Origin: Candidatus Woesearchaeota archaeon
GTDB lineage: Archaea; Nanobdellota; Nanobdellia; Woesearchaeales; GCA-023898365
Assembly (NCBI GenBank): GCA_023898365.1
Contig: CP060219.1
Span: 334,688 to 398,687 of the forward strand
Length of the DNA: 64,000 bases
Reading direction: 5' to 3'
In this document: in pieces, positions 1-64,000 of the stretch
Layout: every line of letters starts with the position of its first letter
How positions within the stretch are numbered: position 1 is the first letter of the stretch
The notes under the pieces: model-generated
What the model was told of the DNA's origin: nothing
Database searches by the model: none
What the model saw: the letters and a program-made list of their open reading frames with translations, nothing else
Position numbers and translations under genes: made by a program

Positions 1-1356
1 AGATCTCTTTAAAACACCATGCTTAAAAAGATAAAAGCGATAAACAAAATCCTTAATATAATCTCTTGCCACATCAACAAATCTATCAGACTCGGAAAAA
101 GCAAGACCTTTCTGAGGAGTTATTCTCATTTCAAAGAGTGATGAAGTCTTCCAAAATTCTTGAAAAGCGCCGCCAGCATCAAAACCACCCGGATGAGAAC
201 GCATAGTCTCAACAAGACCTAACGCTTCACTTTCATCAACAAGAAAATGATTATTTCTGCGAGAAATACGATCTCTAAATTCTTGTTTGGAAAGAGGATC
301 CCCTCTAGTATACGTTGGTTCTGAAAGAACAACAAGAACATCATCTAACGATTTTTCATCAAAAGATAAATTTCGTTCAATAAACCATGCTTTTATCTCA
401 TCTTGCGTTATATGTAAACTACCTCGATCTCGAATAGATTTGATGAATTCGTACACGACAGTAAGAGTTGAACCCTGAGCAATAACATCTCCCGCTAACG
501 CACGTTTCAACAAACGATCATAATACTCCTGCAATAAATCATTTACCATCGGTTCTGATGTAAGAGGGGGAAAAGAAAGAATTTCTTCATCTATGCGCTG
601 GCCAGCTTGCAAAGCAAGATAATTGCCAAAAACCAAATCATACACCCAATCAGGACGCCTACTTGTTAGAAGCTCTCTGTTTTCAAGAAAATGAACTGTT
701 TGCAATCCTACTTCATCAAGAGTTCTTTGTTCGGAAGCGAGAGTTAAATGTGTTGCCCAGTCATAATAAAACAATTCTAAAGTTCGATTGATATGAGTAA
801 CATAATCAGAAGGAGAAACAGGAATCATTTTTGCTTGACCGACACGATCCTTAAGAACAGCAAGATGTTGGTCAAGAGGTTCTTTAAGTAAGTCTTCTAA
901 ACCTTGCGGTCGTCCAAACAAAAGGCCGATAGCTTCAGGAAGTATGCGAAATAGTGGGTGAGAAGATAAGTGATCTTGATCAAAAGGAGTTTTCAATTTA
1001 TCCAATGAAATTCCTTGAGCGTTCAAAGAAGATTCTGCTCCAGAATAATCACTCAATTCTAAGGCAAGATAAGCAACAATAAAACTCAATTTGTCCACCA
1101 CATGCAAATTACCAACAAACAACTGGTGATCTGCCAGGCGAGAAAAAGAAGTGTCAAGAAGAGGAACAAGAGAGTTGAAATATTCTTGAAGAGAACCCCT
1201 AAATGAAAGAGGAACTTGACCGATAATGTGGCGTCTCTGATCTTGATGTTTCAAGAAATTGCCAATTTTTTCCTCTAACAAATGAGAACGAAAACGATCT
1301 TTAGTCTTAGGAAACTCCGTCATTGATGAACTTAACACTTCTTGACTACTTTCCAT
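1..1356 (-). CDS. Partial CDS: N-terminal ~452 aa of a large hypothetical protein, with the ATG at 1356..1354 and the ORF continuing past the window start with no stop codon. It is the fourth gene of the tandem array of large proteins. It is absent from the supplied ORF track because its stop lies outside the window.
   Basis: Manual minus-strand translation from ATG 1356 gives MESSQEVLSSSMTEFPKTKDRF...RDYIKDFVYRFYLFKHGVLKRS with no stop down to nt 1. The frame was spot-checked at nt 1-60, 601-660 and 1261-1356. It lies 7 nt downstream of the stop of the 922-aa gene. Confidence 0.5.
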   Translation of the reverse strand, partial: MESSQEVLSSSMTEFPKTKDRFRSHLLEEKIGNFLKHQDQRRHIIGQVPLSFRGSLQEYFNSLVPLLDTSFSRLADHQLFVGNLHVVDKLSFIVAYLALELSDYSGAESSLNAQGISLDKLKTPFDQDHLSSHPLFRILPEAIGLLFGRPQGLEDLLKEPLDQHLAVLKDRVGQAKMIPVSPSDYVTHINRTLELFYYDWATHLTLASEQRTLDEVGLQTVHFLENRELLTSRRPDWVYDLVFGNYLALQAGQRIDEEILSFPPLTSEPMVNDLLQEYYDRLLKRALAGDVIAQGSTLTVVYEFIKSIRDRGSLHITQDEIKAWFIERNLSFDEKSLDDVLVVLSEPTYTRGDPLSKQEFRDRISRRNNHFLVDESEALGLVETMRSHPGGFDAGGAFQEFWKTSSLFEMRITPQKGLAFSESDRFVDVARDYIKDFVYRFYLFKHGVLKRS

Positions 1357-1362
1357 ATTCTT

Positions 1363-4131
1363 CTAAAACCCTTCTGGAGGAAAAACAATAAATCCCTCAC
1401 CTGATTGTGCTTGTGTAGGTAGCTTTTCATTGTGGATCATCGGTTTCTTTTTCTCCATCCCAAATCGCTCCATTTCTCTTTCCACATCTATTTCTATTGC
1501 TCTCAAATAACCTTCGCCCATATTCCAGTGCGGCATCGGATTACCAGGATTGCTATGCCGTTCCCACTCATAAAACGACGTTAAATATTCTTCACCACTG
1601 TACGGCAAAGTTTGCGGCAAACGCGAAGCAACAATATCACGCAAACGCCTCATAAACGGCGGCATGACTTCAGCTATGTCTACGACTGACCCATCGGGGC
1701 GCGTAATACCTTCGCGATCTTCCTCATAAAAATACGTCGGATCCTGAGCATTTTGTAACTTCGCAACCAAATCAGCAGGCAAAGGAGCCTTACGAACCTG
1801 ATGCGTATAAGCAAAACCATCAACTTCATGAGGTGTGCGAAGCAACACAAACTTTCTCACCCCATCCGCATCAACTTCTTTGAAAGTAAAATCAACTCCT
1901 TCATGCAAACGCGCTTGCGAAGCAACATAACGAACAAAATCCTGCGTGCTCTGCTGATCACGACTATGAGAGGCGTTCACTAACAGTCGGTTCACTCCCC
2001 GCCTATGTGCCAATTGAAGAAGGTTATGATAATTAAACTTATGCCATAGATAAGGTGTTCGATCACCTATAAAAGCCAAGGAGTGTGTTTGCAACGTAAT
2101 AAGTTCTGACTCGGGTCCACCAACAGTTCCATCAAGAACTAACACGCGCCCATGTCCTGCAGCGTAGCCTTCAAAGAGAATGTTCTTCACAGAAGAGCCA
2201 ACAAATTCATCTCCCTGATACAAATTAATATGAGGTAAATAAACACTAGGATCTAAACGAAAAACAAGTTGCGCAACACTTTCATCACAACCAGCACCTA
2301 AACAAGAAGCAGTCAAATCACAAACATCATCCAAAAAATCTTCATTTGTTTCAAAAACAATTCTATCAAATCTCTGTGAACCTTTCAATCGGTGTTTAAT
2401 TCTTGTTAAAAAATCAGCTGTGTGCGTTTCACCAAGTCTGTCTAACAAATTCGACTTGCCCCAACCTGCTTCCATTCGATAATATTTCGGAGGCGGAGGA
2501 TGTCGATAAGTTCTCACTCTGATTAATTCATCAATCGCAGAACACAATTCTTCATCAGATAATGATCTAACTGGATCAAGAGAACTCTCAACTTGCATTT
2601 GACGAAACAACGAACTCAGTACGGGGTTTGCAAATTCATCAAGTAAAGAAAATATTTTTGGTTTTGAAGTGATCAAGTAAGAACTCACCATGCTATCACC
2701 ATCTAACCAATCAGGTAACAACTCAGAGAAAATAACTCTTCCAAAGCGATCTTTATGCAACAAGTGACCTTTGGCAACGGCACGTTTCATATCTCTGTGT
2801 GCTAAACCACCATCATAAGCAGTTTTTTTTAATGGAAGAAGCATTTTTAACAAGAGTGCTTGCTGAGCAATAAATTGAATTGCAGTTTCACGAGCATCAA
2901 CAAGATCGGTTGCTATGCGACCAGCCAATGTTTCAGTAACCGAGCGAGCAAGGAGTTGCAGCTCTCTACTACCCCTTTCAGCATCACGATGTTTTGCAAC
3001 AACAGCGCCATAACCGCCCTCGGGAAGATCTTCTCGCAATAATTCAAATGCTCGTCGTTCATCAACAAGAGGATGACGTTGTAAGATTGGCGCAGTAAAG
3101 AGTTTCGTTAAATATTGTTGATGACGCAAAGCACGAACATCGCCAATCGTTGATCCTTCTGAAAATGCTTTCTTAACCAGCGATATATACAGTGAAGCTC
3201 TTTGATCATCAGAAAATGCTGGTAGAGCAAAATGAAACCAACGGTCTTGTTCTTCTTCACTTAACTCTTCAAATGACTTTCCTTTCAAAACACCAACTAA
3301 TTCGCCGAGAGCAATATAGATTTCGGGAATTTCCAGTAATCTTTCTCGTAAAAACAGCTTTGAAATAAGATTAGTAACTCGTTCACTCAGATCAGGTCTT
3401 GAAGCGGTTCTAGCATAGTTGTAAAAAAAGAAAAACAAAGGATGAGAACCATAATTTTCTTTAAGAAGCCGTAAACCCAATTGATAGGATAGGCGAGCAT
3501 CAGTTCTGTGTTTAGCACCAAAAAATTCTAAAGGTGCAAGCATCCCATAAGCACCAATGCCTTCTGGTCGCGAATTTTGAAAAATGAGTTTTTGATCAGC
3601 TTCTTGTTGTAAAACATCCCTTAGCGAACGATAGTATTCTGCATAAAGAAAATGATAAAACATTGATGTTGCTTCTGAAATAAATGAAGGTTTTTCATCT
3701 AAAATTGTTGCAATTGTTGAAAAATATCTGCCGGCAAGTCGCAAAACCTCGTGGTGATCATCCTCCATTGGGAGAAATCTTCCAAAAGAAAAAGGTTTAT
3801 TCTGATTCGTTGTGACAGCAACTAATGCAACATCTTCTTCGAAAGTTTTCATAACTTTCAAAAATTCAAGACCGAATGCCACATACTCTTGCAAACGAGA
3901 AGCACCTTTTAAAATTGCAAGTTCTTGATTGAAAAAAAAGAGTGTGCGTTCATTGTATTCATCAAATGAATCACCAATAATATCAATATCTCTAAAAGAA
4001 GGGTTTGCAAAGGATTCTATCTCAGCCAACGTTTGTTGCCAAAAATCCTCATCAGGATGCATTTTAGCAGTTCTTGCAAAGTTTGGCATTTCAAGCCGTT
4101 CAAAATCCGCAACGATTTGGTCAAGTGTCAT
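1363..4131 (-). CDS. Large hypothetical protein (922 aa), paralog P1 of the tandem array. It has a divergent helical N-terminal region and a conserved C-terminal domain with Cys and His motifs (approximately nt 1363-2390).
   Basis: Long ORF starting at ATG 4131 (MTLDQIVADFERL). The C-terminal ~340 aa share motifs with the next two genes: DDVCDLTASC, AQLVFRLDP, GSSVKNILFEG, LVLDGTVGG, NASHSRDQQSTQDFVRYVA, YLTSFYEWE and HWNMGEG. Confidence 0.85.
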   Translation of the reverse strand: MTLDQIVADFERLEMPNFARTAKMHPDEDFWQQTLAEIESFANPSFRDIDIIGDSFDEYNERTLFFFNQELAILKGASRLQEYVAFGLEFLKVMKTFEEDVALVAVTTNQNKPFSFGRFLPMEDDHHEVLRLAGRYFSTIATILDEKPSFISEATSMFYHFLYAEYYRSLRDVLQQEADQKLIFQNSRPEGIGAYGMLAPLEFFGAKHRTDARLSYQLGLRLLKENYGSHPLFFFFYNYARTASRPDLSERVTNLISKLFLRERLLEIPEIYIALGELVGVLKGKSFEELSEEEQDRWFHFALPAFSDDQRASLYISLVKKAFSEGSTIGDVRALRHQQYLTKLFTAPILQRHPLVDERRAFELLREDLPEGGYGAVVAKHRDAERGSRELQLLARSVTETLAGRIATDLVDARETAIQFIAQQALLLKMLLPLKKTAYDGGLAHRDMKRAVAKGHLLHKDRFGRVIFSELLPDWLDGDSMVSSYLITSKPKIFSLLDEFANPVLSSLFRQMQVESSLDPVRSLSDEELCSAIDELIRVRTYRHPPPPKYYRMEAGWGKSNLLDRLGETHTADFLTRIKHRLKGSQRFDRIVFETNEDFLDDVCDLTASCLGAGCDESVAQLVFRLDPSVYLPHINLYQGDEFVGSSVKNILFEGYAAGHGRVLVLDGTVGGPESELITLQTHSLAFIGDRTPYLWHKFNYHNLLQLAHRRGVNRLLVNASHSRDQQSTQDFVRYVASQARLHEGVDFTFKEVDADGVRKFVLLRTPHEVDGFAYTHQVRKAPLPADLVAKLQNAQDPTYFYEEDREGITRPDGSVVDIAEVMPPFMRRLRDIVASRLPQTLPYSGEEYLTSFYEWERHSNPGNPMPHWNMGEGYLRAIEIDVEREMERFGMEKKKPMIHNEKLPTQAQSGEGFIVFPPEGF

Positions 4132-4161
4132 GGTAATTTATTATTTTCAAAGCCAGCGTGA

Positions 4162-6285
4162 TTAGAATGGTAAGTCTTCACCATCATAATCACCTAATTC
4201 CGTTTTTAAACCCATTCTTCTCATTTCTTTCTGCACATCTATTTCAAGAGCGCAAATGGCCCCTCGTCCTTTTGTCCACTGGTGCTGACCGCCAATCACC
4301 TTCTCGTCTTGTTCACTTTCGTGTTGGAAAAAAGAGTCTAAATATAAAAGTCGATCAGAGTGTAGTTTTCCTTTCAGTTGAGGATACTTTTCTATCAAGT
4401 AAGATTTGTAGTCTTCAGGACCAATTACTTCAACATGGTGCGTATAGCGAGGCGCGTCTCCTGAAAAGCGCATACCTTGGACCAGTATTTGAGAGCCTTT
4501 TCTCTGAATTTTTAATTCTGTTGAACCATTTTCTAATTGTGAAGCAACATAACGAACAAATTCATGAGGGGAGTCTTGCCCTGGCGAATGATGTGTGTTT
4601 AGCAGGAGCGCGGAGTAACCTAAGCTGTGTGCTAATAATAGTAAGGCACGATAATTTTCCTTCATCCAAGTCTCTTTTGAAAACAACGTGTCTGCAGCTT
4701 TTCCTGCAATACAACCATCTAATAACAGTCCCTGTTTAACAGCAGATGCGTCATCTTCATCAAGTCGTCTGCTTGTTACTTCTGCAAGAATATTTTTAAC
4801 ACCTCCTCCAATTGAACCGCCAATAGTTATTAAATCAAGATGAAGTAAATGTGTGCGTGGATGTAAGAGATAGAGCAATTGTGCATGGGTATTTATACCA
4901 CCTTTGGAAAGACAAGAATCGGTCACATCACAAACACATCTAAGAGCATTAGTTTCAACTTTGAATTCTGTTTCCCTAACTCCTTGATAAGGCGTACCAT
5001 ACCTAGAAAAAGTTACTTGATGATAATAGTCTATTGTTCGTGAGAGCCAATCATCAATTGCTTCATAACCCCAAAAAGGACTCATATCTCTTTGTGAAGT
5101 TCTAAGTTGATCTTGGTGGTTTTTTCTTCTATTTGAAGGATTTTTTCGACGAACATCAAGCTCTCTTGCAACTGATCGCAATTGCGTAAAACGATCTTTT
5201 ACAAATATGTGAACATCTCGCATTACTCGAATTATTTTTGCTGGATGGGGTGCTGAGTCTTCCTGATTCGGCAATGAAGAAAAAATTTCAAGCTCGCCCT
5301 CCAAATCGCCCTCTTCATGAGTTTCAATGAATTTTTGTGGATCATCAAAAAATTGTTTCATTTCAGGGTGATCAGGTCTGTACAGCTGAGATAAAAAACC
5401 TAAAAGATTAGTTTCCTCGAGAAAATGTTGCAAAGAAGTCAAGTCTTTTCGTGAAAAAAGAAGCTGCACGTCATCAAGGTCTTCAGTTAAACAAGGTAGC
5501 ATAAATCTATGATGACCTCTGAGGAATGGCCAGAAACGATAAAGGTTTTCTTCAGAAAAAGAAAATTCTTTATCTAACAAACGTCTAGCATCGCGTGCAG
5601 TATCAAAGGGAACATCTTTAAAGTCATCCCAAGGCTCATCTAAAGAAGAAAAATGTTCCAACAACCCCTCTCTAAAAGGATTTCTTTCTCCAAGAAAAGC
5701 AAACTGTAAGCGTAAAGAATCATGATAATCACTGAGCATATCTGTTAGAAGTACAGGTAACTTCCGACCTGACTTCTTTTTAAGTGCCTTTCTTTGACGT
5801 TGCATGGAATAAATGTACAACAATTCACCTAAAAAAAACAAATAGTCGTTGAATATCTTTGCAGAATCATTCTCTGAAGTGGACAATTTTATCAGATGTT
5901 CTCTACCTGGTCGTAAGTTGATCCTTGGTGGAGGGCTTTCTTCATCAGAAAGATCATACGATCTATCCAAAAAAATTTCAAACAAAGCAGCTTCATCTAC
6001 AACATCATTTAATTGAGAGGGTGCTAGACGAGCACGAGGAGAAGAGGGATCTTGTGAGAGTAAAAGTATTCTGCTTAAATAGTTCTTTTGTTTTCCAAGA
6101 CGCTCGGCGTATAATTGTGAAGAACGAACACCATCGCTGTGCTGGTAAAGGTCTAACTTTTCAGGTTCACTAACTAATGATTCGAAGTGTGCAGTAGGAT
6201 TACTAGTGATCAGTCGGATTTCTTCTTCAATTTTCCTAATGGCGTCTTCGAGCTTCTCCCTTCGTTCGCGAATTTTTGAGGTCAT
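4162..6285 (-). CDS. Large hypothetical protein (~707 aa from ATG 6285; the track's 6297 start is a TTG), paralog P2. The conserved Cys/His domain lies at approximately nt 4162-4950.
   Basis: Motifs CDVTDSC, AQLLYLLHP, GGSIGGGVKNILAEV, LLLDGCIAG, NTHHSPGQDSPHEFVRYVASQ and a C-terminal ALEIDVQKEMRRMG shared with P1. The N-terminus MTSKIRERREKLE is identical to that of P3. Confidence 0.85.
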   Translation of the reverse strand: MTSKIRERREKLEDAIRKIEEEIRLITSNPTAHFESLVSEPEKLDLYQHSDGVRSSQLYAERLGKQKNYLSRILLLSQDPSSPRARLAPSQLNDVVDEAALFEIFLDRSYDLSDEESPPPRINLRPGREHLIKLSTSENDSAKIFNDYLFFLGELLYIYSMQRQRKALKKKSGRKLPVLLTDMLSDYHDSLRLQFAFLGERNPFREGLLEHFSSLDEPWDDFKDVPFDTARDARRLLDKEFSFSEENLYRFWPFLRGHHRFMLPCLTEDLDDVQLLFSRKDLTSLQHFLEETNLLGFLSQLYRPDHPEMKQFFDDPQKFIETHEEGDLEGELEIFSSLPNQEDSAPHPAKIIRVMRDVHIFVKDRFTQLRSVARELDVRRKNPSNRRKNHQDQLRTSQRDMSPFWGYEAIDDWLSRTIDYYHQVTFSRYGTPYQGVRETEFKVETNALRCVCDVTDSCLSKGGINTHAQLLYLLHPRTHLLHLDLITIGGSIGGGVKNILAEVTSRRLDEDDASAVKQGLLLDGCIAGKAADTLFSKETWMKENYRALLLLAHSLGYSALLLNTHHSPGQDSPHEFVRYVASQLENGSTELKIQRKGSQILVQGMRFSGDAPRYTHHVEVIGPEDYKSYLIEKYPQLKGKLHSDRLLYLDSFFQHESEQDEKVIGGQHQWTKGRGAICALEIDVQKEMRRMGLKTELGDYDGEDLPF

Positions 6286-6289
6286 TTCT

Positions 6290-8350
6290 TCAATCAATCA
6301 CCTCATCATTCGTTGCAGTTCCACCCCAATCAAGGTCTTTCAAAGACTCAGGGTCGGAATTCCAATTATCATAATAATTAGTTTCTTTTTGGGAAAGTTC
6401 AACAGGAGGACCTGGATCATCTTCTAAGTATTTAGAATACGTATCGCCCATTTCAAATCTACGTTTCGTTCTCTCAAATTTAATTCGTTTTTCTGTCAGA
6501 GAAGTAAAAACCATACCTGCAACAGTAACTTCCAACCCAGTCATTAAACCTTCGCCTTGATTCCAATGAGGCGTCGGATTTTTAGGATTGACGGTCTTTT
6601 CCCATTCATAAAAAGAGGTCAAGTATTGTCGCCCATCATATGGTGTTGCAGCATCACCAAACATTTTTTTGCTCTCGGCGTTAATCTGATCAATTACTTT
6701 AGTAAAATCTTGAGTGACTTTCTTTCTAACACGGTGTGTGTGAGTCAAACCTGTTGTTTCATCAGAATTTAAACCTCTAAACAATCTGAATTCTCGAACT
6801 CTTCCTTTTCGCTCAAAAGAATAATCCGATCCGTCTTGCAAACCAATCTGTTCAGCCACATAACGAACAAAATCATGTGTACTCTGCTGATCGCGACTAT
6901 GAGAGGTGTTAAATATAATTCTGGAGTAACCGTTTTTTTGCGCAAACAACACAAGCGATCTGAAATTAAGATCAAACCATTGTTCTCTAAATTCATTACC
7001 AGAATAATGAATCATGTCAGCTTCCAAACCTCCAACACAACCATCATGAACAAGAACTTTTCCAGAAGAATCTTCTCCTTCAAACACTATGTGCTTTAAA
7101 GAAGATCCTGCAAACAATCTATGATCAAAGAATGACTGGTGCAAGTATTGCCTTTCCATTTGATAGAGATTAACATGGAAAATATGTGTAGAAGGATCCA
7201 AACGATAGAGTAACTGGGCAACAGTTTCATTTCCCATACTTGAAAAACAAGAAGCGGTCAAATCACACACATCATCAAGAACATCAAGATTATGTTCAAA
7301 CCGCACTCCATTAAATTTTCTTGTAGCACCTAAAGATTTCTCCAATCTTAACAAATAATCATAAAAGACCACGACTTGATCATAGCGATCTTGAAATTGA
7401 GGATTCTGAGCATCATGCCGTTCTCCTTTTGAAGAAATACGACCTAATCTTTTTCCAACGTAAGCTCTTATGGTTTGAACAAGTTCTGCAACTTTTTTTG
7501 ATCGAAAATCATTAACATAATTTGTATGACCCACTTCCTTTACTGCTTTAACTAACTTAACTAGGGGCCACAGATATTGTTGTCGTGGCGAAAGAGGTTT
7601 AGCTGGCCAAGCATCTGCCAAAACCCTACAAGCATTCACTAAATCAACTAATTCTCTACCTGGAAAAGCAGGACTGGCAAACAAGTTAAAATCAGAATCG
7701 TCTTCTTTCAAATCATCTATAGAAAATACTTCTAATTGTCGAGGTTCCTCTGGATCCTCCTTGATAGGATCTTTAATGACAAACGACATGTTTACCTTAT
7801 CAAAAGATTTTTTTGCAAACACAACTTCAGCATAGTATTCAAATATCTTCTTCAATAACGTCCTACCTTGAAACAAGGGGCCAGATCTTGATTTCACAAG
7901 AGTGGCAAAAGGCCTCTCATCAATTTCCCCTACATCCTCAGAGAAAGCAATCTCTGCAGGAGTTCTAAAATTTACTAAATCTGCATCAGACCATTGAAAA
8001 ATTGGCAACAAAGGTTCATTCCAAAAATTTACCAATGGATACTTAAAAGAAGACTTGAACTCATGAAAAATCTTAGCAAGAGCTTGATAGTTTGGATCCT
8101 CACCAACCACACCAAATTGATCAGGTTTTGGTTCTTCAACATTCTCAAATTGATGAAGATTTTCTCTATCTAAAACTACTTCAAGCACAGGTTTCATATC
8201 AGCAACAGGATGTTCTCCAGGTTCTGCAGTTTCTGCTCGTTTTAAGAAAGCAATTTTCTCCCGTAAAAGAGAAGTATCGCGACCTTTAGCCCAATCACTA
8301 GCTAGAATCTCCTCAAGTTTCTCCCTTCGTTCGCGAATTTTTGAGGTCAT
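6290..8350 (-). CDS. Large hypothetical protein (686 aa), paralog P3. Its conserved Cys/His domain is internal (approximately nt 6520-7320) and is followed by an ~85-aa acidic tail.
   Basis: Motifs LDDVCDLTASC, AQLLYRLDP, GSSLKHIVFEG, LVHDGCVGG, NTSHSRDQQSTHDFVRYVAEQ, YLTSFYEWE and HWNQGEG. Its stop is 4 nt before the P2 ATG. Confidence 0.85.
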   Translation of the reverse strand: MTSKIRERREKLEEILASDWAKGRDTSLLREKIAFLKRAETAEPGEHPVADMKPVLEVVLDRENLHQFENVEEPKPDQFGVVGEDPNYQALAKIFHEFKSSFKYPLVNFWNEPLLPIFQWSDADLVNFRTPAEIAFSEDVGEIDERPFATLVKSRSGPLFQGRTLLKKIFEYYAEVVFAKKSFDKVNMSFVIKDPIKEDPEEPRQLEVFSIDDLKEDDSDFNLFASPAFPGRELVDLVNACRVLADAWPAKPLSPRQQYLWPLVKLVKAVKEVGHTNYVNDFRSKKVAELVQTIRAYVGKRLGRISSKGERHDAQNPQFQDRYDQVVVFYDYLLRLEKSLGATRKFNGVRFEHNLDVLDDVCDLTASCFSSMGNETVAQLLYRLDPSTHIFHVNLYQMERQYLHQSFFDHRLFAGSSLKHIVFEGEDSSGKVLVHDGCVGGLEADMIHYSGNEFREQWFDLNFRSLVLFAQKNGYSRIIFNTSHSRDQQSTHDFVRYVAEQIGLQDGSDYSFERKGRVREFRLFRGLNSDETTGLTHTHRVRKKVTQDFTKVIDQINAESKKMFGDAATPYDGRQYLTSFYEWEKTVNPKNPTPHWNQGEGLMTGLEVTVAGMVFTSLTEKRIKFERTKRRFEMGDTYSKYLEDDPGPPVELSQKETNYYDNWNSDPESLKDLDWGGTATNDEVID

Positions 8351-8526
8351 AGTCTTACAGCTAGGAATTCGAGCCTTTTGGACTATACATAAAGGGTTTC
8401 ACACTTATAAATCTTACTATTTTTACCTCTATATAGTGGTATCAAATGAGAAAAACACTAAATATTTCCTTTCAACACAACAAACTTAATTAATTTCCAT
8501 ATAGAAAATAATTAAAACAAAAAAAA

Positions 8527-8994
8527 TTAGCCTTGGAGCTCAAGTAACTTTTTCTTAACCAAAGCAGCATGGCCTTTTGCTTTGACTGCCTTCCACCAGT
8601 GCACAACCTTGCCAGAAGGGTCAATAATCACAGTCGAACGTTTAACGCCGTTAAACATCCGTCCGTACAACATTTTCTTTCCCCAAGCACCATAGTTTTC
8701 CATCATGTGCGCATCGGGATCGGATAATAATCGCACTTTCAAATTATACTTTTCACGAAATTTTTGGTGCGATGCTGAGGAATCTTTGCTGACACCAAGA
8801 ACAGTAGCACCTATTTTCTCAAAACCTGCAAACTCATCAGTAAATTCGCACGCCTCTACTGTGCACCCGGGCGTATTGTCCTTTGGATAGAAATAAATCA
8901 CCACCCATTTGCCTAGATAATCCTTCAAGGACACGTTTTTCTCATCCGTATCGCGTAATGTAAAGGCAGGAGCCTTTTTTCCAACCAATTCCAT
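8527..8994 (-). CDS. bcp: Peroxiredoxin of the Bcp type (thiol peroxidase, AhpC/TSA family)
   Basis: 155 aa with KAPAFTL, the peroxidatic cysteine motif YFYPKDNTPGCT and the resolving-Cys region CEF. The length is typical for Bcp. Confidence 0.85.
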   Translation of the reverse strand: MELVGKKAPAFTLRDTDEKNVSLKDYLGKWVVIYFYPKDNTPGCTVEACEFTDEFAGFEKIGATVLGVSKDSSASHQKFREKYNLKVRLLSDPDAHMMENYGAWGKKMLYGRMFNGVKRSTVIIDPSGKVVHWWKAVKAKGHAALVKKKLLELQG

Positions 8995-9025
8995 AATTCA
9001 CCTCAAAAAATAATAAAAAAATAAA

Positions 9026-9421
9026 TTACTTCTTATTTACCCACAGTCCGTGTAAATTACAGTAGGCACGCACTTTGACATCGCTTGCATCTAAAACAAG
9101 AAACTCAGCTTTAGGCGCATCGCCTGGCGTTAACTTCTGCGTTAAGACTTGAGAACCTGCTAAGACCTGAATAAAGCCAATGTAATGATCTTCATCCATG
9201 GGATGAGGAATAGAGCCAACATTAACAATGACTTTGTTTCCTTCAATTTCCACAATGGGCACGTGCTTTTCTTTACCTTCATCTTTTAAGAAGATTTCAG
9301 GCAAATTTCTCCAGGATGCATCTGCAAGAGTTTCTCCATCAAATAATTCTACAACAACTTTACTTTCTTTATGTTGATATATGTCCATTGTTATTACCTC
9401 AAATTTTTCCAACCAAGTCAA
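9026..9421 (-). CDS. sor: Superoxide reductase (1Fe-SOR / neelaredoxin class, desulfoferrodoxin family)
   Basis: EKHVPIVEI, GSIPHPMDEDHYI and CNLHGLW motifs. The longest ORF overlaps ahpC by 23 nt; an alternative start MDIYQ at nt 9388 would give ~120 aa. Confidence 0.8.
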   Translation of the reverse strand: MTWLEKFEVITMDIYQHKESKVVVELFDGETLADASWRNLPEIFLKDEGKEKHVPIVEIEGNKVIVNVGSIPHPMDEDHYIGFIQVLAGSQVLTQKLTPGDAPKAEFLVLDASDVKVRAYCNLHGLWVNKK

Positions 9422-9959
9422 GTCCTGGTTTTAATGTCTTACCACCTGGCGTCCAGCTTGCAGGACAGACTTCGCCGCCATGAGCTGCAACGTATTGTGC
9501 TGCTTGCAATTTACGAACAAGTTCAGCTGCGCTTCGACCGATAGAATTATCATGTAGTTCGTAGGCCTTTAGTATGCCGTCAGGATCAATAATGAATGTT
9601 CCGCGAAGGCTCAAACCTTCTTCTTCAATCATCGTGCCATACGCTCTGCAAATCTTTCCTGTTGGGTCTGCAACCATGGGAAAGGTTATTTTCTTAATCG
9701 TGTCCGATTCATCATGCCATGCTTTGTGAACAAAGGCAGTGTCTGTTGAGACGCTTAGAACTTCAACATTCATTTTCTTAAGCGCTTCATAATGATCGGC
9801 CATTTCGCCAAGTTCCGTTGGACAGACAAAGGTGAAATCAGCAGGGTAGAAGAACAACACCGTCCACTTCCCAGCGTAATCTTTCAGATTGACTTTCTTT
9901 ATCTCGCCACCAACAAATGCGTCAGCAGAGAACTCTGGTGCTTTTTCATTTATTTTCAT
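9399..9959 (-). CDS. ahpC: Typical 2-Cys peroxiredoxin (AhpC/Tsa family)
   Basis: 186 aa with FFYPADFTFVCPTEL (peroxidatic Cys) and C-terminal GEVCPASW (resolving Cys). Confidence 0.9.
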   Translation of the reverse strand: MKINEKAPEFSADAFVGGEIKKVNLKDYAGKWTVLFFYPADFTFVCPTELGEMADHYEALKKMNVEVLSVSTDTAFVHKAWHDESDTIKKITFPMVADPTGKICRAYGTMIEEEGLSLRGTFIIDPDGILKAYELHDNSIGRSAAELVRKLQAAQYVAAHGGEVCPASWTPGGKTLKPGLDLVGKI

Positions 9960-10330
9960 TTTTTCATACCTCCTTTGGCGCCAACACGACAGATAATGTC
10001 GACATGTGTTGGCTCAATTCCTTTTTGTTTCAACGAGTCAAATAGGGTGCGCATGAGCGCGGAATCAAGTTCGTCAACAATAACGCCCTGCTCATCGATA
10101 ATATGAATGTGCGGCTCTACAATCGCATCAAAATGTAATTGATCATGAAGGGAAAACTGTGATAATTCGCCTTGCGCAACAAGCTTATGCAAATTGCGAT
10201 AGACGGTGGCGCGGGTAATCGTTGGGACTTCTTTGACAACTGCGAGAAACACTTCTTCTGCTGTTGGGTGCGAGGTAACAGACGCCACATAGGACAAGAT
10301 TTTTTGGTTTTGAATTGTTTGTCGTTCCAT
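9956..10330 (-). CDS. Fur-family metal/peroxide-responsive transcriptional regulator (PerR-like), the first gene of the oxidative-stress operon
   Basis: 124 aa with HPTAEEV, ITRATVYRNLHKL and the HxH site PHIHIIDEQG. It overlaps the ahpC start by 4 nt. Confidence 0.75.
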   Translation of the reverse strand: MERQTIQNQKILSYVASVTSHPTAEEVFLAVVKEVPTITRATVYRNLHKLVAQGELSQFSLHDQLHFDAIVEPHIHIIDEQGVIVDELDSALMRTLFDSLKQKGIEPTHVDIICRVGAKGGMKK

Positions 10331-10335
10331 CTTAT

Positions 10336-10347
10336 TAATAATTATTA
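10336..10347. promoter_or_regulatory. Candidate Fur/PerR-box operator: a perfect 12-bp AT palindrome TAATAATTATTA, 5 bp upstream of the perR-like ATG. A TATA-like element TTTTATATAG lies at 10367-10376 on the same promoter.
   Basis: Read directly from the sequence. It resembles the PerR/Fur box consensus TTATAATnATTATAA. Its position between the TATA box and the start codon suits autorepression. Confidence 0.35.
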
Positions 10348-10450
10348 TTATTTAGAAATCATTATTGTTTTATATAGTTTTCGCATTATTTCGCAGTTAT
10401 TAAAAAAACGAAACTAAGCAGCCCAAAAGATTTATATAACTGCCCTGCTT

Positions 10451-11623
10451 GTGTTACCATCGATAAGTATGTTACAACTGTTCAAGCCATTGGGAAAGAT
10501 GAATAAAGGCCATTTGCGGCTCATTGCAGAATATCTGCCACGAGAAGATGTGCAAGCAATCACCACACTTCTGAAAAAAAACCTGATTACAGTCACGTAC
10601 GAACAACTCAGAACAACAATCGTACGACCAAAAACCTATCCACAACTCCAAGCAAAACAATCAGACGGCAAACTTGAAAATAAACTTCGAAGCTACAACA
10701 CCTTCATAGAAGAGCGGTTCTATCAAAAAGTATTCAGAGAATTCTCAAGTGTCGCGTTTGAAAAAATAAATTACTTCTTCGAACGAACCGGATTTAAGAA
10801 AAAAGAAATAACAAACGCACTCATCCTGAGCTTGTTTGCGAAAAACCCAACGCACCTACTCCTTCTTGGCGATCCCGAACAAGGACAAAACGAACTACTC
10901 TCTTCAGTAAGCACCCTTTCACCAATTGGCGTAATTGCAGATCTTAAAGAAATTCCTGAATCGCACCTCTATATGAAAACGATCAACAAAAAACGAGAAC
11001 CTGGCTGCATTGCAGAAGCGCACGACGGCATTCTCATCCTCAAACATCTCCAATTCAAAAGCGATGCAGCAACTCACACGTTTGCAAAAGCATTAGATAC
11101 AGGAAAAACAACCTTCAAACGAGGTAAAGCAGAAGTGCACGTAACAAGCAATTTTTCGTGCATAGCCACCTCGTATCCAGATAGTTTTCATTTTGTTGGT
11201 AAACGCATCTCTTTCTTACATGGACAACTCATGTTCCCCCAAACCTTACTTCAAGACTTCTCACTTGTCTTCTTACTGCGAAGAAGTCCGCAACAAGAAT
11301 TCTTCAGAGAAAAAAATTTCTATTCCCTTAACATGCACACGCAAGACATTAATGATCCGGATATTGAATTTGTCAGAAAATACATTGAGTATGCACGAGA
11401 GCACACCATCGACTTTGCCCAGCTCTTAAAAGCAGAAGTAGCAGACTTTGTTGAAAGTCTTATGGGCAAAAAAGAATACTTTATAGAACCAAACAAAAAC
11501 ACTATCAAAGGCATCATTAACTTAGCAAAGGCACGAGCAGCACTTCATTTGCGCAAAGACGTCACCACAGACGATCTCGAATTTGTCTTCTCTATCGTTA
11601 AAGAAAGCGCGATTTCATTCTAA
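10451..11623 (+). CDS. Inactivated MCM-like AAA+ protein (MCM homolog with degenerate Walker A/B motifs and no canonical N-terminal domain)
   Basis: Positional equivalents of MCM motifs: HLLLLGDPEQGQNELL (Walker A lacking GK[ST]), AHDGILILKHLQF (Walker B lacking the DE), SCIATSYP (cf. AAANP), LQDFSLVFLL (cf. SRFDL arginine-finger region) and FVRKYIEYAREH (cf. the MCM LRKYIAYAR motif). Confidence 0.5.
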   Translation: MLPSISMLQLFKPLGKMNKGHLRLIAEYLPREDVQAITTLLKKNLITVTYEQLRTTIVRPKTYPQLQAKQSDGKLENKLRSYNTFIEERFYQKVFREFSSVAFEKINYFFERTGFKKKEITNALILSLFAKNPTHLLLLGDPEQGQNELLSSVSTLSPIGVIADLKEIPESHLYMKTINKKREPGCIAEAHDGILILKHLQFKSDAATHTFAKALDTGKTTFKRGKAEVHVTSNFSCIATSYPDSFHFVGKRISFLHGQLMFPQTLLQDFSLVFLLRRSPQQEFFREKNFYSLNMHTQDINDPDIEFVRKYIEYAREHTIDFAQLLKAEVADFVESLMGKKEYFIEPNKNTIKGIINLAKARAALHLRKDVTTDDLEFVFSIVKESAISF

Positions 11624-11686
11624 TCCGCCAATGATGACGTTATTCCCGGCTGAACACATGATGACAAGGAGTAACTGCTGAGGCGT
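11624..11686 (+). ncRNA. C/D-box sRNA (archaeal snoRNA-like 2'-O-methylation guide)
   Basis: C box AUGAUGA 11631-11637, a 12-nt guide, D' CUGA 11650-11653, C' UGAUGA 11659-11664, a 13-nt guide and D CUGA 11678-11681. The terminal stem pairs CCGCC (11625-11629) with GGCG (11682-11685). It is followed by a T7 run that acts as an archaeal terminator. Total length is ~62 nt. Confidence 0.6.
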
Positions 11687-11735
11687 TTTTTTATTATACC
11701 AACAAAAGAAAAAATAACTATTGAAAGTTCAGACG

Positions 11736-13505
11736 CTACTTCTTTCTGTATGAGCCGCCGCAATGATGCATTCCCGGATGCTTACGCGCATGAACGCGAT
11801 GGTTACATCGCTCACAGGTAAACTCTTTCTTGCGAAGCAAAAGCACCGCAAAGAAGATAACCAAACCTGCAACAACCGCAATGCCAACATAGACAATCAT
11901 ACCACTTTCAAGTTCAAGCACTAAGACTGCATGAAGCGATTTAATAAGTGCTTGTTTACGCACGCCATAATCTACACGAACATCTACTTCTTCATTATCT
12001 TCAATGTCAAGCGCGGAGAGCTTTGCGCGAACAATGAGTGCTTGTGATTGACGAGGTTCGAGAGCAGCAATCTTGCCACTCGTAAGCGTCATTTCTTCGC
12101 CGTCAACAATAACATCTGTAAGGGTGGCTTGCGCGTACGTTCGTTCAGTTCCTAAATTAGTGACATAAATTTTAAACGCAGAATTGATGCGATCATACGT
12201 CACACGATCAAGTAACAAATTAGAATCATCTTGAATGCTCACTTGAAGCACGTTTACTGCAGTTGCGACAAGAACATTTTCTAAACTCAAATAAAACGGA
12301 CCGTACGCAGTTGTTAAATCAGCAATGAGTGAGGAACTAGGAAATTCTTGATCATAAGTTATGGTCGCCACTCTTCCCGAATCAAGAAAGTGAGATTCGT
12401 TATCACCTAAAGCGAAGACCTCACTTCCTGCACGCACCGTAATGGTATTTCTAAAATACAAAGGCAAATCGCCAACGTTTTCAAGTGCAACCTCGAGTTG
12501 TTTCGTGTACGCATTATAGCGTATTTCTTGCAATTCAAGAAGTGGTCGAATAACAGGAAGTTGATAATAGTCAAGTTCACGCACCGTATTTCCTTGCGCG
12601 CCACTTGCCGTGCCAATTTCCAAGAAAACCCCCATAGAATGATTATGTTCATCACGAAGAACTTTCTTAATCTGCGCAGCAGGATTACTTAATTGATGGC
12701 CTACAACGACAACACTGCGAATATCATTATCAAGAAACACACGCTCAATCATTTCAGGATAAATATCTCTCCCAATAAAAAGCACCGGATATTCACCAAT
12801 AAAAAATTCTTCGCGCAAAAATTCGCCGTTCGTTGCATAGAGTTGTTTTTGTGGACTAATTGCTAAATACCTATTCAATATTTCTAGATTGTTCAAAAAC
12901 TTATCTCCCTTATCTATGACTTGGGCATCATAAGAAGAAAGCACGGATTTGACATCCCTATCGAAACTTCCGTAAAACAAAAGAGAGGACGCTAAAGAAA
13001 GATAGGGTGTTATGCGAGAAACAGATGTTTTATCTGCAAATAACACATAGCTGTCAGTGAGTGAAGCATACGAGGCAACACTTACTGAATCAAATGGAAA
13101 ACTTGGGTTGACAACAACATATGACGTGACTCCCTCAAGTTGCTCAGCAAGAAAAGTGTTCATATCGGTTGAGACAACCATTTCCTCAACATCAAAACCA
13201 GTATCAGAGAGAACAGTACGATAATGAGCATACACAGGATCGCGAGAGGTTAAGAGCAAAACGCGAACGGGATCACCAGCACCTGTTTCTCGAGGCAAGT
13301 GTTGGGGCAATTCAAGTGCTTGAAGAGAGTTAGTGAGAAAAAATGATTTTGCGCCAACTAATTCGGCGAAAAGAATCGAAGAATACACGTCAGTCCATTC
13401 TTGAGAATTAACGACAACAACATCAACACCAAGGTTTGTCGTTGCACCATAAGCAAAAGAAACCAATAACAACAATCCAATAAAGACAAGACTTGTTCGC
13501 ACCAT
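11736..13505 (-). CDS. Secreted, membrane-anchored hypothetical protein (589 aa). It has a signal peptide, a large extracellular region, a C-terminal TM helix and a short cytoplasmic zinc-ribbon-like tail.
   Basis: N-terminal signal peptide MVRTSLVFIGLLLLVSFAYGA and a C-terminal TM helix followed by CERCNHRVHARKHPGMHHCGGSYRKK (a CxxC...HHC motif). Confidence 0.6.
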   Translation of the reverse strand: MVRTSLVFIGLLLLVSFAYGATTNLGVDVVVVNSQEWTDVYSSILFAELVGAKSFFLTNSLQALELPQHLPRETGAGDPVRVLLLTSRDPVYAHYRTVLSDTGFDVEEMVVSTDMNTFLAEQLEGVTSYVVVNPSFPFDSVSVASYASLTDSYVLFADKTSVSRITPYLSLASSLLFYGSFDRDVKSVLSSYDAQVIDKGDKFLNNLEILNRYLAISPQKQLYATNGEFLREEFFIGEYPVLFIGRDIYPEMIERVFLDNDIRSVVVVGHQLSNPAAQIKKVLRDEHNHSMGVFLEIGTASGAQGNTVRELDYYQLPVIRPLLELQEIRYNAYTKQLEVALENVGDLPLYFRNTITVRAGSEVFALGDNESHFLDSGRVATITYDQEFPSSSLIADLTTAYGPFYLSLENVLVATAVNVLQVSIQDDSNLLLDRVTYDRINSAFKIYVTNLGTERTYAQATLTDVIVDGEEMTLTSGKIAALEPRQSQALIVRAKLSALDIEDNEEVDVRVDYGVRKQALIKSLHAVLVLELESGMIVYVGIAVVAGLVIFFAVLLLRKKEFTCERCNHRVHARKHPGMHHCGGSYRKK

Positions 13506-15997
13506 TATAACTCCCTTAATGCCCTCGAAATTTCTGCCTCTTCCTTGACAATATCATATTGCCGTGATTTAAGCAAGACAGCTTGTTTTTTTAAAGATTG
13601 TTGTTTTTTCTCATAAAGTGCAACTTTTTCTTGCAAATGAGCAAGTTCTTTTTGTTTAAGAACGGAATAGTTAGATTCGGAGTTTTTAACCAGCGTACGA
13701 ATTTCCTGAAGTTTTGCATCAAGCGAAGCAAGCAATTTTTCCTGTTTTGCAAGTTTACTCTGCACTTCCTGATGCGATTTTTCAAGTTGCGTTTCTCGTT
13801 CGCGAAGAGAAGTTCTCGTAGCATCAAGAGCAGTTTCCGCAGCAACTAACTTGTTTTCCTTTGCTTGCAATGAAGCAATACGATTATGAAGAGCGTCTTT
13901 CTTTCGTTCAAGAGATTTAATTTTTCCCGAAAGTCTTGCCACATCACTTTCGATATGATGAATTTGTTTTGGCAAGAGTTTCTTTTCTTTGCCGACATGT
14001 TGTTCCAGAAGTGCTTTTTCTTTGAGAATTTTTTCACGTTCATCAAGAAGTTCATGTTCTATCTTGACAAGGGAACTTGCTTCTTCATGATGTGCTTTCG
14101 ATTTCCGTACAAGAAGAATACGTTGTATTTTCAAAGAAATTCTATCTTCAAGATACGTGAACAAATCTTTTCGCCCGCCAACATAAGCAAATATGCCAAC
14201 AAGAAACAAAAGGAGGAAGAGAAAAATCAAATACGTTAATTTGAGAGGTGATTGCAGATTCTCTTGCGTTGTTATACTGGTGTTTGTTTGATTAATCGGT
14301 TGGACAGGAACAACAGGAAGGAGGGGAAGCACACCTAATTCTGAGCCTACAACAACCAAATCTTTTTGCACCGTATGCAAATCTCTTCCTCGCTCATACG
14401 AAAGTTTCGAAGAAAGAGAAAGAACAGAAGTTTCTGTCACTTCATCAGTTGGAAGCAATTCATAGACGTACAAAACCTTTTTTTCTTTTGGACCGAGTGT
14501 GACTGATGCATGCACAATTCCTTTTGAAAACAACGTATCAGGAAGCACTTCAGCGACAGAAACGTTTGAGAGAGCATAACTCAACGGGTTAGTGACCGAA
14601 ACAGAAACAAAATATTTTATGTTCCCATCTGTTTCTTTTGTAAGAAGTTCTTTTGAAATAATCGGCTCCACATAAGGAAGCACAGGGAACACCCCATCAA
14701 AAGAAATAGGCATAAAACTTCCAAACTCGGTGCGACAAGAACCATCAACGCGTAGTTCATGAGCACCATAAGAAATATTGTGAGCAAAGGAAAGAACGGT
14801 GTGAAAGATGCTTTGATCCTCATCCAAGTTTCTTGATCGCCAACGTGTCGAAAGATCAAACAACGTTGTCAGAAGTTCAAAATCACAATATTCTAAAGAA
14901 AAATATTCATTAGGATTGTCAACAATCAATGAAAAGTCATAGACGCCTCCTTCATGAAATGACGCATTCGCAAGAGTGGCATTGTTAATAAGAACAAGAA
15001 CGTGTAAGGGAACTGTTTCAAGAGAAACAGGCACTTCATACCATTGTTCATCTCCGTCAATAGTAATGTAGAGAAAAAATTTGGTTAAGAGAGGATCGAT
15101 CGGAACAACAGTGATCGTCTGCACCCAGGTCGAGCCATTCATAAAGGATTCATCATTGCGATAATACGAGTCTCCTTCTCGAAATTCTTCTGAAGAAGCA
15201 AGCAACCGAACCGATGAAGTAGGTATTTCAAAAGTTAAATCATGAGGCATCTCATCAGCAAAAGTAAACGTGACAACAAATGATTCGCCGTACGTTGTAG
15301 CAGGATCCACATCGATAGCAAGCACGGCAAAATGATGCTTTACTGTTAACGAATTTCTGTACGTGCCAGAAAAAAACTCATCATCATGTCGATACGTGTA
15401 GGTGCCAGTTAACGTATAGTCCCCGGTGGGCGCCGTTGGTCGCAGCGTCGCAAAACAATCATCACTGCGATCAGCAGCAATGGACGTTCGCAAATACAGG
15501 TGCGTTGCATTTTCTTCGCAAGAACCAGTTGAGACCACTGTCAATCCTTGAGGAATAGGTATGGAGAATAACAAATTCTTAACGCGACCGTCACCTTCAT
15601 TCATGATACTAATGTTAACTTCTACCGTATCATTCCAAAAAACAGTGCGAGAAACATTTACATCAACTTTTATGTCAGGAGTGGGATCGCGCAAATAAAC
15701 ACGAGCAGTGTCATTCGTTCGCGCCGTATAACAAAATTCAAAATCTTCACTGAGCACTTTACAATCATCAAGAAAGAAAATGAGAGGATCGGAGCGGTTC
15801 GTGCCATTGAGTGCTTCGTCAAGACGCAACGCAACTTTTGTTTGATTATGGGGCACTTGCAAAATGTACGTTTGATTACCAATCACCAACTCTTCGTTTG
15901 TTTCGTACGATGCGTTAAAGAGAACTTCAGCTGAAACAAATGGAAAAATCAACAAGAGACCTAACACCAACAAAAGGAGCGTATTCTTTTGCACCAT
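13505..15997 (-). CDS. Surface protein (830 aa) with a signal peptide, an N-glycosylation-sequon-rich ectodomain, a single TM helix and a long cytoplasmic Lys/Glu-rich coiled-coil tail
   Basis: N-terminal LLLLVLGLLLIFPFVSA, many NxS/T sequons, the TM helix LTYLIFLFLLLFLVGIFAYV, then ~230 aa of heptad-like K/E/L-rich sequence. It overlaps the upstream gene by 1 nt. Confidence 0.6.
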   Translation of the reverse strand: MVQKNTLLLLVLGLLLIFPFVSAEVLFNASYETNEELVIGNQTYILQVPHNQTKVALRLDEALNGTNRSDPLIFFLDDCKVLSEDFEFCYTARTNDTARVYLRDPTPDIKVDVNVSRTVFWNDTVEVNISIMNEGDGRVKNLLFSIPIPQGLTVVSTGSCEENATHLYLRTSIAADRSDDCFATLRPTAPTGDYTLTGTYTYRHDDEFFSGTYRNSLTVKHHFAVLAIDVDPATTYGESFVVTFTFADEMPHDLTFEIPTSSVRLLASSEEFREGDSYYRNDESFMNGSTWVQTITVVPIDPLLTKFFLYITIDGDEQWYEVPVSLETVPLHVLVLINNATLANASFHEGGVYDFSLIVDNPNEYFSLEYCDFELLTTLFDLSTRWRSRNLDEDQSIFHTVLSFAHNISYGAHELRVDGSCRTEFGSFMPISFDGVFPVLPYVEPIISKELLTKETDGNIKYFVSVSVTNPLSYALSNVSVAEVLPDTLFSKGIVHASVTLGPKEKKVLYVYELLPTDEVTETSVLSLSSKLSYERGRDLHTVQKDLVVVGSELGVLPLLPVVPVQPINQTNTSITTQENLQSPLKLTYLIFLFLLLFLVGIFAYVGGRKDLFTYLEDRISLKIQRILLVRKSKAHHEEASSLVKIEHELLDEREKILKEKALLEQHVGKEKKLLPKQIHHIESDVARLSGKIKSLERKKDALHNRIASLQAKENKLVAAETALDATRTSLRERETQLEKSHQEVQSKLAKQEKLLASLDAKLQEIRTLVKNSESNYSVLKQKELAHLQEKVALYEKKQQSLKKQAVLLKSRQYDIVKEEAEISRALREL

Positions 15998-16003
15998 CTT
16001 ACC

Positions 16004-16330
16004 TTATTTCACCCTAATTGATTCATCAACTTCTGAACTTGCACGAAAAATATTCTCTTGCAATTTCTTTTTTTCGAGGAGGTTGCGATAATCCCAATAA
16101 TAGCCGCCAAGCAAAATAACAATTCCGCTCACCTCTAAAGCCACAATTGCACGATCTGCCTTGAATTCATTGTAAAGCCAAAAAATGGTCGTGATAATGA
16201 TAATACCAATGCCAAAGGTTTTTAGAACACTAATAAACGGTTCCTCACCTTTTTGCTTGGTCTCAAGATCGATCTCGTCGCCAATAAGTTTTTCCTTTAG
16301 CTTAATCTTTCGATCGAACTCAGACGCCAT
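16004..16330 (-). CDS. Small two-TM membrane protein (108 aa), hypothetical
   Basis: ORF with two hydrophobic helices (IGIIIITTIFWLY and AIVALEVSGIVILLGGYYW). Confidence 0.4.
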   Translation of the reverse strand: MASEFDRKIKLKEKLIGDEIDLETKQKGEEPFISVLKTFGIGIIIITTIFWLYNEFKADRAIVALEVSGIVILLGGYYWDYRNLLEKKKLQENIFRASSEVDESIRVK

Positions 16331-16432
16331 AATGCCCTCTCTTCCTTATAAACCCTCTTGCTTTCACGTTTAAAAAAGTTCCGACAAGAGAAGTTGTGAG
16401 TAAAGAGGCAGAACAGGCAAAGAAATCAAGCA

Positions 16433-17698
16433 TTATCCTTGTTTGGATAAGGTAAACGACGTGCTTCGTTTCAAAGCAAATAATGAAGAAACTTTGTCCT
16501 TTGAAAAAACACCATTTTCGTTATAGACAGCATTAGCGTATGAACCCATCTGATGTTTTGCAAGACCTTCAGCAAAAAGCAGCGCGACACGAATTATTGA
16601 AGTGTTCTTTTTTAAGGGAAAGATAAGATTGTCTTCGACAAACGGATGTGAGTTACAAATGATGAGTTCTCGAAGGTCAGCAGAAGCAATTTTCTTCATA
16701 GCAGACTCAAAATTTCTTCCGGCAAAAACAGGGTGAACAAGCATTGTTGATACAGAAGCGGGAAGTTCCTGTCCTTTTGAAGTACGTATGCCTTCTGTTC
16801 GAAAATGTTTTGCTGCTTCAGAAATTGTTCCGGCCGTATCGACCAAATCATCAACGATAACAATATGTTTTCCATCCATCGTTGTATAATTTGAGGAATA
16901 GGGATCATGAGGATCGGGCAACACTTCAAGATTATCAGGATTGTTGGGCTGTCTTCTTATTTTTTTTAAGAACACTGCACTGACCCCTGTAAGGCCATGC
17001 TCTTTATGCAATAACTCAAGTAAGACATGTAACGTCTTCTTCGCACCACCATCTGGGCTAACAAGAACGAGTTCTTCGCCAAAATTGTTCAGTGGAAAAA
17101 AAGAATGTTCTGCGAGGTAATGTGCAAAGAGAGGCGCAGGAGAAAACACCTGCAACGCATCCGTTCGTCCAAAGACGTCTGCATAAATATCGCGGATGAG
17201 CTCACTATGTAATTCCATGGTAAAAACAGTCTTGATAGAACTTGCCGCAAAAAGTTTTGCTTGTAAGAGTGCAATCCTGCCACGTCCGGCGTTAGATGTC
17301 GAAGAAGGATTTTTTTTATCAAAGTCAGAAGCACTGCGATCAGCTCTGCTAAAATGCAAATCGGGAAGCACCGCATGAACAGCTTTTGCTCCGTTGTCAT
17401 ACGCTGCTTGTGCTGCGGCGCATACTCGAAATGAGAGCTCCCCAGGAAACAAATCGTCCTTTGTTTCAATGCTTGGCAATCCAAAAAGGTAGACTTCTTT
17501 GCCAACAACATCTACACGAAATTTTGGATCAAATTCGCCGCCAGAAAACGTGCCCGAACTAAATACTGCTTCCACTTCAGGAATGGGAAGAGAAGGAGCG
17601 TGTTGTTTATACAAAAAGTTCGTCACTTTTTGCGTAAACTCATAACTCATACGATTCTTTGAAAGACTTACCAGAACCATGCGTGAAACATCAAGCAT
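16433..17698 (-). CDS. prs: Ribose-phosphate pyrophosphokinase (PRPP synthetase) with an N-terminal extension and an internal insertion
   Basis: Motifs align to Prs: VGKEVYLFG, AVLPDLHFSRADRSA (cf. PYFGYARQDRK), TVFTMELHSELI (cf. TVDLHAHQI), LVLVSPDGGAKKT (cf. VVSPDAGGVKRA) and the PRPP-binding loop HIVIVDDLVDTAGTI. An alternative start MSYEFTQ lies at nt 17650. Confidence 0.7.
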   Translation of the reverse strand: MLDVSRMVLVSLSKNRMSYEFTQKVTNFLYKQHAPSLPIPEVEAVFSSGTFSGGEFDPKFRVDVVGKEVYLFGLPSIETKDDLFPGELSFRVCAAAQAAYDNGAKAVHAVLPDLHFSRADRSASDFDKKNPSSTSNAGRGRIALLQAKLFAASSIKTVFTMELHSELIRDIYADVFGRTDALQVFSPAPLFAHYLAEHSFFPLNNFGEELVLVSPDGGAKKTLHVLLELLHKEHGLTGVSAVFLKKIRRQPNNPDNLEVLPDPHDPYSSNYTTMDGKHIVIVDDLVDTAGTISEAAKHFRTEGIRTSKGQELPASVSTMLVHPVFAGRNFESAMKKIASADLRELIICNSHPFVEDNLIFPLKKNTSIIRVALLFAEGLAKHQMGSYANAVYNENGVFSKDKVSSLFALKRSTSFTLSKQG

Positions 17699-17748
17699 AA
17701 ACAGGAGAGGGCTCTACCGCTTTATAACGTTTGTTTTCAAGATGCTGC

Positions 17749-19167
17749 TCACCCATCCATATAATGATGCCGCAGATAGGCAACAAGATCTGGTCGTGAA
17801 GCAGAACCGGTGAGCGTTCCTCGTCCAACACCATGATACTGCACGCCTGCTTCTTGCAATGCAAGAACTTCCTCTGCAGACAAAACATTTTTCCCATCAA
17901 AAACAGTTCGTACCGAACCGAAGGGAGCGACATCCACACTTCGAAATTGATTATCTTCATTACCAATAATAATACTTGGATGATCAACGAGCGGAGCCAT
18001 ACCATACTGAGAATCATACGTGAATAAGTGATGGCCAAGAGCAGACTCAAAATCTTCTTCGAGATTTCTTCGTGCGCCAGCAACAGGATCGTACACATGC
18101 ACCGTTGCGCCCCTTTCTAAAAGCGTTCGCATCACTTCGACAGCCCTCGAGTCTCGAAGATCGTCTGTTCCTGCTTTAAAGCCAACTCCCCAGAGAACAA
18201 ACTGTTCTCCTGTGAGATCTCCATTATAACTGGCAAGAATATTTTGTGTAAAACGCTCTGTTGCTACTTCGTTTCCTGCAATTGCTGCTTCAACAATTGG
18301 AAGAGGAACATGCAAGCCACGAGCAAATGTCGCAAGCGCACGCGTATCCTTTGGAAAACAGGAGCCACCATAGCCAAAACCTGCGTTAAGAAATTTACTT
18401 CCAATACGAGGATCCATGCCCATCGCACGAGTGACTGCCTTAATATCTGCACCAACTGCTTCACAAAGGCGAGCAAGATCATTAACAAACGTAATCCTTG
18501 TTGCAAGCATTGCATTCGATGCGTGTTTAGAAAGTTCTGCAGAGGCAACATCAGTCATGAGAATCGTCCCTTCGCCATACATGGTTCGAAAAAACCGGTG
18601 TACTTCTCTTTGCGCTTGCGGATCATCTAAGCCAACCACAACACGATAAGGCGTGCGAAGATCTGCCATTGCTGTTCCTTCTGCTAAGAATTCTGGACAG
18701 GCACCAACCGCAACGCGAGCAGGACTTCCCGCAATACCTAGTTGTTCGAACAATACATCATCGAGCATGGAAGAAGTTCCTGGAGGAACGGTGCTCTTTA
18801 CTAAGACAACTGCATCATGCAGTAAATGAGAACCTATTGCCTGAGCTGCCTCAACTAAGTATTTAAGATTGGCATGTCCCGTTTCAGGAATTGAAGGTGT
18901 GCCAACTGCTAAAATAATTAATTCAGGTTTTTCTAAAGCTTCATCAAGAGTTGAGGTTGGATGAATGTTTCGTTTGTTCTTACGCAGCAACTCAACAAGA
19001 CCTGCCTCATGAATGTACAAGTGATCCGTATCGCCTTCCAGAACCGCCTCAATGGCCGTTCTCTTCACTTCATCAGGGTCATACACGACAACTTTATGTG
19101 TGCCTGCAACATGAGCTGCTGTTGTTAATCCTACATATCCTGCTCCAAAGAAAGTGACGTTTTGCAT
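17749..19167 (-). CDS. UDP-glucose 6-dehydrogenase / nucleotide-sugar dehydrogenase
   Basis: 472 aa with the N-terminal Rossmann motif FFGAGYVGL and the catalytic cysteine motif GFGYGGSCFPKDTRAL. Confidence 0.9.
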   Translation of the reverse strand: MQNVTFFGAGYVGLTTAAHVAGTHKVVVYDPDEVKRTAIEAVLEGDTDHLYIHEAGLVELLRKNKRNIHPTSTLDEALEKPELIILAVGTPSIPETGHANLKYLVEAAQAIGSHLLHDAVVLVKSTVPPGTSSMLDDVLFEQLGIAGSPARVAVGACPEFLAEGTAMADLRTPYRVVVGLDDPQAQREVHRFFRTMYGEGTILMTDVASAELSKHASNAMLATRITFVNDLARLCEAVGADIKAVTRAMGMDPRIGSKFLNAGFGYGGSCFPKDTRALATFARGLHVPLPIVEAAIAGNEVATERFTQNILASYNGDLTGEQFVLWGVGFKAGTDDLRDSRAVEVMRTLLERGATVHVYDPVAGARRNLEEDFESALGHHLFTYDSQYGMAPLVDHPSIIIGNEDNQFRSVDVAPFGSVRTVFDGKNVLSAEEVLALQEAGVQYHGVGRGTLTGSASRPDLVAYLRHHYMDG

Positions 19168-19273
19168 CGTGGCATTTGCAAGAATGTTATTTTTTATAAA
19201 ATGTACGAAAACAAGCTGAAACAGCCGAATTCATAAGGTAGAGGGTTTTTCACCACAGGCAAATAATAAATAA

Positions 19274-19282
19274 CTTTATATA
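19274..19282 (+). promoter_or_regulatory. TATA box (TTTATATAT) ending 23 bp upstream of the proposed RNase P RNA 5' end
   Basis: AT-rich element at the canonical archaeal -26/-27 position relative to nt 19305. Confidence 0.4.
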
Positions 19283-19304
19283 TTTCTCTTCATTCACCAT
19301 CATC

Positions 19305-19641
19305 GTAAGTAAGCGCCAGAGCTAGCTTCGGATCATTCGTGATCTGCGGAAAGTCCACCCACTCATTACCGACCGCTTGTCGCAAGGCAAGAAGGGGAGA
19401 CTCTTGGCAACACAGACAAGAGAAAAAACCACCTGTTTTTTGGGATGATACGCAAAAGAACCGCCTTGGTAACAGACGGGAGTTAACTCGTTGACGACAA
19501 AACAGGAAAGGATGAGAACTGTGCCCTGGTTGAGTGCAAGTCTTTTTGACGCTTAGTCTACTGCTAGCAAGGTCATCGCAAAGAAAAGTACTTCTTTGTT
19601 TGGGCCAATAACAGAAGGTGGCTTATCTGGCGCATACTTAC
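19305..19641 (+). ncRNA. rnpB: RNase P RNA (rnpB), ~337 nt
   Basis: CR-I-like GGAAAGUCCACC at ~19341-19352 and CR-V-like ACAGAAGGUGGCUUAUC at 19611-19627. The P4 strands CCACC/GGUGG are complementary and covary relative to the CCGGG/CCCGG consensus. A 16-bp P1/P2 terminal pairing links 5' GUAAGUAAGCGCCAGA (19305-19320) with 3' UCUGGCGCAUACUUAC (19626-19641). The locus is GC-rich relative to its surroundings and has no ORF. Confidence 0.65.
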
Positions 19642-19651
19642 CTTTCTTTGT

Positions 19652-21502
19652 TTAACTCATCGGACCAATGGGAGGATTATCATCCTTTTCACCATCGCGC
19701 TTGTCAAACATGCCAAGAAAGAATATGATGAGCAGTGGTAAGAGCAAGAGAAGCACAATCATAATCCAAGAATTTGACGTGCGAGACAAATTGTCAGATA
19801 GAAAAATAGTTTTTGCGCCAGTGCCATGAAGACCTGGAACCGTGTACTGGAGCGTTGTTTTCGCATCAAGAACCCCAACATCCCACATCAAAATAGGATC
19901 CGCATCAAGAACAATAAATTCTGCATCGCTACCAACAACAGAAGCTGAATTTGCAAGCGATTTAGGAATAACTTCAATAACTTTCAAACTACCAACTCGC
20001 GTTCCCGGTGTAGGAGAAACGGTAAGAGTGATGGTTGTCGTGTTCGACACATTATCTAACTCATAGGTTTTTTCAGTTGCAAGCTTTTTGATGGTTTGTT
20101 TCATTTTTGTAAAAACAACTTTATCAGTTAATTCTTCAGGAATATATTCTTGTTCGCGGGCTTTGCGCGCAGCCCTAACAAAGACCACATTATCATCATT
20201 TGAAAGGAGAGGTGTGGAACCAACAACATCTTCAGGAGCAAGCTCTGGAATGTTAAAAGGAGGGATGACGGTGAACGTGACGTGCTGCAACACTTCATCA
20301 TCAATAAGTACGTCGCGACCTCGAAGAGAAATGCTCAGCGCATAGGAAACTTCTCCCAGTTCAGAAAGGGAAAGAGACCACGAACCAAAAATGAATCCAT
20401 GAACTGCCGTTTCTCCATCTTGCTCTAGAGGAAAACTAAAATAATTATGTTCGTACGTGTCTTGAGCAACCGCACGAGCACCCGAGCGTAAGGTCAAATC
20501 ACCATCAAACGCAGAAAAATCTTCTGTTTGAATTAATTCAACGACATAAAAAACTTTAAACGGTTGATTACGAATAGGCTGGGGAGAATACAAGACATGA
20601 ACAAGAATATGATCCGAACCGCCAAGTTGCCAAACAGTTGTCTGCACGTTATTTAACAAAGGAGCGGTATTCTCATTAAAGAACTGGGCTGCAAAAAAAT
20701 CAAGTGAGTTGACTTCATAGGCAAGAGGACTTGCTTGCGGATACATAAAGAGATCGTTATAAAACGAAGCGGACGCTTCTTCTTCAGCATTCTGAGAAGG
20801 AAGTGCTGCATTATTTTGTGAATTCGATGGAGAAACAGGAGCTGCGAGAGGATCAGCAGCTGCATTCGGCGGAGAAGCTAGATCAACCGCCAAATTTGCA
20901 TCGTCATCAGTTTCAGGATCATTAGGGGAAGGAACGGTGACAAGAGAGGTGGTGACGTTAGCCGATGCGTTCGTATCATTGTTGGACTCAGGTTCGCCGC
21001 AAAGCATAGTATCGGTTTGTTCTTGAGGCACACATTGGCCCATAACAAGCACGCCATCAACGCAATAGTTGGTCACAACAGGAGGATAAGAAACAAATAC
21101 GCCATCGACACAACCAGTAACTTCTTCTTCGCTCCAAGAACACGTTGTTTCTACAGGAATAGTTGCAGGCTCAGACAACGTCTCAAAAACGAGAATGTCT
21201 TCTTCGCAGAAAAAATAGGTGCAAGGATTCTCACCATACCCTGCTTGCATGAGCTGTTCGCAAGAACAACCAAGAAACTCATCCGCAAAAGTAGGATAGT
21301 TTGCTACTTGAGCTTGTGAAAATGCTACGCCCTGCGTGCCCGGACAGGCATCAATACTATCAGGAATAAGATCGTTATCCTCGTCAGTGCCTGCTGGCGG
21401 CAACAGATTAGAATCATTCGAGAAATTTGCATCAGCAGCAAGCACGCCCCATAAGGCGCCAAGCAAGACAACAAAAACCACCACACGAACCACGGTTGAC
21501 AT
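19652..21502 (-). CDS. Membrane-anchored secreted protein (616 aa) with a signal peptide, a Cys-rich N-terminal region and a C-terminal TM helix
   Basis: N-terminal MSTVVRVVVFVVLLGALWGVLAADA, a Cys-rich segment and the C-terminal helix IMIVLLLLLPLLIIFFLGMF followed by a charged tail. Confidence 0.6.
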   Translation of the reverse strand: MSTVVRVVVFVVLLGALWGVLAADANFSNDSNLLPPAGTDEDNDLIPDSIDACPGTQGVAFSQAQVANYPTFADEFLGCSCEQLMQAGYGENPCTYFFCEEDILVFETLSEPATIPVETTCSWSEEEVTGCVDGVFVSYPPVVTNYCVDGVLVMGQCVPQEQTDTMLCGEPESNNDTNASANVTTSLVTVPSPNDPETDDDANLAVDLASPPNAAADPLAAPVSPSNSQNNAALPSQNAEEEASASFYNDLFMYPQASPLAYEVNSLDFFAAQFFNENTAPLLNNVQTTVWQLGGSDHILVHVLYSPQPIRNQPFKVFYVVELIQTEDFSAFDGDLTLRSGARAVAQDTYEHNYFSFPLEQDGETAVHGFIFGSWSLSLSELGEVSYALSISLRGRDVLIDDEVLQHVTFTVIPPFNIPELAPEDVVGSTPLLSNDDNVVFVRAARKAREQEYIPEELTDKVVFTKMKQTIKKLATEKTYELDNVSNTTTITLTVSPTPGTRVGSLKVIEVIPKSLANSASVVGSDAEFIVLDADPILMWDVGVLDAKTTLQYTVPGLHGTGAKTIFLSDNLSRTSNSWIMIVLLLLLPLLIIFFLGMFDKRDGEKDDNPPIGPMS

Positions 21503-21601
21503 AAGAATCCTTGATAAACGCTGGTTTATAAATTTTGTTTAGAAGAACCTTCTTAAACCAATAGATTAATAAAAAAAAACAGCGCGTGAACGGATGGTGA
21601 G

Positions 21602-23035
21602 TTGATGAGATCGGTTTCCATACAAAAACTAGTTGGCCTTCTCTTCCTGTCCGGTGTTATCTTAATTAACCTGTTTGACTTCTTCACACTCCTTACTCCT
21701 GAATGGGATCTCTTCAAAAAAATCCTTTCGTGGTCGATGATGATCTATGTGCTCTACCACCTTTCGTTCTCAAAAATACTCTTTGGCAAAGCAAACAAAG
21801 CAGCAGATCTCCTTCTCAACATGGGCTTTTTTGCATTCGCACTCAAAGAAGTAACTACCTACGCCAATCAATTTCTTTTACTGGGAAGCGCATTTGATAG
21901 CCTAAACACGGGAGCAGTCATTGTTTCGCTGTATTCGTTTGACATTGAGTACTATGGGCTTCTTGTCGGCATGATCACGTTGCTTTCTGTTGCAATATTC
22001 TACGGATATAAAGGAGTGACCGAACCGAGCATCATAAACTCGCTTGCTCCTCACGCAAAAAAAACATTACGATTTTTTCTCACACTTGGCGTGCTCTTTC
22101 TCGTATTTGTCAGCATCTTTAATTTAGTCATGGAATGGTTTGCGCTCGCCATTGATTCAATCATCTTGCTCGCGACGTTTCTGTTCTACATCATTTTAGA
22201 GCTTCGCACAAGACATTTACATGCATCAACACTCATTAGACGAATTGCGAGTGCAGGAAGTACCTTTTACACACATCTTCTGCAAAAAGCCTATGAAAAA
22301 AAGAACATGGTGCGTATCCTCACCGGCATGCTCATTATTCATCCATTGACAGATATTGCCATTTTTATCTTGCCTGCGCTTACAGGGTTACAAAATTCAT
22401 TCTATTCCAATCTTCTTGCCAATGAACCAACATTCTGGGCGTATCTTGGAACAACAACACACGAACTGCCACTGAACTTGAAACTCCTCTTCGGAGCAGG
22501 AAGCATACTAAGCTTGTTAGGTATTGTGAGTTTGCTTACCATTCCCGCCGTGTTTTGGCTTTTGCGATTACAAAATAAACCTGCAAACACAACACTCTCA
22601 GTCATGCTCGGATTTGCCATTTTCTACATCTTAATGCCAATCATAGGATTTAGCAGACTTGTGGCAGAAAGATACAGTGGCGCACAACTCTCCTTTATTT
22701 CACCACCTCACCAAACAAGTTCCGTCCTCATCGCGCTCATTCTTGCCATAGCAGTGGTGCTCCTTGCAAAACGAGATAATCATGCCTGGATAAGCAAAGG
22801 AACCTTTGGTTTTGGACTTCTTTTTTTTGGCATGTATCTCTTTATCTACGCGGGCAGCATCATTTCTGCGTACATCCGTTCACTTAGCCTCGGATTGCAA
22901 ACAGGCTATTATGATTTTGTATTGGGATTGATCCTGTTCACTATCACCTCTGTTTGTTTTTACGTAGGAGGATATCTCTTGCTCATCAGAGAATATGTGC
23001 TGTTTTGGAGGAAAAAGGAAACGGATTCTCCCTAG
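21602..23035 (+). CDS. Polytopic integral membrane protein (477 aa, ~12 predicted TM helices), hypothetical
   Basis: Long ORF that is hydrophobic throughout. No recognisable catalytic motif. Confidence 0.6.
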   Translation: MMRSVSIQKLVGLLFLSGVILINLFDFFTLLTPEWDLFKKILSWSMMIYVLYHLSFSKILFGKANKAADLLLNMGFFAFALKEVTTYANQFLLLGSAFDSLNTGAVIVSLYSFDIEYYGLLVGMITLLSVAIFYGYKGVTEPSIINSLAPHAKKTLRFFLTLGVLFLVFVSIFNLVMEWFALAIDSIILLATFLFYIILELRTRHLHASTLIRRIASAGSTFYTHLLQKAYEKKNMVRILTGMLIIHPLTDIAIFILPALTGLQNSFYSNLLANEPTFWAYLGTTTHELPLNLKLLFGAGSILSLLGIVSLLTIPAVFWLLRLQNKPANTTLSVMLGFAIFYILMPIIGFSRLVAERYSGAQLSFISPPHQTSSVLIALILAIAVVLLAKRDNHAWISKGTFGFGLLFFGMYLFIYAGSIISAYIRSLSLGLQTGYYDFVLGLILFTITSVCFYVGGYLLLIREYVLFWRKKETDSP

Positions 23036-23089
23036 CCAATGGTTATGAAAATTTAAAAATGGATAAAAACATTGAAATGCGTGTGAGTT

Positions 23090-24055
23090 ATGAGCGAATC
23101 AGTATTTGAGATACGAAATTTGAGAAAGAGCTACGGCAAGCATGTCGTGCTTGATGATATTAATATTAAAGTTAAAGCTGGAGAAATTCTTGGACTTATA
23201 GGCAGCAGCGGATCAGGAAAAACAACTCTTCTCAACTCAATCATTGGGTTTATCAAGCCAGACAGTGGAGAGATCATGTTTCGCCATAAGACACACGACA
23301 AAAAAAAGAGCGATTATTTGTCCGTTGAACGACACCAACAACTGGTCAAAACGAAATATGGGTTTGCGTCACAATCACCATCGTTTTATGATAAACTTAC
23401 CGTAATAGAAAATCTTCGCTACTTTGGCAGTCTCCATGGATTGTCACGATTAACTATTGAAACGAATGCACAAACACTCCTCAAGCTCATGGGACTTGAA
23501 GCGGCAGAAAGCACGCTTGCAAAAAATCTCTCTGGAGGAATGGAACGACGACTTGACATATCTTGCGCCATGATGCATGATCCTGACGTCCTTCTCCTTG
23601 ACGAACCAACAGCAGATCTTGACCCTATTCTTCGCAAACACATTTGGGATCTGGTCAAGATGATCAATAAGAAAGGCACCTCAATCATTCTCGCATCTCA
23701 CCATCTAGCCGAGCTTGAAGATTTGTGCTCTCGTATTGCAATTATCAAAAAAGGAAATATTCGTGCGGTAGGATCTCCAAAAGAAATTCTTGAACAATTT
23801 TCAGAAAATCAAGAAATTAGACTTACCTCATCACCAGGAAAATATGGCGAGTTGCTTAAACTGATGAATAAAAAACATATTACCAACAGCAAAGTAAGCA
23901 ACAAAGTATTAATTATGCAAACAAATAAGCAACAAGAAGCGCTCGAATCAATAACGAGCGCTCTTCGAAAAAGAAATGAAAAACTTCTTTCTATCAGTAT
24001 TAACAAAGCGACACTTGATGAAATATTCATGAATGTCATGAAGGATGAAAAATGA
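23090..24055 (+). CDS. ABC transporter ATP-binding protein
   Basis: Walker A GLIGSSGSGKTT, ABC signature LSGGMERRL, Walker B LLLDEPTADLD and H-loop SHHL. Confidence 0.9.
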   Translation: MSESVFEIRNLRKSYGKHVVLDDINIKVKAGEILGLIGSSGSGKTTLLNSIIGFIKPDSGEIMFRHKTHDKKKSDYLSVERHQQLVKTKYGFASQSPSFYDKLTVIENLRYFGSLHGLSRLTIETNAQTLLKLMGLEAAESTLAKNLSGGMERRLDISCAMMHDPDVLLLDEPTADLDPILRKHIWDLVKMINKKGTSIILASHHLAELEDLCSRIAIIKKGNIRAVGSPKEILEQFSENQEIRLTSSPGKYGELLKLMNKKHITNSKVSNKVLIMQTNKQQEALESITSALRKRNEKLLSISINKATLDEIFMNVMKDEK

Positions 24056-26088
24056 AATTTGTTCGGGCTATCTTAAAAAATTTTAAACTGCTCTTGCGTA
24101 ACAAGGCAAGCGCGTTTGTTGTACTTATCGGCCCTCTTATTATTATGCTTCTTGTTGGTCTTGCATTTTCAGGACCCTCGACCTACGAACTGTCCATTGG
24201 AGTTGCCGTTAGTGAAAAAACAGAACTTGCCGAACAATTCCTTGCAGGACTGTCACAAGACAATTTTATCATCAACGAATTTAGTGATGTTGAACAATGT
24301 AAAGAACTTATCAGGCAAGGAGCACTGCACACCTGCATTGCAATACCTGATGATTTTCGCATCAAAAATAACGAATCCGTTGTCGTCACCTTCTACGTTG
24401 ATAAAACCCGCATAAATTTCGTCTATCAAATCATCACCGACATTAAGGATCGAATTGGAGTAAAGACAAGTCAAATTTCTAAAGAACTCACCGAACAATT
24501 GCTTGAAGTCATTGAAGAAAGTTACACAAACTTGTCTGTGCGCATGGAAGAACTCGATGTCGTTGCAGAAGACTCCTCAGCCGTGCAACGAAAAGGACGA
24601 AACATTATCAGCGATCTCTCAGAGATTAATCTCACTGCTGAACCAATAAGTGTTAGCGCACTTGAAACAGCAGTTGATGTCTATGTTGCTCGCATGATTC
24701 TCTTTGATAATCTCAGTCATGATGTAATTCAAGAAGGAAACAAACTTCTAAGCAACCTTGACGCGATCGGGTTTTCGGACACTGCAGGTCTTGAAGACTC
24801 GCTTGATGATTTAACAACCCTGCGCAACAGCACCACGACAAGCAAACCTGATTGGGATGAAGCGTATGAAGAAGCACTTGATGCAGTAGTAATGAAAATC
24901 AACGATATTAATGATCGCATTCAAGAAGCAAGTGAAAAAAGGAATGATGCGAGCGTCGAACTTGGCGAACTTAATGCCGCGACAAATTTGCTTGAAGATA
25001 AAATTATGAAAACAAAGGATGCGCTTGATGGAATGCGTAGCGATATTCGCGCACTTGAAATTACTAGCTCAGAACGTATCGTGTCACCAATCACGACAAC
25101 TGTTGAACCGATCACAACAAACGCCTCACAAATTAGCTTTGCCTTCCCCTACTTAATCATTTTAGTCATCATGCTCATTGGCCTGATGCTCTCAAGCACA
25201 CTTGTGCTTATGGAAAAAAAATCAAAAGCCGCGTTTAGAAATTTCACCTCGCCAACATCAGATCTTTTCTTCATGACCACAAGTTTCTTTACCTCATTTA
25301 TTATTCTCTCACTACAAATTCTCGTTGTGCTCTACGCAAGTTCATTTTTTATTTCATTCAACCTCTTTGCGTCCCAGACAGGACTGTTTGTCGTTCTTCT
25401 GGCAATGATCTTGTTTATCTTGCTTGGCATGATTGTTGGCTATGCGCTAAACACACAAGAATCAAGTACGATGTTTTCGCTCTCGATCGCCTCTGTCTTT
25501 CTCTTTTTGAGCAATCTCATTCTGCCCATAGAAAGCATGACCAAGAGTGTTCAAGTTCTTGCAAAACTTAACCCGTACGTTCTTGTCAGCGAAACGCTTC
25601 GAAAAGTCACCGTGTTTAATGCACCATATGAAGTTATAGAGCAAAACATGAATTTAATTGTCTTTTACATTTTCATTGGAATTGTTCTACTTGCAGCAAT
25701 CCAGCGCATCGCGAAATCACGCTTCCTAGAAAATATTCCGTCCATTATCACAAAACAACAAGTACTACGACCAGAAGATAATTATTTCAAAACAAAAGAT
25801 GGCAAGTTTGCACGCAATCTTAAAGAACTCTTTGGAGCTGTTGAACGCATGGATGAAGAAGAGTTTAGAGAAAAGCAATTCGAATTAGGAGAGATCAGTG
25901 CGTGGATTCGACAACATCTTAAGAAACGTGTACTCGCGCTACGCATCAGAAAAAGCAAGAAAGAGCGAGTGCTTAAACTTATTCATGACGAAATAATCAA
26001 AGACAGTGTGAAGAAACATTTAAAAATACAAGAAACGCACATTGAACAAGAAGTAAAAAACACAAGAAAAGGCAAGAAACGTGGTTGA
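24052..26088 (+). CDS. ABC-2-type transporter permease (678 aa) with an N-terminal TM helix, a large extracytoplasmic domain with coiled-coil segments, a C-terminal TM bundle and a Lys-rich tail
   Basis: It overlaps the ATPase gene by 4 nt. The hydrophobicity pattern is typical of ABC-2 permeases with a large external loop. Confidence 0.65.
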   Translation: MKFVRAILKNFKLLLRNKASAFVVLIGPLIIMLLVGLAFSGPSTYELSIGVAVSEKTELAEQFLAGLSQDNFIINEFSDVEQCKELIRQGALHTCIAIPDDFRIKNNESVVVTFYVDKTRINFVYQIITDIKDRIGVKTSQISKELTEQLLEVIEESYTNLSVRMEELDVVAEDSSAVQRKGRNIISDLSEINLTAEPISVSALETAVDVYVARMILFDNLSHDVIQEGNKLLSNLDAIGFSDTAGLEDSLDDLTTLRNSTTTSKPDWDEAYEEALDAVVMKINDINDRIQEASEKRNDASVELGELNAATNLLEDKIMKTKDALDGMRSDIRALEITSSERIVSPITTTVEPITTNASQISFAFPYLIILVIMLIGLMLSSTLVLMEKKSKAAFRNFTSPTSDLFFMTTSFFTSFIILSLQILVVLYASSFFISFNLFASQTGLFVVLLAMILFILLGMIVGYALNTQESSTMFSLSIASVFLFLSNLILPIESMTKSVQVLAKLNPYVLVSETLRKVTVFNAPYEVIEQNMNLIVFYIFIGIVLLAAIQRIAKSRFLENIPSIITKQQVLRPEDNYFKTKDGKFARNLKELFGAVERMDEEEFREKQFELGEISAWIRQHLKKRVLALRIRKSKKERVLKLIHDEIIKDSVKKHLKIQETHIEQEVKNTRKGKKRG

Positions 26089-26314
26089 GCGAACAGAACT
26101 CTACTGGAGAGAAAAAGAGAGAGGATCATCATATGGACCTACTTCAAGAGGGTTTACCTACATCAAATTTAGTATCCCTCTCATCCTTGGGATTACCCTC
26201 ATCATTGTTGGCAAACAACAAGAGAGTGGTTTCCTTACCGGTTTTGGCATGATCATTTCGATCATCTCCGCGTTAATTTTGCTCATTACGGCAGCAATGC
26301 CGCATGAAAGTTAA
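26081..26314 (+). CDS. Small membrane protein (77 aa), hypothetical
   Basis: ORF with two hydrophobic helices; it overlaps the permease stop. Confidence 0.3.
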   Translation: MVERTELYWREKERGSSYGPTSRGFTYIKFSIPLILGITLIIVGKQQESGFLTGFGMIISIISALILLITAAMPHES

Positions 26315-26350
26315 TTATTTTTCGTACAAAAAAAAGAGGTGTGAAGTAAT

Positions 26351-28768
26351 TTGAATAAACAAGACGCTTTCATTCTATGGTTTGACCAGTTAGGTATTGA
26401 AGATGTGCCGCTCGTAGGTGGCAAGAATGCTTCTCTTGGAGAAATGTATCGGGAACTTGTTCCGAAAGGAGTCCTGGTGCCAAATGGATTTGCGATTACC
26501 GCAACAGCATACCATTATCTCCTTGAAAAAGCAGGTATTAGGAATCAAATTAAACAAATTTTATCAGATCTTGATACGACCAATATGAAAAATTTATCTG
26601 AGAGAGGTCATAAAGTAAGAGAACTTATCAGATCTGCAAAATTTCCTCAAGAACTACATGATGTGATTGTAGAAGCATATGGAAACATGTGTAAACAATA
26701 CGGAGATAATTGTGACGTTGCTGTGCGAAGTAGTGCAACAGCGGAAGACTTGCCTGACGCATCATTTGCCGGACAACAAGAAACATACTTGAACATACGA
26801 GGACCAGAAGATCTTATTATGGCATGTAAAAAATGTTTTGCCAGTCTCTTCACGAATAGAGCAATTTCATATCGCGTCGACAAAGACTTCGATCATTTCT
26901 CTATCGGACTCTCCATTGGCGTGCAAAAAATGGTCAGATCAGATCTTGCAACAAGCGGCGTAATGTTCAGCATTGACACGGAAAGCGGATTTCAGAACGT
27001 CATCTTTGTTACAGGAGCATACGGTCTTGGCGAGAATGTCGTGCAAGGAGCAGTTAACCCAGACGAATTCTACATCTTCAAACCAACACTTCGAGAAGGA
27101 AAAAAATCCATTATCAGCAAACAAATGGGTTCGAAAGCGATTAAGATGATCTACGGTCATGGCGGAAACAAACCTGTCAAGAACGTAAACGTCGATATTA
27201 AAGATCGAAAAGTATATTGTTTGAGTGATGACGAAGTTATTACCTTAGCCACCTGGGCACAAATTATTGAAGACCATTACTCTGCAAAAGCAGGCCACTT
27301 CAAACCAATGGATATGGAATGGGCTAAAGATGGAGAAAGTGGACAACTCTATATCGTACAAGCAAGACCTGAGACTGTGCAGTCAAGAAAAGACACGGCA
27401 AAAATAGTAACTTACGAACTCAAAGGCGAAGGAAAAGTTCGCGTTGTGGGACGAAGTGTTGGACAACGTATTGGCTCAGGAAAAGCAAGAGTCATCAAAG
27501 ACGTTCACAACATCGGCGACTTTCAAAAAGGCGAAGTGCTCGTCACAGAAATGACCGATCCTGATTGGGAACCAATCATGAAGATAGCCTCAGCAATTGT
27601 CACGAACAGAGGTGGAAGAACGTGCCACGCAGCAATCATTTCAAGAGAACTTGGCATTCCTTGTGTGGTTGGAACAGACAACGGTTCTGAAAAGATTCAA
27701 ACAGGAGAAGAAATAACTGTTGACTGTAGTAAAGGCGACGATGGATATGTTTATGAAGGCCTTGTCGACTTCGAAGTTAACGAAGTCTCGCTTGAGCATC
27801 TTCCAAAAACAAAAACGAAGATTATGATGAACTTGGGAAATCCTGAGCAAGCATTTGAATCTAGTTTCTTGCCAAATGAAGGCGTTGGACTTGCGCGAGA
27901 AGAATTTATCATAAATTCGTATATAAAAATACATCCTCTTGCCTTGCTTCATTTTGATGCGGTAAAGGATAGCGCCACAAGAAAACAAATTGAAGAACTC
28001 ACCGCAGGATATGAGGACAAAGGCTATTATTTTGTTGAAAAACTAGCTCATGGCATTGCAAGGATTGCTGCAGCGTTCTATCCGAAGAAAGTCATTTTAA
28101 GAATGTCCGACTTCAAAACAAACGAATACGCAAACCTTATCGGAGGCAAGTATTTTGAGCCAACAGAAGATAATCCTATGATTGGCTGGCGAGGAGCAAC
28201 AAGATATTACAAAGGCAATTACAAAGAAGGATTCGCACTTGAATGTCAAGCAATCAAAAAAGTTCGAGAAGAATTTGGTTTGATGAATCTTGAAGTGATG
28301 ATTCCCTTTTGTAGAACTTTAGAGGAGGCACATAACGTTGTCAATGAACTTGCAGCAAATGGTTTGAAAAAAGGCGAGAACGGTCTTAAAATCATTGGCA
28401 TGTGTGAGATTCCTTCAAATGTGATCTTAGCAGACGAGTTCTTAGATATCTTTGACGGGTTTAGCATCGGAACGAATGATTTGACGCAATTGACTCTCGG
28501 ACTAGACAGAGACAGTGAAATAGTAAGCTATCTCTATGAAGAACGAGATCCTGCGGTTAAGAAATTGGTCAAACAAGTCATTGATGTGGCCATTAAGAAA
28601 GGCAAATACATTGGTCTTTGCGGACAAGCACCAAGTGACAAGGTTGACTTTGCAGAATTCCTTGTTGAATGCAGTATTCAATCAATGAGTTTGAATCCGG
28701 ATACCGTTATTAAGACAACGTTAGCCATTGCGGAAGTTGAAAAGAAACTCGGTATTAGTCCTGACTAA
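26351..28768 (+). CDS. ppsA: Phosphoenolpyruvate synthase (pyruvate, water dikinase)
   Basis: The N-terminus LWFDQLGIEDVPLVGGKNASLGEM matches the PpsA N-terminus. The PEP-utilizing mobile domain GGRTCHAAIISRELGIPCVVG carries the catalytic His. A C-terminal PEP/pyruvate-binding TIM-barrel region is present. The apparent start is TTG at 26351. Confidence 0.9.
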   Translation: MNKQDAFILWFDQLGIEDVPLVGGKNASLGEMYRELVPKGVLVPNGFAITATAYHYLLEKAGIRNQIKQILSDLDTTNMKNLSERGHKVRELIRSAKFPQELHDVIVEAYGNMCKQYGDNCDVAVRSSATAEDLPDASFAGQQETYLNIRGPEDLIMACKKCFASLFTNRAISYRVDKDFDHFSIGLSIGVQKMVRSDLATSGVMFSIDTESGFQNVIFVTGAYGLGENVVQGAVNPDEFYIFKPTLREGKKSIISKQMGSKAIKMIYGHGGNKPVKNVNVDIKDRKVYCLSDDEVITLATWAQIIEDHYSAKAGHFKPMDMEWAKDGESGQLYIVQARPETVQSRKDTAKIVTYELKGEGKVRVVGRSVGQRIGSGKARVIKDVHNIGDFQKGEVLVTEMTDPDWEPIMKIASAIVTNRGGRTCHAAIISRELGIPCVVGTDNGSEKIQTGEEITVDCSKGDDGYVYEGLVDFEVNEVSLEHLPKTKTKIMMNLGNPEQAFESSFLPNEGVGLAREEFIINSYIKIHPLALLHFDAVKDSATRKQIEELTAGYEDKGYYFVEKLAHGIARIAAAFYPKKVILRMSDFKTNEYANLIGGKYFEPTEDNPMIGWRGATRYYKGNYKEGFALECQAIKKVREEFGLMNLEVMIPFCRTLEEAHNVVNELAANGLKKGENGLKIIGMCEIPSNVILADEFLDIFDGFSIGTNDLTQLTLGLDRDSEIVSYLYEERDPAVKKLVKQVIDVAIKKGKYIGLCGQAPSDKVDFAEFLVECSIQSMSLNPDTVIKTTLAIAEVEKKLGISPD

Positions 28769-28772
28769 GTAT

Positions 28773-29498
28773 TTAACGAAGCGAGAAATACAACCGTCTA
28801 TTGTTTTTTCCTTTATTTTTTAATTCTTCAATGTTTATTAGGCCACATTCTTTTGTGCTATGAACATGAGTACCTCCATCTGCTTGCACATCAACACCTG
28901 TAATGTCGACAATGCGCAAGATAGAAACATTTGGAGGAAGCGCTCCTGCAAGTTTCACCATGCCTGGCATGCGCAAAACGTCTTCGCGAGGTTTAAAACT
29001 GATTTCTACCTTATGATCTTCTTGTAAGTAGCGATTAGCTTTTGCAACTAAGGCCTCCATTTGTTCGCGATCAAACGTATCAAGTGAATAATCCACTCGT
29101 GAAAGCGCGACATCAAGTTGATTGCCGGTGATAAGAACCTGCTCTTGGAAAAAAACTTGAGAGAGTACATGACTTGCCGTATGCATTTTCATAAGCGCAT
29201 AACGACGTGGCCAGTCCAGTTTGCAGCGAACGCGATCGCCAACATGTAATCCTTCTTTGTTTACTTCATGAGAAATTGCGCCATCAAATTTTCCTACAAA
29301 GGTAACGGAGTACATGTCTTTACCCAACCCATCTGGTCCAAGAACTTCAATTTGACCCTCATCATGCGGTTGACCACCTCCTTGAGGATAAAAAATAGTG
29401 TCCGCAAGAATAATGAATGTTCCCTTATTCACTGCAGTAACCGTAGTAATGAATTCCTTACAATAAGCATCTTTCGCATACAACGGATACGCATCCAT
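28773..29498 (-). CDS. alaX: Alanyl-tRNA editing protein AlaX (AlaX-M type, the trans-editing domain of AlaRS)
   Basis: The zinc-binding motifs HTASHVL and GGTHVHSTKECG are present. The probable start MDAYPLYAK is at 29498; the track ORF extends to 29669. Confidence 0.75.
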   Translation of the reverse strand: MDAYPLYAKDAYCKEFITTVTAVNKGTFIILADTIFYPQGGGQPHDEGQIEVLGPDGLGKDMYSVTFVGKFDGAISHEVNKEGLHVGDRVRCKLDWPRRYALMKMHTASHVLSQVFFQEQVLITGNQLDVALSRVDYSLDTFDREQMEALVAKANRYLQEDHKVEISFKPREDVLRMPGMVKLAGALPPNVSILRIVDITGVDVQADGGTHVHSTKECGLINIEELKNKGKNNRRLYFSLR

Positions 29499-29532
29499 AA
29501 TAAACTGAGTCAAGTCGTTTTCTTTAATAACG

Positions 29533-30210
29533 TTGTGGAAAACACATTTAAAGTTTGCTTCTTCAAAAGACCTATTGATGTCTGGAAAAGAACTTTCTCT
29601 TCTTGAGGCGCTTAAAGAAGTGCCCTGTCGCGTTGCTGACTTGCTTGCGACAAAGAACATCGTTCTCATCGGCTTATCTGGAGGTAGTGGTTCAGGAAAA
29701 GGATTTGTTGCAAGACATTTGAAAGAAAAAATTCCTGATTGCGCTGTTCTTTCTATGGATGATTATTATTTTGGCAAAGAAAAAATTACTGATGGGAATT
29801 TTGATAAACCAGAATCGCTCGATCTCAAACTTCTTGTTTCACAGTTGCAACAACTAAAACAGGGGAAAAACATTCAAAAGCCAGAATACGATTTCGTTAC
29901 CAGTTCAAGAAACGGAGAAGTGAATTACGCGCCAAGCAAAGTCATTCTTCTTGAGGGATTGTTTGCACTCATACCGGAAGTCGCTAAAGAACTTGATCTC
30001 AAACTTCTTGTTGTAGCAAAAGAACCACTTCGGTATGTGCGAAGATGTTCTCGAGATCAGAAAACCCGAGGGAGAAGCAAAGAAAGCATTGCGCTCCAAT
30101 GGAAGACCTTTGCAGAGCCCATGTTTCAACTCCATAAAACAAAACAAGAAGAACAAGCAGATATCATAATAAAAAATGAAAAAAAATTTGTGAAAGTAAC
30201 TAAAACTTAA
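29533..30210 (+). CDS. Uridine kinase-like P-loop nucleoside/nucleotide kinase
   Basis: The P-loop IVLIGLSGGSGSGKG is followed by LSMDDYY (cf. Udk ISQDSFY). An alternative start MSGKEL lies at 29578. Confidence 0.55.
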   Translation: MWKTHLKFASSKDLLMSGKELSLLEALKEVPCRVADLLATKNIVLIGLSGGSGSGKGFVARHLKEKIPDCAVLSMDDYYFGKEKITDGNFDKPESLDLKLLVSQLQQLKQGKNIQKPEYDFVTSSRNGEVNYAPSKVILLEGLFALIPEVAKELDLKLLVVAKEPLRYVRRCSRDQKTRGRSKESIALQWKTFAEPMFQLHKTKQEEQADIIIKNEKKFVKVTKT

Positions 30211-31006
30211 CTACTTTCATGATCTTCCATGCGTTCTCGAAGAGCACTTGAACAGTCTGCGCGAAGAACGGTGTGTTAATCCAAATACCTATGTCATATG
30301 TTGGATGAACTTCCGCATCGTCAAGAACCATAAAGACAATCTCTTTGCCATCTACAACGACAAAACGACCCTTTATATCGGTATGACGAACTTCAACAAC
30401 TCCTGCAAGAGGTTTTGCTGATTTCTTCATTTCAGGAGTCATGGGCGCAGCAATACGCACTTTAACTCCTCGCTTCTTGAGCTGCTCAAAGACACCGCGA
30501 AGTGCTTCAAGTTTACGGATAAAACCTTGAGAAGTGGTCAGAATATCGACCGTTTTTTCCGCACCTTTAATTGTCAAATCCAAATGATTATACAAATTAT
30601 GTCGTCCACGAAGAGAACCGGACAAATCTGTTGGTTCGACTAATTCTACACCTTGTGAATGCAATCCTGAAAGCTCATCTAAGAGTTCTGTTCCCTTCAA
30701 ACTATCAAGCTTTTTTACCTGTGCGTCTGCAGATTTTTTAACATTCTTTTTCACACGCTCAAGCACTTCTTTTGGTGGTACTGCAATATATTTAATGGGT
30801 TTGCCAATTTTCATGACAACAAATCCTTTCTTCTCGAGAGACTCGAGAACATCGTAGCTTCTTGACCGAGGCACATTTGCTATGTCCGATAATTCACCTG
30901 CAGTCGATACACCACGAGAAAGTAGCGCACTCCACACTTTCACCTCGTAGAGGTTGAGTGAGAAGTATTTTCGTAAGTCATTTAAGAAATCCTCACTTAC
31001 AATCAT
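30200..31006 (-). CDS. TrmB-family transcriptional regulator
   Basis: N-terminal winged HTH LNLYEVKVWSALLSRGVSTAGELSDIANVPRSRSYDVLESLEKKGFV. The length (268 aa) and a C-terminal effector-domain-like region are typical of archaeal TrmB. Confidence 0.75.
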   Translation of the reverse strand: MIVSEDFLNDLRKYFSLNLYEVKVWSALLSRGVSTAGELSDIANVPRSRSYDVLESLEKKGFVVMKIGKPIKYIAVPPKEVLERVKKNVKKSADAQVKKLDSLKGTELLDELSGLHSQGVELVEPTDLSGSLRGRHNLYNHLDLTIKGAEKTVDILTTSQGFIRKLEALRGVFEQLKKRGVKVRIAAPMTPEMKKSAKPLAGVVEVRHTDIKGRFVVVDGKEIVFMVLDDAEVHPTYDIGIWINTPFFAQTVQVLFENAWKIMKVVKF

Positions 31007-31141
31007 TTTACTTATACCCCCTTACTCGTAGGTAATCCTAAAATCACCCCTTTTTACTGGTAAAGAACAACCACTACTATATATATGTTACGTTTTTAAT
31101 TCTTTTTATAGAAAGGCCTTAGCTAGCAAAATTTGACAACC

Positions 31142-31960
31142 TCAGAGCTTAACAACGAAGAAGAGCTCTGTGGGAATAACAAAACTATCGGCGCGAACAC
31201 CCAATTCTGTCAACACGCGGACAAGCCAACCACGGTGTGATTGCTGTTGTTTACCTCCAATCGTTTGTGTTGGAAACGATATAACAATCATGCGAGGATG
31301 CTTGGAGAGAAGAAGCTCAAGTAGCTTCTTTGAATGCCCCCTCTTCCCCCGTTCGAGATCGTCAAGCACCTTAAAAAGAAAAATAGTATCAGGGCGTTGC
31401 ACTGCGTTATCAACCGCTTCTAAGTCCATTAAATCAAGCGGTGCTGCGGAGCCTGTTTGTTGCCTCGTTTGAAAAAACGTTTGTAATAAGTGTAAATCCT
31501 TATTTGGTAAATCAAAAGCATAATAGGTTACATTAGTTGGCAAAAAAATACTTGATAAAGGATTTAGACCACAACCTAAGTCATGAATTGATGTTGGCAC
31601 TATTTTTGCAAAGAGTTCGCCATACACTTGCGCATAAAATGATAATCGTTCATTCGTGCTTCGATGTGTTTGTAACAATTTGAAGACATCATCATCAGAA
31701 AAAGTTCCTGTTTTTTTCTTTGTCTGTAAATGATACACACCAAATTTATCTCTCAAACGTTTTCGAAGAGCTTTGACAAGAAGTTTGTACCCTGCTGCGC
31801 GGTGATTTTCTTTAAGAAACAAATCATGAGCCACGCGAGAAAGTGCATCGTTCGTTTCGAGAAGCGCATCTAACTCTTTTTGAGCAAAGAAAGGATCAAG
31901 ACCGTTCAATTCTTGTTTTTTTAAAACATCAATAATGAACTGCTCTTTGAAAGTCGTCAT
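31142..31960 (-). CDS. FmrO/ArmA/Rmt-family SAM-dependent 16S rRNA methyltransferase homolog (the aminoglycoside-resistance m7G1405 methyltransferase family)
   Basis: LLQTHRSTNERLSFYAQVYGELF resembles the ArmA segment LLKIHSSTNERVATLNDFYTYVFG. SAM motif I IHDLGCGLNPL matches ArmA LDFGCGFNPL. YYAFDL matches YHAYDI. The C-terminal FLFKVL...MIVISFP matches ArmA FLLKML...FVISFP. Confidence 0.6.
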   Translation of the reverse strand: MTTFKEQFIIDVLKKQELNGLDPFFAQKELDALLETNDALSRVAHDLFLKENHRAAGYKLLVKALRKRLRDKFGVYHLQTKKKTGTFSDDDVFKLLQTHRSTNERLSFYAQVYGELFAKIVPTSIHDLGCGLNPLSSIFLPTNVTYYAFDLPNKDLHLLQTFFQTRQQTGSAAPLDLMDLEAVDNAVQRPDTIFLFKVLDDLERGKRGHSKKLLELLLSKHPRMIVISFPTQTIGGKQQQSHRGWLVRVLTELGVRADSFVIPTELFFVVKL

Positions 31961-31966
31961 GCGAAG

Positions 31967-32989
31967 TTACCAGCGAACGACACCTGCGATGCCGCCAAGC
32001 CCATCAACTTTTTTGATGTTTTGTTCTGTTGTTAATAAATGCACCTTTCCCCCTGCACGATCAACATCTGCCATAAGGTGTTCAAGCTCTTCGAACGTAT
32101 CCTTTTGACGAGAAGCGGAAAGGAATGTTTCCGTTACGAGGAGATAAGAAATGTTTGCTTCGGTGACGAATTTCTTCGTTTCGACAAACCCATAACACGC
32201 ATGTTCTTTTGCAATTGCCTTCATCAAATCATCAACAAGAGAAGTTTCTTTCGCTTCTCGGTCATGTTCAAGGAGCTTTTTCATCCTTGGCGAAACAAGA
32301 ATTTCTTTGATGCCATTATCACTTACACTTGAAATAGTAACGGTCTGCACCAATTGCTTGACTTCGCTTGGCAACTCATTAAATAAGTAATCCTTCCAAA
32401 AATCAGAAGAACCCAAAATGACCGTTTCAACTTTGTATCGAGAAACATAAGAGGAGAGCGTTTCAGCAAGAAGAGAAAAGAAATTATCATGTTTTGCTTC
32501 AACCATTGCTTTTTTTGCCACATCACCTTTGAGTTCAGACAAGATACGATGACCTTGCTGTTCAAAAAGAGCAAAGATTGCATGATCGCGATCAAAAAGA
32601 AGTGCAAGAACAGTTTCTTGAGCAGTGTGCTCAGCTTCGCTCAAATAGTCTTTATGATAGCCAAGAAAGTTTTTCTTGATCTGGAGCACCGTGCCAATTT
32701 CAACAATGAGGGATTGGTGCACGCCACGAGGCATATCATCTGGCGCTTCACGAATAAGACCATTAATGCGGAGAGGATCAGCATAATCGAGCTTTTCAGC
32801 CTCAATGGTGGCAGTGAACTTCTTCTTAGCCAATTTATCGCTGTTATCTCCGACAGAAATTTTTCGCTCAGCAGTACCTGTAATCAAGTCTCCCGGTTCG
32901 ATAATTTTCGTTAGAAACCAATAATCATCAGGGGACGTCACCATGAGTTTGACAACTCCCTTGTGAAAATCACGAGAAGTAACCTTCAT
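31967..32989 (-). CDS. pelA: Pelota (Dom34-like mRNA surveillance factor)
   Basis: The N-terminal domain MKVTSRDFHKGVVKLMVTSPDDYWFLTKIIEPGDLITGTAER matches the Pelota N-terminus. The ~340 aa with eRF1-like central and C-terminal domains are present. The start was chosen at MKVTS (32989); the track ORF extends to 33049. Confidence 0.75.
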   Translation of the reverse strand: MKVTSRDFHKGVVKLMVTSPDDYWFLTKIIEPGDLITGTAERKISVGDNSDKLAKKKFTATIEAEKLDYADPLRINGLIREAPDDMPRGVHQSLIVEIGTVLQIKKNFLGYHKDYLSEAEHTAQETVLALLFDRDHAIFALFEQQGHRILSELKGDVAKKAMVEAKHDNFFSLLAETLSSYVSRYKVETVILGSSDFWKDYLFNELPSEVKQLVQTVTISSVSDNGIKEILVSPRMKKLLEHDREAKETSLVDDLMKAIAKEHACYGFVETKKFVTEANISYLLVTETFLSASRQKDTFEELEHLMADVDRAGGKVHLLTTEQNIKKVDGLGGIAGVVRW

Positions 32990-33357
32990 ACTGTGTAAAA
33001 GCCTTCCCTCGTTAATAAAGTTTTTGGAAAGAAAAGACATTCCATGCATATAAAAAGAAAAAAAAGAAATTTGTCAGAGAACCCTTAAGTTAAAAATAGT
33101 CTTCTAACTCGAAAGAATAGAGTTCTCCAATGTGCAAACGATTAAAGTTTTTTGTGTTATACCGCATAGTTTTCACCTCACAGACCCTCTCTTCAAGGGC
33201 ATAAAGAATTCCTAGAAAAATCAGTATATAAATGAACGGCAAGAAAACTAGAGAAGAAAAATTCACAAAGCTTATAAGAAAAATTCCTCACAAATAACAA
33301 CGAACACCTCAAAAAAGAAGAACTTTTTTTAAAGAACACCCTCTTTCTAGAAGTACT

Positions 33358-34344
33358 ATGTCAGAAAAACAGCAGCGTAGGGCAGCAAAAGTTCCTTTAC
33401 GAGAACTAAACACGTTTCGTGCAGTTTTTGCAAAAGATATTGATAAAAGTTGCCGTCATGAAAAACAAAAAGATTACATGCTTATCGCTCTGCATAGCAA
33501 ACACGATGTTAAAGGCTACGACATTATTGAATACGACTTTAGCAAAAAAGAACCAAGAGATTTTCGCTCAGCTATCACTAAAGTGCTGCCAACCTATAAC
33601 AAATTTGCATTTGATCAACTCGGCTCGATTGCCATCATCGAAGTTGACGAAGAATTTCGTGACAAAGAAGAACTCATCGCAAAGACCCTTCTTGAAACCA
33701 ATGCGACGGTGAAAACTGTTCTGCGCAAAGATTCGACACATGAAAATGAGTTTCGCACACAAACCTACAAGTTTTTGCAAGGCGTCGAAACAAAAATTGC
33801 GACGATCAAAGAAAATAATGTGACCCTTTCATTCGATGTTGAAGAAGTATATTTTTCTGTTCGTCTATCTTCAGAGCGAAAACGTGTTGCACAACAAGTC
33901 AAAGAAAATGAATCAGTGCTTGTTATGTTTAGCGGAGCAGGACCATACGCAATGGTGATAAAAAAAATGCATCCGTCTGCAACAGTGACTGCAGTTGAAA
34001 TGAATCCTGAAGGACACCGGTGGGCAGTGCACAACGCTAAAATAAATAAACTAGATATTACCTGTGTTAATGAAGATGTGGGCAAGCTCGCACTGGGAAA
34101 AACGTTTGACCGCATTGTCATGCCCGCTCCAAAAAACGCAGAAGATTTCTTAGAAAAAGCAAAAGAACACGCAACACAAGGAACCATTATTCATTTGTAC
34201 TGCTTTGGAGAAGAAAATGAATTAGCAGAAAAAAAGAAAAGAATAGAACACGTCTTTTCAAAAGTCACGTTTCTTGGAGACACGGTGTGCGGCCAACAAT
34301 CACCCCGCATCTATCGCTATTGTGTTGATTTTCGCGTCGATTGA
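33358..34344 (+). CDS. trm5: tRNA (guanine37-N1)-methyltransferase Trm5 / Taw2-like class I methyltransferase
   Basis: Motifs VLVMFSGAGPYAMV (cf. Trm5 MFAGVGPFA) and VTAVEMNPEG, with a Met-10-like fold arrangement. Confidence 0.75.
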   Translation: MSEKQQRRAAKVPLRELNTFRAVFAKDIDKSCRHEKQKDYMLIALHSKHDVKGYDIIEYDFSKKEPRDFRSAITKVLPTYNKFAFDQLGSIAIIEVDEEFRDKEELIAKTLLETNATVKTVLRKDSTHENEFRTQTYKFLQGVETKIATIKENNVTLSFDVEEVYFSVRLSSERKRVAQQVKENESVLVMFSGAGPYAMVIKKMHPSATVTAVEMNPEGHRWAVHNAKINKLDITCVNEDVGKLALGKTFDRIVMPAPKNAEDFLEKAKEHATQGTIIHLYCFGEENELAEKKKRIEHVFSKVTFLGDTVCGQQSPRIYRYCVDFRVD

Positions 34345-35903
34345 AAATCATCTAAATTGATCTGACCCTTACGTTTGTTCTTTTTAACCACTTCAGGCAT
34401 GGGCTCACCAACTTGCTCTTTAAGCACGCGAGCAGTTGCGGGACCAACTAAAGAAGAAAGAGAAGTCGGGTCGATCTTTTTGAGATCCCCCACTGTTTTA
34501 AGCCCGTTGCGAAACAAAATTCTTGCACGAACACGACCAACTTGCTTCAAACGAAGCAAAGCAAGAAGTTCCTCTTTAACCCCGTACGAAAGTCGAACCC
34601 GTAATCGTTCAATATGTTTAATTAGATGTTGACGCTTTGTTAACTGAGATAATTCTTTAAGTGCGTATAACAACCAATCAATGGTTTCTCGCTTAAAATG
34701 TAACTCACCAGGACGCAAACCGAACTCGTCAAGCAAAATATCCTCGCCGACTTCTTCAATCCAAGAAAGAAAAACAAGGGTTGTTTTCATCCCGTCAAGA
34801 AATTCCGCATACTCATGGTCGTACATACTTGGTGGTTGAAAAACGAACTCGTGATCATGCGCAACAATAGCTTTTTCGATCTGCTCAAGCTCCTTTGTGC
34901 GAACACGCAGTAATGGACGAATCTCCTTAGTTTTCATCAATGCTTGAAGTAACGAAAAAGGAGAAGGATCATCAGAAAGAAGCGAAAGCGCATCAAGAAG
35001 TAATTTTGCACTGTACGGATCAAGATAAAGTTCTGCAACGCGCTTACCTAAAGGAGTTGCTTCAAGTTTACGAGGAGAAGAAGAAAGAAGTGAGGAAGCG
35101 GATTGGAAACCTTTTGCGTCCGAAGATGCTGAAGCAACCAAAAAACCCCACAATTCGAGTTCACCAATAATTTTTTCAATTTTAAGAGCCACCGCCTCAT
35201 CATCACCGTATTGATCAGCATAGAACGTTTCCGAAAAAAAATCTTTTACTTCCTCTTGCGAAAACACCATACCTGAAGCAACCAAACTCAACACATACAT
35301 ACGAAGCACCGGTTCAACAGCCAACTTAGAATCAATATCCTCCGGAACACCAAGTAAATACTTATCATGCAAGAGTTCTTTTTGATCAGAAGAATCTGCA
35401 AGCAAAATAGCCTCGCCAAAATCATCCTTACCGGGACGACCAGCTCGACCCATCATCTGCAACGCCTCAAGCACAGGAATAAAATATAACCCCCGCGCAC
35501 CATACCTGCGCAAACTCTTAATCACCACACGAAACGCAGGAAGGTTAAGACCAGCAGCGAGCGTTGGCGTAGCACAAATCACCTTAATACGTTTATCCTT
35601 GAAAGCAGACTCCACAAGAGAACGCTGAGCGCTATGAAGACCTGAATGGTGGAACGCGACGCCACGATGCACCACCTTAGACAAACGCTTACATTGCTTT
35701 GTAGGAGAAGAAACAGCCTTAAGGATGTTCTCAGAAAGCTCCTCACAAGAAGCAAGAAGATCAAGTTGGCTTGCGATCGCATCAGCCTGCGCCTCAGCAG
35801 AAGCCTTCGTTGGAGCAAACACCAAGATCTGTTTATCATTCGCAATAGTGTCAAGCGCCAAATCAACCAATTGATCACCAGATCGTTCAGTGAGAGAAAC
35901 CAT
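34317..35903 (-). CDS. Hel308/Hjm-type Ski2-like helicase containing domains 2-5 only (RecA2, winged helix, ratchet, HhH). The RecA1 ATP-binding domain is absent, so this is a candidate split gene or an N-terminally truncated gene.
   Basis: The ORF begins exactly at the domain-2 boundary (DKQILVFAPTKASAEAQA). It has motif IV/V VICATPTLAAGLNLPAF and motif VI QMMGRAGRPGKD. No Walker A, DExH or SAT motif appears in any frame upstream; nt 35904-36078 is non-coding repeat DNA followed by tRNA genes. Confidence 0.7.
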   Translation of the reverse strand: MVSLTERSGDQLVDLALDTIANDKQILVFAPTKASAEAQADAIASQLDLLASCEELSENILKAVSSPTKQCKRLSKVVHRGVAFHHSGLHSAQRSLVESAFKDKRIKVICATPTLAAGLNLPAFRVVIKSLRRYGARGLYFIPVLEALQMMGRAGRPGKDDFGEAILLADSSDQKELLHDKYLLGVPEDIDSKLAVEPVLRMYVLSLVASGMVFSQEEVKDFFSETFYADQYGDDEAVALKIEKIIGELELWGFLVASASSDAKGFQSASSLLSSSPRKLEATPLGKRVAELYLDPYSAKLLLDALSLLSDDPSPFSLLQALMKTKEIRPLLRVRTKELEQIEKAIVAHDHEFVFQPPSMYDHEYAEFLDGMKTTLVFLSWIEEVGEDILLDEFGLRPGELHFKRETIDWLLYALKELSQLTKRQHLIKHIERLRVRLSYGVKEELLALLRLKQVGRVRARILFRNGLKTVGDLKKIDPTSLSSLVGPATARVLKEQVGEPMPEVVKKNKRKGQINLDDFQSTRKSTQ

Positions 35904-35948
35904 TTACTTGCAGAAGTGAAGCTTTGTTTTAAACGTTTTGTTAAAGAA

Positions 35949-36093
35949 GCAGACAACAGAAAACAGAAAAAAAAAACATGAGCCCGGGGGGATATAGGAA
36001 CGCCAACAACAATTTGGCGTTTGTGAGCCTGCATACGCTAACACGTAGCAGACAACAGAAAACAGAAAAAAAAAAACATGAGCCCGGGGGGAT
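35949..36093. repeat. Two direct copies (35949-35993 and 36048-36093, 45 and 46 nt) of the tRNA-Ile 3'-terminal 15 nt plus its 30-nt poly-T trailer, separated by 54 nt. This is an att-like tandem duplication of a tRNA 3' end.
   Basis: The string gcagacaacagaaaacagaaaaaaaaa(a)catgagcccggggggat occurs twice. The second copy is continuous with the intact tRNA-Ile. Confidence 0.8.
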
Positions 36094-36152
36094 TTGAACC
36101 CCCGACCACACGATTATCAGTCGTGCACTCCACCAGACTAAGCTACGGGCTC
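36079..36152 (-). tRNA. tRNA-Ile (anticodon GAT)
   Basis: Folded manually. Acceptor GAGCCCG/CGGGCUC, anticodon stem CACGA/UCGUG with loop CUGAUAA, T-arm GGGGG-UUCAAAU-CCCCC and discriminator A. CCA is not encoded. Confidence 0.85.
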
Positions 36153-36162
36153 GAATAAAAAA

Positions 36163-36237
36163 TGGCGCCTCCGACCAGGATCGAACTGGTGACCTTGCGG
36201 TTAACAGCCGCACGCTCCACCGCTAAGCTACGGAGGC
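36163..36237 (-). tRNA. tRNA-Asn (anticodon GTT), with 3' CCA encoded
   Basis: Acceptor GCCUCCG/CGGAGGC, anticodon stem UGCGG/CCGCA with loop CUGUUAA, T-arm ACCAG-UUCGAUC-CUGGU, discriminator G then CCA. It lies 10 nt upstream of tRNA-Ile. Confidence 0.85.
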
Positions 36238-36302
36238 ATGGCTTAGAGGGATTAAAACCCATTTATAATGTTTATTGTTTATAAAAGGGAAGATAAATAA
36301 AA

Positions 36303-37061
36303 TCAAGTATCAGTAGTTTCCAACAATCCAAGCATTTGCACAACTTGTTCCAATGAAACAACATTACGTGGATCCACCCCGTGTACCTGTTCATACCACA
36401 ATGAAGCAACATTGCTTCTTGGAGATTGTATGACTAATTCTCTAATTGCATGGATCCTTCCTGAAGATTTCCTCGCAGTCATTGCAGAAACTGCCGTTTC
36501 AAAACAATACTCGTTGTAACCACCTCCAAAAAAAAGCTCATTATCTTTGAAAAGATATAGTTCTTCAGGGTGAAGAGGTAAACCAGAATCATATCTTGTA
36601 AAAATCACTTGATCAATCAAACCAACTTCAACTAGAATACTTGTTGCTGCAGCATAATGATGAGGGGTTTCTAGTGCAACAACTCCAAAAGGTGATCGAT
36701 TAGATCGTAAGCTGAGAAAAGCTAAGAGTGCATCCAGATATGCTTCCGCTTCGCGTCGAATTTCATCAGTCTCAATATAATGCATGTGACTAAGATGTAA
36801 ATAAAAAGGATGTACAAGCATCACCATTTGGTCTCCTTCTTGAGGCTTTTGATGATCTCTTGCGTGTTCTTGACAGGCGATCAGCAATTTTTTAAAATCT
36901 CCTCTTTGATAACAGTCATCATCCTTAGATTCTCGATTTCTCAAGTTAACTTCGATATGGGAAGTCCAACCCGTGAAATTACGATTCAAAACGGCCGAGC
37001 TAGCATTATTTGTTGCAGGTAAAGCAGTTCTTAAGTTGGGATCGTAAAAATTTGACATCAA
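36303..37061 (-). CDS. Hypothetical protein (252 aa) located between tRNA-Asn and tRNA-Thr
   Basis: Uninterrupted ORF. His-rich segment HPFYLHLSHMHYIETDE. No family recognised. Confidence 0.45.
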   Translation of the reverse strand: MMSNFYDPNLRTALPATNNASSAVLNRNFTGWTSHIEVNLRNRESKDDDCYQRGDFKKLLIACQEHARDHQKPQEGDQMVMLVHPFYLHLSHMHYIETDEIRREAEAYLDALLAFLSLRSNRSPFGVVALETPHHYAAATSILVEVGLIDQVIFTRYDSGLPLHPEELYLFKDNELFFGGGYNEYCFETAVSAMTARKSSGRIHAIRELVIQSPRSNVASLWYEQVHGVDPRNVVSLEQVVQMLGLLETTDT

Positions 37062-37144
37062 ATCTGGAAACTATAAAGAATTTATTAAAGTTTCTTTATT
37101 TATTACTTTCAAGTAGTTTCGAATAGGGGTTGAGAAAAAGGAAA

Positions 37145-37226
37145 AGCCTCCGGTGAGATGAAACAAAGCAAAGCTTTGTGGATCTCACCTCAAACTAAAA
37201 AACAAGCCTCCGGTGAGATTTGAACG
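37145..37226. repeat. Two extra partial copies of the tRNA-Thr 3' end downstream of the intact gene: 37145-37160 (16 nt, followed by an inverted repeat that recreates the T-stem GGUGAGAU/AUCUCACC) and 37205-37226 (the 22 nt of the T-loop through the 3' end)
   Basis: agcctccggtgagat occurs at 37145, 37206 and 37307, the last being the real tRNA 3' end. Confidence 0.75.
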
Positions 37227-37306
37227 TTTGAGAGCGAAAGTGAGCAAACCACGGAAAAGTACGGAAGGGCTTTGACAGTGTCACGAAGGGAGTTCAAGAA
37301 ATTAAG

Positions 37307-37378
37307 AGCCTCCGGTGAGATTTGAACTCACGACCGCCTGATTACAAGTCAGGCGCACTACCACTATGCTACGGAGGC
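37307..37378 (-). tRNA. tRNA-Thr (anticodon TGT)
   Basis: Acceptor GCCUCCG/CGGAGGC, anticodon stem CCUGA/UCAGG with loop CUUGUAA, T-arm GUGAG-UUCAAAU-CUCAC and discriminator U. Confidence 0.85.
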
Positions 37379-37418
37379 ACAATCGGAAAAGAACTGCAAA
37401 CGATTTATATTAATTGCG

Positions 37419-37844
37419 CTATAGGAGCCAAACAATCGTGGCGATAAGAGCTCCGAGCACGCCACCAACGAAGACTTCTAAGAAAGTGTGGCCTGGAACA
37501 ACAGAAACTGGTTTCAGTTTGGCTTTTTCTGCAAGTTTATTTAAGAGCACTGCTTGATCACCAACGCTTTTTCGCATGCGAAAGGAATCTACGAGGACGA
37601 TGAGAGCGAAGATGAACGTGACAACGAGCAGATTGCCAAACCCATCATAATAAAACACGGCAAACGTCAAAGAAGAAACAAGGGATGCGTGCATGGAAGG
37701 CATGCCTCCGGTGGTGAGAAGCTCGATGAGAACGATTTTTGGAAAGGATCTGTTTTTCATTCCGTGATGGATCGTCGTAACAATTTTACCTAAGAGTGTT
37801 ATCACCCAGGTCAATAGCAACGTTATCACAATTCGTTCAATCAT
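37419..37844 (-). CDS. Divergent PAP2 / DUF212-family membrane protein (acid phosphatase / vanadium haloperoxidase-related)
   Basis: 141 aa with ~4 TM helices. Motifs SMHASLVSSLTFAV, LVDSFRMRKSVGDQA and VPGHTFLEVFVGGVLG match the DUF212 pattern. Confidence 0.6.
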   Translation of the reverse strand: MIERIVITLLLTWVITLLGKIVTTIHHGMKNRSFPKIVLIELLTTGGMPSMHASLVSSLTFAVFYYDGFGNLLVVTFIFALIVLVDSFRMRKSVGDQAVLLNKLAEKAKLKPVSVVPGHTFLEVFVGGVLGALIATIVWLL

Positions 37845-38800
37845 ACTACTCGCCTAAATCTTGTGTTTAAGAGCCCCCATTCAATAAAAAGCATGAACAG
37901 AGCAAATAACATCAAATAAAAGGACAATTCCCTCTTTAATAAAGTTTGTGTGCTTTCTTGAGGAATGGTAGCGATGGCTTCTTGCACGTCCTCAAGCGTT
38001 TCTAGGTGGAAATAGGATCCGTCAGTAATGTTTGCTAACTCTGTTAGCGCATCATCCTGATAGACAGCAGACACATTATAGTACTCCGGCAAATAACCAA
38101 CAAGACCTTCGTCCGTGCCAATACCAATGCTGTGAATGCGCACTTGATTTTGCGTCGCGTATGCCCCGCTTTGTTTGATAGAATCTGAAAGAAAGGGACC
38201 GTACGTGTTTCCCCCATCAGTAATAAGGATGATGATCTTTGCTTTTTCTGGATTGTTTAACAAAAGGTTCGTCGCAGAAATAATGGTGCCAGGAATGTCT
38301 GTTCCTGACGCCTTTGCGACCTTTATCTCATTGATCGCATCTTTTGTTGCGAATTTATTTGTTTCATAGACTGATCTGACAAGCGGCACCCCTGAGAAAC
38401 TGATCACCGAAAAAGTTGTCTCGAACGCGAACGCATCAACAAGAGAGTTTGAAAACGATTTGGCAACTTCAAGACGTGAGGGTGGCAAATCTTCAGCAGA
38501 CATAGATGCAGAATTATCAATAGCGATAACAACATCTGATTCGCTTGCTTCCGCTGTGTACCAAAACACTGGTGAAGAAACTGATAAGATTATAGCAATA
38601 AAAATCACGACGCGAATCAAGAGTTGGAAGGAGTTTTTTGTTAGCTGATGACTGCCAGAGACTCGTCGTAAGGTTTCAAAATTTGCAAAGCGCATACCTC
38701 GAAATCGTGCATGCTTTAAGGAAAGATAATGGGAGAAGACTAAGAAAGGGATTGCTAAAAGGAGCCAGAGATATACCGGTTCAGTAAATGATATTTGCAT
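37841..38800 (-). CDS. vWA-domain membrane protein, BatA-like
   Basis: Two N-terminal TM helices followed by a vWA domain with MIDAS motif VVIAIDNSASMSAED and ILITDGGNTYGP. It overlaps its neighbour by 4 nt. Confidence 0.75.
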   Translation of the reverse strand: MQISFTEPVYLWLLLAIPFLVFSHYLSLKHARFRGMRFANFETLRRVSGSHQLTKNSFQLLIRVVIFIAIILSVSSPVFWYTAEASESDVVIAIDNSASMSAEDLPPSRLEVAKSFSNSLVDAFAFETTFSVISFSGVPLVRSVYETNKFATKDAINEIKVAKASGTDIPGTIISATNLLLNNPEKAKIIILITDGGNTYGPFLSDSIKQSGAYATQNQVRIHSIGIGTDEGLVGYLPEYYNVSAVYQDDALTELANITDGSYFHLETLEDVQEAIATIPQESTQTLLKRELSFYLMLFALFMLFIEWGLLNTRFRRVV

Positions 38801-38811
38801 AAGTCACCTAG

Positions 38812-39711
38812 TTATGTTCTTGGTTTAAATAACCGTTTACGAAAAAAAGTAATTAGTTTGTCAAAATATTCTTCGTTTGTTTCTAAGACAATGAAATCTC
38901 CTTGCGATCCTGTGAAAATACTGTTAAGTGAGTTTTCGTCCTTTTTGACAAGTTCTTCATATTTTTTTGAAAAATCTTTTGTGTCAATATACATAGCTTC
39001 GTTTGTGGAAGGATTTTCGACCATGAGTTGACCGATGTCCTTTGGTAAATGTCGGTCTCTTGGATCTCGCACGCCAATACCAATAACAGAAAAAAATTGG
39101 CTAAAATTTCTAATGTAATTCGTCCAGTTTGGCTCAAGCCCAATAAAATCTGAAATGAGAATAAGAATACCGCGCGGATTAAGAAATGCAAGCGTTTCTT
39201 TTAGAGGACGCACAATACTTTTTGGACCACCATAATTACGTACGTCATGAAGTTCGTGTTTGATGCCTTGCAAAATCATCGGCCCGATGTTTGGCTCTAA
39301 TCGAACGCGCAAACCATCACTGAACATGCCAAAGCCAACAGCATCGCCACTGCGTAAGATCGCATCAGCAAGGACGTATGCAACTTCTGCGGCATATTCT
39401 ACCTTTAATTTCTGTGTGGAAGAAAACAACATTGAATCTGAAACATCAAGCAAAATAAATACGCGGAAATTACGATAAACCTCAAACTCTTTTACAAGAG
39501 GTTTATTTGATCGAAGCGAAACCTTCCAATCAATAAGCGACGCATCATCTCCAAATTGGTACGCGCGGTATCCTGCAAACTCCATACCTTGGCCTTTAAA
39601 TGATGTGGACCAATCACCTTCAAGTGCATCAATAAGCATATCTCTATTTGCAGCAATTGTTGCATGTTTTTTAGCAACTTCAAGATCAAGTTCGATATGT
39701 CGGAGTTCCAC
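38812..39711 (-). CDS. DUF58-family protein, the MoxR-associated partner
   Basis: 299 aa. FAGYRAYQFGDDASLIDWKV and ILLDVSDSM are typical of DUF58 proteins encoded next to MoxR. Confidence 0.75.
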   Translation of the reverse strand: MELRHIELDLEVAKKHATIAANRDMLIDALEGDWSTSFKGQGMEFAGYRAYQFGDDASLIDWKVSLRSNKPLVKEFEVYRNFRVFILLDVSDSMLFSSTQKLKVEYAAEVAYVLADAILRSGDAVGFGMFSDGLRVRLEPNIGPMILQGIKHELHDVRNYGGPKSIVRPLKETLAFLNPRGILILISDFIGLEPNWTNYIRNFSQFFSVIGIGVRDPRDRHLPKDIGQLMVENPSTNEAMYIDTKDFSKKYEELVKKDENSLNSIFTGSQGDFIVLETNEEYFDKLITFFRKRLFKPRT

Positions 39712-39712
39712 T

Positions 39713-40699
39713 TTACATCACAGGAACTTTCTTTAAGATCTCATCAATAATCTCATCGGAGGAAATGTTTTCAGCTTGTCCTTCGAAGTTGAGGATGATG
39801 CGATGCCTAAGAACAGGTTTTGCCACGGCTTTAATATCAACGGGAGAAACAACGGTGTTGCCACTCATAAGCGCATGCGCCTTGGCTGAAATAAAGAGTG
39901 CGATCGATGAACGAGGACTAGCGCCGTAGTTAATGTATTTGCCAAAGTCAATACCATACTCTTTTGCGTGCCTTGTCGCAGTAACAATGCGAATAATATA
40001 CTGTTGCATTTTTTTGCTCAATACAATGTTGTTAACAATTCGCTGTGCTTCGACAATTTCTTCAGCGCTAAAAACTGGCTGTAAATTAAATGAGTCAAAG
40101 CTCTTTGTCGTCATATTTGTTTCAAGTATCTCGACTTCTTCAGTTGCAGTTGGATAGGACATTTGAAGTTTAAACAAAAAACGATCAAGCTGCGCTTCAG
40201 GAAGCTTGTACGTTCCAAGCTGCTCTACGGGATTTTGCGTTGCCATAACAAAGAATGGTTTAGGTAATTGAAACGTCTCTTTTCCGATCGTCACTTGACG
40301 CTCCTGCATACCTTCTAGCAAAGCTGATTGAACTTTAGGAGGACTTCGATTGATTTCATCGCCAAGAACAAAATTTGCAAAAATAGGTCCTTTAACTGTG
40401 TAAAAGCCTTTTCCTTCTTCGTATGTTGTAATGCCTACAATATCAGAAGGAAGCAAGTCCGGCGTGAATTGAATACGAGAAAATGACGAACCAGTAATAG
40501 TCGAAAGCGTACGAATAATAAGTGTTTTTCCAACGCCTGGAATACCTTCAAGCAAAACATGACCATCGCAAAGCAACGCTTGAAGAAGAAAGTCAATGAT
40601 GTCCTTCTGACCGATAACGATCTTACCCATCTCTTTTTTTACAATAGAGAATCGCTTCCCAAGACTAGCGACATGTCTCGCCAACTCACCCTCGTCCAT
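39713..40699 (-). CDS. moxR: MoxR-family AAA+ ATPase
   Basis: Walker A GHVLLEGIPGVGKT, Walker B, and an overall match to the MoxR/RavA subfamily. 328 aa. Confidence 0.9.
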   Translation of the reverse strand: MDEGELARHVASLGKRFSIVKKEMGKIVIGQKDIIDFLLQALLCDGHVLLEGIPGVGKTLIIRTLSTITGSSFSRIQFTPDLLPSDIVGITTYEEGKGFYTVKGPIFANFVLGDEINRSPPKVQSALLEGMQERQVTIGKETFQLPKPFFVMATQNPVEQLGTYKLPEAQLDRFLFKLQMSYPTATEEVEILETNMTTKSFDSFNLQPVFSAEEIVEAQRIVNNIVLSKKMQQYIIRIVTATRHAKEYGIDFGKYINYGASPRSSIALFISAKAHALMSGNTVVSPVDIKAVAKPVLRHRIILNFEGQAENISSDEIIDEILKKVPVM

Positions 40700-40722
40700 A
40701 AGGGAAAATAGAAGCTGCTTTC

Positions 40723-40730
40723 TTTATAAA
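40723..40730. promoter_or_regulatory. Palindromic TATA box TTTATAAA, 24 bp upstream of the moxR ATG on the minus strand. A second copy at 40767-40774 lies 16 bp upstream of the plus-strand gene at 40790. Together they form a divergent promoter pair.
   Basis: Read from the sequence. The spacing fits leaderless archaeal transcripts. Confidence 0.4.
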
Positions 40731-40789
40731 TCTTGCTGAACAGCCCCAGAAAAAAACAAACAAAAATTTATAAATGAGAACATGTCAAT

Positions 40790-42082
40790 ATGTGGAGGAT
40801 GAGTGACCTAAAAGAGGTGGGTTACATTAGCAAAGCGTCTAGAAAGTTGCTTAAAGAAGCTACTCTCAAGAAGATTGCTTATGTAAATACAAAGCGGAAT
40901 ATCACCGAGAAGGAAGTATACCATCTTGTTAAAGATTTTCTTAGAGAATTTGTCGCAATCGAACACGAAGTAAGTATTGAAGAGTTGCGAGAAGAACTCA
41001 AAAAAGCATTTTTTGAAGCAAAAACGCGAACAAGAATCAACCACTTAATCAGTAAACTCGCATATGTCGAATACAAAGATGAAAATTCATCTCCGGAAAC
41101 GTTACGATCCATATTAAATGAACTTCGCTCCGTTGTCGCAAGCATTTCTGCTGATCAGCCACAAAAAGGCGGATTATTTGGAAAACTCTTTGGACGAAAA
41201 AAAGAAGAGATTGAAGATGTTGCAGAAGTCGACGAAACAATTGATCAAACAGGTTCATTCACACCAACAGAAAATTTAGGTCAAGAGTTCTATCCTGAAA
41301 CAAAAAGCAATCAACCATTCTTAGAAAAACAAGAAACAGAACCAAAAGATGCATTTTTTGATAAGGAAACAAAGGATACAGGAGAGAATAAAGAAGAACT
41401 AAAAGAGAAACCTTCAGAAGAGGATGCCTATGCGTCGTTTTTCTTTTCGGGCAAAAAAACATCTCCAAAAGCAGCCCCTTCAGACGATGAAACACATGCT
41501 AAAAATGAGCAAAATGAAACGTTCTTTTCTAAAATGAGCAAAGAAAGAAGGGCTGAAGAACATAAAGAAGTTGCAAAAGATCCTTCCCCAAGCAAAGAAC
41601 CAGTTCAAGAAAAAGACCGTGAAGTAAAAGAAGAACAAGTCAGGGGTGCAGAGGAAAAAGAGAAAACAACTTCTGTCGAGAAACAAGACAAGACAGCGAT
41701 TCCAGACATCTTTAGTAAGACAAATACTGTTGCAGAAAATGATTCAAAAACTGCAGAAGAACAGAAATCTCAAGAAGCAACCGAAGAAAAACTTGAGTTG
41801 CCTGATAGTTTCGAGGAAGAACCCCATCATAAGGAGAAAAAACATCACACCATCCATATGAAGACAAAAGCTCCTGAAGAAAAACCTCAAGGAAAGAATA
41901 ACGAAGAGAAAATAAATCATCTCGCAAGCGAAGTAAGTGCCGCAATCCACAAAAAAGATTCGACGGGCGCAAAGAAACAATATGCGCAGCTCCTTGAGGT
42001 CTACGAGTCGCTTCCTGATAAAGAAAAAGAAAATTGGTTCGATAGAATCAATATGTTCTATGAAGCAATTAAGATGTTGTAA
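40790..42082 (+). CDS. Highly charged Lys/Glu-rich low-complexity protein (430 aa), hypothetical
   Basis: Long ORF. The central ~250 aa are KE-rich and low in complexity. Both ends are conserved-looking and helical. Confidence 0.55.
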   Translation: MWRMSDLKEVGYISKASRKLLKEATLKKIAYVNTKRNITEKEVYHLVKDFLREFVAIEHEVSIEELREELKKAFFEAKTRTRINHLISKLAYVEYKDENSSPETLRSILNELRSVVASISADQPQKGGLFGKLFGRKKEEIEDVAEVDETIDQTGSFTPTENLGQEFYPETKSNQPFLEKQETEPKDAFFDKETKDTGENKEELKEKPSEEDAYASFFFSGKKTSPKAAPSDDETHAKNEQNETFFSKMSKERRAEEHKEVAKDPSPSKEPVQEKDREVKEEQVRGAEEKEKTTSVEKQDKTAIPDIFSKTNTVAENDSKTAEEQKSQEATEEKLELPDSFEEEPHHKEKKHHTIHMKTKAPEEKPQGKNNEEKINHLASEVSAAIHKKDSTGAKKQYAQLLEVYESLPDKEKENWFDRINMFYEAIKML

Positions 42083-42136
42083 TAATTCTTCTTGCTCACG
42101 TTTTTTGAAAAACTAACCAGTAAATAAGTTTAAGCA

Positions 42137-45100
42137 CTAATTATATTTTCTGTTTCTCCAGCGATCACGCACGTAGCTGACAATCATCATAAGGATCGTT
42201 ATTGCAATAACCCCTCCTACTGCAAGAACAACCCGTTCAGAAAGTAAATCGGTGAGGGTCACCATACTAAAAAGACCTCTTGGAGAATCAAGATTTATTT
42301 CATTCTTCTCATTATCAATTAGATACTTACATCCATTTATGATGTTATCAAGCTCGGTTAATGCTTGAGAGATAGGAATACTTGATGCTCTTCGTTCAAG
42401 CTCGGTAAGCAGTTCGTTCATTTCAGCACAGGCAGGGTTTGAAGCGAGAAGGTCTCGAGCAAACGTAACTTTTACTTTGTATGCTTCTTCATCGTCAGTT
42501 GATTTCTCAAGAGAGTTGATATGAATTGTTGCGGAGTCGCTTGCAACGGGATCGTCTGTTGTGACATTCACGACGATTTCATACGTGCCACTCGTGCGAT
42601 AATTGCCAAGAGTAAGTAACGTAGATGCGTTCTGCCCAATACCAAGTGAAGCAACGTAATCCTCACTGAATGTTACCGTAACATTTTCAGAGCCGGCAAT
42701 TGCGTTAAAATTAATTCCGTAGAGCGAATCATCCCAGGTGTTCACAACAGTGATGGGAACCGTGACCGTATCATTTTCATAAACGGCAACTACATCGCTA
42801 ACCACTATTGAGAACGGTTCAGGAGAATCAACTTCTTCCTGGAAAGGCACAGTAACTGTTGTGGTTACTGTTCTTGTTCCGCCAGGATTGTTTGATGTTT
42901 GCACATCAATTACAGGATCGGGAACATTAGTAATGACAATGCGAACCGTATTCGAAGAAACATATGCTCCTGCGTCATCAGTTGCGTTGAAGACCACATC
43001 ACAGTACCCTAATGATGTTGGAGTAATGGTTAAAGACGTATCTGTTATGCTCAGTGTTGCAACAGAGCAAGATTCGCCGTAGGCTAAAGAGAAGTTTAAG
43101 GTTGACGATTCCGCACCATCAAGCAAACCATTTGCGCTGGTATCATCATCTGCATCGTAAAAACGCTGAACGCTGTTACGATATATAAAATAATTTGCAA
43201 GTGCAGTTGTTTGTGAAACAGAGAAGTTATCAAGAGGACCATAAAATACAGGAGGACGATTAAGATTGGCAATAGTAATATTCCAACTAAAGTTTGCCGT
43301 GCTATAATACGCATCAGTTGCACTTACGACAATATCATGTGTTCCCGCGGTTGAAAAGTTAAATGATCTGGTGTAATTTGAATTGACCCCCGGGTCGACA
43401 CCAGGCAAATTAAGTTTCTGCACACCATCAACATACCATCTGTAAGAAATATTATTATTTATCTGGGTCGTGTCGTTTGTCGCGAGCGCATCAAACGTAA
43501 CAGTTGCGTTTTCTGAAAAATTGATGGTGATGTTTGTCAAACCACCAACGACAAACCATGAAGTGTTTAGTGAGGTATTTGACATGAAAGGAGTCACTTG
43601 GGTAAATTGAGGGGGAACAGATTCGTTGTAAATGGTGATGTTAACAAGCTGCCAATCGACCAACCCACCCGCATCAGTAACTGAAGCGTTTGCTTCGTAC
43701 ACCCCATACTCTCCTGATTGAGGAACAAAAGAAACAGTCACTTCATTGACATCCGTTTTTGAGTAAGCAAAGCCCGTTGGTGATGCCCCTGTAAAAGCAA
43801 AGTTAAAGGTCAGATTATCATCAAGAACAAAAAAATCAATATCAGTTGCGTAAAAAACATTTTCATAGAGAACATCTTCAACAAGAATGCCAAAATTGAT
43901 GGCATCAGACACATTGTCTTGATTATTGTCCCATATTGGCGCATCGTTTGCATTGCCTATTTCAAAGGAAAGAACTTCATAATCGCACACATTTGCAAGA
44001 TCACAGACCGAAACATTCAATGTTTTATTTCCAACTTGCGCATTTGTTGGTGTAAAATTCATCCAATAAAGCGTCATGTTACCTTGCACCAGACCAAGGT
44101 TTGACGCGTTAAATCCTGCTTCGTATGCAAACGACCAAGTAAGGTTGTCTCCGTCGCGATCAATTGCGGTAAAGTATGATGAACCAAGAATGCCTTGCGT
44201 ATAATTAACAAGAGAAACAGTCATTACAGGCACCGAATTGTTACGAATAGTGATGTTTGCAATAGCAGTTGTTATAGCCTCACCATCATCAACATACACT
44301 TCGAAGAGGTAATTTCCAATTAGACCTGGACCGACTGTAAAATTAAATTCTCCCGATGTGCTATTAATAGTGAAATTAGAATGGTTTGTTGAAAACGTTA
44401 AGGTATCGCCTGCATATGTTAGTTGGTCAACATCAGAATAATTAAGTGGTGAGGAAAACGTTGCATTCACATACCACGTAAAATTTGAAAGATTGTATAT
44501 GCCGTCGGTTAGTTCGTAAATTACCGGAGCATCATTTAGGTTTAAAATGTTAAACGTGACATTATTCTCCGTATAGCCTCCATGATCATCAGTTACTCGA
44601 ATGCGGACGTTTCGGCAGGCGACGTGGTCATTTGTCATAATTTGGTTGATCACGATAGAAGCGTTCGAACCGTTCACTAAGGTGGTGAATGACCAAGGAT
44701 TTGAAAGGGAGCACGTGCGGGGCGTGATAGTGAACGTGATATTGTCTGCAACATCTGCATCGGAAGCGTTGATATAAAACGTGAAGAGATCTGACTGATT
44801 AGTATCAGGAGTGACTAGGTTCGATGTGATCTGCGGCAATTGATTAACAGCTGAAACGTTAATGGTAAAAGAGGTTTCAACTGGCGGCAATAAACTTGCA
44901 TTGTCGCTAATGTTCATATACACCGTCCACAATCCTCTGTCAGCAAATTGAGGCGCGTTGCTTGGACGGTTAAAGGTAACATACCCTTCCGTGTTTGATG
45001 ACTGAACAAAAATAATTGAAGCAAGATCAGTGCTCATGTTAAAGGTGAACGGTTCGTCTCCTTCCTCATCAAACCCAGAAATTGAATAATTAAACGTGAT

Positions 45101-45775
45101 GTCTTCTGTCGCCTGTTGATTCGTTAAATTTGGTAAAAAATATGCTTGATCATTTACTTCTGCAACTGTGTAGGTTACGGTAATTCCTAAGAGCGAGGGA
45201 GTGTCATCTTTTACATAAAAAGTAAAATTGGTGTCACCAATATGTGCTGCTAAAGGTATGCACGTGACTAATCCCGCCCCAGAAATATCGCAGTAGTTTG
45301 TTCCGTCCGTTTCTAAAAAGGTCAGCGCATCACCATCGGGATCAAAAGCTGAAAGCTGTGTTTGGAAAACGACATCTTCTGTTAAGAGCTCATCAGTTGC
45401 ATTTGGAAGGTTAGGAAGGGAATTATTAATGGTGAACAATTTTCCTGCGGTGGCGCTTGTCGAACCATTCCACAACGTCACATTACAACTCCATCGTTCA
45501 CCACGCTGCGCAATATAGGAAAGTAACGTCGTGCGATTGTCAGTGAACGGAATGTTTGCAACTGTCGTGTAAGGAGAACTGCCATTATACCAAGTCACGT
45601 TTTGTTGTACGGTGTCAATTGAGGGTTTCCAAGAACAGATAATGTTGTCTCTTGTTGTAGGAGTTGACGGCGAAATGCTCGGCAGCGTAGAAAAATTTAC
45701 TGCAAGCGCAAATGCTATGATGAAGAGGGCAAGCGAAGTCACAACAAGTGTTTGGAAGAGGTCAACTCGTTTCAT
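42137..45775 (-). CDS. Giant cell-surface glycoprotein-like protein (~1213 aa from MKRVD) with a signal peptide, a sequon-rich beta-rich ectodomain and a C-terminal TM anchor
   Basis: Signal peptide MKRVDLFQTLVVTSLALFIIAFALAVNF, dozens of NxS/T sequons and the C-terminal TM helix VVLAVGGVIAITILMMIVSYV followed by a basic tail. The track ORF starts further upstream at 45841 and overlaps the RHH gene. Confidence 0.7.
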   Translation of the reverse strand: MKRVDLFQTLVVTSLALFIIAFALAVNFSTLPSISPSTPTTRDNIICSWKPSIDTVQQNVTWYNGSSPYTTVANIPFTDNRTTLLSYIAQRGERWSCNVTLWNGSTSATAGKLFTINNSLPNLPNATDELLTEDVVFQTQLSAFDPDGDALTFLETDGTNYCDISGAGLVTCIPLAAHIGDTNFTFYVKDDTPSLLGITVTYTVAEVNDQAYFLPNLTNQQATEDITFNYSISGFDEEGDEPFTFNMSTDLASIIFVQSSNTEGYVTFNRPSNAPQFADRGLWTVYMNISDNASLLPPVETSFTINVSAVNQLPQITSNLVTPDTNQSDLFTFYINASDADVADNITFTITPRTCSLSNPWSFTTLVNGSNASIVINQIMTNDHVACRNVRIRVTDDHGGYTENNVTFNILNLNDAPVIYELTDGIYNLSNFTWYVNATFSSPLNYSDVDQLTYAGDTLTFSTNHSNFTINSTSGEFNFTVGPGLIGNYLFEVYVDDGEAITTAIANITIRNNSVPVMTVSLVNYTQGILGSSYFTAIDRDGDNLTWSFAYEAGFNASNLGLVQGNMTLYWMNFTPTNAQVGNKTLNVSVCDLANVCDYEVLSFEIGNANDAPIWDNNQDNVSDAINFGILVEDVLYENVFYATDIDFFVLDDNLTFNFAFTGASPTGFAYSKTDVNEVTVSFVPQSGEYGVYEANASVTDAGGLVDWQLVNITIYNESVPPQFTQVTPFMSNTSLNTSWFVVGGLTNITINFSENATVTFDALATNDTTQINNNISYRWYVDGVQKLNLPGVDPGVNSNYTRSFNFSTAGTHDIVVSATDAYYSTANFSWNITIANLNRPPVFYGPLDNFSVSQTTALANYFIYRNSVQRFYDADDDTSANGLLDGAESSTLNFSLAYGESCSVATLSITDTSLTITPTSLGYCDVVFNATDDAGAYVSSNTVRIVITNVPDPVIDVQTSNNPGGTRTVTTTVTVPFQEEVDSPEPFSIVVSDVVAVYENDTVTVPITVVNTWDDSLYGINFNAIAGSENVTVTFSEDYVASLGIGQNASTLLTLGNYRTSGTYEIVVNVTTDDPVASDSATIHINSLEKSTDDEEAYKVKVTFARDLLASNPACAEMNELLTELERRASSIPISQALTELDNIINGCKYLIDNEKNEINLDSPRGLFSMVTLTDLLSERVVLAVGGVIAITILMMIVSYVRDRWRNRKYN

Positions 45776-45938
45776 GTGAAAGTAACCGCTTAATTGTTTT
45801 ATTTTTCTGAACATAGGTCTTTGTCTTTGCTGCGAGCTCATCTAAGACCAGTTCTTTAATCGTTTGCTGAGAAATAACTGATGCTAAACGCAAGCGTTGA
45901 TGCAAGTCGTCAGGTAAAGCAATATTCAGTCGTCCCAT
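45762..45938 (-). CDS. Small ribbon-helix-helix (CopG/Arc/MetJ-like) protein, 58 aa. Unannotated in the ORF track.
   Basis: Manual translation: MGRLNIALPDDLHQRLRLASVISQQTIKELVLDELAAKTKTYVQKNKTIKRLLSHETS. The N-terminal beta-strand plus helix (RLNIALPDDLHQRL) is the classic RHH signature. Its stop overlaps the surface-protein ATG. Confidence 0.55.
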   Translation of the reverse strand: MGRLNIALPDDLHQRLRLASVISQQTIKELVLDELAAKTKTYVQKNKTIKRLLSHETS

Positions 45939-45953
45939 GTTACATCCTACACA

Positions 45954-46100
45954 TTAAGTTTTTTTGCCTACTGGTTCAAGTGCTTGCGCATCCTTAAGCC
46001 AGGAGATAACTAGTTCTTTGAGAGAGGTTTCTTCAAGTGTTGCGATCATTTTTAGCTGATGATGCAATTCTTGCGGTAATTCAATATGTAAATTCGCCAT
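45954..46100 (-). CDS. Small ribbon-helix-helix protein, 48 aa, a paralog of the gene downstream. Unannotated in the ORF track.
   Basis: Manual translation: MANLHIELPQELHHQLKMIATLEETSLKELVISWLKDAQALEPVGKKT. It has the same RHH signature. Confidence 0.55.
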   Translation of the reverse strand: MANLHIELPQELHHQLKMIATLEETSLKELVISWLKDAQALEPVGKKT

Positions 46101-46103
46101 AGT

Positions 46104-46148
46104 CAATTAGTTAGCATAGTTCGCTTAGTTCACTTAGTTTCCTAAGTT
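46104..46148. repeat. Five tandem 9-bp direct repeats (NNNTTAGTT: caattagtt, agcatagtt, cgcttagtt, cacttagtt, tcctaagtt) between a TTTATAAA TATA box (46177-46184) and the RHH ATG. Candidate iteron-type operator.
   Basis: Exact 9-bp periodicity of the TAGTT core at 46108, 46117, 46126, 46135 and 46144. Confidence 0.6.
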
Positions 46149-46210
46149 CGTTTACTAATTCATAAGAACTGCGAAATTTATAAAGGTGTTGATTGAAAAA
46201 AGAACAATAG

Positions 46211-48274
46211 TTACTTCTTTGCCCACGTTAATGAATACGTAATTTGCAAGAATAACCGATGCAGATCGTAAAAGACCATGTCCTTTTGCTGCTGCGTTAA
46301 TGGGTCGAACACCTCTTTTAATTCAAAATATTTGCGCTTTGCAATCTCCGTTTCTTGAAATTCGAGGGCTAAGAGTGCATTACGAACACCTAGCTTAATA
46401 CGTTCCACAGGATTTCCTTCGAGATCCAATTCTTGCACAACACGATGAACGTCGCGTTCTTCAACAACGCTAATTTGATACACGAGCATCCGAAGTTCTT
46501 CGATAAGCAACGGAATATCTGCAAAAGTTACTCTGCGATGTTTGAACTCGAACTCAGAAACCTTTGTGTTAAACGATAAGAAAATCTTCTGCAACGTTTC
46601 GGACTTAATTTTTGTGCGAATTTCCTCAAGCAATTCGTTTGATTCGTACTCAAAAGCAAGATCAAACGTTTGTGAAAAAAAGAAGCGACTGAAATCCATG
46701 AGCGAATCAAGAAGCTTTTCAAGAGCGTCTTTTGCAGGATCATTTCCTAACGAAAGAAGTTTATTTTCAAGTGCGGCGAGTTTTACGAGTAAATCATTCT
46801 TTTGGGTTTCCCTGATAAGAATCTGCTTTCGAAATGAAGAAAGCAAGAACCAACCAAGCGTGACCAGCGCTTTATTAATCTTCGTTGAGAATGCACGGTA
46901 TAACACTGCAAGCACAGCAACAGAAAGAATACCGACCATGATAACCCCTGAAAAGACAGGGTTTGTTTCTTCAAAAAAAGAAGGAGATTGCACACCAATA
47001 CAAGGAGAGCAAGGCCCACCACAATCAACACCCTCTTCATCTTGGTTTTTTATACCATCAAAACAAGTCTCGCATGGCTCGCAAATAGGCCCGCCACAAT
47101 CAACACCCACTTCATCATAATTTCTAATGCCATCATGACAATTCTGGCACGGAGCGCAATACGGTCCACCACAATCAATTTCTTCCTCTTCATTATTTAA
47201 TTGGCCATCAGTGCAATTGCCACACGCAGGACAGGGACCCCCACAATCAACACCCTCCTCGCCTTGATTTTGTTCGCCATCAAAGCACGTCAGCAAATAT
47301 TCACATTCTTGCCAGTAATACTTTTTATACTCATTAGGATCACATGCATAAATATCGACACATTTGCGTCGCTGCGTGCCATTACGCAAACACGCACCCC
47401 AATCAGCACATTTCCATAAAGAGGTACAATCGGTAATACTCACACTCGAAGAGGAAGGAGAAGTAGTTTCTTCTTGTACTTCTTGTCGGCAGTTAACTTT
47501 AATTCTCACCAAATTACTTTGAGCGGAAAGATCACCTGGGTCCGTGGCAGTGAAAATAACATACTCCTCTGCGCAAGTAGAGCCTCGAATAAGTACTTCT
47601 CCAGTATCTTCAACAATCACAATATTAACGGAAGAAGTTGGCGTTACCGAAAAATTCAACGTATCACCGTCAGGATCATCAAAATAATCGTTAAGCCAAA
47701 AAACACTGTACAAAATATCTTCTTGAAGCGTTTGATCAGGAATAGGAGATTCTAAATTTGGAGGATCGTTAATATCTAGAACAGTAAATGTGTAGATGGA
47801 AGACGCATTGTTGTTGTCACATCCACTGTTGTCAACAACTTCAATTAATGATTGGTGCAGACCAACAGAAGCTTGAAATCCGTTCAAAGAAAGTGTTGTC
47901 CCAGTGAGCGTAGTGTTCATTTCAAAAACTTCAGTGGCAGAAATAGTATATCCTCCCTCATCAATAATTGAAATGACACACTCATACGCATTATCAACAA
48001 GCGCTGTTGATTGGTTAAAAGTTGCTGAACACCCAGAAAGATCGATAACTGGACGTGCATTAAAACACATTTGCACAGACCCTGTCGCCTTCCCCGAAGC
48101 ATCTGAATTCGTGTCGTGATACATAAATCGCGCAACACTACCTAGTAAGAGAAGATTCTGAGCTATTAAGAAGATCGCTACAAAGAGCACAATTCCTGTA
48201 AACAAACGATCAGATTTCGTTCGAGTAGCAGCAAGATGCTCAAGTGGTTTTTTCTTGTGTTTAGCGCGCTTCAC
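46211..48274 (-). CDS. Surface protein (687 aa) with an N-terminal TM/signal anchor, an ectodomain containing 4 tandem 25-aa Cys-rich CGGP repeats, a second TM helix and a cytoplasmic coiled-coil tail
   Basis: Repeat units of the form C-x-DG-x-x-N-x-x-E-E-G-VDCGGP-C-x-x-C, occurring four times. The underlying ~75-bp nucleotide repeats (ggcccaccacaatcaacaccc) lie at ~47013, 47089, 47164 and 47236. The TM helix VIMVGILSVAVLAVLY is followed by a helical K/E/L-rich C-terminus. Confidence 0.65.
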   Translation of the reverse strand: MKRAKHKKKPLEHLAATRTKSDRLFTGIVLFVAIFLIAQNLLLLGSVARFMYHDTNSDASGKATGSVQMCFNARPVIDLSGCSATFNQSTALVDNAYECVISIIDEGGYTISATEVFEMNTTLTGTTLSLNGFQASVGLHQSLIEVVDNSGCDNNNASSIYTFTVLDINDPPNLESPIPDQTLQEDILYSVFWLNDYFDDPDGDTLNFSVTPTSSVNIVIVEDTGEVLIRGSTCAEEYVIFTATDPGDLSAQSNLVRIKVNCRQEVQEETTSPSSSSVSITDCTSLWKCADWGACLRNGTQRRKCVDIYACDPNEYKKYYWQECEYLLTCFDGEQNQGEEGVDCGGPCPACGNCTDGQLNNEEEEIDCGGPYCAPCQNCHDGIRNYDEVGVDCGGPICEPCETCFDGIKNQDEEGVDCGGPCSPCIGVQSPSFFEETNPVFSGVIMVGILSVAVLAVLYRAFSTKINKALVTLGWFLLSSFRKQILIRETQKNDLLVKLAALENKLLSLGNDPAKDALEKLLDSLMDFSRFFFSQTFDLAFEYESNELLEEIRTKIKSETLQKIFLSFNTKVSEFEFKHRRVTFADIPLLIEELRMLVYQISVVEERDVHRVVQELDLEGNPVERIKLGVRNALLALEFQETEIAKRKYFELKEVFDPLTQQQKDMVFYDLHRLFLQITYSLTWAKK

Positions 48275-48331
48275 ACCCTACCAACCCCATATCACCATGC
48301 AAGACAGGCTCGTATATAAATGTTTTGAGCC

Positions 48332-48784
48332 CTACTTCTCATAAAAAGCCAAAACAACGTCTCCAGAACAGTTAAGATCCATTTCTTCTGGTGGAGCGGT
48401 GACATGGAATTGTAATTCAAAGGTTTCATCAGCGGCAAGAGAAAATGTTTTGTTACGCACCCACAAAAACTCCGTACACGCACCATCAAGCGAAACAAAG
48501 ACGTCAGAAGGAAAAGGAGAGGTAACAAACAAAGTTCGCGAGGCTGCTGAACCAGGCGTTAAAGTGCCAAGATGGATAGCGTCAGTTCCCACATCAAAAC
48601 CTGCAAGATCAGAAACATAAAAATCATAAGGAACACGCCTCACTTCATCAGGTTCAATAACATTCCAATAAGAGAAATAAGCAATTATTAGCGAAACAGA
48701 AACAAGCAACACAAGTAAAACCAAGATAACAAGCCAGTTTGTTGAAACGTCTTGAGGTGATGGTTTTTTTGTTGCGCGAGCCAT
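48332..48784 (-). CDS. Small N-terminally anchored extracellular protein (150 aa), hypothetical
   Basis: N-terminal TM helix WLVILVLLVLLVSVSLIIAYF followed by a beta-rich domain. Confidence 0.5.
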   Translation of the reverse strand: MARATKKPSPQDVSTNWLVILVLLVLLVSVSLIIAYFSYWNVIEPDEVRRVPYDFYVSDLAGFDVGTDAIHLGTLTPGSAASRTLFVTSPFPSDVFVSLDGACTEFLWVRNKTFSLAADETFELQFHVTAPPEEMDLNCSGDVVLAFYEK

Positions 48785-48795
48785 GGGAGGTCACC

Positions 48796-49944
48796 TTACT
48801 TTTTTCTCATGCGAAGGAAGGCAATGACAACAACCGCTAAGAAGAGGAAGTTGACAACAAGGACAAGGACCAGCCAATTGGAAAGAATTGACTCTTTTGT
48901 TGGTTCTTCAGTTGTTAAAAGAAACTCTGCAGGAAAGGACTTTGTCGCTCCCGCAAATGAAGCGAGAATCTCTCCTTCATACATTCCTTGCTTAAGATCT
49001 GTGGTGTCAACATATACATACGTGCTCTTGCGGTGCAGGCCTGGAAGGTCAATTGCAGGAGATGAGTCAGACCAGCGATCATCAATACGCACTTTAACAG
49101 AGACATCAGAAATCATTTCAGTCCACAGGCTCTCCAATTCAACATTCAACCTGGAAATCTTATCGATAAGCGTAACATTCTGATAATCGTAAAGATCAAC
49201 ATCGAGCTCGCCGACAACAAACTTTTTCCATGCGGATCGCGAGACGATGTCGCCATTATCCCCATATTGGAAGACTACGCTCATATTGTAGTTTCCAGGA
49301 AGAAAGGTGTGTGAAGGAATAACAATAAGGAATTCATCAGCACCCGCAGGTTCGAGAAGAATGTTTGCAACAGTCGTAGAATACACAGTCTGTCCTTGAA
49401 AATCAGTAACGGTGAGAACTGCTCGTGAATCCGAAAGAGGAAATGAGCCTCGATTATAGACGCGTAACGTGACGTTTGCATCAAAACCTACTTTCGCGTT
49501 TGGCATATCAAAACCAAATTCTGCATAGTTTCCTGGATAGGGAACGTCAATAAACATCTGCACCTTCGCACCAGTTCGTGCAGATGCGCCAGCAGTTGCT
49601 TGGTACGCTTCAATTGCTTGGAAATACGTTAATGTTCTCCCATATTTCGTGAATTCTTGAGGAAGCGTATAATTAATTGTCACGCGAGCAGAACCAGAAG
49701 GACCTGGAATAAAAACCTTATCTTCAGCAATACTAAAGACTTCTTCATACGTTCCATAAATGTCAAAGTGCATATACACATCTTGCCCAGCAGTGTGTTG
49801 CACCGTAATATTAAATTGACCAGAATCACCAGGAATGGGTTCAATAAAAACCCTCGGAGGAGAAACACCAACAGCAAGAACAGAAGATATGGCGCAAAGG
49901 ACAAATAGGACAACAAACAATGTTGATTGCATTCTATTACCCAC
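48796..49944 (-). CDS. Surface protein (382 aa) with a signal peptide and a C-terminal TM anchor. A paralog of the 413-aa protein at 51311-52552.
   Basis: Signal peptide LFVVLFVLCAISSVLAVG. C-terminal WLVLVLVVNFLFLAVVVIAFLRMRKK. Shared motif FIDVPYPGNYAEF versus FRFNVPYPGKYLKAEV. Confidence 0.6.
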   Translation of the reverse strand: MGNRMQSTLFVVLFVLCAISSVLAVGVSPPRVFIEPIPGDSGQFNITVQHTAGQDVYMHFDIYGTYEEVFSIAEDKVFIPGPSGSARVTINYTLPQEFTKYGRTLTYFQAIEAYQATAGASARTGAKVQMFIDVPYPGNYAEFGFDMPNAKVGFDANVTLRVYNRGSFPLSDSRAVLTVTDFQGQTVYSTTVANILLEPAGADEFLIVIPSHTFLPGNYNMSVVFQYGDNGDIVSRSAWKKFVVGELDVDLYDYQNVTLIDKISRLNVELESLWTEMISDVSVKVRIDDRWSDSSPAIDLPGLHRKSTYVYVDTTDLKQGMYEGEILASFAGATKSFPAEFLLTTEEPTKESILSNWLVLVLVVNFLFLAVVVIAFLRMRKK

Positions 49945-49999
49945 CTAACACCACCTCAAGGAAAAATAAAGGAAAAGAAAAAAGTAAAAAAAATAGGCC

Positions 50000-50656
50000 T
50001 TATGCCTGCGTTACCGTGAACGTCAGATTGAAATCGTGTCGTCCAGTATTTACTCCAGAGGGAACCATCATCGCAACATCGATGGCAAGTGTTCCTGCAG
50101 GATCAAGATCATCACAAACGACATGTTCTATCATCGCTCCTGCGGTGAAGTTCACATAACCACCATTCGTTCCAAGAGTTCCAGCGCAGTCATCTCCTGT
50201 TTCTGTTGTCTTATACGCAAGCCATGAAAGATCTTCTGCATACTGCGAGTCAAGAATGAAATATCCTGCTGAAGTGTTTTGAGCTTCACCCGTCTTACTT
50301 GGAGTCACATTAACATAACCTTGTACGTTCCCATTATTTTGCAAGTCAAATTGATCAGCATTAAAACCAGTACAAACTGATGCAGTATCATTTGAGTCAT
50401 CAGATGTGATGGTAGAATTTGCTCCTGCTTGTGGCTGGCAATTTCCAAAGTCAATATCCGAATCAAGCAACGTAATTGATGCCTGAGCACTCACGTTTAG
50501 GAGAACAGAACCGTTTGCAAGTGATGCAAAACCCGTTATGTCCGTTCCTCCTCTTGACATAGAAGAAAGTAAGTTCAAACTCATCATTGTTCCGCCAAGA
50601 GATACTACCAATGCCGCAACAAGAATCATTGCGAGCGTTCGATTTGAAACATCCAT
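50000..50656 (-). CDS. Secreted or N-terminally anchored protein (218 aa), hypothetical
   Basis: N-terminal hydrophobic helix LAMILVAALVVSLGG followed by an S/T/N/G/D-rich domain with sequons. Confidence 0.5.
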   Translation of the reverse strand: MDVSNRTLAMILVAALVVSLGGTMMSLNLLSSMSRGGTDITGFASLANGSVLLNVSAQASITLLDSDIDFGNCQPQAGANSTITSDDSNDTASVCTGFNADQFDLQNNGNVQGYVNVTPSKTGEAQNTSAGYFILDSQYAEDLSWLAYKTTETGDDCAGTLGTNGGYVNFTAGAMIEHVVCDDLDPAGTLAIDVAMMVPSGVNTGRHDFNLTFTVTQA

Positions 50657-50677
50657 TCTAAATCACCTTACACTTTG

Positions 50678-50920
50678 TTAATTAACAATATTTAATGTCA
50701 CCTTTCCTGAAATAGGAGAAGAAGGTTCCGAAATTGCAAGTTGGACTTGCCCAAGTGCCGAATCAAGCCGTTGTACAGCAGAATCGGATGGTTGCGGGGA
50801 AGTCGTATCAAGTTGACTTACATGCACCAAAATAGTGAACGTGCTCACTAGAGAGAACACGACCGTCAGAAATACCAACACAACCACTACATGTCTTGAG
50901 ATATCAACCATACACAACAC
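50678..50920 (-). CDS. Small N-terminally anchored protein (80 aa), hypothetical
   Basis: N-terminal TM helix VVVVLVFLTVVFSLVSTFTILV. The ORF could be spurious. Confidence 0.35.
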   Translation of the reverse strand: MLCMVDISRHVVVVLVFLTVVFSLVSTFTILVHVSQLDTTSPQPSDSAVQRLDSALGQVQLAISEPSSPISGKVTLNIVN

Positions 50921-50957
50921 GCCTTTTTGTTATTACTTTCCAAAAAATAAAACTCAT

Positions 50958-51311
50958 TTAAATATGTTTCGAAAAACTGGCTTGCATTTTCTTCTCAGCC
51001 CGCTTAAACACCGTCCAAATCGTTCGATTGTCACGACACAACAGTTTCGCGACATCCTTATACGCTAGTTTTTTCTCATGATGCAGATGATACACTAATG
51101 CTTCAAAGATAGTTAATCGTCTATCTGAGAACACCGACAAAGGAACTGAAGCAGACGATTGAGAAGAAGTTACGCGCGTAAAAAGAGATTCGTTTTGTTT
51201 ACGTTGCTCCACATCAGAAAATGCGGGCGAGAGAGATACAGAAGGGGACAAGAGCATACCTTGTATGAGAACGAATTGATTTAGTTGCGAATCAAAATAG
51301 GAAGTATACAT
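50958..51311 (-). CDS. Small HTH_10 (Bat/sigma-70 region-4-like) DNA-binding protein (117 aa)
   Basis: C-terminal RLTIFEALVYHLHHEKKLAYKDVAKLLCRDNRTIWTVFKRAEKKM matches the HTH_10 pattern LT..E.L..A....Y....ELA..LG.S..T...HLRRAE.K. Confidence 0.5.
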   Translation of the reverse strand: MYTSYFDSQLNQFVLIQGMLLSPSVSLSPAFSDVEQRKQNESLFTRVTSSQSSASVPLSVFSDRRLTIFEALVYHLHHEKKLAYKDVAKLLCRDNRTIWTVFKRAEKKMQASFSKHI

Positions 51312-52552
51312 CAGACCTTCCTCCTTGAGCGCATAACAAAGAAAATGATGACAACATTTGAAACAAGAACAATAAGGACGAGCACCACAATAAGACCGAT
51401 GCCTGACGAAGAAGACTCCTTTGCGCCACCTACAACTTGACCAGTTACCTCGCCAAACTTCTCTAAAGAAACTTCGTCTGGTGCAATCACCGCAGAATAG
51501 ATGTCGCTTCGCACCTTCCCATCATAATGCAACGTCACATCAAAATCATACGTGCCAGGCAATATATCCTTTGTATCCCAAAACCCTTTGAGAACAGCGC
51601 TTGAAAACGCAGGCAAACGTTCAGTAGGGGTTTTAAAGGAAGTTACTTCGGCACCGTTTGTCTCCCGCAAGATAACTTCAGCATAGAGTTCCTCAATAGG
51701 ATTATTCCATAAACTGCGTACCAGAAGATCGATGCGAGCAATTTCTCCAAGATGATATGAAGAAACTGCAAAGCTTGCCAATTCTACCGAAAGAGATCCT
51801 GCTTCAAAGATACGATCCTTGATAAGCGATTCTCCATCATACGTAATTGATGCTTTCAACGTGTACGTACCAGGGTTAGGCGGCGTCCATAACGCAGTAA
51901 GTTTTCCTTCCTCTTTTGAGGGAAGCGAAATTTCAGAAGAGGTAACTGTGCCAACAACCTCATTAGCAGGGTTAAGAACGGTGAAGGTTGCGCGCACTGC
52001 TCGCAAAGGATCAGTTCCGACATTCATCGCGGAAACAATGAACTCTACAACATCCGTTCGAGGAACTGCGGTAACTTCAGCTTTAAGATATTTCCCTGGA
52101 TAAGGAACATTAAAACGGAATTGAGAAATAACTGCGGTCGTTGCGGCAATAATGCCATTATCAGTTGCAACAGAATTAACTTCTCCATTACCAAGAGATT
52201 CAGGAAGAAGCAAAATAACCATTTCGAGCATGTGAAGGCCGGGTTCGATATCTCGTGGAAAAGTAAAACTAAACGAGACCGTTTTTTTCTCATCACTCTC
52301 ACGAACCGTAATAACACCAATATCTGATTTGACCGCATCAGATAAGACGCCTGTTGGATACACACTTACTTTGAAACTCTCCCTGTTCGGATTAAGAATG
52401 TCAAATGATAACTGAACAGTCTGACCAGGAGCATAATCTATCAATCGTGCTGCAGGAGAAACAGTAAGGGCAGAAACTTGCGTAACACAAAGCACACTCA
52501 CTAACAAAAGCAAGCCAAGCAACAAACCTTTACTTTGTGTTAATTGTTTCAT
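51311..52552 (-). CDS. Surface protein (413 aa) with a signal peptide and a C-terminal TM anchor; a paralog of 48796-49944
   Basis: Signal peptide LLLGLLLLVSVLCVTQVSA. C-terminal IGLIVVLVLIVLVSNVVIIFFVMRSRRK. Start codon overlaps the stop of the giant gene in an ATGA arrangement. Confidence 0.6.
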   Translation of the reverse strand: MKQLTQSKGLLLGLLLLVSVLCVTQVSALTVSPAARLIDYAPGQTVQLSFDILNPNRESFKVSVYPTGVLSDAVKSDIGVITVRESDEKKTVSFSFTFPRDIEPGLHMLEMVILLLPESLGNGEVNSVATDNGIIAATTAVISQFRFNVPYPGKYLKAEVTAVPRTDVVEFIVSAMNVGTDPLRAVRATFTVLNPANEVVGTVTSSEISLPSKEEGKLTALWTPPNPGTYTLKASITYDGESLIKDRIFEAGSLSVELASFAVSSYHLGEIARIDLLVRSLWNNPIEELYAEVILRETNGAEVTSFKTPTERLPAFSSAVLKGFWDTKDILPGTYDFDVTLHYDGKVRSDIYSAVIAPDEVSLEKFGEVTGQVVGGAKESSSSGIGLIVVLVLIVLVSNVVIIFFVMRSRRKV

Positions 52553-55500
52553 GGAGGATTATCCGCCGTAGCCAAAAAGACAATTAATGTCGACTTAATT
52601 CCTGGCGTCTCATATGTAGGAATGGTAATTTTGAAATCTACTTGTGCCTGATCTTTCGTGTCATTATACTGTAATGTGTGGATGAAACGAGTTGAAACAT
52701 TCGTCACATTAAGCCAACTCGTCGAACTGCCTGTTGTGTTAAACGAAGAAGCCTCATCTTGATCGGCTTTGTACTGGAAGTAAGAGGTGTTGAGTTCTTC
52801 AGTAACAAAGAAACTCTGCGTTGCATTTATTGAAACATTGATGCGCACATTACCATCATTACGAATAACCATAGGAGAAGGGTCATCATCAGTCGAATCA
52901 TCAGTTACCCCCGGATTAAGATTTGAGAAATCAGTCTCATTCGTGACAAGAGAAATACTCACCACATTAGTTACATTAAAGAAATGAGGTGAAGAAAAAT
53001 TAGAACAGCCGTAAAAATCACATGCACGCACTTGGAATTGGAAGGAGCCAGAACTATATTGGGCCAACGTACATAACTCAGTTGTTGTTGTATAATTGTT
53101 GATGTTTTGCGACGAGTTTAGCAAGAAACCATAACAACCAAGACCACTTGGCGCCGTTAAGTTAACCGTGTAGTTAATATCATCTCCGTCCGCATCAGTT
53201 GACGCCGTCCAATTAAATGTAGGGAAACGATTCGTTATTGTTGATTCATTATCAGGATAATCAAGAACAGGAATGGAAGGAAGAGAATTTCCAATAGAAA
53301 CCGCATCAGAATAATTGGTACTTCCAGACCCCGCATTTCCATCATAAGGAGTCACGGTGCAATTCCATGATTCACCAAAAGACGTATGAGCATAATGTAA
53401 AATGCTTGAATCTCCAACTCCCGATGTTTGACCGGATTCGTTTGCAGAAGAATAGTATGCGTCGTTCTTAAACCACGAAACATTTGCCCATAATGTTTCT
53501 CCAGGATTGGAATCGGTTATGGTAAAAGAACATGTCAAATTCTGCGTCGCATTAGGATTTGATGGAGTGATGACGGGTTTATTTACTGAAGGATCAGAAT
53601 TTACAATGCTTAAATTAGTTGAGTTTCCCCAAGAGGATTGATACACTCCATCATCCAATTGAATGCTACAATTCCAATTCTCTCCAACCGACGTATTGTC
53701 GCTTGTGAGAATTGCATAGAATGCTTGGCTTGAGGGATAGTCGTTATTGTAATACCTTGTTTGGTCAAGAACACCATCTTTGAACCAGCGAACAGAAACA
53801 TTTAGATTGTCAAGATCGGAATCATAAATAGTTGCAGAACAATTCAAGTATTCATTGGAACTGTTCATGCCATTTTCTGAACGTAGTTGAGGCGAAGGAG
53901 TTGTTGGCGCAACAGTAACAACAGTCAAATTCACACTATAACCCCATCCACTAAATTCTGCGCCATCGTCAAGACGCATCGCACACGACCAATTATCGCC
54001 AACAGAAGTGTTTGTATAACCCAAAACAGTATCAACAGCAACTTCGTTCGCGTATGAATTGTTGTAATAATCAGTTCTGTCTAATACTCCATTAAGATAC
54101 CATCTCACCGTCACATTAGTGTCATTTCCATTTGGATCATTAACTTGCGCGAAACAATGCAGATCCTGTCCTGTCGCGTTCGAACCATCAGTTGAGTTGA
54201 TTCCTGGCAAAGGAGTATCAGGAGTTGTTGCACCTGGGTCAACGGTAACTTCGCGCGAGGAAGTAGCAATGTTTCCCGCACCATCAATTGCCCACGCAGA
54301 ATAGCTATAGGTTGCAGGAGAGAGATCGCTCTGGTTTCGATATAACCTATTTACTGTGTTGTTATACACCGAACTTATTTCTGCAGCAGTTAAATTGGTG
54401 TTCCAAATTATAAGTTCGTCGAGCATACCTTCAAAGGGTTTGTTAGAGTCACGAATATCATAACCAACAGCCAAATCTCTTGCTGAAAGAATATTTCTTG
54501 CAGTTCCCCCCGTAGAATTGTCTAAAGACCCATCAATGTACACATATGCTGTTGATGATTCTCGCACCACCACCACGTGATGCCACTCTCCATCATCAAC
54601 TGATGATGCAGAATTTAATTGGAATCCATAACTTCCAGACCAATCATAAAAGTATATTGGTCCAGTAGCACGAACAAGAACAGAGTATTGGCCGGTTGTT
54701 ATCTCATCCCGTTGTTGCAGAATTGTTTGCCAGGTACCGGTGCCGTTCGTTTGTAACCAGAAAGAAACAGTAAACGGACCAGTGCCTGAAAGAGGGCCCG
54801 AATCTGTGGGAAATTCTAAATGATTGTTTGTTCCATCAAAATATAAACCGTTTCCATACATGGCAGGAGCAACATCATTAATTGACAACCCGTCCGTGAA
54901 TCTTCCGAAATTATTGTTAGAAGAGTTATCTTTAACACCAGTGGTGTTAACATATTCAAAATTGTAATAGGCAACAAGTGATCCATCCCAATCAAAAAAC
55001 GCGGAGGTGTCAAGCGAATCACTTATTGAAGTGTTCAAAGTAGCGTGATTAAGTGTTCTTGAAGAGCCATCTACTGGTGTTGGCGAGAGCCAAGTAATGA
55101 CTGGAGGAGTCGTATCTGCAAGAACTGAGAACGTGTCCGATGTCGACATCATGTTTGCGTCAGTGTCAATTGCTTGAAGATTAATCGAATACAACCCAGT
55201 CACCGTCAAATTTTGTGGTGTTAAGTTAATATCACCTGTTGCGTCAGTTGATGAAAATATGACCGTGCCATTGGGATACGTGACATTGAAAAGAACGGTG
55301 TCAAGTCCTGACCCGTCAACAGCTGACCAGTTCACGTAGATAGTGTCGACAGACAAAGTAGCAGTAGATGCATTTTTGTATATTTCAACAAGCGGGTCGA
55401 TAAGTACAGTATATGACCTATTTGCAACAGTCATATTTCCCCCTGCATCTATTACGATTGCAGAGAAATTGTAATCAGCGTTTGATAAGCCGGTGAAGTT

Positions 55501-58500
55501 ATGGTGCAAGCGATACAGACCATTATTGTACGACGCGTTAATTTCTTCTACGGTGAGTGCACGTTTATGGAACACGACTTCATCAAGATCTCCATTGAAA
55601 GCAAACCAACCCGCACCTGCGTTAGGCCAGGACGTACCAAAACCAATACCAATGTGATTATAATTCATAGATAAGTGATTTATTGCGCCGTTTAACGTGC
55701 CAACATACACGCCGTCCAAATACATACGCTGCGTAGTTGTTTCTCCGACAAGTGCGACATGGTGCCATTGACTATCATTGACAGTTCCTGCTGTTGTTAT
55801 CGGGTTCTGACCCCCAATCCAATATTCTCCCCTCAGTTTACCATCGGTACCAACATAGATGATCGGCACCCAGTTTGCAGGATTTGTAGGATAGGCAGTG
55901 TTTTGATAACCTAAAATTACCCCGTTGGCACTTGTTTTAAACCAAGTCATAAAAGTGATTTCTGTGTTGTTGCGCACTAAGCGATCGGTAATTCTCAAAT
56001 GATCATTCGTACCGTCAAAGTTTAATGCAGTTCCTCGTTTTCCAGGCACCAAATCTGAAACGCTTAATCCATACGCAAAGCTCGCAAAACGCGGATTGCT
56101 TGAATTACCATAGGCGCCAGACGAGTTCGTGTAATCAAAACTCCAATACGCCATAACATCATCATTGAATTCTAAAATTGCAGATGTTTCCAAAGCATCA
56201 GTAGTAGTTGTGTTCAAACCAGCATATGATTCATAAGAAACTTCTCCCTGAGAAGGCGTGGTGGACTCCCAAGTCACTGTTGGGTAAGGAGATGTTGCAA
56301 CGAGAGCTGAAGAGTTGCCAAACGAACTTTGACTAGTGCCATCATCAAGACGCATACTGCAAATCCACTGATCACCTTGTGTGATATTACTCTTTGTTAA
56401 ATTAACAACAATGAGCGAACCTGAAGCAAAGCTTGAGTTGTAATAGCGAACTTGATCAAAAACACCCCCCTTATACCACCACACGGTCACGTTCAAATCA
56501 TCATCGTCAGGATCCACAATGGTTGCATTACAATGAAAATCTTCATCTGATGCATTCAAACGAGAGGTGGCATTAATCCAAGGTGTTGGTGTTGTAGGGC
56601 CAAGGTTGAGAATGGTAAGTCCTGTACTGTTTCCCCAAGCACTCTGGTTTGTACCATCATCAAGACGCATACTACAATTCCAAATATCGCCAACAGATAA
56701 GTTTCCAGATGAAAGATTGAAAACGACAGTGGAGTCATCAGGATAACTGTTGTTATAATAATCAGTTCTGTTTAAGAGGCCGTTTTTGTGCCAGGTCACT
56801 GTCACATTCATATCTGAATAATCATAATCTGAAATAGTGTCAAAACAGTGCAAGTCTTGCGTGGTAAGATTCGTGCCATCAGTTGAATTAATTTCAGGCG
56901 TTGGTGTGGTTGGGGCAGTATGTGGCGAATAACCAGAACTTAATGCGTGGTAATCATCATCGAACTTAGCAACACTATAGGTGTCGTCACAAATACCGTC
57001 ATTGTCATCATCGGCACAAATTTGTGAAAATCCACCGGTTGAATTTGCCCAAAAATTACCACCAATGGTTACACCAGAACCATATATGCGGTTTCCGGTT
57101 TGAACTGAAGTGTTCCAAGCATTATAACCTGAACCAGCAGCAACATTGTTTGTGTTGTTAAAGAAATTGTTGTAAATGGTGATAAGTTCAAACATGCCTG
57201 GACCACCAGAGCTTGAAAGTTCTAAACCATAATTGGTGTTGTTTGCAAACCAATTATTATAGATACTAATGATATCGGTATTTGAAACAAACATGCCACT
57301 TCCTAAGTTATTTGTAAATGTATTGTTGTAATAACCACCGTAGCTCAAACCCGACAAATATAATCCTTCATCTCCGTTGTTTGAGAAATTACTCTGGAAG
57401 ACATTAATAAATGAAGAAGTTCCAACAGACACATACATACCATCATCGGCGTTGTACGTGCTTGTTACATTCTTGAAATCATTTGGTTTTGACGAGCTAG
57501 TAACGGTAATCCCATAATTTGCATTCGAAACAAACGCAGAATCATTAATCTCATTGCTCGAAGAACTCGAAGTAATTTCAAGACCGTTATACGTATCACG
57601 CACCGTCACATTCGTGATGGTCGCAGAGTCTGTTTCGACAAGCGAGATGCCGTTGTTTTCTTTATCAGTGTGGTCCATAAGAACATCAGTTACTGATGCT
57701 CCGTCAGCATTACAAAGAATGAGTTGTGAAAGGTTGTTGTTCCATCCTTGGATTGTTCGAGAAGTGTTCACGTACACGATTGGTTTGTTATCCGTGCCGT
57801 TCACGTTAACCAGATTGTTACCGGTACAAGTTGCAGTTCCCGTTATGTAAAAGTCATATTGGGTGTTATTCAAGAATCTGCTATTTTTAAAGGTGTTTCT
57901 GCTGCCAGAAGAATAGGCCACCCCACTTATTTGGTTTCTCAAAATAGAAACATTCGTGAAGTTAGAATATGCTGCGGCAATCATGCTTAGACCATACTGC
58001 GTATTCCCATGCGAGGAGACATTTTCAAAAGAAACATTATCAGAATTTACGAATCGAATTCCATACGTTGTGCCGTTGTAAAATTCTGAATTGTAAATGT
58101 GCGCATAATCTGAAGACAATACGTAGATGTTGTAATTAAATTCTTTTGCCACACAATTGTTCACGGTAGCGTTATACGATGAAGAAAGCACGTAGATACC
58201 AAAACTTGCACCAGTGCCGTCAACGTAATTTCCTTGGCAGTCAAGAGAAACATTTGCGGCGTTAATGGTCAAACAATTTCCAGCAGCATAATTATCAACA
58301 GATGATTTGAGTTCGAAATCTCCTCGTCCACCAATGGTGTCCCCGCACGTCACCGCATTAGTAACGGACAAGTTTGTGCTGTTCGTAAAACCACTCAAGC
58401 CAGTGCCATCATCTAAGCGCACACTACAATTCCAATTATCGCCAACGGAAGTGTTACCACTTGCAAGCGCGGCACTAAACGACGTGCCATTCGCATAGCT

Positions 58501-61500
58501 GTTGTTGTAATACCGCACTTGATTAAAGACGCCATCCTTATTCCAAAACACCGTCACATTCAGCGCATCGCCATTCGGATCAGAAATCGTTGTTGAACAA
58601 TTTAAGTTCTCATACGACCAATTATTTCCTGTTGCTGTTCGTAAAGAAACAGAAGAGGGGGCAGGAGGAGGAGAATTACCTTCTCGCACATCAAGTGTCA
58701 ATACATCAGTTTGCAAGAAATTATCGTGCACTGCAAATACGGCAATTGCGTTATCAATACTTGATACCGTATATAACTTTCCGGAGAGCAAAAATATTCT
58801 TCCCACACCATCAAGAGAGTAAGGTTCTGCACTATCAACGTATTGGAAAATAGGAACAGGGTTGGCAGGATTTGCAACATCAAGAACAGTAACCGAGTCG
58901 TTATCATAAGAACTCGCAAATAAGTAATTTCCTGAAATGGCAAGCCCTTCAGCATCAGCCACAGAGTAAGGCAGTCGTTCTTTTGAATAATTTCCAACAA
59001 ATACTGGGTTAGCAGGATTGCTTAATTCAAAAATACTAATAGCGTCCGTGATTGTTGAAAAAGATACGGAGACATACACATAATTATTTTCATAAACCAT
59101 TTGCTCAGTGCTGGTAAGAATTGATGTGGGCGTTGCAAGATACTGCCCAACACCGACAAGATTGCTTGGATCGGAAGCGTTGAGAACAGTAAAAACGTAA
59201 TCATTATCTCCCACTACATAAACATAGTCTCCATTAACATAAAGTACGTTAGCACCGTCAACGCTGTAAGGAGGAGTGGCCGTCGTATAATTTTCAAAAG
59301 GAACAATTGCGGAAGGATTACTCACATTAACTAAAGTAACAGAATCATCAATCTGAGAAGTGACATACGCAACATCCCCAACAACCATTATTGCATCAGC
59401 ATAATCAAGAGAATAAGGAGAAGCACTGCTCACATGATCATCTAAAAAAGTGATAGCGTCAGGATTGGAAACATTGACAAGTGTCAAACTGTCATCATAG
59501 AGCGACACAACATATGCGATGTTATCTTTGACAAATACATTTTGAGAAGTGTCGACAGAACCTGGAGGGGCATTATCCACATAATCATCGCGAGGCCCCA
59601 TACCTGCAGGATTAGATACGTCAATGAGCGATAATGAAAAATCATCATAGGAAGTAACATAAGCAATTGTTCCAACAACATACAAGCCGAAAGCACCATC
59701 AAGTGAAGCAGGGCCCGATCCTGCAGATGTGCTCCCTAAAGGACTTAAGAAAGAAACTTTTTCTCCTTCGACAAGAACCGCAACTTCTTTTGTTGAAGCG
59801 TTAACATAGTATGAGCCTCCACTTACTACGGGACTGTTCAAAGAAAATTCTGTTGCAGCTCCCGATTCAGAATAATTCAATTGAACCCATGCGTTTGATG
59901 TCCAATTCCACAAACTAATGTTGACTGTGTATCCTGAATAATTATCTCCAAAACCTTCCCAGCTTAAAGTAATATTATCAATCGCGCTTGCGTTATAGAT
60001 ATTCGCGCTCAAATTGTACACATAGACTTGACTGTTAATTGTGTTGTTTGTGCCATTCAAATCTGTTTTCCATCGACGATCATCGCTCGCGTTCATGTAA
60101 AAATAATCAACCTCAGCACCTTCAGACAAAGAAGGATCGAAAGGACCGGTTGGTGTTCCTTGCATTTCGTAAATGGAAAGATTGGTGTGACCAATAACAA
60201 TTTCTAAATTTGACGAAGCATTCCAAGCAGAATAATTTGTACCATCATACACGCGCATCGCACAAGACCAATTATCGCCAAAAGTTGTTAGCGTGTTTGA
60301 TAGGTTAATAACGAGAGCACTATTATTACCATAACCATTCCAATAATACGCTGTGTGATTGTAGCGATCGTTCAAGAACCATTTAACAGTTACGTTCATA
60401 TCATCATTATTTGCATCATAAATGGTTGCAGCGCAATGTAATTCCTGACTTGTTAAGTTGGTTCCTCCAGAAGTGGTCAGAGAAACCGCTCCAGTATACG
60501 GAGCAGCATTGACATCACCGGCAAGAGGAGCATAATCGACATTATTTCCATCAAGCGTTTTGTCCGTATCACAAATTCCGTCGGCGTTGCCATCAACACA
60601 CGTTTCAGAATAGCCCGTTCCTGTTGGTGTTGCCCAGTAATTACCACCAATTTTTGTTCCCGCACCAAACACGCGATTTCCTGTACCTTCTGTCGTGTTC
60701 CAATAGTTTACATAGGACGTGCCACCGATAAACTCATTTGTTGTACTATTAAAGAGATTGTTGTAGAGTCTGTTCGGATTGTTTAACCCGGCACTTGTCA
60801 AAGCGATCGATCGTGTTCCCGCATCTTGAAAGGTGGAGTTTGCAACGACCGTGCCCCTCGATGAGGCAAGATACAATCCGTACGAACCAGCTGAAAAAGA
60901 ACTCACGTTGCTAAGCGTGTTGTTAATTGATGAGGAGATATAATACCCGGTTGTAGCGGCTCCTTGAGAAGTTATATTCGTTATACGATTTCGGTGACTT
61001 GAAGTCAACTCCACATCATATTTGAATCCTCCAAGAGAAACATTAGAAATTGTTGCATCGTCAGTTAAATACAAGTACAACCCACTGTTGATGTTTGAAG
61101 TAACCACCAAAGATGAGTTAGCAACAACTGAATTATCCGCGTTACACAGAATAAGCATTGAAACATTATTGTTCCAACCAGAAATGGTCGAGGTCTTGTT
61201 ATATAATGCAATTGGTAAGTTTTCTTCCCCCGTAACATTTTGCAATGTTAAAGAACAAGAATAAACAGTTAAGTCTTTGATCGATTCGCCTGTGAATGAA
61301 GAGTTATACAAGTTATTGTTAAACGAGTTGGCAGTAAAATACATTCCTGAACCAGCCGAACTGGTTACGTTAATGCGTTCAAACGAATTACGATATGAAT
61401 TGGTGACCCAAAAACCATCGTCACCCCCTGAACTGTTTGCTTTGACAAACCAAGAATCGTTTATGCGATCAAGCAAATAATCAGGACCTTCGGCAGAACC

Positions 61501-64000
61501 TGATCCGCTGATTTCTTCAAAATGACTGTTGGCAACATATTGCAAGTCAAAGGCATAACCAAAATCAGCAAACGAACAATTTCCTGCAGTAATATTATCA
61601 AGATACACGCTGCTTGTTCCTTTGATATTCAATCCAGCGAAAATATCTCCAACTCCCCCAAGAGCATTTCCTTGACAGTCAAGCTCCACATCTGATGAGG
61701 TAATATCAATACAGGGTGCGCCACTATTATCATAGCCAGCAACAGGAGAAGTGACCACGTAATGACCAGGTACAGAAATAGATTCGCCGCAGGTAACTGT
61801 TGATTGCAAAATAGTAAGATTCGATGAATTAGCCCACGCGCTCATCGCATCCCCATCATCCAATCGCAAACTACACGTCCAGTTTTCGCCAACTGAGGTG
61901 TACGTGTAAGACAAGTTTGCTAAGAATAGCGAACCACTCGCATAACTATTATTGAAATACGTTGTGTTAACAAGCACCGCATCGTTGTACCAACGCAAGG
62001 TGATATTGAGATCGTCACTGTCTTGATCTGTAATGGTCGCATTACATTGCAACGTTTCATCAGTTTCATTCTGGCGATTTGACGTGTGCACATTAACTGT
62101 TGGAATTTCAGGTGCGATGTTTGAAACAATAACCGAATCGTTTTTCAACGTCCCGTTTTCGTAGCCATCGTAAGGAATGACCGTACACGTCACATTTACT
62201 GCTTCATCACACCCACCGACAGCACCACAATCAAGAGAACCGTTATTTGACGTAGGACCTTGCTGCGTTTCAAAAACATCATCAAAGAACCAGCGATAAT
62301 AATATTGGGCGGCGTCACCTTGACCATCAGACCAGCCTGAAGGAGAACAATTAATTGTAGAATTTGTATACGCAGGATCAGTTACCGTAACTCCTGTAAT
62401 ACTTGGTAAAGAATTCATGATGAAAGCATCGATTGCGGAATAACTTACAGAATACGCCTGACCATCAAAATTACGAAGACGTAATCCATAGGAAACCCCG
62501 TCTGTTAATGTTTGATTGTAACCAATAAGATGGCTTGAAACACCCGTCGTCATGTTTTGCTGTAACCAGGTAATATCATTTGTTTGAGAAATAGTGTAAA
62601 TAGTGTCCCCGTCATCATCTGTGCCAACAGTGAAATTAATAAGGGGAAAATGCTGTAATTGATGCCCATTATCAAGGTTCGAAACCATAACAGGGGCTGG
62701 TGGCGGCGTGTTCGAAATAGTAATTGAAGTGTTTACTTGCGTATTTGCTCTGCTCACGTTTCCCGTGACGTTTACTTTACACCACCACGTATTCGTTCTC
62801 GACGTGTTCCCCGAACCCAAGGTGAAATTATATGTTGAGTTATACGGTGGTGAAGTGAAGATATGCTTGACAAATTTCTGTGTTGAGCCATTAAACCAAT
62901 AAACACTTACATTCATTGCCTCGTTAGCTGTTGAGTTAATGGTAAAATTACACAGCAAATTATTTGCAGTAAAAGCAGGATCGGGAGTAATATCTAAGTA
63001 TTGAATGGTGATGTCAGGTGTTAACGTTAAGATGTAAGGATTAAATCGAAACAATGACTGAGAAATACTTTGATTAGAAAAATTATATCGATAGCCAGGT
63101 TTTGAAGCACCAACAGTAAAATTTCTGTAATCAATATCTATTCCTGCATTATCAATAGTGTAGGGAGTAATCACTCCTTTGTTCGTATACCCGTCAGCAT
63201 TGGTGAGTTTTGAAAGAACAACAGTATCTCCTGAATTATTTACTTCGATGGTAACACCTGAAAGAGGAGTACCCAGAGAATCTTCAATATAGGCAGTAAA
63301 ATATTTTTGAACGTTAACCGTACCCGTTCCAAAAAAATCAGCTAAACCACTTTCATTGAAAGAAGCATTCAATAAATTAATGGTGAATTGGTTATTCCCA
63401 AGAAATATCGAATATCTTTGAGAGGGATGGATACACGAAGAATTGATGACCGTCACCGTCCCCGCATTATTAACCATAAGACAAGATGAGAAAGGGTTCG
63501 CTCCCAATCCCGAAACTTCCAAAAGGGAACGATCAATGGTGACTCCATCTCCGGGTGTAGAAAAGACCTTGACAACATACTGGTCGTTATTTGAAAAGTT
63601 TGTACGATTCACAATAAGACGAGAAACGTTATTAGGCTGAAACTGGCCTAAAAATGAAGAGTCGAGTATGGTTGCATTTGACCATAGTAATTCGAAGCTT
63701 TCTGCGGCTTGAGAAACACTCTCCCAATCAACAAAACGCATTTCAAAATAGGAAGGAGTGTAGAAGTTGACATAAGGCATGAAAGTCATATTAACGGAAG
63801 TAAAATTATTTACCGTTGCATTAACATAAAAATTATCTACAGCGGAACCGCTTTTATTTAACCACGTGTTAGAAATATCAATGGTTGAATCTCCACGAAT
63901 ATCAACAGTGTAATAATTGTTCGTCGCACCCCTCGTCACGACCGTATTATTTGCAGTGACTAGCGTTGTGCCATTATCAACATACAACCCAAATGCGTTG
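52549..64000 (-). CDS. Giant extracellular protein, partial (>3812 aa; the N-terminus lies beyond the window end). It contains two LamG/ConA-like lectin domains, right-handed parallel beta-helix (PbH1) repeats, LVIVD repeats and many Ig/PKD-like sequon-rich modules.
   Basis: LamG: NFDGTNDHLRITDRL...ITFMTWFKT...WHHVALVGETTTQRMYLDG and LYFDGTNNHLEFP...FTVSFWLQT...WHHVVVVRESSTAYVYIDG. Beta-helix: NCVAKEFNYNIYVLSSDYAHIYNSEFYNGTTYGIRFVNSDNVSFENVSS... LVIVD: GTIAYVTSYDDFSLSLIDVSNP, DNIAYVVSLYDDSLTLVNVSNP, GDVAYVTSQIDDSVTLVNVSNP. There is no stop before the window edge. Confidence 0.8.
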   Translation of the reverse strand, partial: NAFGLYVDNGTTLVTANNTVVTRGATNNYYTVDIRGDSTIDISNTWLNKSGSAVDNFYVNATVNNFTSVNMTFMPYVNFYTPSYFEMRFVDWESVSQAAESFELLWSNATILDSSFLGQFQPNNVSRLIVNRTNFSNNDQYVVKVFSTPGDGVTIDRSLLEVSGLGANPFSSCLMVNNAGTVTVINSSCIHPSQRYSIFLGNNQFTINLLNASFNESGLADFFGTGTVNVQKYFTAYIEDSLGTPLSGVTIEVNNSGDTVVLSKLTNADGYTNKGVITPYTIDNAGIDIDYRNFTVGASKPGYRYNFSNQSISQSLFRFNPYILTLTPDITIQYLDITPDPAFTANNLLCNFTINSTANEAMNVSVYWFNGSTQKFVKHIFTSPPYNSTYNFTLGSGNTSRTNTWWCKVNVTGNVSRANTQVNTSITISNTPPPAPVMVSNLDNGHQLQHFPLINFTVGTDDDGDTIYTISQTNDITWLQQNMTTGVSSHLIGYNQTLTDGVSYGLRLRNFDGQAYSVSYSAIDAFIMNSLPSITGVTVTDPAYTNSTINCSPSGWSDGQGDAAQYYYRWFFDDVFETQQGPTSNNGSLDCGAVGGCDEAVNVTCTVIPYDGYENGTLKNDSVIVSNIAPEIPTVNVHTSNRQNETDETLQCNATITDQDSDDLNITLRWYNDAVLVNTTYFNNSYASGSLFLANLSYTYTSVGENWTCSLRLDDGDAMSAWANSSNLTILQSTVTCGESISVPGHYVVTSPVAGYDNSGAPCIDITSSDVELDCQGNALGGVGDIFAGLNIKGTSSVYLDNITAGNCSFADFGYAFDLQYVANSHFEEISGSGSAEGPDYLLDRINDSWFVKANSSGGDDGFWVTNSYRNSFERINVTSSAGSGMYFTANSFNNNLYNSSFTGESIKDLTVYSCSLTLQNVTGEENLPIALYNKTSTISGWNNNVSMLILCNADNSVVANSSLVVTSNINSGLYLYLTDDATISNVSLGGFKYDVELTSSHRNRITNITSQGAATTGYYISSSINNTLSNVSSFSAGSYGLYLASSRGTVVANSTFQDAGTRSIALTSAGLNNPNRLYNNLFNSTTNEFIGGTSYVNYWNTTEGTGNRVFGAGTKIGGNYWATPTGTGYSETCVDGNADGICDTDKTLDGNNVDYAPLAGDVNAAPYTGAVSLTTSGGTNLTSQELHCAATIYDANNDDMNVTVKWFLNDRYNHTAYYWNGYGNNSALVINLSNTLTTFGDNWSCAMRVYDGTNYSAWNASSNLEIVIGHTNLSIYEMQGTPTGPFDPSLSEGAEVDYFYMNASDDRRWKTDLNGTNNTINSQVYVYNLSANIYNASAIDNITLSWEGFGDNYSGYTVNISLWNWTSNAWVQLNYSESGAATEFSLNSPVVSGGSYYVNASTKEVAVLVEGEKVSFLSPLGSTSAGSGPASLDGAFGLYVVGTIAYVTSYDDFSLSLIDVSNPAGMGPRDDYVDNAPPGSVDTSQNVFVKDNIAYVVSLYDDSLTLVNVSNPDAITFLDDHVSSASPYSLDYADAIMVVGDVAYVTSQIDDSVTLVNVSNPSAIVPFENYTTATPPYSVDGANVLYVNGDYVYVVGDNDYVFTVLNASDPSNLVGVGQYLATPTSILTSTEQMVYENNYVYVSVSFSTITDAISIFELSNPANPVFVGNYSKERLPYSVADAEGLAISGNYLFASSYDNDSVTVLDVANPANPVPIFQYVDSAEPYSLDGVGRIFLLSGKLYTVSSIDNAIAVFAVHDNFLQTDVLTLDVREGNSPPPAPSSVSLRTATGNNWSYENLNCSTTISDPNGDALNVTVFWNKDGVFNQVRYYNNSYANGTSFSAALASGNTSVGDNWNCSVRLDDGTGLSGFTNSTNLSVTNAVTCGDTIGGRGDFELKSSVDNYAAGNCLTINAANVSLDCQGNYVDGTGASFGIYVLSSSYNATVNNCVAKEFNYNIYVLSSDYAHIYNSEFYNGTTYGIRFVNSDNVSFENVSSHGNTQYGLSMIAAAYSNFTNVSILRNQISGVAYSSGSRNTFKNSRFLNNTQYDFYITGTATCTGNNLVNVNGTDNKPIVYVNTSRTIQGWNNNLSQLILCNADGASVTDVLMDHTDKENNGISLVETDSATITNVTVRDTYNGLEITSSSSSNEINDSAFVSNANYGITVTSSSKPNDFKNVTSTYNADDGMYVSVGTSSFINVFQSNFSNNGDEGLYLSGLSYGGYYNNTFTNNLGSGMFVSNTDIISIYNNWFANNTNYGLELSSSGGPGMFELITIYNNFFNNTNNVAAGSGYNAWNTSVQTGNRIYGSGVTIGGNFWANSTGGFSQICADDDNDGICDDTYSVAKFDDDYHALSSGYSPHTAPTTPTPEINSTDGTNLTTQDLHCFDTISDYDYSDMNVTVTWHKNGLLNRTDYYNNSYPDDSTVVFNLSSGNLSVGDIWNCSMRLDDGTNQSAWGNSTGLTILNLGPTTPTPWINATSRLNASDEDFHCNATIVDPDDDDLNVTVWWYKGGVFDQVRYYNSSFASGSLIVVNLTKSNITQGDQWICSMRLDDGTSQSSFGNSSALVATSPYPTVTWESTTPSQGEVSYESYAGLNTTTTDALETSAILEFNDDVMAYWSFDYTNSSGAYGNSSNPRFASFAYGLSVSDLVPGKRGTALNFDGTNDHLRITDRLVRNNTEITFMTWFKTSANGVILGYQNTAYPTNPANWVPIIYVGTDGKLRGEYWIGGQNPITTAGTVNDSQWHHVALVGETTTQRMYLDGVYVGTLNGAINHLSMNYNHIGIGFGTSWPNAGAGWFAFNGDLDEVVFHKRALTVEEINASYNNGLYRLHHNFTGLSNADYNFSAIVIDAGGNMTVANRSYTVLIDPLVEIYKNASTATLSVDTIYVNWSAVDGSGLDTVLFNVTYPNGTVIFSSTDATGDINLTPQNLTVTGLYSINLQAIDTDANMMSTSDTFSVLADTTPPVITWLSPTPVDGSSRTLNHATLNTSISDSLDTSAFFDWDGSLVAYYNFEYVNTTGVKDNSSNNNFGRFTDGLSINDVAPAMYGNGLYFDGTNNHLEFPTDSGPLSGTGPFTVSFWLQTNGTGTWQTILQQRDEITTGQYSVLVRATGPIYFYDWSGSYGFQLNSASSVDDGEWHHVVVVRESSTAYVYIDGSLDNSTGGTARNILSARDLAVGYDIRDSNKPFEGMLDELIIWNTNLTAAEISSVYNNTVNRLYRNQSDLSPATYSYSAWAIDGAGNIATSSREVTVDPGATTPDTPLPGINSTDGSNATGQDLHCFAQVNDPNGNDTNVTVRWYLNGVLDRTDYYNNSYANEVAVDTVLGYTNTSVGDNWSCAMRLDDGAEFSGWGYSVNLTVVTVAPTTPSPQLRSENGMNSSNEYLNCSATIYDSDLDNLNVSVRWFKDGVLDQTRYYNNDYPSSQAFYAILTSDNTSVGENWNCSIQLDDGVYQSSWGNSTNLSIVNSDPSVNKPVITPSNPNATQNLTCSFTITDSNPGETLWANVSWFKNDAYYSSANESGQTSGVGDSSILHYAHTSFGESWNCTVTPYDGNAGSGSTNYSDAVSIGNSLPSIPVLDYPDNESTITNRFPTFNWTASTDADGDDINYTVNLTAPSGLGCYGFLLNSSQNINNYTTTTELCTLAQYSSGSFQFQVRACDFYGCSNFSSPHFFNVTNVVSISLVTNETDFSNLNPGVTDDSTDDDPSPMVIRNDGNVRINVSINATQSFFVTEELNTSYFQYKADQDEASSFNTTGSSTSWLNVTNVSTRFIHTLQYNDTKDQAQVDFKITIPTYETPGIKSTLIVFLATADNPP

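Follow-up and report, generated by a model that had tools for sequence, protein, structure and literature searches.

The window, by which we refer to the whole 64,000-nt stretch analyzed here, has a G+C content of about 40% throughout and contains the archaeal RNase P RNA at 19309-19637, identified with Rfam. Its three tRNA genes are all encoded on the minus strand, were scored at 65 to 74 bits by Rfam, and were also called by ARAGORN: tRNA-Ile(GAU) at 36079-36152, tRNA-Asn(GUU) at 36163-36237, and an intact tRNA-Thr(UGU) gene at about 37306-37378 (RF00005, 74.2 bits). Between tRNA-Asn and tRNA-Thr lies an ORF of 252 amino acids (36303-37058, minus strand, ATG at 37058), and past tRNA-Ile a 528-aa Hel308-like helicase with Helicase_C, archaeal domain 4, and HhH domains is encoded at 34317-35903 on the minus strand. 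Along this strand, the tRNA-Thr gene is followed by an 80-nt spacer, a partial copy of its own 3' end (copy B), a run of six T residues, a hairpin, a second partial copy (copy A), and the sequence TTTCCTTTTT. After about 75 further nucleotides come the 252-aa ORF, tRNA-Asn, tRNA-Ile, a repeat of the tRNA-Ile 3' end, and the helicase gene.

The source of the tRNA-Thr repeats is the last 21 nt of the gene, at 37307-37327. Within them, the 15-mer AGCCTCCGGTGAGAT occurs exactly three times in the window, at plus-strand coordinates 37145-37159, 37205-37219, and 37307-37321, the third occurrence being the 3' end of tRNA-Thr(UGU) itself on the minus strand. When up to two mismatches were tolerated, no additional match was found across the 64 kb, and 100 dinucleotide-preserving shuffles gave an expectation of 0.03 matches versus the 3 observed, which rules out a chance origin of the copies. 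Repeat search and sequence reading delimited copy B (GTTCAAATCTCACCGGAGGCTT) to 37204-37225 and copy A (ATCTCACCGGAGGCTT) to 37144-37159, both on the minus strand. Copy B is identical to the gene over 21 nt (37205-37225 corresponding to 37307-37327), starting at the beginning of the T-loop at G53/T54 of the T-arm, while copy A is identical over 15 nt (37145-37159) and starts at A59 of the T-loop. Both run to the discriminator and end one base past it, at an A residue (37144 and 37204) that the two fragments share and the gene lacks. The lengths of 16 and 22 nt given in the earlier note hold if this shared base is counted, but identity to the gene itself amounts to 15 and 21 nt. Likewise, its three copies are all present and exact, but span 177 bp from first to last rather than 170 bp.

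All three copies are direct repeats on the strand of the tRNA, where the intact gene precedes both fragments, and the borders are sharp (identity 21/21 in copy B and 15/15 in copy A). The gene and copy B are separated by 80 bp (37226-37305, minus strand) that show no similarity elsewhere in the window, and copies B and A by 44 bp (37160-37203, minus strand). Repeat search detected no similarity among the spacers and the three trailers, or between these and the rest of the window. Such sharp borders between unrelated flanks fit recombination junctions and do not fit a decaying tandem gene duplication; tandem duplication by slippage was rejected on the same lack of similarity. An assembly artifact was ruled out for the tRNA-Thr copies as well. 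Over 36107-46827 (10.7 kb), including all three copies, the window shows 100% identity to an independent Logan contig assembled from run SRR12358675, so the pattern is not the product of a single assembler.

Neither ARAGORN nor Rfam reported a tRNA or tRNA-like match in 37062-37305, and the rest of the window yielded no additional degenerate pieces of the 3' ends of its three tRNAs. As tRNA gene pieces that occur separately from a complete gene in the genome of a DPANN-type archaeon, the fragments resemble the split and permuted tRNA genes of Nanoarchaeota and Thermoproteales. However, the 3' half of a split tRNA begins downstream of position 37/38 and has a leader complementary to that of its 5' half, whereas only the last 15 to 21 nt are present here, there is no partner 5' half, and a complete tRNA-Thr(UGU) is encoded alongside. 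The short length, the intact gene, and the missing ARAGORN and Rfam matches argue against a split-tRNA 3' half.

Copy A is part of an imperfect palindrome at 37152-37189 that is predicted to fold into a two-tier hairpin (RNA fold -21.8 kcal/mol, z = -3.6). Its outer stem of 8 bp pairs GGTGAGAT (37152-37159) with ATCTCACC (37182-37189) around a 22-nt loop, within which an inner stem of 7 bp, ACAAAGC/GCTTTGT (37163-37169 and 37173-37179), closes a 3-nt loop. One of the outer arms is the T-stem portion of copy A. The inverted repeat with a 22-nt loop described in the earlier note is present, but its description as T-arm-like is only partly apt, as the loop comprises 22 nt instead of 7, and the arms of the palindrome (17 and 18 nt) reach 10 nt past the tRNA-derived bases. 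A second inverted repeat, of 7 bp, encloses copy B (37189-37232; -13.7 kcal/mol, z = -2.35), with the arms CTCAAAC at 37189-37195 and GTTTGAG at 37226-37232. The 80-bp spacer at 37226-37305 showed no significant fold (z = +0.36).

These structures, together with the T-runs next to them, raise the possibility that the fragments are functional parts of the locus. They might be stacked terminator or insulator modules that halt tRNA-Thr transcription ahead of the 252-aa gene, or else, as in the "decoy" of the earlier note, RNA elements of the tRNA-Thr trailer or of an antisense transcript that would pair with the tRNA or its precursor. On the tRNA strand, copy B is followed by T6 (37197-37202) and copy A by TTTCCTTTTT (37144-37135), which contains T3CCT5, versus a longest T-run of at most T4 in the gene's own trailer. 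A TATA-like box is located about 24 to 31 nt ahead of the ATG of the 252-aa gene (37058), just past copy A. In line with a function, the 111-nt fragment region folds better than shuffled sequences on both strands (z = -3.4 and -3.1), the 36 nt of fragments contain no substitution, and an independent fragment in another archaeal contig, described below, also has a T-arm-like hairpin before it and T5 after it. However, archaeal termination is not known to require more than oligo-T, so a copy of the tRNA end would be unnecessary for this purpose. Moreover, a second acceptor strand in the precursor would favor misfolding, as seen in the minimum-energy fold, and would more likely be harmful than useful. 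No Rfam family matched the fragment region, and the arrangement is not conserved, being absent from the other tRNA-Thr genes with the same 3' end in 7 nonredundant contigs. Hairpin A is stable, but the nearest T-run is 7 nt away. A scan for consensus terminators reported none here, but its bacterial model accepts only loops of 3 to 8 nt and could not have reported hairpin A with its 22-nt loop. Considering both sides, we regard a functional role of the fragments as improbable, and the name decoy, which implies a function, has no evidence behind it.

The tRNA-Ile duplication that the earlier note placed about 1 kb away is likewise present. It consists of a direct repeat of 46/47 nt on the minus strand (35948-35993 and 36047-36093), composed of 15 nt of the tRNA-Ile 3' end, from A59 onward, and 31 to 32 nt of trailer. 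In structural terms, the start of the fragment (ATCCCCCCGGGCTCA) coincides with that of copy A. The two copies differ in an A10 versus an A11 run, lie 53 bp apart with a period of 100 bp, and enclose a spacer containing an 8-bp hairpin. The edges of this repeat, at 36107 and 35977, are where two Logan contigs end, and neither spans it; the tRNA-Ile repeat may therefore be an assembly artifact.

Integration of elements into tRNA genes typically leaves a direct, same-orientation repeat of the tRNA 3' part with the intact gene at one end. Such a repeat starts in a loop used for crossover (anticodon loop or T-loop), its end coincides with the tRNA 3' end or lies just beyond it, and between the repeats there is foreign DNA with an integrase gene or pseudogene. 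The tRNA-Thr repeats have the orientation, the intact gene, and both borders of this arrangement, and the tRNA-Ile fragment also starts at A59. What separates the tRNA-Thr repeats is only 44 and 80 bp, with no foreign DNA carrying an integrase gene or pseudogene. The statement that both tRNA loci carry integration-type scars is thus borne out in the att geometry at tRNA-Thr and in the analogous repeat at tRNA-Ile, but not in any cargo or integrase. Decayed att-type scars of successive site-specific integrations at the T-loop region are nevertheless the best-fitting explanation for the two tRNA-Thr fragments, given that they are direct and downstream of the gene, that their borders fall within the T-loop and at the end of the tRNA, that the junctions are sharp, and that the spacers are unrelated.

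From this geometry we infer the following history. Two successive integrations, with integrases crossing over in the T-loop, would have left partial duplications of the tRNA-Thr 3' end, each event rebuilding an intact tRNA at the proximal junction and displacing the previous 3' end downstream. Copy A would then be the oldest fragment, the original 3' end, which still precedes what appears to be the original oligo-T terminator and the host flank. Copy B would be the product of the second integration, and the present trailer of the gene would derive from the last element. The inserted DNA would subsequently have been almost wholly deleted, leaving a residue of 44 bp from the older insert and of 80 bp from the most recent one. 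The fragments themselves would now be without function, while transcription of tRNA-Thr probably stops at the T-runs behind copies B and A (T6 and T3CCT5), before it reaches the promoter of the 252-aa gene.

Several observations speak against this reading. Nothing recognizably foreign lies between the repeats, with spacers of 44, 80, and, at tRNA-Ile, 53 bp. It would be an awkward history for three separate inserts to be deleted almost completely, each to less than 100 bp, with the cores left perfect. The repeats at tRNA-Ile and at a tRNA-Glu gene of another contig (see below) reach 31 and 15 nt into the trailer, which is longer than expected for an att block. Finally, copy A and the fragment in locus L007 (see below) keep a hairpin pairing the T-stem, which would be unnecessary for a pure relic. 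Owing to these points and to the lack of cargo, integrase, and attP, we give the decayed att-type scars about an even chance.

Some of the same observations would be accommodated by a rearrangement that is independent of any integrase. A T-arm hairpin formed in single-stranded DNA might stall replication or undergo cleavage. In the ensuing repair, template switching or fold-back priming might place a copy of the tRNA 3' end close by, along with filler DNA, and both the quasi-palindrome at copy A and the inverted repeat enclosing copy B would be by-products of this process. Indeed, the fragment borders in the T-loop coincide with the tip of the hairpin, the extension of the copy A palindrome by 10 nt past the tRNA-derived bases is like that of an inverted duplication, and a 7-bp inverted repeat does enclose copy B. 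Trailer sequence within the repeats at tRNA-Ile and in locus L006 is like a segmental copy, and the absence of integrase and cargo is in accordance with this origin. However, the spacers copy no local sequence, and slippage alone cannot supply them. Moreover, a duplication blind to structure would not respect the tRNA end, yet both tRNA-Thr fragments terminate no more than one base from it, and all fragments are direct and downstream, as integration predicts. We thus consider repair-driven rearrangement unlikely, although it is the alternative to which we assign the most weight.

Across the 38 ORFs covering the window, Pfam searches identified no integrase, transposase, or Cas1 family member, and no family B polymerase was matched among the scanned ORFs. 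The neighboring genes are chromosomal and include those for Pelota/eRF1-like, Trm5/Tyw2, PEP synthase, and AlaX-like proteins, a MoxR-DUF58-BatA operon, and a DUF212 protein. At 10469-11623 on the plus strand, 25 kb from the repeats, a 384-aa protein is encoded that comprises the MCM AAA+ and lid domains only and has no N-terminal domain; short archaeal MCM genes are often carried by integrated elements. Elsewhere in the window, two very large surface proteins are predicted on the minus strand, a 3746-aa protein that contains beta-helix/NosD and laminin-G domains (52549-63789) and a 1234-aa protein that contains an Ig-like domain (42137-45841). Very large surface proteins are typical of DPANN episymbionts.

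The helicase encoded beside the tRNA-Ile repeat is 100% identical to the NCBI entry H6502_01845. It begins at the second RecA domain, and the N-terminal ATPase half is absent nearby and was not located in the window. However, the best 120 homologs listed are all 503 to 548 aa long, and none of them has a precomputed match to an N-terminal DEAD-type helicase domain. Since these homologs are equally short, the truncated helicase represents a lineage-wide split or stand-alone gene, and the candidate explanation that it was a casualty of integration was rejected.

The 252-aa ORF had been called an orphan, and the approximately 1.2 kb between the tRNA loci had been proposed as the remnant of an integrated element; neither view stands. 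Although Pfam yielded no match for the ORF, seven homologs at 35 to 49% identity were found, in addition to a 100%-identical shorter call of the same gene. The family shares invariant motifs, e.g., HPFYLH, and C62 is invariant in all eight sequences; a second cysteine, in the motif FFGGGYNxxC, is conserved in the seven full-length ones. The structure model is confident (pLDDT 84) and predicts an isochorismatase-like cysteine-hydrolase fold with an extra helical N-terminal region of about 75 residues. The loci of the homologs have no detected tRNA genes, and the neighbors there are aEF-2 or radical-SAM genes. No relatives were found in viral contigs, and both GC content and codon use of the ORF are ordinary for the window. 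The ORF is an ordinary conserved enzyme-like gene of a small, eight-member family and not part of a mobile element; a role as mobile-element cargo was ruled out by its conserved family, the homolog loci away from tRNA genes, its ordinary composition, and the lack of viral relatives. Its position is in accordance with this conclusion. An integrated element is bracketed by two copies of one core, and the ORF lies outside every repeat pair, as the tRNA-Thr fragments are situated between tRNA-Thr and the ORF and the tRNA-Ile repeat lies beyond tRNA-Ile.

We also looked for the repeat core in other sequences. The 21-nt core was not found in 2.9 million viral contigs. In genomes and metagenomes it gave three and six matches, respectively. 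Every matching contig had only one copy, which formed the 3' terminus of a tRNA-Thr gene with the anticodon UGU or GGU; some of these genes contain introns, and all belong to Woesearchaeota or Nanoarchaeota. In these collections, the att core that the earlier note proposed, at 22 nt, to seek on an element thus occurred, as the 21-mer, solely at tRNA-Thr 3' ends. Matches of the 15-mer in viral contigs occurred inside unrelated coding sequence, by chance. An 18-nt and a 14-nt match in the low-GC phage contig L029 lie in the structural-gene region of the phage and are at chance level. An element carrying the core was therefore not retained as a candidate, all 21-mer and 15-mer matches in viral, genome, and metagenome contigs representing either tRNA-Thr genes or chance matches in coding sequence. 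No extra fragments were present beside the other tRNA-Thr genes with the same 3' end in the 7 nonredundant contigs. Conservation of the fragment pattern in distant relatives, which according to the earlier note would favor a structural or regulatory role, was not found in the contigs compared, which are distant and not syntenic. The loci of helicase homologs at about 50% identity are not syntenic either, the best relative of the DUF212 neighbor gene is only 43% identical, and no close relative with an empty or occupied site was found; in view of the value of 43%, the databases may lack this lineage and its elements.

Two intron-containing tRNA-Thr genes with the 21-nt 3' end of the window's tRNA-Thr were read by eye. 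The one at 2394-2505 of locus L006 was missed by ARAGORN, and the other, at 3418-3505 of locus L007, was called tRNA-Pro(AGG) by ARAGORN.

A word search within 2 kb of the tRNA genes detected in the sampled archaeal loci revealed similar repeats at two further genes. In locus L006 (4165-5052; JBAZVO010000005.1, Woesearchaeota), the last 12 nt of tRNA-Glu(UUC) and 15 nt of trailer, together 27 nt, recur about 785 bp downstream. Between these repeats lies one ORF of 212 aa, encoded on the opposite strand, for which neither a Pfam match nor a relative in viral contigs was found, and the interval looks like a one-gene insertion at a tRNA end. In locus L007 (4567-4790; JBBSYT010000050.1, Nanoarchaeota), the last 13 to 15 nt of tRNA-Arg(CCU) are found again 127 bp downstream, with a short T-arm-like hairpin in front of this copy and T5 behind it, and the 125-nt spacer forms a row of predicted hairpins (z = -3.2). 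Counting the two genes in the window, 4 of about 15 nonredundant tRNA genes bear such repeats in this small, nonrandom sample, for which a rough estimate from the word search gives about 0.3 twelve-base matches by chance. A T-arm-like hairpin is kept in two of the distal fragments, copy A and that in L007. No tRNA genes were detected in 20 additional Woesearchaeota loci that were sampled.

It is tempting to speculate that small hairpin-bearing inserts, from 44 bp to about 0.8 kb in size, recur within nested tRNA 3'-end repeats with a T-loop start in Woesearchaeota and Nanoarchaeota through a process not yet recognized. Miniature nonautonomous cassettes could be mobilized by a T-loop-specific recombinase acting in trans, or tRNA genes could maintain landing-site arrays; in either case the repeats would not be random relics of large elements. 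We give such a process a low probability. The att-scar reading, in contrast, gains support from the recurrence of such repeats in the lineage and from the existence of tyrosine integrases in the group, as a related woesearchaeotal locus (L065, 3657-5647) carries a 264-aa tyrosine-integrase gene (PF00589) beside an Hjc resolvase gene, upstream of the helicase. L065 represents one strain variant; in sibling contigs encoding an identical helicase protein, the upstream genes differ or the sequence ends before this region.

The variation among these repeats also bears on transposons that target tRNA genes. Casposons insert at tRNA 3' ends and generate target duplications of 14 to 15 bp, and the spacers could be remaining ends of such an element. 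Copy A and the tRNA part of the tRNA-Ile fragment, each 15 nt long, come near this length and, like casposon duplications, are short copies of a tRNA 3' end. However, repeat lengths are not constant (15 nt in copy A, 21 nt in copy B, 46 nt at tRNA-Ile, and 27 nt in L006), sequence reading revealed no terminal inverted repeats in the spacers, and neither Cas1 nor a family B polymerase is encoded by the scanned ORFs of the window. Footprints of casposons or similar transposons are in our view highly improbable.

Partial tRNA genes generated by element integration are documented and widespread in archaeal genomes (PMC9897764), and the tRNA-Thr fragments most likely represent a new instance of this known relic type. 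They share with the att repeats of archaeal viruses, plasmids, and islands a direct repeat of the tRNA 3' part in the same orientation, downstream of the intact gene and ending at the tRNA 3' end, and the arrangement of the repeats in series fits successive insertions. PYG1 of Pyrococcus yayanosii is flanked by 44-bp repeats at tRNA-Gln, and documented archaeal cases enclose 9 to 23 kb of element DNA, integrase included (PMC9897764). In contrast to these cases, the repeats described here measure 15 to 21 nt and have a T-loop start, and the DNA between them amounts to just 44 and 80 bp and holds no gene. The blocks of identity extend from the T-loop to the tRNA 3' end, as in the T-loop class of att sites, and the T-stem arms could act as inverted core-binding sites. 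The T-loop is reportedly among the preferred crossover sublocations in tRNA genes in the 2002 work of Williams, where this class is said to have been defined mainly on bacterial elements with identified integrases; for the fragments described here, in contrast, neither an integrase nor an attP partner is known.

Fragments of this kind also have practical consequences. They can lead tRNA annotation astray and interrupt assembly from short reads; both Logan contigs end at the tRNA-Ile repeat. To our knowledge, integration traces of this kind have rarely been described in this lineage, and few integrating elements have been described in DPANN. The finding would gain greater weight only if tiny hairpin-bearing inserts at tRNA ends prove to be systematic in these reduced genomes. 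If the fragments are scars, they would record, on a modest scale, earlier movement of mobile elements in a DPANN archaeon, with tRNA-Thr and tRNA-Ile as hot spots of insertion.

Follow-up and report, generated by a model that had tools for sequence, protein, structure and literature searches.

Organization of the locus

The window analysed here, a stretch of 64,000 nucleotides from a Candidatus Woesearchaeota MAG (GCA_023898365.1 CP060219.1:334688-398687), carries 11 consecutive ORFs between positions 42137 and 64000, all on the minus strand. From the window end downwards, they encode a giant adhesin (X*), H413, G117, F80/F77, E218, D382, C150, B687, RHH2, RHH1 and A1234. The run of surface-protein genes described by an earlier sequence-only reading is therefore real, but it is not a loose 'super-cluster': it corresponds to a conserved multi-gene cassette, related loci of which were compared in 59 cases (see below). 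Beyond A1234 lie u430 (40790..42082, plus strand), which is part of the conserved block, and genes encoding MoxR (AAA_3), DUF58 and VWA/BatA proteins identified by Pfam (37841..40699, minus strand), which are syntenic neighbours of uncertain cassette membership. The proposed DPANN host is borne out by the detection of an archaeal RNase P RNA and by the identity of H413 and E218 to Woesearchaeota MAG proteins (NCBI H6502_01940 and H6502_01925, respectively).

Overlaps between genes are rarer than first described. Whereas several ATGA overlaps had been reported, the giant/H413 junction is the only true one in the cluster; H413 and G117 overlap by 1 nt (TGATG) and the other junctions are mostly gaps, of 11–104 nt.

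All the cassette proteins encoded in the window have an N-terminal hydrophobic segment, except G117, both RHH proteins and the giant fragment. H413, D382 and A1234 carry in addition a C-terminal transmembrane helix and B687 an internal one. The giant, A1234 and E218 contain 5.1, 4.9 and 4.1 N-x-S/T sequons per 100 aa, respectively, versus 0.0–0.9 in cytoplasmic proteins from the same window. Sequon density and transmembrane topology support an extracellular or membrane location. The earlier claim that all products but three regulators are secreted or membrane-anchored fits the hydrophobic segments, transmembrane helices and sequons, but the giant fragment, in which no hydrophobic segment was seen and whose N-terminus lies beyond the window edge, is placed outside the cell because of its sequon density.

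The giant adhesin

The gene of X* (52549..64000, minus strand; C-terminal part) reaches the window end as an open frame (no stop codon occurs upstream of 63987) and covers 3,816 codons within the window, in agreement with the partial protein of >3800 aa noticed earlier. According to an identical locus on Logan contig SRR12358675_171688, the full product is 5,753 aa long; this full-length protein was not among the results of a search with the fragment's first 700 aa.

The assignment of LamG, beta-helix and LVIVD modules to this protein holds, as all four Pfam families concerned (Laminin_G_3, NosD, Beta_helix and LVIVD) exceed their gathering scores. Laminin_G_3 (PF13385) matches two stretches of the whole fragment (E 2.8e-42, 144.9 bits versus a cutoff of 27.6) and reaches 153.8 bits (E 5e-45) on the excised region; Laminin_G_2 also matches (E 1.2e-10). 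The two LamG/concanavalin-A-like lectin domains lie within 54373..56043 on the minus strand (~55522-56043, the first copy, placed by BLAST alignment, and ~54373-54837); the giant belongs to the Laminin_G_3/concanavalin-A-like lectin-glucanase superfamily. A right-handed beta-helix block at 57034..58200 (minus strand) is recognized by Pfam, and a second, approximate block (~60505-61797, minus strand) was read from the sequence. NosD (PF05048) matches three stretches of the giant (E 5.4e-38, 131 bits versus 23.6, best at 2109-2318) and Beta_helix (PF13229) four (E 2.3e-17, 63.5 bits versus 25.9, best at 1930-2078); the assignment indicated by these scores is to the NosD/Beta_helix fold family, not to pectate-lyase activity. 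The LVIVD-repeat region (58660..59652, minus strand, best repeat at 58840-58956), of the type known from beta-propeller surface proteins, is likewise recognized by Pfam (PF08309, cutoff 20.2): the whole protein scores 27 bits and the excised region 42.2 bits (E 5e-11), with two stretches that pass independently, and further degenerate repeats can be seen in the sequence.

An iterated HMM search detected nine copies of a ~97-aa repeat (W-x-C ... DDG), named REP97, between 53305 and 62985 on the minus strand (fragment aa 339-426, 634-730, 1172-1267, 1784-1879, 2367-2463, 2472-2566, 3265-3360, 3369-3465 and 3477-3565; E 1e-23 to 1e-42). A Pfam search gave no match for REP97, which is also present at the N-terminus of the A1234 family.

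The E-type domain

E218 (E; 50000..50656, minus strand) belongs to an unannotated family of 1,056 clusters whose members, of ~220 aa, comprise a short leader, a ~30-residue helix, a TGxA motif, an N-terminal strand and an Ig-like beta-sandwich. The leader and helix are the most conserved section of the protein; the consensus of the leader, M-D-I-S-N-[KR]-T-L-A, has neither G nor A at position -1. [quoted passage not shown] The best fold matches of this predicted structure, all with weak scores, are nearly all donor-strand pilins and the pilin domains of the tip adhesins FimH and PapG.

The giant ends in the same type of beta-sandwich (52564..52956, minus strand): positions 81-208 of the E218-family profile match fragment aa 3682-3812 (E 7.8e-17), and the domain is devoid of helix, TGxA motif and first strand. 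The E218-like proteins of locus L003 likewise match this terminal domain. An E218-type domain also closes all 10 other adhesins whose genes precede an 'H f E H' string; it stops ~6 residues or fewer from the C-terminus and has no helix in any of them. Conversely, F77 (f; 50678..50911, minus strand), called as 77 aa on Logan contigs, is a mini-protein that combines an E218-type leader and transmembrane helix with two short 'G.V.L.I' strand motifs and has no beta domain; it matches only positions 1-57 of the E218 profile (E 1.6e-5). The two strand motifs are found in 20 of 40 members of the f family. The terminal domain of the giant, the mini-version F77 and the two WxLIP-homologue paralogues described below had all escaped the sequence-only reading.

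Several identities considered for E218 were rejected. The WxL Pfam family has no match in E218, the giant or 87 E-family members, and the E profile shows no significant similarity to 16 WxL domains (hhalign Prob 1.6%, E 0.03). The C-terminal strand of E reads T.TFTA versus TLTW.L, and the global alignment score exceeds those of 30/30 block shuffles, which is a hint of collinear motifs only; identification of the E domain as WxL was rejected, as the profile comparison gives it no support. A relationship between the E domain and the domains of the H proteins was also discarded (hhalign Prob 1.9%). Neither a TasA/SipW-type signal nor a class III pilin signal finds any NCBIfam or Pfam support in 87 members. 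The top Foldseek match, to the pond fibrils TLP-1a/b, was dismissed as well, since it has a TM of only 0.38 (E 2e-3) and those fibrils match Flavobacteriales proteins.

The H proteins

H413 (Hx; 51311..52552, minus strand) has a signal peptide, Ig-like domains and a C-terminal transmembrane helix (transmembrane helices at 10-28 and 388-406). D382 (He; 48796..49944, minus strand), the partner of E, is its paralogue (E 9e-11). The profile of their family aligns with nine plasmid WxLIP proteins (hhalign Prob 98.7%, E 4e-16) along 191 columns that include both domains, and a PDB profile search returned 9i1y, EfmWxLIP1 (E 0.011). The Pfam family WxLIP_HBD was found in 4/34 H relatives (best E 3.4e-8) and WxLIP_PGBD in 1/34; H413 and D382 themselves have no WxLIP Pfam match, H413 showing only sub-threshold matches to CARDB, BsuPI and MG2. 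Marginal matches to TcfC E-set were seen in 2/34 relatives. The arrangement typical of WxLIP proteins, i.e., DUF916/PGBD and DUF3324/HBD Ig-like domains followed by a C-terminal transmembrane helix, is found in the H family. H413 and D382 are remote homologues of the Gram-positive WxLIP proteins (DUF916+DUF3324+TM), as judged from profile similarity.

H copies adjoining adhesins form a separate clade (n=10), which includes H413. Having a clade of their own, these copies point to an old and specialised adhesin-partner pair.

Other genes of the cassette

G117 (50958..51311, minus strand) is a small helix-turn-helix protein of the sigma-70 region-4 type. It had been called HTH_10 (PF04967, the bacterio-opsin activator type), a family that is absent from its matches at E<=0.1; only weak matches to other HTH families were obtained (HTH_Tnp_ISL3, E 0.0058). 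Tandem relatives of G117 lie upstream of X* genes in five loci (L031, L038, L046, L059 and L061), and the L031 copy, the only one scanned, matches Sigma70_r4_2 (E 1.3e-11).

C150 (C; 48332..48784, minus strand) consists of an N-terminal transmembrane helix and one Ig-like domain. It is related both to the helix and first strands of the E family (hhalign Prob 96.3%, E 1.9e-9) and to the first domain of the H family (Prob 96.6%, E 6.5e-10), and bridges the two families.

B687 (B; 46211..48274, minus strand) comprises an N-terminal transmembrane helix, a cadherin/Big_9-like ectodomain, Cys-rich repeats (28 Cys), a second transmembrane helix (440-458) and a helical cytoplasmic tail of ~230 aa. Among 28 B687 relatives, 17 contain Big_9 and others have cadherin-like domains. 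The tail has a cytoplasmic paralogue in u430 (hhalign Prob 98.9% and E 2.3e-17 between the two families).

The tandem RHH-like genes (45762..46106, minus strand; 45954-46106 and 45762-45938) were already recognized by the earlier reading. Their ParD-like matches are weak and remain below the gathering score (E 2.1e-5 and 8.7e-4), but the tandem pair is kept between B and A in 15 other loci.

A1234 (A; 42137..45841, minus strand) is a sequon-rich multi-Ig/cadherin-like surface protein with a transmembrane helix at each end, the C-terminal one serving as anchor; its relatives match Big_9, He_PIG, PKD and cadherin. Its likely start is Met23, at 45775, which is invariant across the family; with this start, the apparent RHH1/A1234 overlap falls to about 14 nt.

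Conservation of the cassette

The cassette was compared among 59 loci from diverged DPANN (Woesearchaeota/Nanoarchaeota) MAGs, all of them known from MAG sequence alone. The genes are arranged as (big adhesin X*–H)–f–E–H–C–(E)–B–RHH–RHH–A; next comes u430, in the opposite orientation, and in many cases MoxR after it. The f gene lies directly upstream of E in 40/59 loci, and H comes after E in 43 of the 47 loci that can be assessed; E, H and C occur in this order in 36 loci, and 17 have the complete string including B and A. The adhesin-H order is conserved as well, and the f-E-H order is retained at 25–40% protein identity. A and u430 are adjacent in 16 loci. In 11 other loci, MoxR comes after u430; in L005, it is located upstream of the cassette. 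Conservation across the 59 loci extends only to the cassette families, u430 and MoxR/DUF58/VWA, the other flanking ORFs being unannotated. An ORF of ~820 aa that often precedes f encodes an aminoacyl-tRNA synthetase and was excluded from the system. Such a recurrence of the gene order in dozens of diverged genomes indicates that the cluster is more than a chance assemblage.

Variability is confined to the adhesin module and the rest of the cassette is conserved. Where present, X* proteins are between 425 and 5,753 aa long; some loci have none, and adhesins of ~2,000 aa from other genomes have an N-terminal transmembrane helix of their own. The hypervariability envisaged for the locus by the sequence-only reading is found in this module but not in the remainder.

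A proposed model for the docking of giant adhesins

A central question is how ultra-small DPANN archaea attach to their hosts and, giant LamG-type proteins being the usual suspects, how such proteins are mounted on a wall-less cell. We propose that the products of the cassette form a complex anchored in the membrane at the cell surface, to which variable giant glycan-binding adhesins are docked by beta-strand complementation, a proposal to which we give an even chance. In this model, the E-type domain would be an incomplete or rearrangeable sandwich, like that proposed for WxL/WxLIP, that a strand supplied by a partner would complete; this partner could be the H protein, F77 with its tethered strands, or E218 through its N-terminal strand. 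The C-terminus of the adhesin would thereby be clamped to proteins held in the membrane by their transmembrane helices, which would take over the role that peptidoglycan binding and LPXTG anchoring have in the bacterial systems. The LamG, beta-helix and LVIVD modules, being exposed, could then attach to glycans of a host cell or a substrate. B687, u430, A1234, both RHH proteins and G117 would be conserved accessory, cytoplasm-linking and regulatory parts. Strand complementation itself is a step that we purely infer.

Gene-order conservation, the shared E-type domain, the homology of H proteins to WxLIP, the H clade proper to adhesins, the parallel bacterial gene order and the extracellular location all argue for docking. 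Other observations argue against it: the comparison of E with WxL is not significant; the strongly conserved leader and helix of E218 are not explained by a simple 'WxL-like secreted domain' model; and C-terminal docking would be unnecessary for the mere retention of the ~2,000-aa adhesins, given that these have their own N-terminal transmembrane helix.

The locus offers a concrete and testable mounting architecture, with a conserved set of four small partners (f, E, H and C) that occur in about 60 diverged genomes as far as their sequence extends, a shared, putative docking domain at the adhesin C-terminus and a dedicated partner paralogue that accompanies the adhesin. The work also defines a large unannotated protein family (E218, >1,000 clusters) with a confident predicted model.

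Alternative interpretations

The cassette might instead specify a donor-strand-exchange pilus, an archaeal counterpart of chaperone-usher pili, although we consider this rather unlikely. E218 subunits would form a head-to-tail polymer in which each one donates its N-terminal 'G.V.L.V' strand to the one that follows; the giant would be a tip adhesin able only to accept a strand, F77 a basal anchor or terminator and the H proteins membrane-tethered chaperones. Complementary forms do occur: the giant and 10 other X* are of an acceptor-only type, E combines donor and acceptor, and f is donor-only. The donor-strand pilins found among the top fold matches of E218 and the low-confidence linker (pLDDT 66-69) that sets its N-terminal strand apart would fit such a fibre, for which there are archaeal precedents (AbpA, threads, cannulae and Tat-dependent, tafi-type, pili). 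However, the fold scores are weak, no usher-like or other assembly pore was found in the cassette, and some adhesins possess their own N-terminal membrane anchor, which would be odd for a distal tip subunit. Moreover, the E218 transmembrane helix is highly conserved, so that freeing the donor strand would require a cleavage for which the TGxA site is only putative. Finally, the homologous bacterial WxL/WxLIP systems are thought to be stoichiometric complexes and not pili (PMC10599100). Should this rather doubtful reading nevertheless prove right, a chaperone-assisted donor-strand fibre, built of E218 from an F77 base with an exchangeable giant at its tip and WxLIP-like chaperones, would have gone unrecognised in DPANN; it would be the organelle by which Woesearchaeota and Nanoarchaeota seize host cells and would imply the same strand-exchange principle in Gram-positive WxL clusters.

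It is less probable still that there is no specific complex, i.e., that independent envelope proteins (S-layer-like, cadherin-like and adhesins) are kept together by shared regulation or inherited synteny and that the E-type domain is a common Ig-like module. A1234 and B687 are indeed generic multi-Ig/cadherin-like proteins, and the synteny of housekeeping genes such as MoxR and aminoacyl-tRNA synthetases shows that gene order reaches past function. Yet the E-type domain is always at the extreme C-terminus of the adhesins with a member of the dedicated H clade always next to it, the f-E-H order has held despite the 25–40% protein identity, and H is homologous to a family defined by the binding of its cluster partners (PMC10599100).

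Polysaccharide processing appears quite improbable as the function of the cassette. The beta-helix (pectate-lyase/NosD-like) and LamG (glucanase-like) modules would then be enzymes or substrate binders acting on external glycans; NosD/Beta_helix and concanavalin-A-like 'lectin/glucanase' domains are present, and Csc clusters were proposed to take part in carbohydrate acquisition (PMC1534035). Nevertheless, Pfam detected no glycoside hydrolase or lyase family in any cassette protein, a sugar transporter is absent from the conserved block, and the variable part is the adhesin module, which fits recognition better than catalysis.

The least probable reading is that E218, F77, C150, B687 and some adhesins form a type IV pilin-like set with a class III signal peptide helix, processed by a prepilin peptidase and served by a pilus ATPase encoded elsewhere, as in archaeal pili or the Sulfolobus bindosome: the short leader and ~30-residue, most-conserved helix before a beta-sandwich, an N-terminus common to several different cassette proteins and a very weak GspG match of F80 (E 0.16) are outweighed by a leader (ISN[KR]T) that lacks the [KR][GA] cleavage motif, by NCBIfam pilin/flagellin N-terminal models matching 0/87 members, by top structural matches other than type IV pilins, by the absence of a pilus ATPase, platform protein or prepilin peptidase among the cassette and flanking genes of the window scanned with Pfam, and by the lack of any assembly gene conserved beside the cassette in the 59 loci, where the other flanking ORFs are unannotated.

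Comparison with known systems

Other archaeal and Gram-positive donor-strand filaments (TasA, AbpA bundling pili, Sulfolobus threads, Pyrodictium cannulae/DUF1102 and Tat-dependent, tafi-type, pili) have no sequence relationship to the cassette. They use ordinary cleaved Sec or Tat signals and include no giant adhesin carrying the subunit domain; we know of no WxLIP-like partner for any of them.

The best structural matches of the E218 model are to the pilins of chaperone-usher systems (Fim, Pap and archaic Csu), including the pilin domains of the adhesins FimH and PapG. An adhesin with a terminal acceptor-type, pilin-like domain and Ig-like partners also recalls their adhesin-chaperone arrangement. 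Differences from these systems are the lack of an outer membrane and of detectable sequence homology, and the membrane anchoring of the partners; Pfam and NCBIfam revealed no usher-like protein among the cassette proteins of the window, and the association of an usher with a PapD-like chaperone is not found here.

LamG-rich giant surface proteins have already been proposed as DPANN host-attachment factors (PMC10266531). X* resembles the giant LamG/PKD-rich and SPEARE proteins in being very large, strain-variable, membrane-associated, endowed with LamG and Ig-like domains and a candidate for host recognition (PMC10266531, PMC6642349). SPEARE proteins, however, have a VirB4/TraG-like ATPase and a link to secretion (PMC10266531), whereas Pfam detected no ATPase in the window fragment of the giant and none is among the Pfam families on record for the 5,753-aa product. 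No description of an f-E-H-C docking cassette or of a terminal E-type domain was found in the literature searched.

A close parallel exists with the WxL/Csc clusters of Lactobacillales and Bacillales. [quoted passage not shown] An AF2 prediction suggests that a WxLIP strand completes the WxL sandwich (PMC10599100). In plasmid WxL clusters, a small LPXTG protein is followed by a small WxL protein, WxLIP and a large protein ending in a WxL domain, and an HTH gene is often found in the vicinity. The gene logic of the archaeal cassette (small anchored protein, small domain protein, WxLIP and large adhesin) parallels this order. In both cases, a small one-domain beta-rich protein is accompanied by a large adhesin with the same domain at its extreme C-terminus (here the E-type domain, in E218 and in the giant and 10 adhesins, and not WxL). 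A ~340–420-aa Ig-like protein with a C-terminal transmembrane helix lies between the small and the large proteins, and an anchored mini-protein of ~80–120 aa is encoded upstream with an HTH gene nearby. The H proteins are sequence homologues of WxLIP, and the large proteins carry lectin-like and beta-helix adhesin modules (for the bacterial side, PMC9772566).

There are also differences. The E domain lacks Trp-x-Leu motifs and significant similarity to WxL, so that the two WxL proteins of a bacterial cluster have no equivalent by that definition, and the N-terminal helix of E218 is highly conserved. The archaeal cassette has additional conserved parts, i.e., C150, B687, u430, the tandem RHH pair and A1234. 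No LPXTG motif is found, and F77, the positional equivalent of the LPXTG protein, is anchored by its N-terminal transmembrane helix. The host is a DPANN archaeon without murein, in which peptidoglycan binding is not expected. The homology of the H proteins extends the WxL-interacting-protein family from Bacilli to archaea, and the same logic combined with a different anchoring chemistry provides a comparative handle for both fields.

Gene content of the locus

Eleven minus-strand ORFs follow one another between 42137 and 64000, a stretch devoid of convincing plus-strand genes. In the order of transcription, they encode a giant protein (52549 to the window edge, 3,816 codons within the window), the WxLIP-like protein H413 (51311-52552, 413 aa), the HTH protein G117 (50958-51311, 117 aa), the mini-protein F80/F77 (50678-50911/50920, 77-80 aa), the beta-sandwich protein E218 (50000-50656, 218 aa), D382 (48796-49944, 382 aa), which is a paralogue of H413 (E 9e-11), C150 (48332-48784, 150 aa), B687 (46211-48274, 687 aa), RHH2 (45954-46106, 50 aa), RHH1 (45762-45938, 58 aa) and A1234 (42137-45841, 1,234 aa). 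H413 and E218 have identical counterparts at NCBI, H6502_01940 and H6502_01925, respectively, in a Candidatus Woesearchaeota MAG. The sequence-only reading had described several ATGA overlaps, an HTH_10 regulator and two RHH regulators: a single true ATGA junction was found, G117 contains a sigma-70 region-4-type HTH in which HTH_10 is not demonstrable, and the RHH genes do give ParD-like matches, albeit sub-threshold ones. The genome is archaeal, as indicated by an archaeal RNase P RNA at 19309-19637 (+; Rfam RF00373, 113.5 bits).

Elsewhere, the window carries tRNA-Ile, tRNA-Asn and tRNA-Thr genes at 36079-37378 (-) and, at 8527-10330 (-), an oxidative-stress cluster encoding two peroxiredoxins (AhpC/TSA), a desulfoferrodoxin-like protein and a Fur-family regulator. 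Three large ORFs in series (1363-4131, 4162-6297 and 6290-8350, all -; 922, 711 and 686 aa) lack Pfam matches and TM helices and are very poor in sequons; their products are probably cytoplasmic. More envelope proteins are encoded at 11736-15997 (-) and 19652-21502 (-), beyond 42137-64000, including an 830-aa DUF11 protein (2.2 sequons per 100 aa) that overlaps a 589-aa membrane protein at the latter's start, and a 616-aa Cys-rich protein bounded by a signal peptide and a C-terminal TM helix. None of these envelope proteins matches the profiles of the cassette described below.

The giant adhesin

The frame of the giant ORF has no stop as far as base 63999, and a Logan contig with an identical locus gives a full product of 5,753 aa. 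The domain calls cover the window fragment, the first ~1,937 residues of the product lying outside it. The LamG, beta-helix and LVIVD modules initially proposed were all recovered above the Pfam gathering scores: Laminin_G_3 (two copies, E 2.8e-42), NosD (E 5.4e-38), Beta_helix (E 2.3e-17) and LVIVD, whose 27 bits for the whole protein rise to 42 bits when its region is excised. The remainder consists of nine copies of a ~97-aa repeat that matches no Pfam family and also stands at the start of the A1234 family. The proposed extracellular or membrane location of the products of the locus was likewise supported by N-terminal hydrophobic segments, C-terminal or internal TM helices and the density of N-x-S/T sequons (the giant, A1234 and E218 have 4-5 per 100 aa, cytoplasmic proteins encoded in the window 0-0.9). 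The adhesin is extracellular, carries lectin-like, beta-helix and LVIVD modules and is probably glycosylated. Giant LamG proteins were already known as attachment candidates in DPANN archaea (PMC10266531, PMC6642349).

A conserved cassette

An exhaustive profile search retrieved E218 relatives falling into 1,056 sequence clusters (~205-245 aa); none of those searched has a sequence match in Pfam, NCBIfam or the PDB. Keeping one genome per species led to 58 loci, whose ORFs were called and then searched with family profiles, the cassette comparison relying throughout on MAG sequence. The titles of these loci are nearly all Woesearchaeota, Nanoarchaeota or Nanobdellota. Contigs titled 'uncultured Methanosarcinales archaeon' (L009, L017, L021, L022, L025, L027, L028 and other TPA_asm loci) harbor the cassette of the Woesearchaeota MAGs with its gene order unchanged (compare L009 with L008), and their label is therefore probably wrong.

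Genes recur in the order (X*–H)–f–E–H–C–(E)–B–A, where X* is a big adhesin, H the family of H413 and D382, f the mini-protein and the other letters the families of the window proteins, with u430 (40790-42082, + in the window) on the opposite strand. The f gene lies directly upstream of E in 40 of 59 loci, H comes after E in 43 of the 47 (among these 59) with enough downstream sequence, the E-H-C order is found in 36/59 and the string extends through B and A in 17/59. A tandem RHH pair separates B from A in 15 loci, and G117-type HTH genes precede X* adhesins in five. On this recurrence, 42137-64000 and u430 constitute one conserved block. Hypervariability, a check proposed by the sequence-only reading, concerns only the adhesin module (X* ranges from 425 to 5,753 aa or is absent), the remaining cassette being conserved. 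In genome L003, small proteins similar to E218, H413 and C150 adjoin a 4,651-aa LamG protein. After u430, the window encodes a Bat-like module with MoxR (AAA_3), DUF58 and VWA/BatA (37841-40699, -); MoxR also follows u430 in eleven other DPANN loci (L006, L007, L012, L015, L031, L035, L038, L039, L046, L049 and L059), and in L005 it is found upstream of the cassette. These genes may be partners of the cassette or only syntenic with it.

Two relationships emerge for C150, one to E across the helix and first strands (hhalign 96.3%) and one, in its later part, to the first domain of H (hhalign 96.6%). The cytoplasmic tail of B687 has a soluble paralogue in u430 (hhalign 98.9%, E 2.3e-17). Residues ~280-440 of B687 (46955-47437, -) comprise four to five Cys-rich repeats, C.DG..N..E.G(V/I)DCGGPC..C, which match no Pfam family and are kept throughout the B687 family, with D417, C418, G419, G420, C422 and C425 near-invariant.

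Three forms of the E218 family and a WxLIP homologue

The giant ends in 131 residues that match positions 81-208 of the E218 family profile (E 7.8e-17), and F77 matches positions 1-57 only, i.e., leader, helix and first strand (E 1.6e-5). With filters off, the profile search places an E-type domain within a few residues of the C-terminus, never with the helix, in all large proteins preceding an 'H f E H' string (L006, L020, L031, L038, L039, L046, L058, L059, L061 and a fragment in L032). An f protein has a helix, then a linker, and stops after one or two 'G.V.L.I' motifs. Three forms therefore exist, as judged from these profile matches: the domain only (adhesin ends), helix, strand and domain (E), and helix and strands only (f). 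The AlphaFold2 model of E218, built on an 87-sequence alignment, is confident (pLDDT 87) and shows a helix (residues 4-35), a linker of lower confidence and then a beta-sandwich, a fold with which Foldseek is consistent (best E 2e-3). In L003, a more distant genome, the giant (12557-21155, +) lies downstream of f-E-H-C-E and opens with an E218-like N-terminus (…RKGTLIAAVLALIVV…RLTGFVA), its C-terminus being outside the locus; an adhesin can thus have the family helix in place of, or besides, the terminal domain.

Pfam WxLIP_HBD matches 4 of the 34 H members (best E 3.4e-8) and WxLIP_PGBD one; the family profile retrieves the solved structure EfmWxLIP1 (9i1y), and its similarity to nine bacterial WxL-interacting proteins spans both domains (hhalign Prob 98.7%, E 4e-16). 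At the level of sequence comparison, the cassette holds a membrane-anchored WxLIP homologue. The adhesin-adjacent H copies, H413 among them, make up a separate clade of ten, and D382 groups with the E-adjacent copies; the adhesin–H pairing is therefore old. Neither such a docking cassette nor the E218 family is mentioned in the literature searched, and the same holds for the E-type domain at the adhesin ends and for archaeal WxLIP homologues.

A proposed model for adhesin docking

Conserved co-location, a shared terminal domain, a membrane-anchored WxLIP homologue and an extracellular adhesin can be taken as established. Whether they form a docking complex, in which the adhesin is held by membrane-anchored E, H and f partners, is in our view an even bet. 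The E-type domain would be held through strand complementation, the completing strand being supplied by H, by the tethered strands of f or by the N-terminal strand of E. The adhesin C-terminus would be clamped in that way to a TM-anchored platform, and the outer modules would bind glycans on the host or substrate.

Not everything sits comfortably with the docking complex: conservation within E218 is highest in the leader and helix. Adhesins from other genomes, which have their own N-terminal charged segment and TM helix, are also awkward for it, as is the spread of a juxtamembrane motif, (I/L/V)TG[FYRKQ][A/x][T/S], over E, B, some A and adhesins of other genomes. This motif is found 3-15 residues past the N-terminal TM helix (E218 residues 41-44, window ~50525-50536; B687 residues ~62-65; adhesin N-termini of L031, L038, L046, L059 and L061), TG.A being present in 60/87 E and 14/36 B proteins. 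Its role could be that of a cleavage site, sorting signal or structural strand.

A stronger version, a donor-strand fibre in which E polymerises, the adhesin is the tip and f the base, appears unlikely. Mere co-location of the genes, set beside the domain common to E and the adhesins, seems improbable. A polysaccharide-processing complex is very improbable despite the lectin-like and beta-helix modules, and a type IV pilin-like system, for all the N-terminal helices, is the least credible reading.

Comparison with bacterial WxL clusters

WxL clusters have been reported almost only from Bacilli (PMC9772566), and in these clusters a strand inserted by WxLIP is predicted to complete the WxL sandwich (PMC10599100). 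Identity of the E domain with the WxL domain is not demonstrable (hhalign Prob 1.6%, no match to WxL Pfam families); the global score of E versus WxL exceeds those of 30/30 block-shuffled controls and is lifted only by the collinear arrangement of three motifs. In the comparison set of ten Gram-positive plasmids (L063-L072), the small WxL and LPXTG proteins open, past the signal peptide, with a short strand-like motif ('EGSIGFTG' and 'DGQITFTPG' are examples) and continue into a Pro/Asp-rich linker. This motif is reminiscent of the N-terminal strands in E218 and F77, and by analogy, tethered donor strands may be common to the bacterial and archaeal systems. The plasmid clusters consist, in this order, of a small LPXTG protein, a small WxL protein, a WxLIP and a large protein ending in a WxL domain; an HTH gene often lies nearby, and order and logic match those of the archaeal f–E–H and X*.

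Follow-up and report, generated by a model that had tools for sequence, protein, structure and literature searches.

What two open reading frames encoding 48 and 58 aa and a run of 9-bp repeats are doing directly upstream of a gene for a surface protein of some 1200 residues is the question raised by this locus, which lies in a 64-kb window (the whole stretch of 64,000 nucleotides that was analysed) of a Woesearchaeota genome. DPANN archaea, whose genomes are reduced, are thought to make contact with their hosts through surface proteins; to our knowledge, almost nothing has been established about how gene expression is regulated in these organisms.

Both small genes lie in tandem on the minus strand, as proposed in a first-pass annotation: RHH-A (45954..46100; 48 aa, with its ATG at 46100 and its stop at 45954; H6502_01905, USN45864.1; protein MANLHIELPQELHHQLKMIATLEETSLKELVISWLKDAQALEPVGKKT) and RHH-B (45762..45938; 58 aa; H6502_01900, USN45863.1; protein MGRLNIALPDDLHQRLRLASVISQQTIKELVLDELAAKTKTYVQKNKTIKRLLSHETS). 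They had been called unannotated, which proved incorrect, GenBank carrying both as hypothetical proteins on a 1,131,583-bp contig of a Woesearchaeota MAG; RHH-A is absent from the Logan gene call. The suspected paralogy is borne out by 37% identity over 35 aa (pairwise E 5e-9), and A-type and B-type proteins form separate orthologous lineages, with the nearest neighbour of an A-type protein being A-type in 24 cases and that of a B-type protein B-type in 19. Codon usage of the differences marks both as genuine genes kept by purifying selection: across 12 pairs of RHH orthologues, differences number 40, 14 and 175 at codon positions 1, 2 and 3, respectively. A weak SD-like AGGATG stands upstream of RHH-B, 15 nt past the RHH-A stop; RHH-A, by comparison with what is typical of the source genome, is unusual in having no recognisable SD on its leader of ~54 nt.

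Downstream, the surface-protein gene (42137..45775, minus strand; H6502_01895) encodes 1212 aa, one fewer than first counted, with a signal/TM segment at the N-terminus, Big_9 Ig-like domains, 61 N-X-S/T sequons and a TM anchor at the C-terminus. The ATG of this gene (45775-45773) lies 14 nt inside RHH-B, whose stop (45764-45762) falls 11 nt downstream of that ATG; the junction is thus a 14-nt overlap and not the direct overlap of stop and start codon originally described, the TGA within the ‘ATGA’ at the surface-protein start being out of the RHH-B frame. No promoter of its own and no clear SD were recognised for the 1212-aa gene, and translation may be coupled across the overlap.

The ribbon-helix-helix (RHH) N-terminus reported for the two small proteins is present in both, although each taken singly scores under every Pfam gathering threshold; the best match is ParD (PF09386), at 20.3 bits for RHH-A and 25.2 bits for RHH-B against a cut-off of 27.3. 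Homologues were recovered by an exhaustive HMMER search, a word-index search with RHH-B having matched RHH-B alone, and the orthologues, 39–61 aa in length, are a bare RHH core. Among 53 tiny family members, 35 match PF09386 (best E 9.5e-16) and 31 match RHH_10, and a profile built from them finds RK2 ParD (2an7, E 1.8e-7) and the CopG-family structure 9kkd (7.6e-5) in the PDB, with weak matches to omega (2bnw, E 0.004) and ParG (1p94, E 0.012). An AF2 model of RHH-B (pLDDT 90.1) has an extended segment at residues 1–9 and helices at 10–22 and 27–56; its top Foldseek matches are RHH proteins, among them KacA, AtaR, PutA, Arc and CopG (TM 0.6–0.77, probability up to 0.98, E of at least 0.1). 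The family strand follows the alternating polar/hydrophobic pattern x-N-I-N-I-E-I-P. Profile and model together thus show an RHH fold for both proteins, which would be expected to bind DNA.

Resemblance to the N-terminal domain of ParD, the closest similarity in both Pfam and the PDB, raises the possibility that the pair are ParD-like antitoxins of a type II toxin–antitoxin system. Only the N-terminal part of the 80-position ParD profile aligns, however (positions 1–35 for RHH-A and 1–54 for RHH-B, with scores under the Pfam cut-off), indicating that the C-terminal toxin-binding region is missing from these cores of 40–58 aa, and no toxin gene is present: what follows downstream, at all 39 of the related loci, is the gene of a ~1200-aa surface protein. 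With both defining features absent, the toxin-neutralising C-terminus and the adjacent toxin gene, the antitoxin reading was rejected as scarcely credible.

The sequence between the small genes and their upstream neighbour is organised as a promoter followed by repeats. A TATA box had been placed at 46177-46184, and TTTATAAA is indeed found there on the minus strand (46184-46177), preceded by a BRE-like CAACACC; the whole element occupies 46177..46191, 84 nt upstream of the RHH-A ATG, and TATA-like boxes stand at about -30 in several other first cistrons of the window. A T6 run (46196..46201, minus strand, within ..AAGTAACTATTGTTCTTTTTTCAATC..) just past the stop of the upstream 687-aa gene is a candidate archaeal oligo-T terminator, possibly separating the transcription units of that gene and the RHH genes.

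Five contiguous 9-bp boxes, a predicted operator, occupy 46104..46148 on the minus strand, reading AACTTAGGA, AACTAAGTG, AACTAAGCG, AACTATGCT and AACTAATTG on the coding strand (CAATTAGTT, AGCATAGTT, CGCTTAGTT, CACTTAGTT and TCCTAAGTT as units of the plus strand). They span -48 to -4 from the RHH-A ATG and about +6 to +50 from a transcription start (~46154) predicted purely from TATA spacing. Of the earlier description of five exact repeats, the array stands and the exactness does not: the unit cores are TTAGTT in three of the five, ATAGTT and TAAGTT, with AGTT (AACT on the coding strand) as the only invariant part, and each box carries one or two mismatches to the palindromic family consensus AACTWAGTT. 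An out-of-register AATTAGTAA is present at 46160-46152, and ACTATG, at 8-bp spacing, overlaps the start codon. TRF places an array of period 9 at 46107-46154 (score 47; 5.3 copies with 71% matches), and no phased hexamer run in the window is longer at any period from 7 to 12; runs of at least five copies arose in 0 of 200 second-order Markov simulations. Two pairs of TTAGTT elsewhere (7550-7564 and 7637-7651) were rejected as arrays, being inside a coding ORF, as was a 3-site cluster at 8479-8496, an AT-rich overlap; no second operator is visible in the window. A reading as a replication origin or as iterons found no supporting feature, the GC skew being flat at the locus.

Spurious ORFs beside a fortuitous AT-rich periodic stretch would account for the very short frames and for the degeneracy of the units, but not for the outcome of the simulations, nor for the bias of substitutions towards third codon positions and the retention of ORFs, boxes and synteny in ~40 species; conservation refutes a chance origin, to which a negligible probability is attached.

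The evidence from related genomes begins with four orthologous loci, in three of which a tandem pair of RHH genes overlaps the surface-protein orthologue by 4 nt. A pattern drawn from a four-sequence alignment, M[TV]NINIE[IL], which skews the resulting sample towards canonical strands, retrieved 40 further GTDB loci, 39 of them non-redundant. Without exception, these loci of DPANN genomes and metagenomes have the family's RHH genes, between one and three in number, directly 5' of a homologue of the 1212-aa protein (39 of 39; blastp E 1e-16 to 0), mostly joined to it by an ATGA overlap of 4 nt. The layout is found again in ~40 Woesearchaeota species, and the neighbouring genes (MoxR-DUF58-VWA) are syntenic across species. 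In viral contigs only four weak relatives were found, one of which (L169) carries a family RHH gene in a viral context, with neither boxes nor a surface protein; the module is accordingly no cargo of mobile elements. A search of the literature found no description of a module of RHH genes, boxes and surface protein.

Short tandem repeats directly 5' of an RHH gene are also the layout of parC/ParR and omega sites, and a ParR/parC-like partition site captured in the chromosome had been suggested as an alternative. Such a site would be a centromere of the ParR/ParG/omega type, its RHH-coated repeats serving segregation or DNA tethering; the weak profile matches to omega and ParG (E 0.004–0.012) are in its favour. 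The gene tables of the window and of six related loci, however, contain no ParA, ParM or other NTPase, the locus is part of a 1.13-Mb chromosomal contig with conserved synteny and featureless GC skew, and what the RHH genes are invariably paired with is a gene for a surface protein, so that a partition function is judged very improbable.

A lattice of boxes accompanies the genes across species. The stretch from BRE/TATA to the first RHH start holds 3–11 boxes resembling AACTWAGTT in related loci, which keep equivalent BRE/TATA elements (for example, CGCAAC-TTTATAAA). Over the 39 loci, AACT-to-AACT distances peak at 9, 18, 27 and 36 nt (26, 14, 7 and 5 counts, respectively, against ~0.7 expected); boxes with at most two mismatches average 6.4 per 160 nt in the 39 upstream regions against 0.6 overall, the motif having been derived from the same regions as these enrichment statistics. 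Clusters of at least five boxes occur only close to a first RHH start, at most 81 bp away, and the 861 bp of upstream sequence contain nine copies of ACTNAGT, compared with 15 in 123.6 kb of other sequence. Two loci serve as natural controls: an orthologous locus without RHH genes (L007) has a plain promoter and no boxes, and a locus with a different RHH protein (L005) has different repeats. The box lattice, its linkage to the RHH genes and the linkage of these to the surface protein thus hold across species.

Outside this context the box is less informative. A pattern of two perfect boxes (AACTWAGTTAACTWAGTT), which is stricter than most genuine arrays, has at least 120 matches in metagenomes, most of them probably due to chance, by our estimate, given the size of the collection; only one of the matches listed (L090) adjoins an RHH pair, and the box sequence by itself is therefore not diagnostic. 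Within the set, degeneracy is greatest in the window's own boxes, which have mostly lost the right-half AGTT. The RHH strands of the window are unusual: the predicted base-contacting residues are N3, H5 and E7 in RHH-A and R3, N5 and A7 in RHH-B, as against N-N-E elsewhere. On account of these residues, the match of RHH protein to box is less certain in the window than in other species. At locus L003, T7 stands in place of E7 in both paralogues and AAGTTAG-type repeats in place of ACTWAGT, a possible case of co-variation between strand residues 3, 5 and 7 and box sequence. As a separate observation, perfect palindromic boxes stand at 2.09 in single-RHH loci and 1.04 in tandem-RHH loci (MWU p = 0.014), a contrast that hints at homodimers in the former and heterodimers in the latter but is confounded by GC content and phylogeny and is given no weight here.

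The reading best placed to unite these features, and one considered probable, is that the RHH pair represses its own operon, surface protein included, through a tandem-box operator of the MetJ/omega style laid over the transcription start. From the BRE/TATA promoter, a single transcript would carry RHH-A, RHH-B and then the ~1200-aa membrane-anchored, glycoprotein-like surface protein, the five degenerate AACTWAGTT boxes filling the ~54 nt from the predicted transcription start to the first ATG. RHH dimers (A2, B2 or A/B) would each insert a two-stranded β-ribbon into the major groove of a box and, in the manner of MetJ on 8-bp met-boxes and omega on 7-bp heptads, form cooperative polymers along the 9-bp lattice. 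The coated array would occlude the start site and the early transcribed region, and recruitment of RNA polymerase would thereby be blocked; with the RHH genes placed first in the operon and running into the surface-protein gene, the amount of repressor made would scale with the output of the operon, giving negative feedback on surface-protein synthesis. The pair and its boxes are thus probably a dedicated self-regulating switch for the surface protein. The autoregulated operator put forward in the first-pass annotation gains firm ground in the linkage at 39 of 39 loci and in the conserved lattice; binding and repression are the parts that we infer.

Because the sign of regulation belongs to those parts, and because the whole array of the window lies inside the predicted transcribed leader, the pair might instead bind the array as an activator or architectural factor, or the boxes might act within the 5' leader RNA on translation or stability; the lack of an SD before RHH-A means that leader features could affect its translation. 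The window leader, however, has no significant predicted structure (z = -0.9), RHH domains are DNA binders, and at other loci the boxes start right after TATA (5–36 nt after the TATA start where there is a single TATA candidate) and cross the predicted transcription start, so that some lie upstream of it and outside the RNA. Activation sits poorly with archaeal precedent, in which sites downstream of TATA and over the start site are typically repressive, as for F55 (PMC5569661). These alternatives are accordingly viewed as unlikely, though less remote than a captured centromere.

Extending autoregulation by the RHH pair to the phylum yields a more speculative proposal, offered tentatively: a sensor-less feedback gauge for the DPANN envelope, in which co-evolving RHH paralogues, probably as a heterodimer, would be made from overlapping frames in fixed proportion to a major surface glycoprotein, possibly S-layer-like, and would read out its rate of synthesis on the 9-bp AACTWAGTT lattice over the transcription start. 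In a still more remote variant, the coated array would double as a tether between locus and membrane in the course of co-translational insertion. If true, the gauge would be the first defined cis-regulatory code with a dedicated surface-protein regulator in Woesearchaeota. The module is a concrete and testable candidate regulator–operator pair, with protein sequences, an AACTWAGTT box and a 9-bp lattice in hand; it would illustrate that core regulators can hide among 40-aa ORFs that gene callers overlook or that are labelled ‘hypothetical’, and the RHH pair with its boxes could be adopted as a compact orthogonal repressor/operator part.

Among known systems, the arrangement resembles E. coli MetJ, in which an RHH dimer occupies each 8-bp met-box and abutting boxes form arrays of two to five or more over the promoter. 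Short palindromic boxes set head to tail over a promoter, with presumed cooperative occupancy, are shared; the box here is of 9 bp (AACTWAGTT), the proteins have no co-repressor-binding part, and the setting is an archaeal BRE/TATA promoter with two conserved paralogues that would be autoregulatory and co-transcribed with their target. Omega (pSM19035) and ParG (TP228) are likewise minimal RHH proteins with short tandem repeats (7–8 bp) upstream of their own operon, but are plasmid-borne and double as partners of ParA ATPases, whereas the present module is chromosomal, with no NTPase and with a surface-protein gene as partner. RK2 ParD (2AN7, PF09386), which autoregulates its own operon through its N-terminal RHH domain, is closest by sequence, that domain aligning over residues 1–35; the ParE-binding C-terminal region and the toxin gene have no counterpart here. 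Small archaeal RHH dimers repressing their own promoter are represented by F55 of SSV1, whose tandem-repeat sites overlap the TSS and BRE, and SvtR of SIRV1, a regulator of a structural-protein gene as well, for which polymerisation along DNA has been proposed (PMC5569661); both differ in that they belong to viruses, recognise few sites of unrelated motif (ATAGATAG; imperfect inverted repeats), and have neither a conserved paralogue pair nor co-transcription with the target structural gene. In Euryarchaeota, CdrS activates ftsZ2, is itself under CdrL and has no described tandem 9-bp box array, but its tiny RHH gene lies directly 5' of, and is co-transcribed with, the structural gene that it regulates (PMC7439475), a conserved layout to which the present locus is likened by gene arrangement. 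RHH proteins on tandem boxes are a classical mechanism, and what makes this locus of interest is its lineage, its conservation and its target, with no new principle involved.

On comparative sequence grounds, the locus is a genuine and conserved RHH-RHH-surface-protein operon whose putative operator consists of tandem 9-bp boxes. On the minus strand of the window, a 687-aa membrane protein gene (H6502_01910; 46211-48274) ends at 46211, upstream of the RHH module, and is followed by a T6 run (46201-46196), a promoter of the form CAACACC-TTTATAAA with its TATA at 46184-46177, and five contiguous 9-bp units (AACTTAGGA, AACTAAGTG, AACTAAGCG, AACTATGCT and AACTAATTG; 46148-46104). Next come the ATG of RHH-A (48 aa; 46100-45954), a spacer of 15 nt that includes a weak SD-like AGGATG, RHH-B (58 aa; 45938-45762) and the 1212-aa surface protein ORF, whose ATG at 45775 lies within the end of RHH-B. 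The RHH-B stop falls 11 nt past that ATG, giving a 14-nt overlap in place of the stop/ATG overlap proposed in the first-pass annotation, and the description there of both small ORFs as unannotated holds for function only, since GenBank lists RHH-A, RHH-B and the 1212-aa protein as hypothetical proteins of a Candidatus Woesearchaeota MAG, the source of the window (H6502_01905, _01900 and _01895; 1.13-Mb contig).

Approximately eleven full-length orthologs of the 1212-aa protein, at 29-37% identity, are found in Woesearchaeota. Among eight ortholog loci inspected, five (L002, L003, L004, the P0154 locus and L006, where both RHH ORFs are uncalled) have a tandem pair of small RHH genes flanked by a ~615-660-aa gene and the ortholog, with overlaps of mostly 4 nt; L008 has one RHH gene and L007 none. 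L005 (2860-3130) has no NINIEIP-type pair and instead a single unrelated RHH-like 57-aa gene with weak Arc/RHH_1 matches, which precedes the gene before the surface-protein ortholog, shares a 4-nt overlap with the 624-aa gene and has different upstream repeats (GTATAC x2, TTGATA x2), suggesting non-orthologous replacement of the regulator. Upstream of that cluster (2480-2810) lie tRNA-like segments and a duplicated GCGCAGTACCAGGTTGT element, its copies ~110 nt apart, which may represent an opposite-strand tRNA gene that is split or contains an intron.

A GTDB scan with one genome per species and the strict peptide pattern M[TV]NINIE[IL] returned 40 loci, with two RHH genes in 27, three in one and one in 12; the ORF following the RHH gene(s) is a homolog of the 1212-aa protein in 39/39 non-redundant loci (blastp E 1e-16 to 0), ~22 of them with an ATGA-type junction. 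Nearest neighbours in tandem loci pair A with A in 24 cases and B with B in 19, and only three tandem loci point to recent duplication or homogenisation; by sequence, the first and second RHH genes are separate orthologous lineages. The records are titled as Woesearchaeota, Nanoarchaeota, Nanobdellati or unclassified archaea, and about a third as 'uncultured Methanosarcinales' or Methanobacteriota (L017, L019, L023, L024, L027, L029, L030 and others); the latter names are probably placeholders or mistaken taxonomy on module-bearing MAGs.

The neighbourhood of the module is conserved as a whole. Orthologs of the 687-aa protein (614-703 aa) always lie upstream of the RHH genes in the loci examined; the window protein matches no Pfam family and has two TM segments, one N-terminal and one ahead of a helical C-terminal domain, with an Ig-like part and four to five Cys-rich 'DCGGPC' repeats between them. 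A MoxR AAA+ ATPase, DUF58, VWA/BatA and DUF212 set lies directly downstream of the surface-protein gene, both in the window (36303-42082) and in most orthologous loci (L002-L007), and a divergent ~430-500-aa acidic low-complexity protein is encoded between the two. The module itself is located in a long surface-protein gene island: a giant minus-strand ORF of at least 3812 aa (52549-63987) has its end at 52549 and comes as close as 13 nt to the edge of the window, followed on the same strand by more surface-type genes, including one (51311-52552) whose 413-aa product matches CARDB below threshold.

RHH-A and RHH-B are paralogs (37% identity over 35 aa), each with ParD (PF09386) as best Pfam match, under the gathering cut-off. 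With both proteins as query, exhaustive HMMER searching yielded 185 proteins (E <= 0.001); of the best 150, nearly all are 38-65 aa long with the consensus MxNINIEIPDELHKxLKxxA...TLKELVI. A profile of 53 relatives, 35 of which match PF09386 (best E 9.5e-16), matches the RK2 ParD RHH domain (2an7, E 1.8e-7) and also a CopG-family protein, omega and ParG. The confident AlphaFold2 model of RHH-B (pLDDT 90.1) shows two helices after an extended N-terminus, and the PDB folds it matches best are those of RHH proteins (such as KacA, AtaR, PutA, Arc and CopG), with E-values weak for so short a chain. Across 12 ortholog pairs, differences at codon positions 1/2/3 number 40/14/175, implying purifying selection on the RHH frames. 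The window RHHs are the most divergent, with strand residues N-H-E and R-N-A versus N-N-E elsewhere. Despite the ParD likeness, a type II antitoxin reading fails, as both a toxin-binding tail and a toxin gene are absent. A 39-aa family member on a predicted viral IMG/VR contig (L169 4001-4120) has small ORFs and a gene resembling DNA methyltransferases as neighbours, and box array and surface protein are both absent there.

The period-9 array (46107-46154; 5.3 copies, 71% matches, TRF score 47) is the longest phased hexamer run of the window at any period from 7 to 12, and 200 simulated 64-kb sequences (second-order Markov) all fell short of five copies. The repeats are less than the five exact copies first described: TTAGTT is exact in three of the five units, the others reading ATAGTT and TAAGTT, and AGTT/AACT alone is invariant. 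Each unit is one to two mismatches off the consensus AACTWAGTT, and by sequence the array is a degenerate member of a cross-species box class; no second box array is visible within the 64-kb window. Related upstream regions share little common sequence, yet all have a BRE-like/TATA element followed by AACTWAGTT-like boxes, with a mean of 6.4 boxes (<=2 mismatches) per 160 nt in 39 non-redundant upstream regions versus 0.6 overall in the loci. AACT-AACT distances peak sharply at 9, 18, 27 and 36 nt (26, 14, 7 and 5 counts versus ~0.7 expected), and AACT-AGTT distances at 5, 14 and 23 nt. Across ~430 kb of loci, no cluster of at least five boxes is farther than 81 bp from a first RHH start; in six syntenic loci, 861 bp of upstream sequence holds 9 copies of ACTNAGT, a motif derived from the same regions, versus 15 in 123.6 kb elsewhere. 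The promoter of the RHH-less L007 is plain, with boxes absent. Chance origin of the ORFs and array is ruled out by this conservation. The box sequence alone is not diagnostic, since metagenome matches to two perfect boxes were mostly unrelated, with an RHH pair adjoining only one of the 120 matches listed.

In L003 (4618-4744), T7 replaces E7 in the strand of both RHH paralogs, and upstream ACTNAGT gives way to repeated AAGTTAGCGAA and GAGTTAGTAAC elements, which may reflect protein-operator co-variation. GC-richer loci carry a GTCGAC(GA)-like motif 3-40 nt before the first RHH start, downstream of the box array (L002 715-724; L004 4738-4746; L012, L023, L026, L032), with TTGACT as the only window equivalent; the motif may serve as a variant ribosome-binding site or as a further regulatory site.

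Where a locus has only one TATA candidate, the boxes begin 5-36 nt past the TATA start and the array continues over the predicted transcription start in the direction of the ATG. In the window, TATA-like boxes at ~-30 (30-38 nt before the start codon) precede several other first cistrons (such as 17749-19167, 19652-21502, 33358-34344 and 39713-40699), implying leaderless mRNAs, and internal cistrons use a GGTGA-type SD (GAGGTGA/AAGGTGA); the TATA of the module lies 84 nt upstream of the RHH-A ATG, and the array accounts for essentially all of the additional ~54 nt. Such a leader might act as an RNA element, a reading left unsupported by a fold z-score of -0.9 for the window leader and by boxes that, in other species, begin upstream of the predicted transcription start. 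A captured ParR/parC partition site, the other function first proposed for the repeats, is contradicted by the lack of an NTPase partner in the gene tables of the window and related loci and by a chromosomal, syntenic location; an omega/ParG centromere fails on the same grounds. The autoregulated RHH operator proposed for the surface protein stands as the main reading, on conserved linkage and the 9-bp boxes, with binding and repression predicted.

MetJ met-boxes (8 bp) and omega heptads (7 bp) each take one dimer per box, with dimers touching each other, and the tandem abutting palindromic boxes here are closest to these. A 102-aa relative (P0004) is a natural single-chain fusion of two RHH units of the family, as in SvtR-like proteins, consistent with the tandem paralogs acting together as one dimer. 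The large gene, starting inside RHH-B without its own promoter or a clear SD, should follow the RHH cistrons in expression. At archaeal promoters, a factor at or downstream of TATA blocks recruitment of TBP/TFB or RNA polymerase. F55 and SvtR are RHH examples of such blocking (PMC5569661). Repression is predicted from the equivalent box position; array position, box likeness to MetJ/omega and gene overlap together would give negative feedback on the whole operon, where we infer DNA binding, sign of regulation, dimer composition and translational coupling alike. No description of an RHH-RHH-surface-protein module was found in the literature; judged by its sequence features it is of the classical RHH autorepressor kind, with putative DNA binding and repression, and the nearest archaeal precedent for an RHH gene co-transcribed with a structural gene is cdrS-ftsZ2 (PMC7439475).
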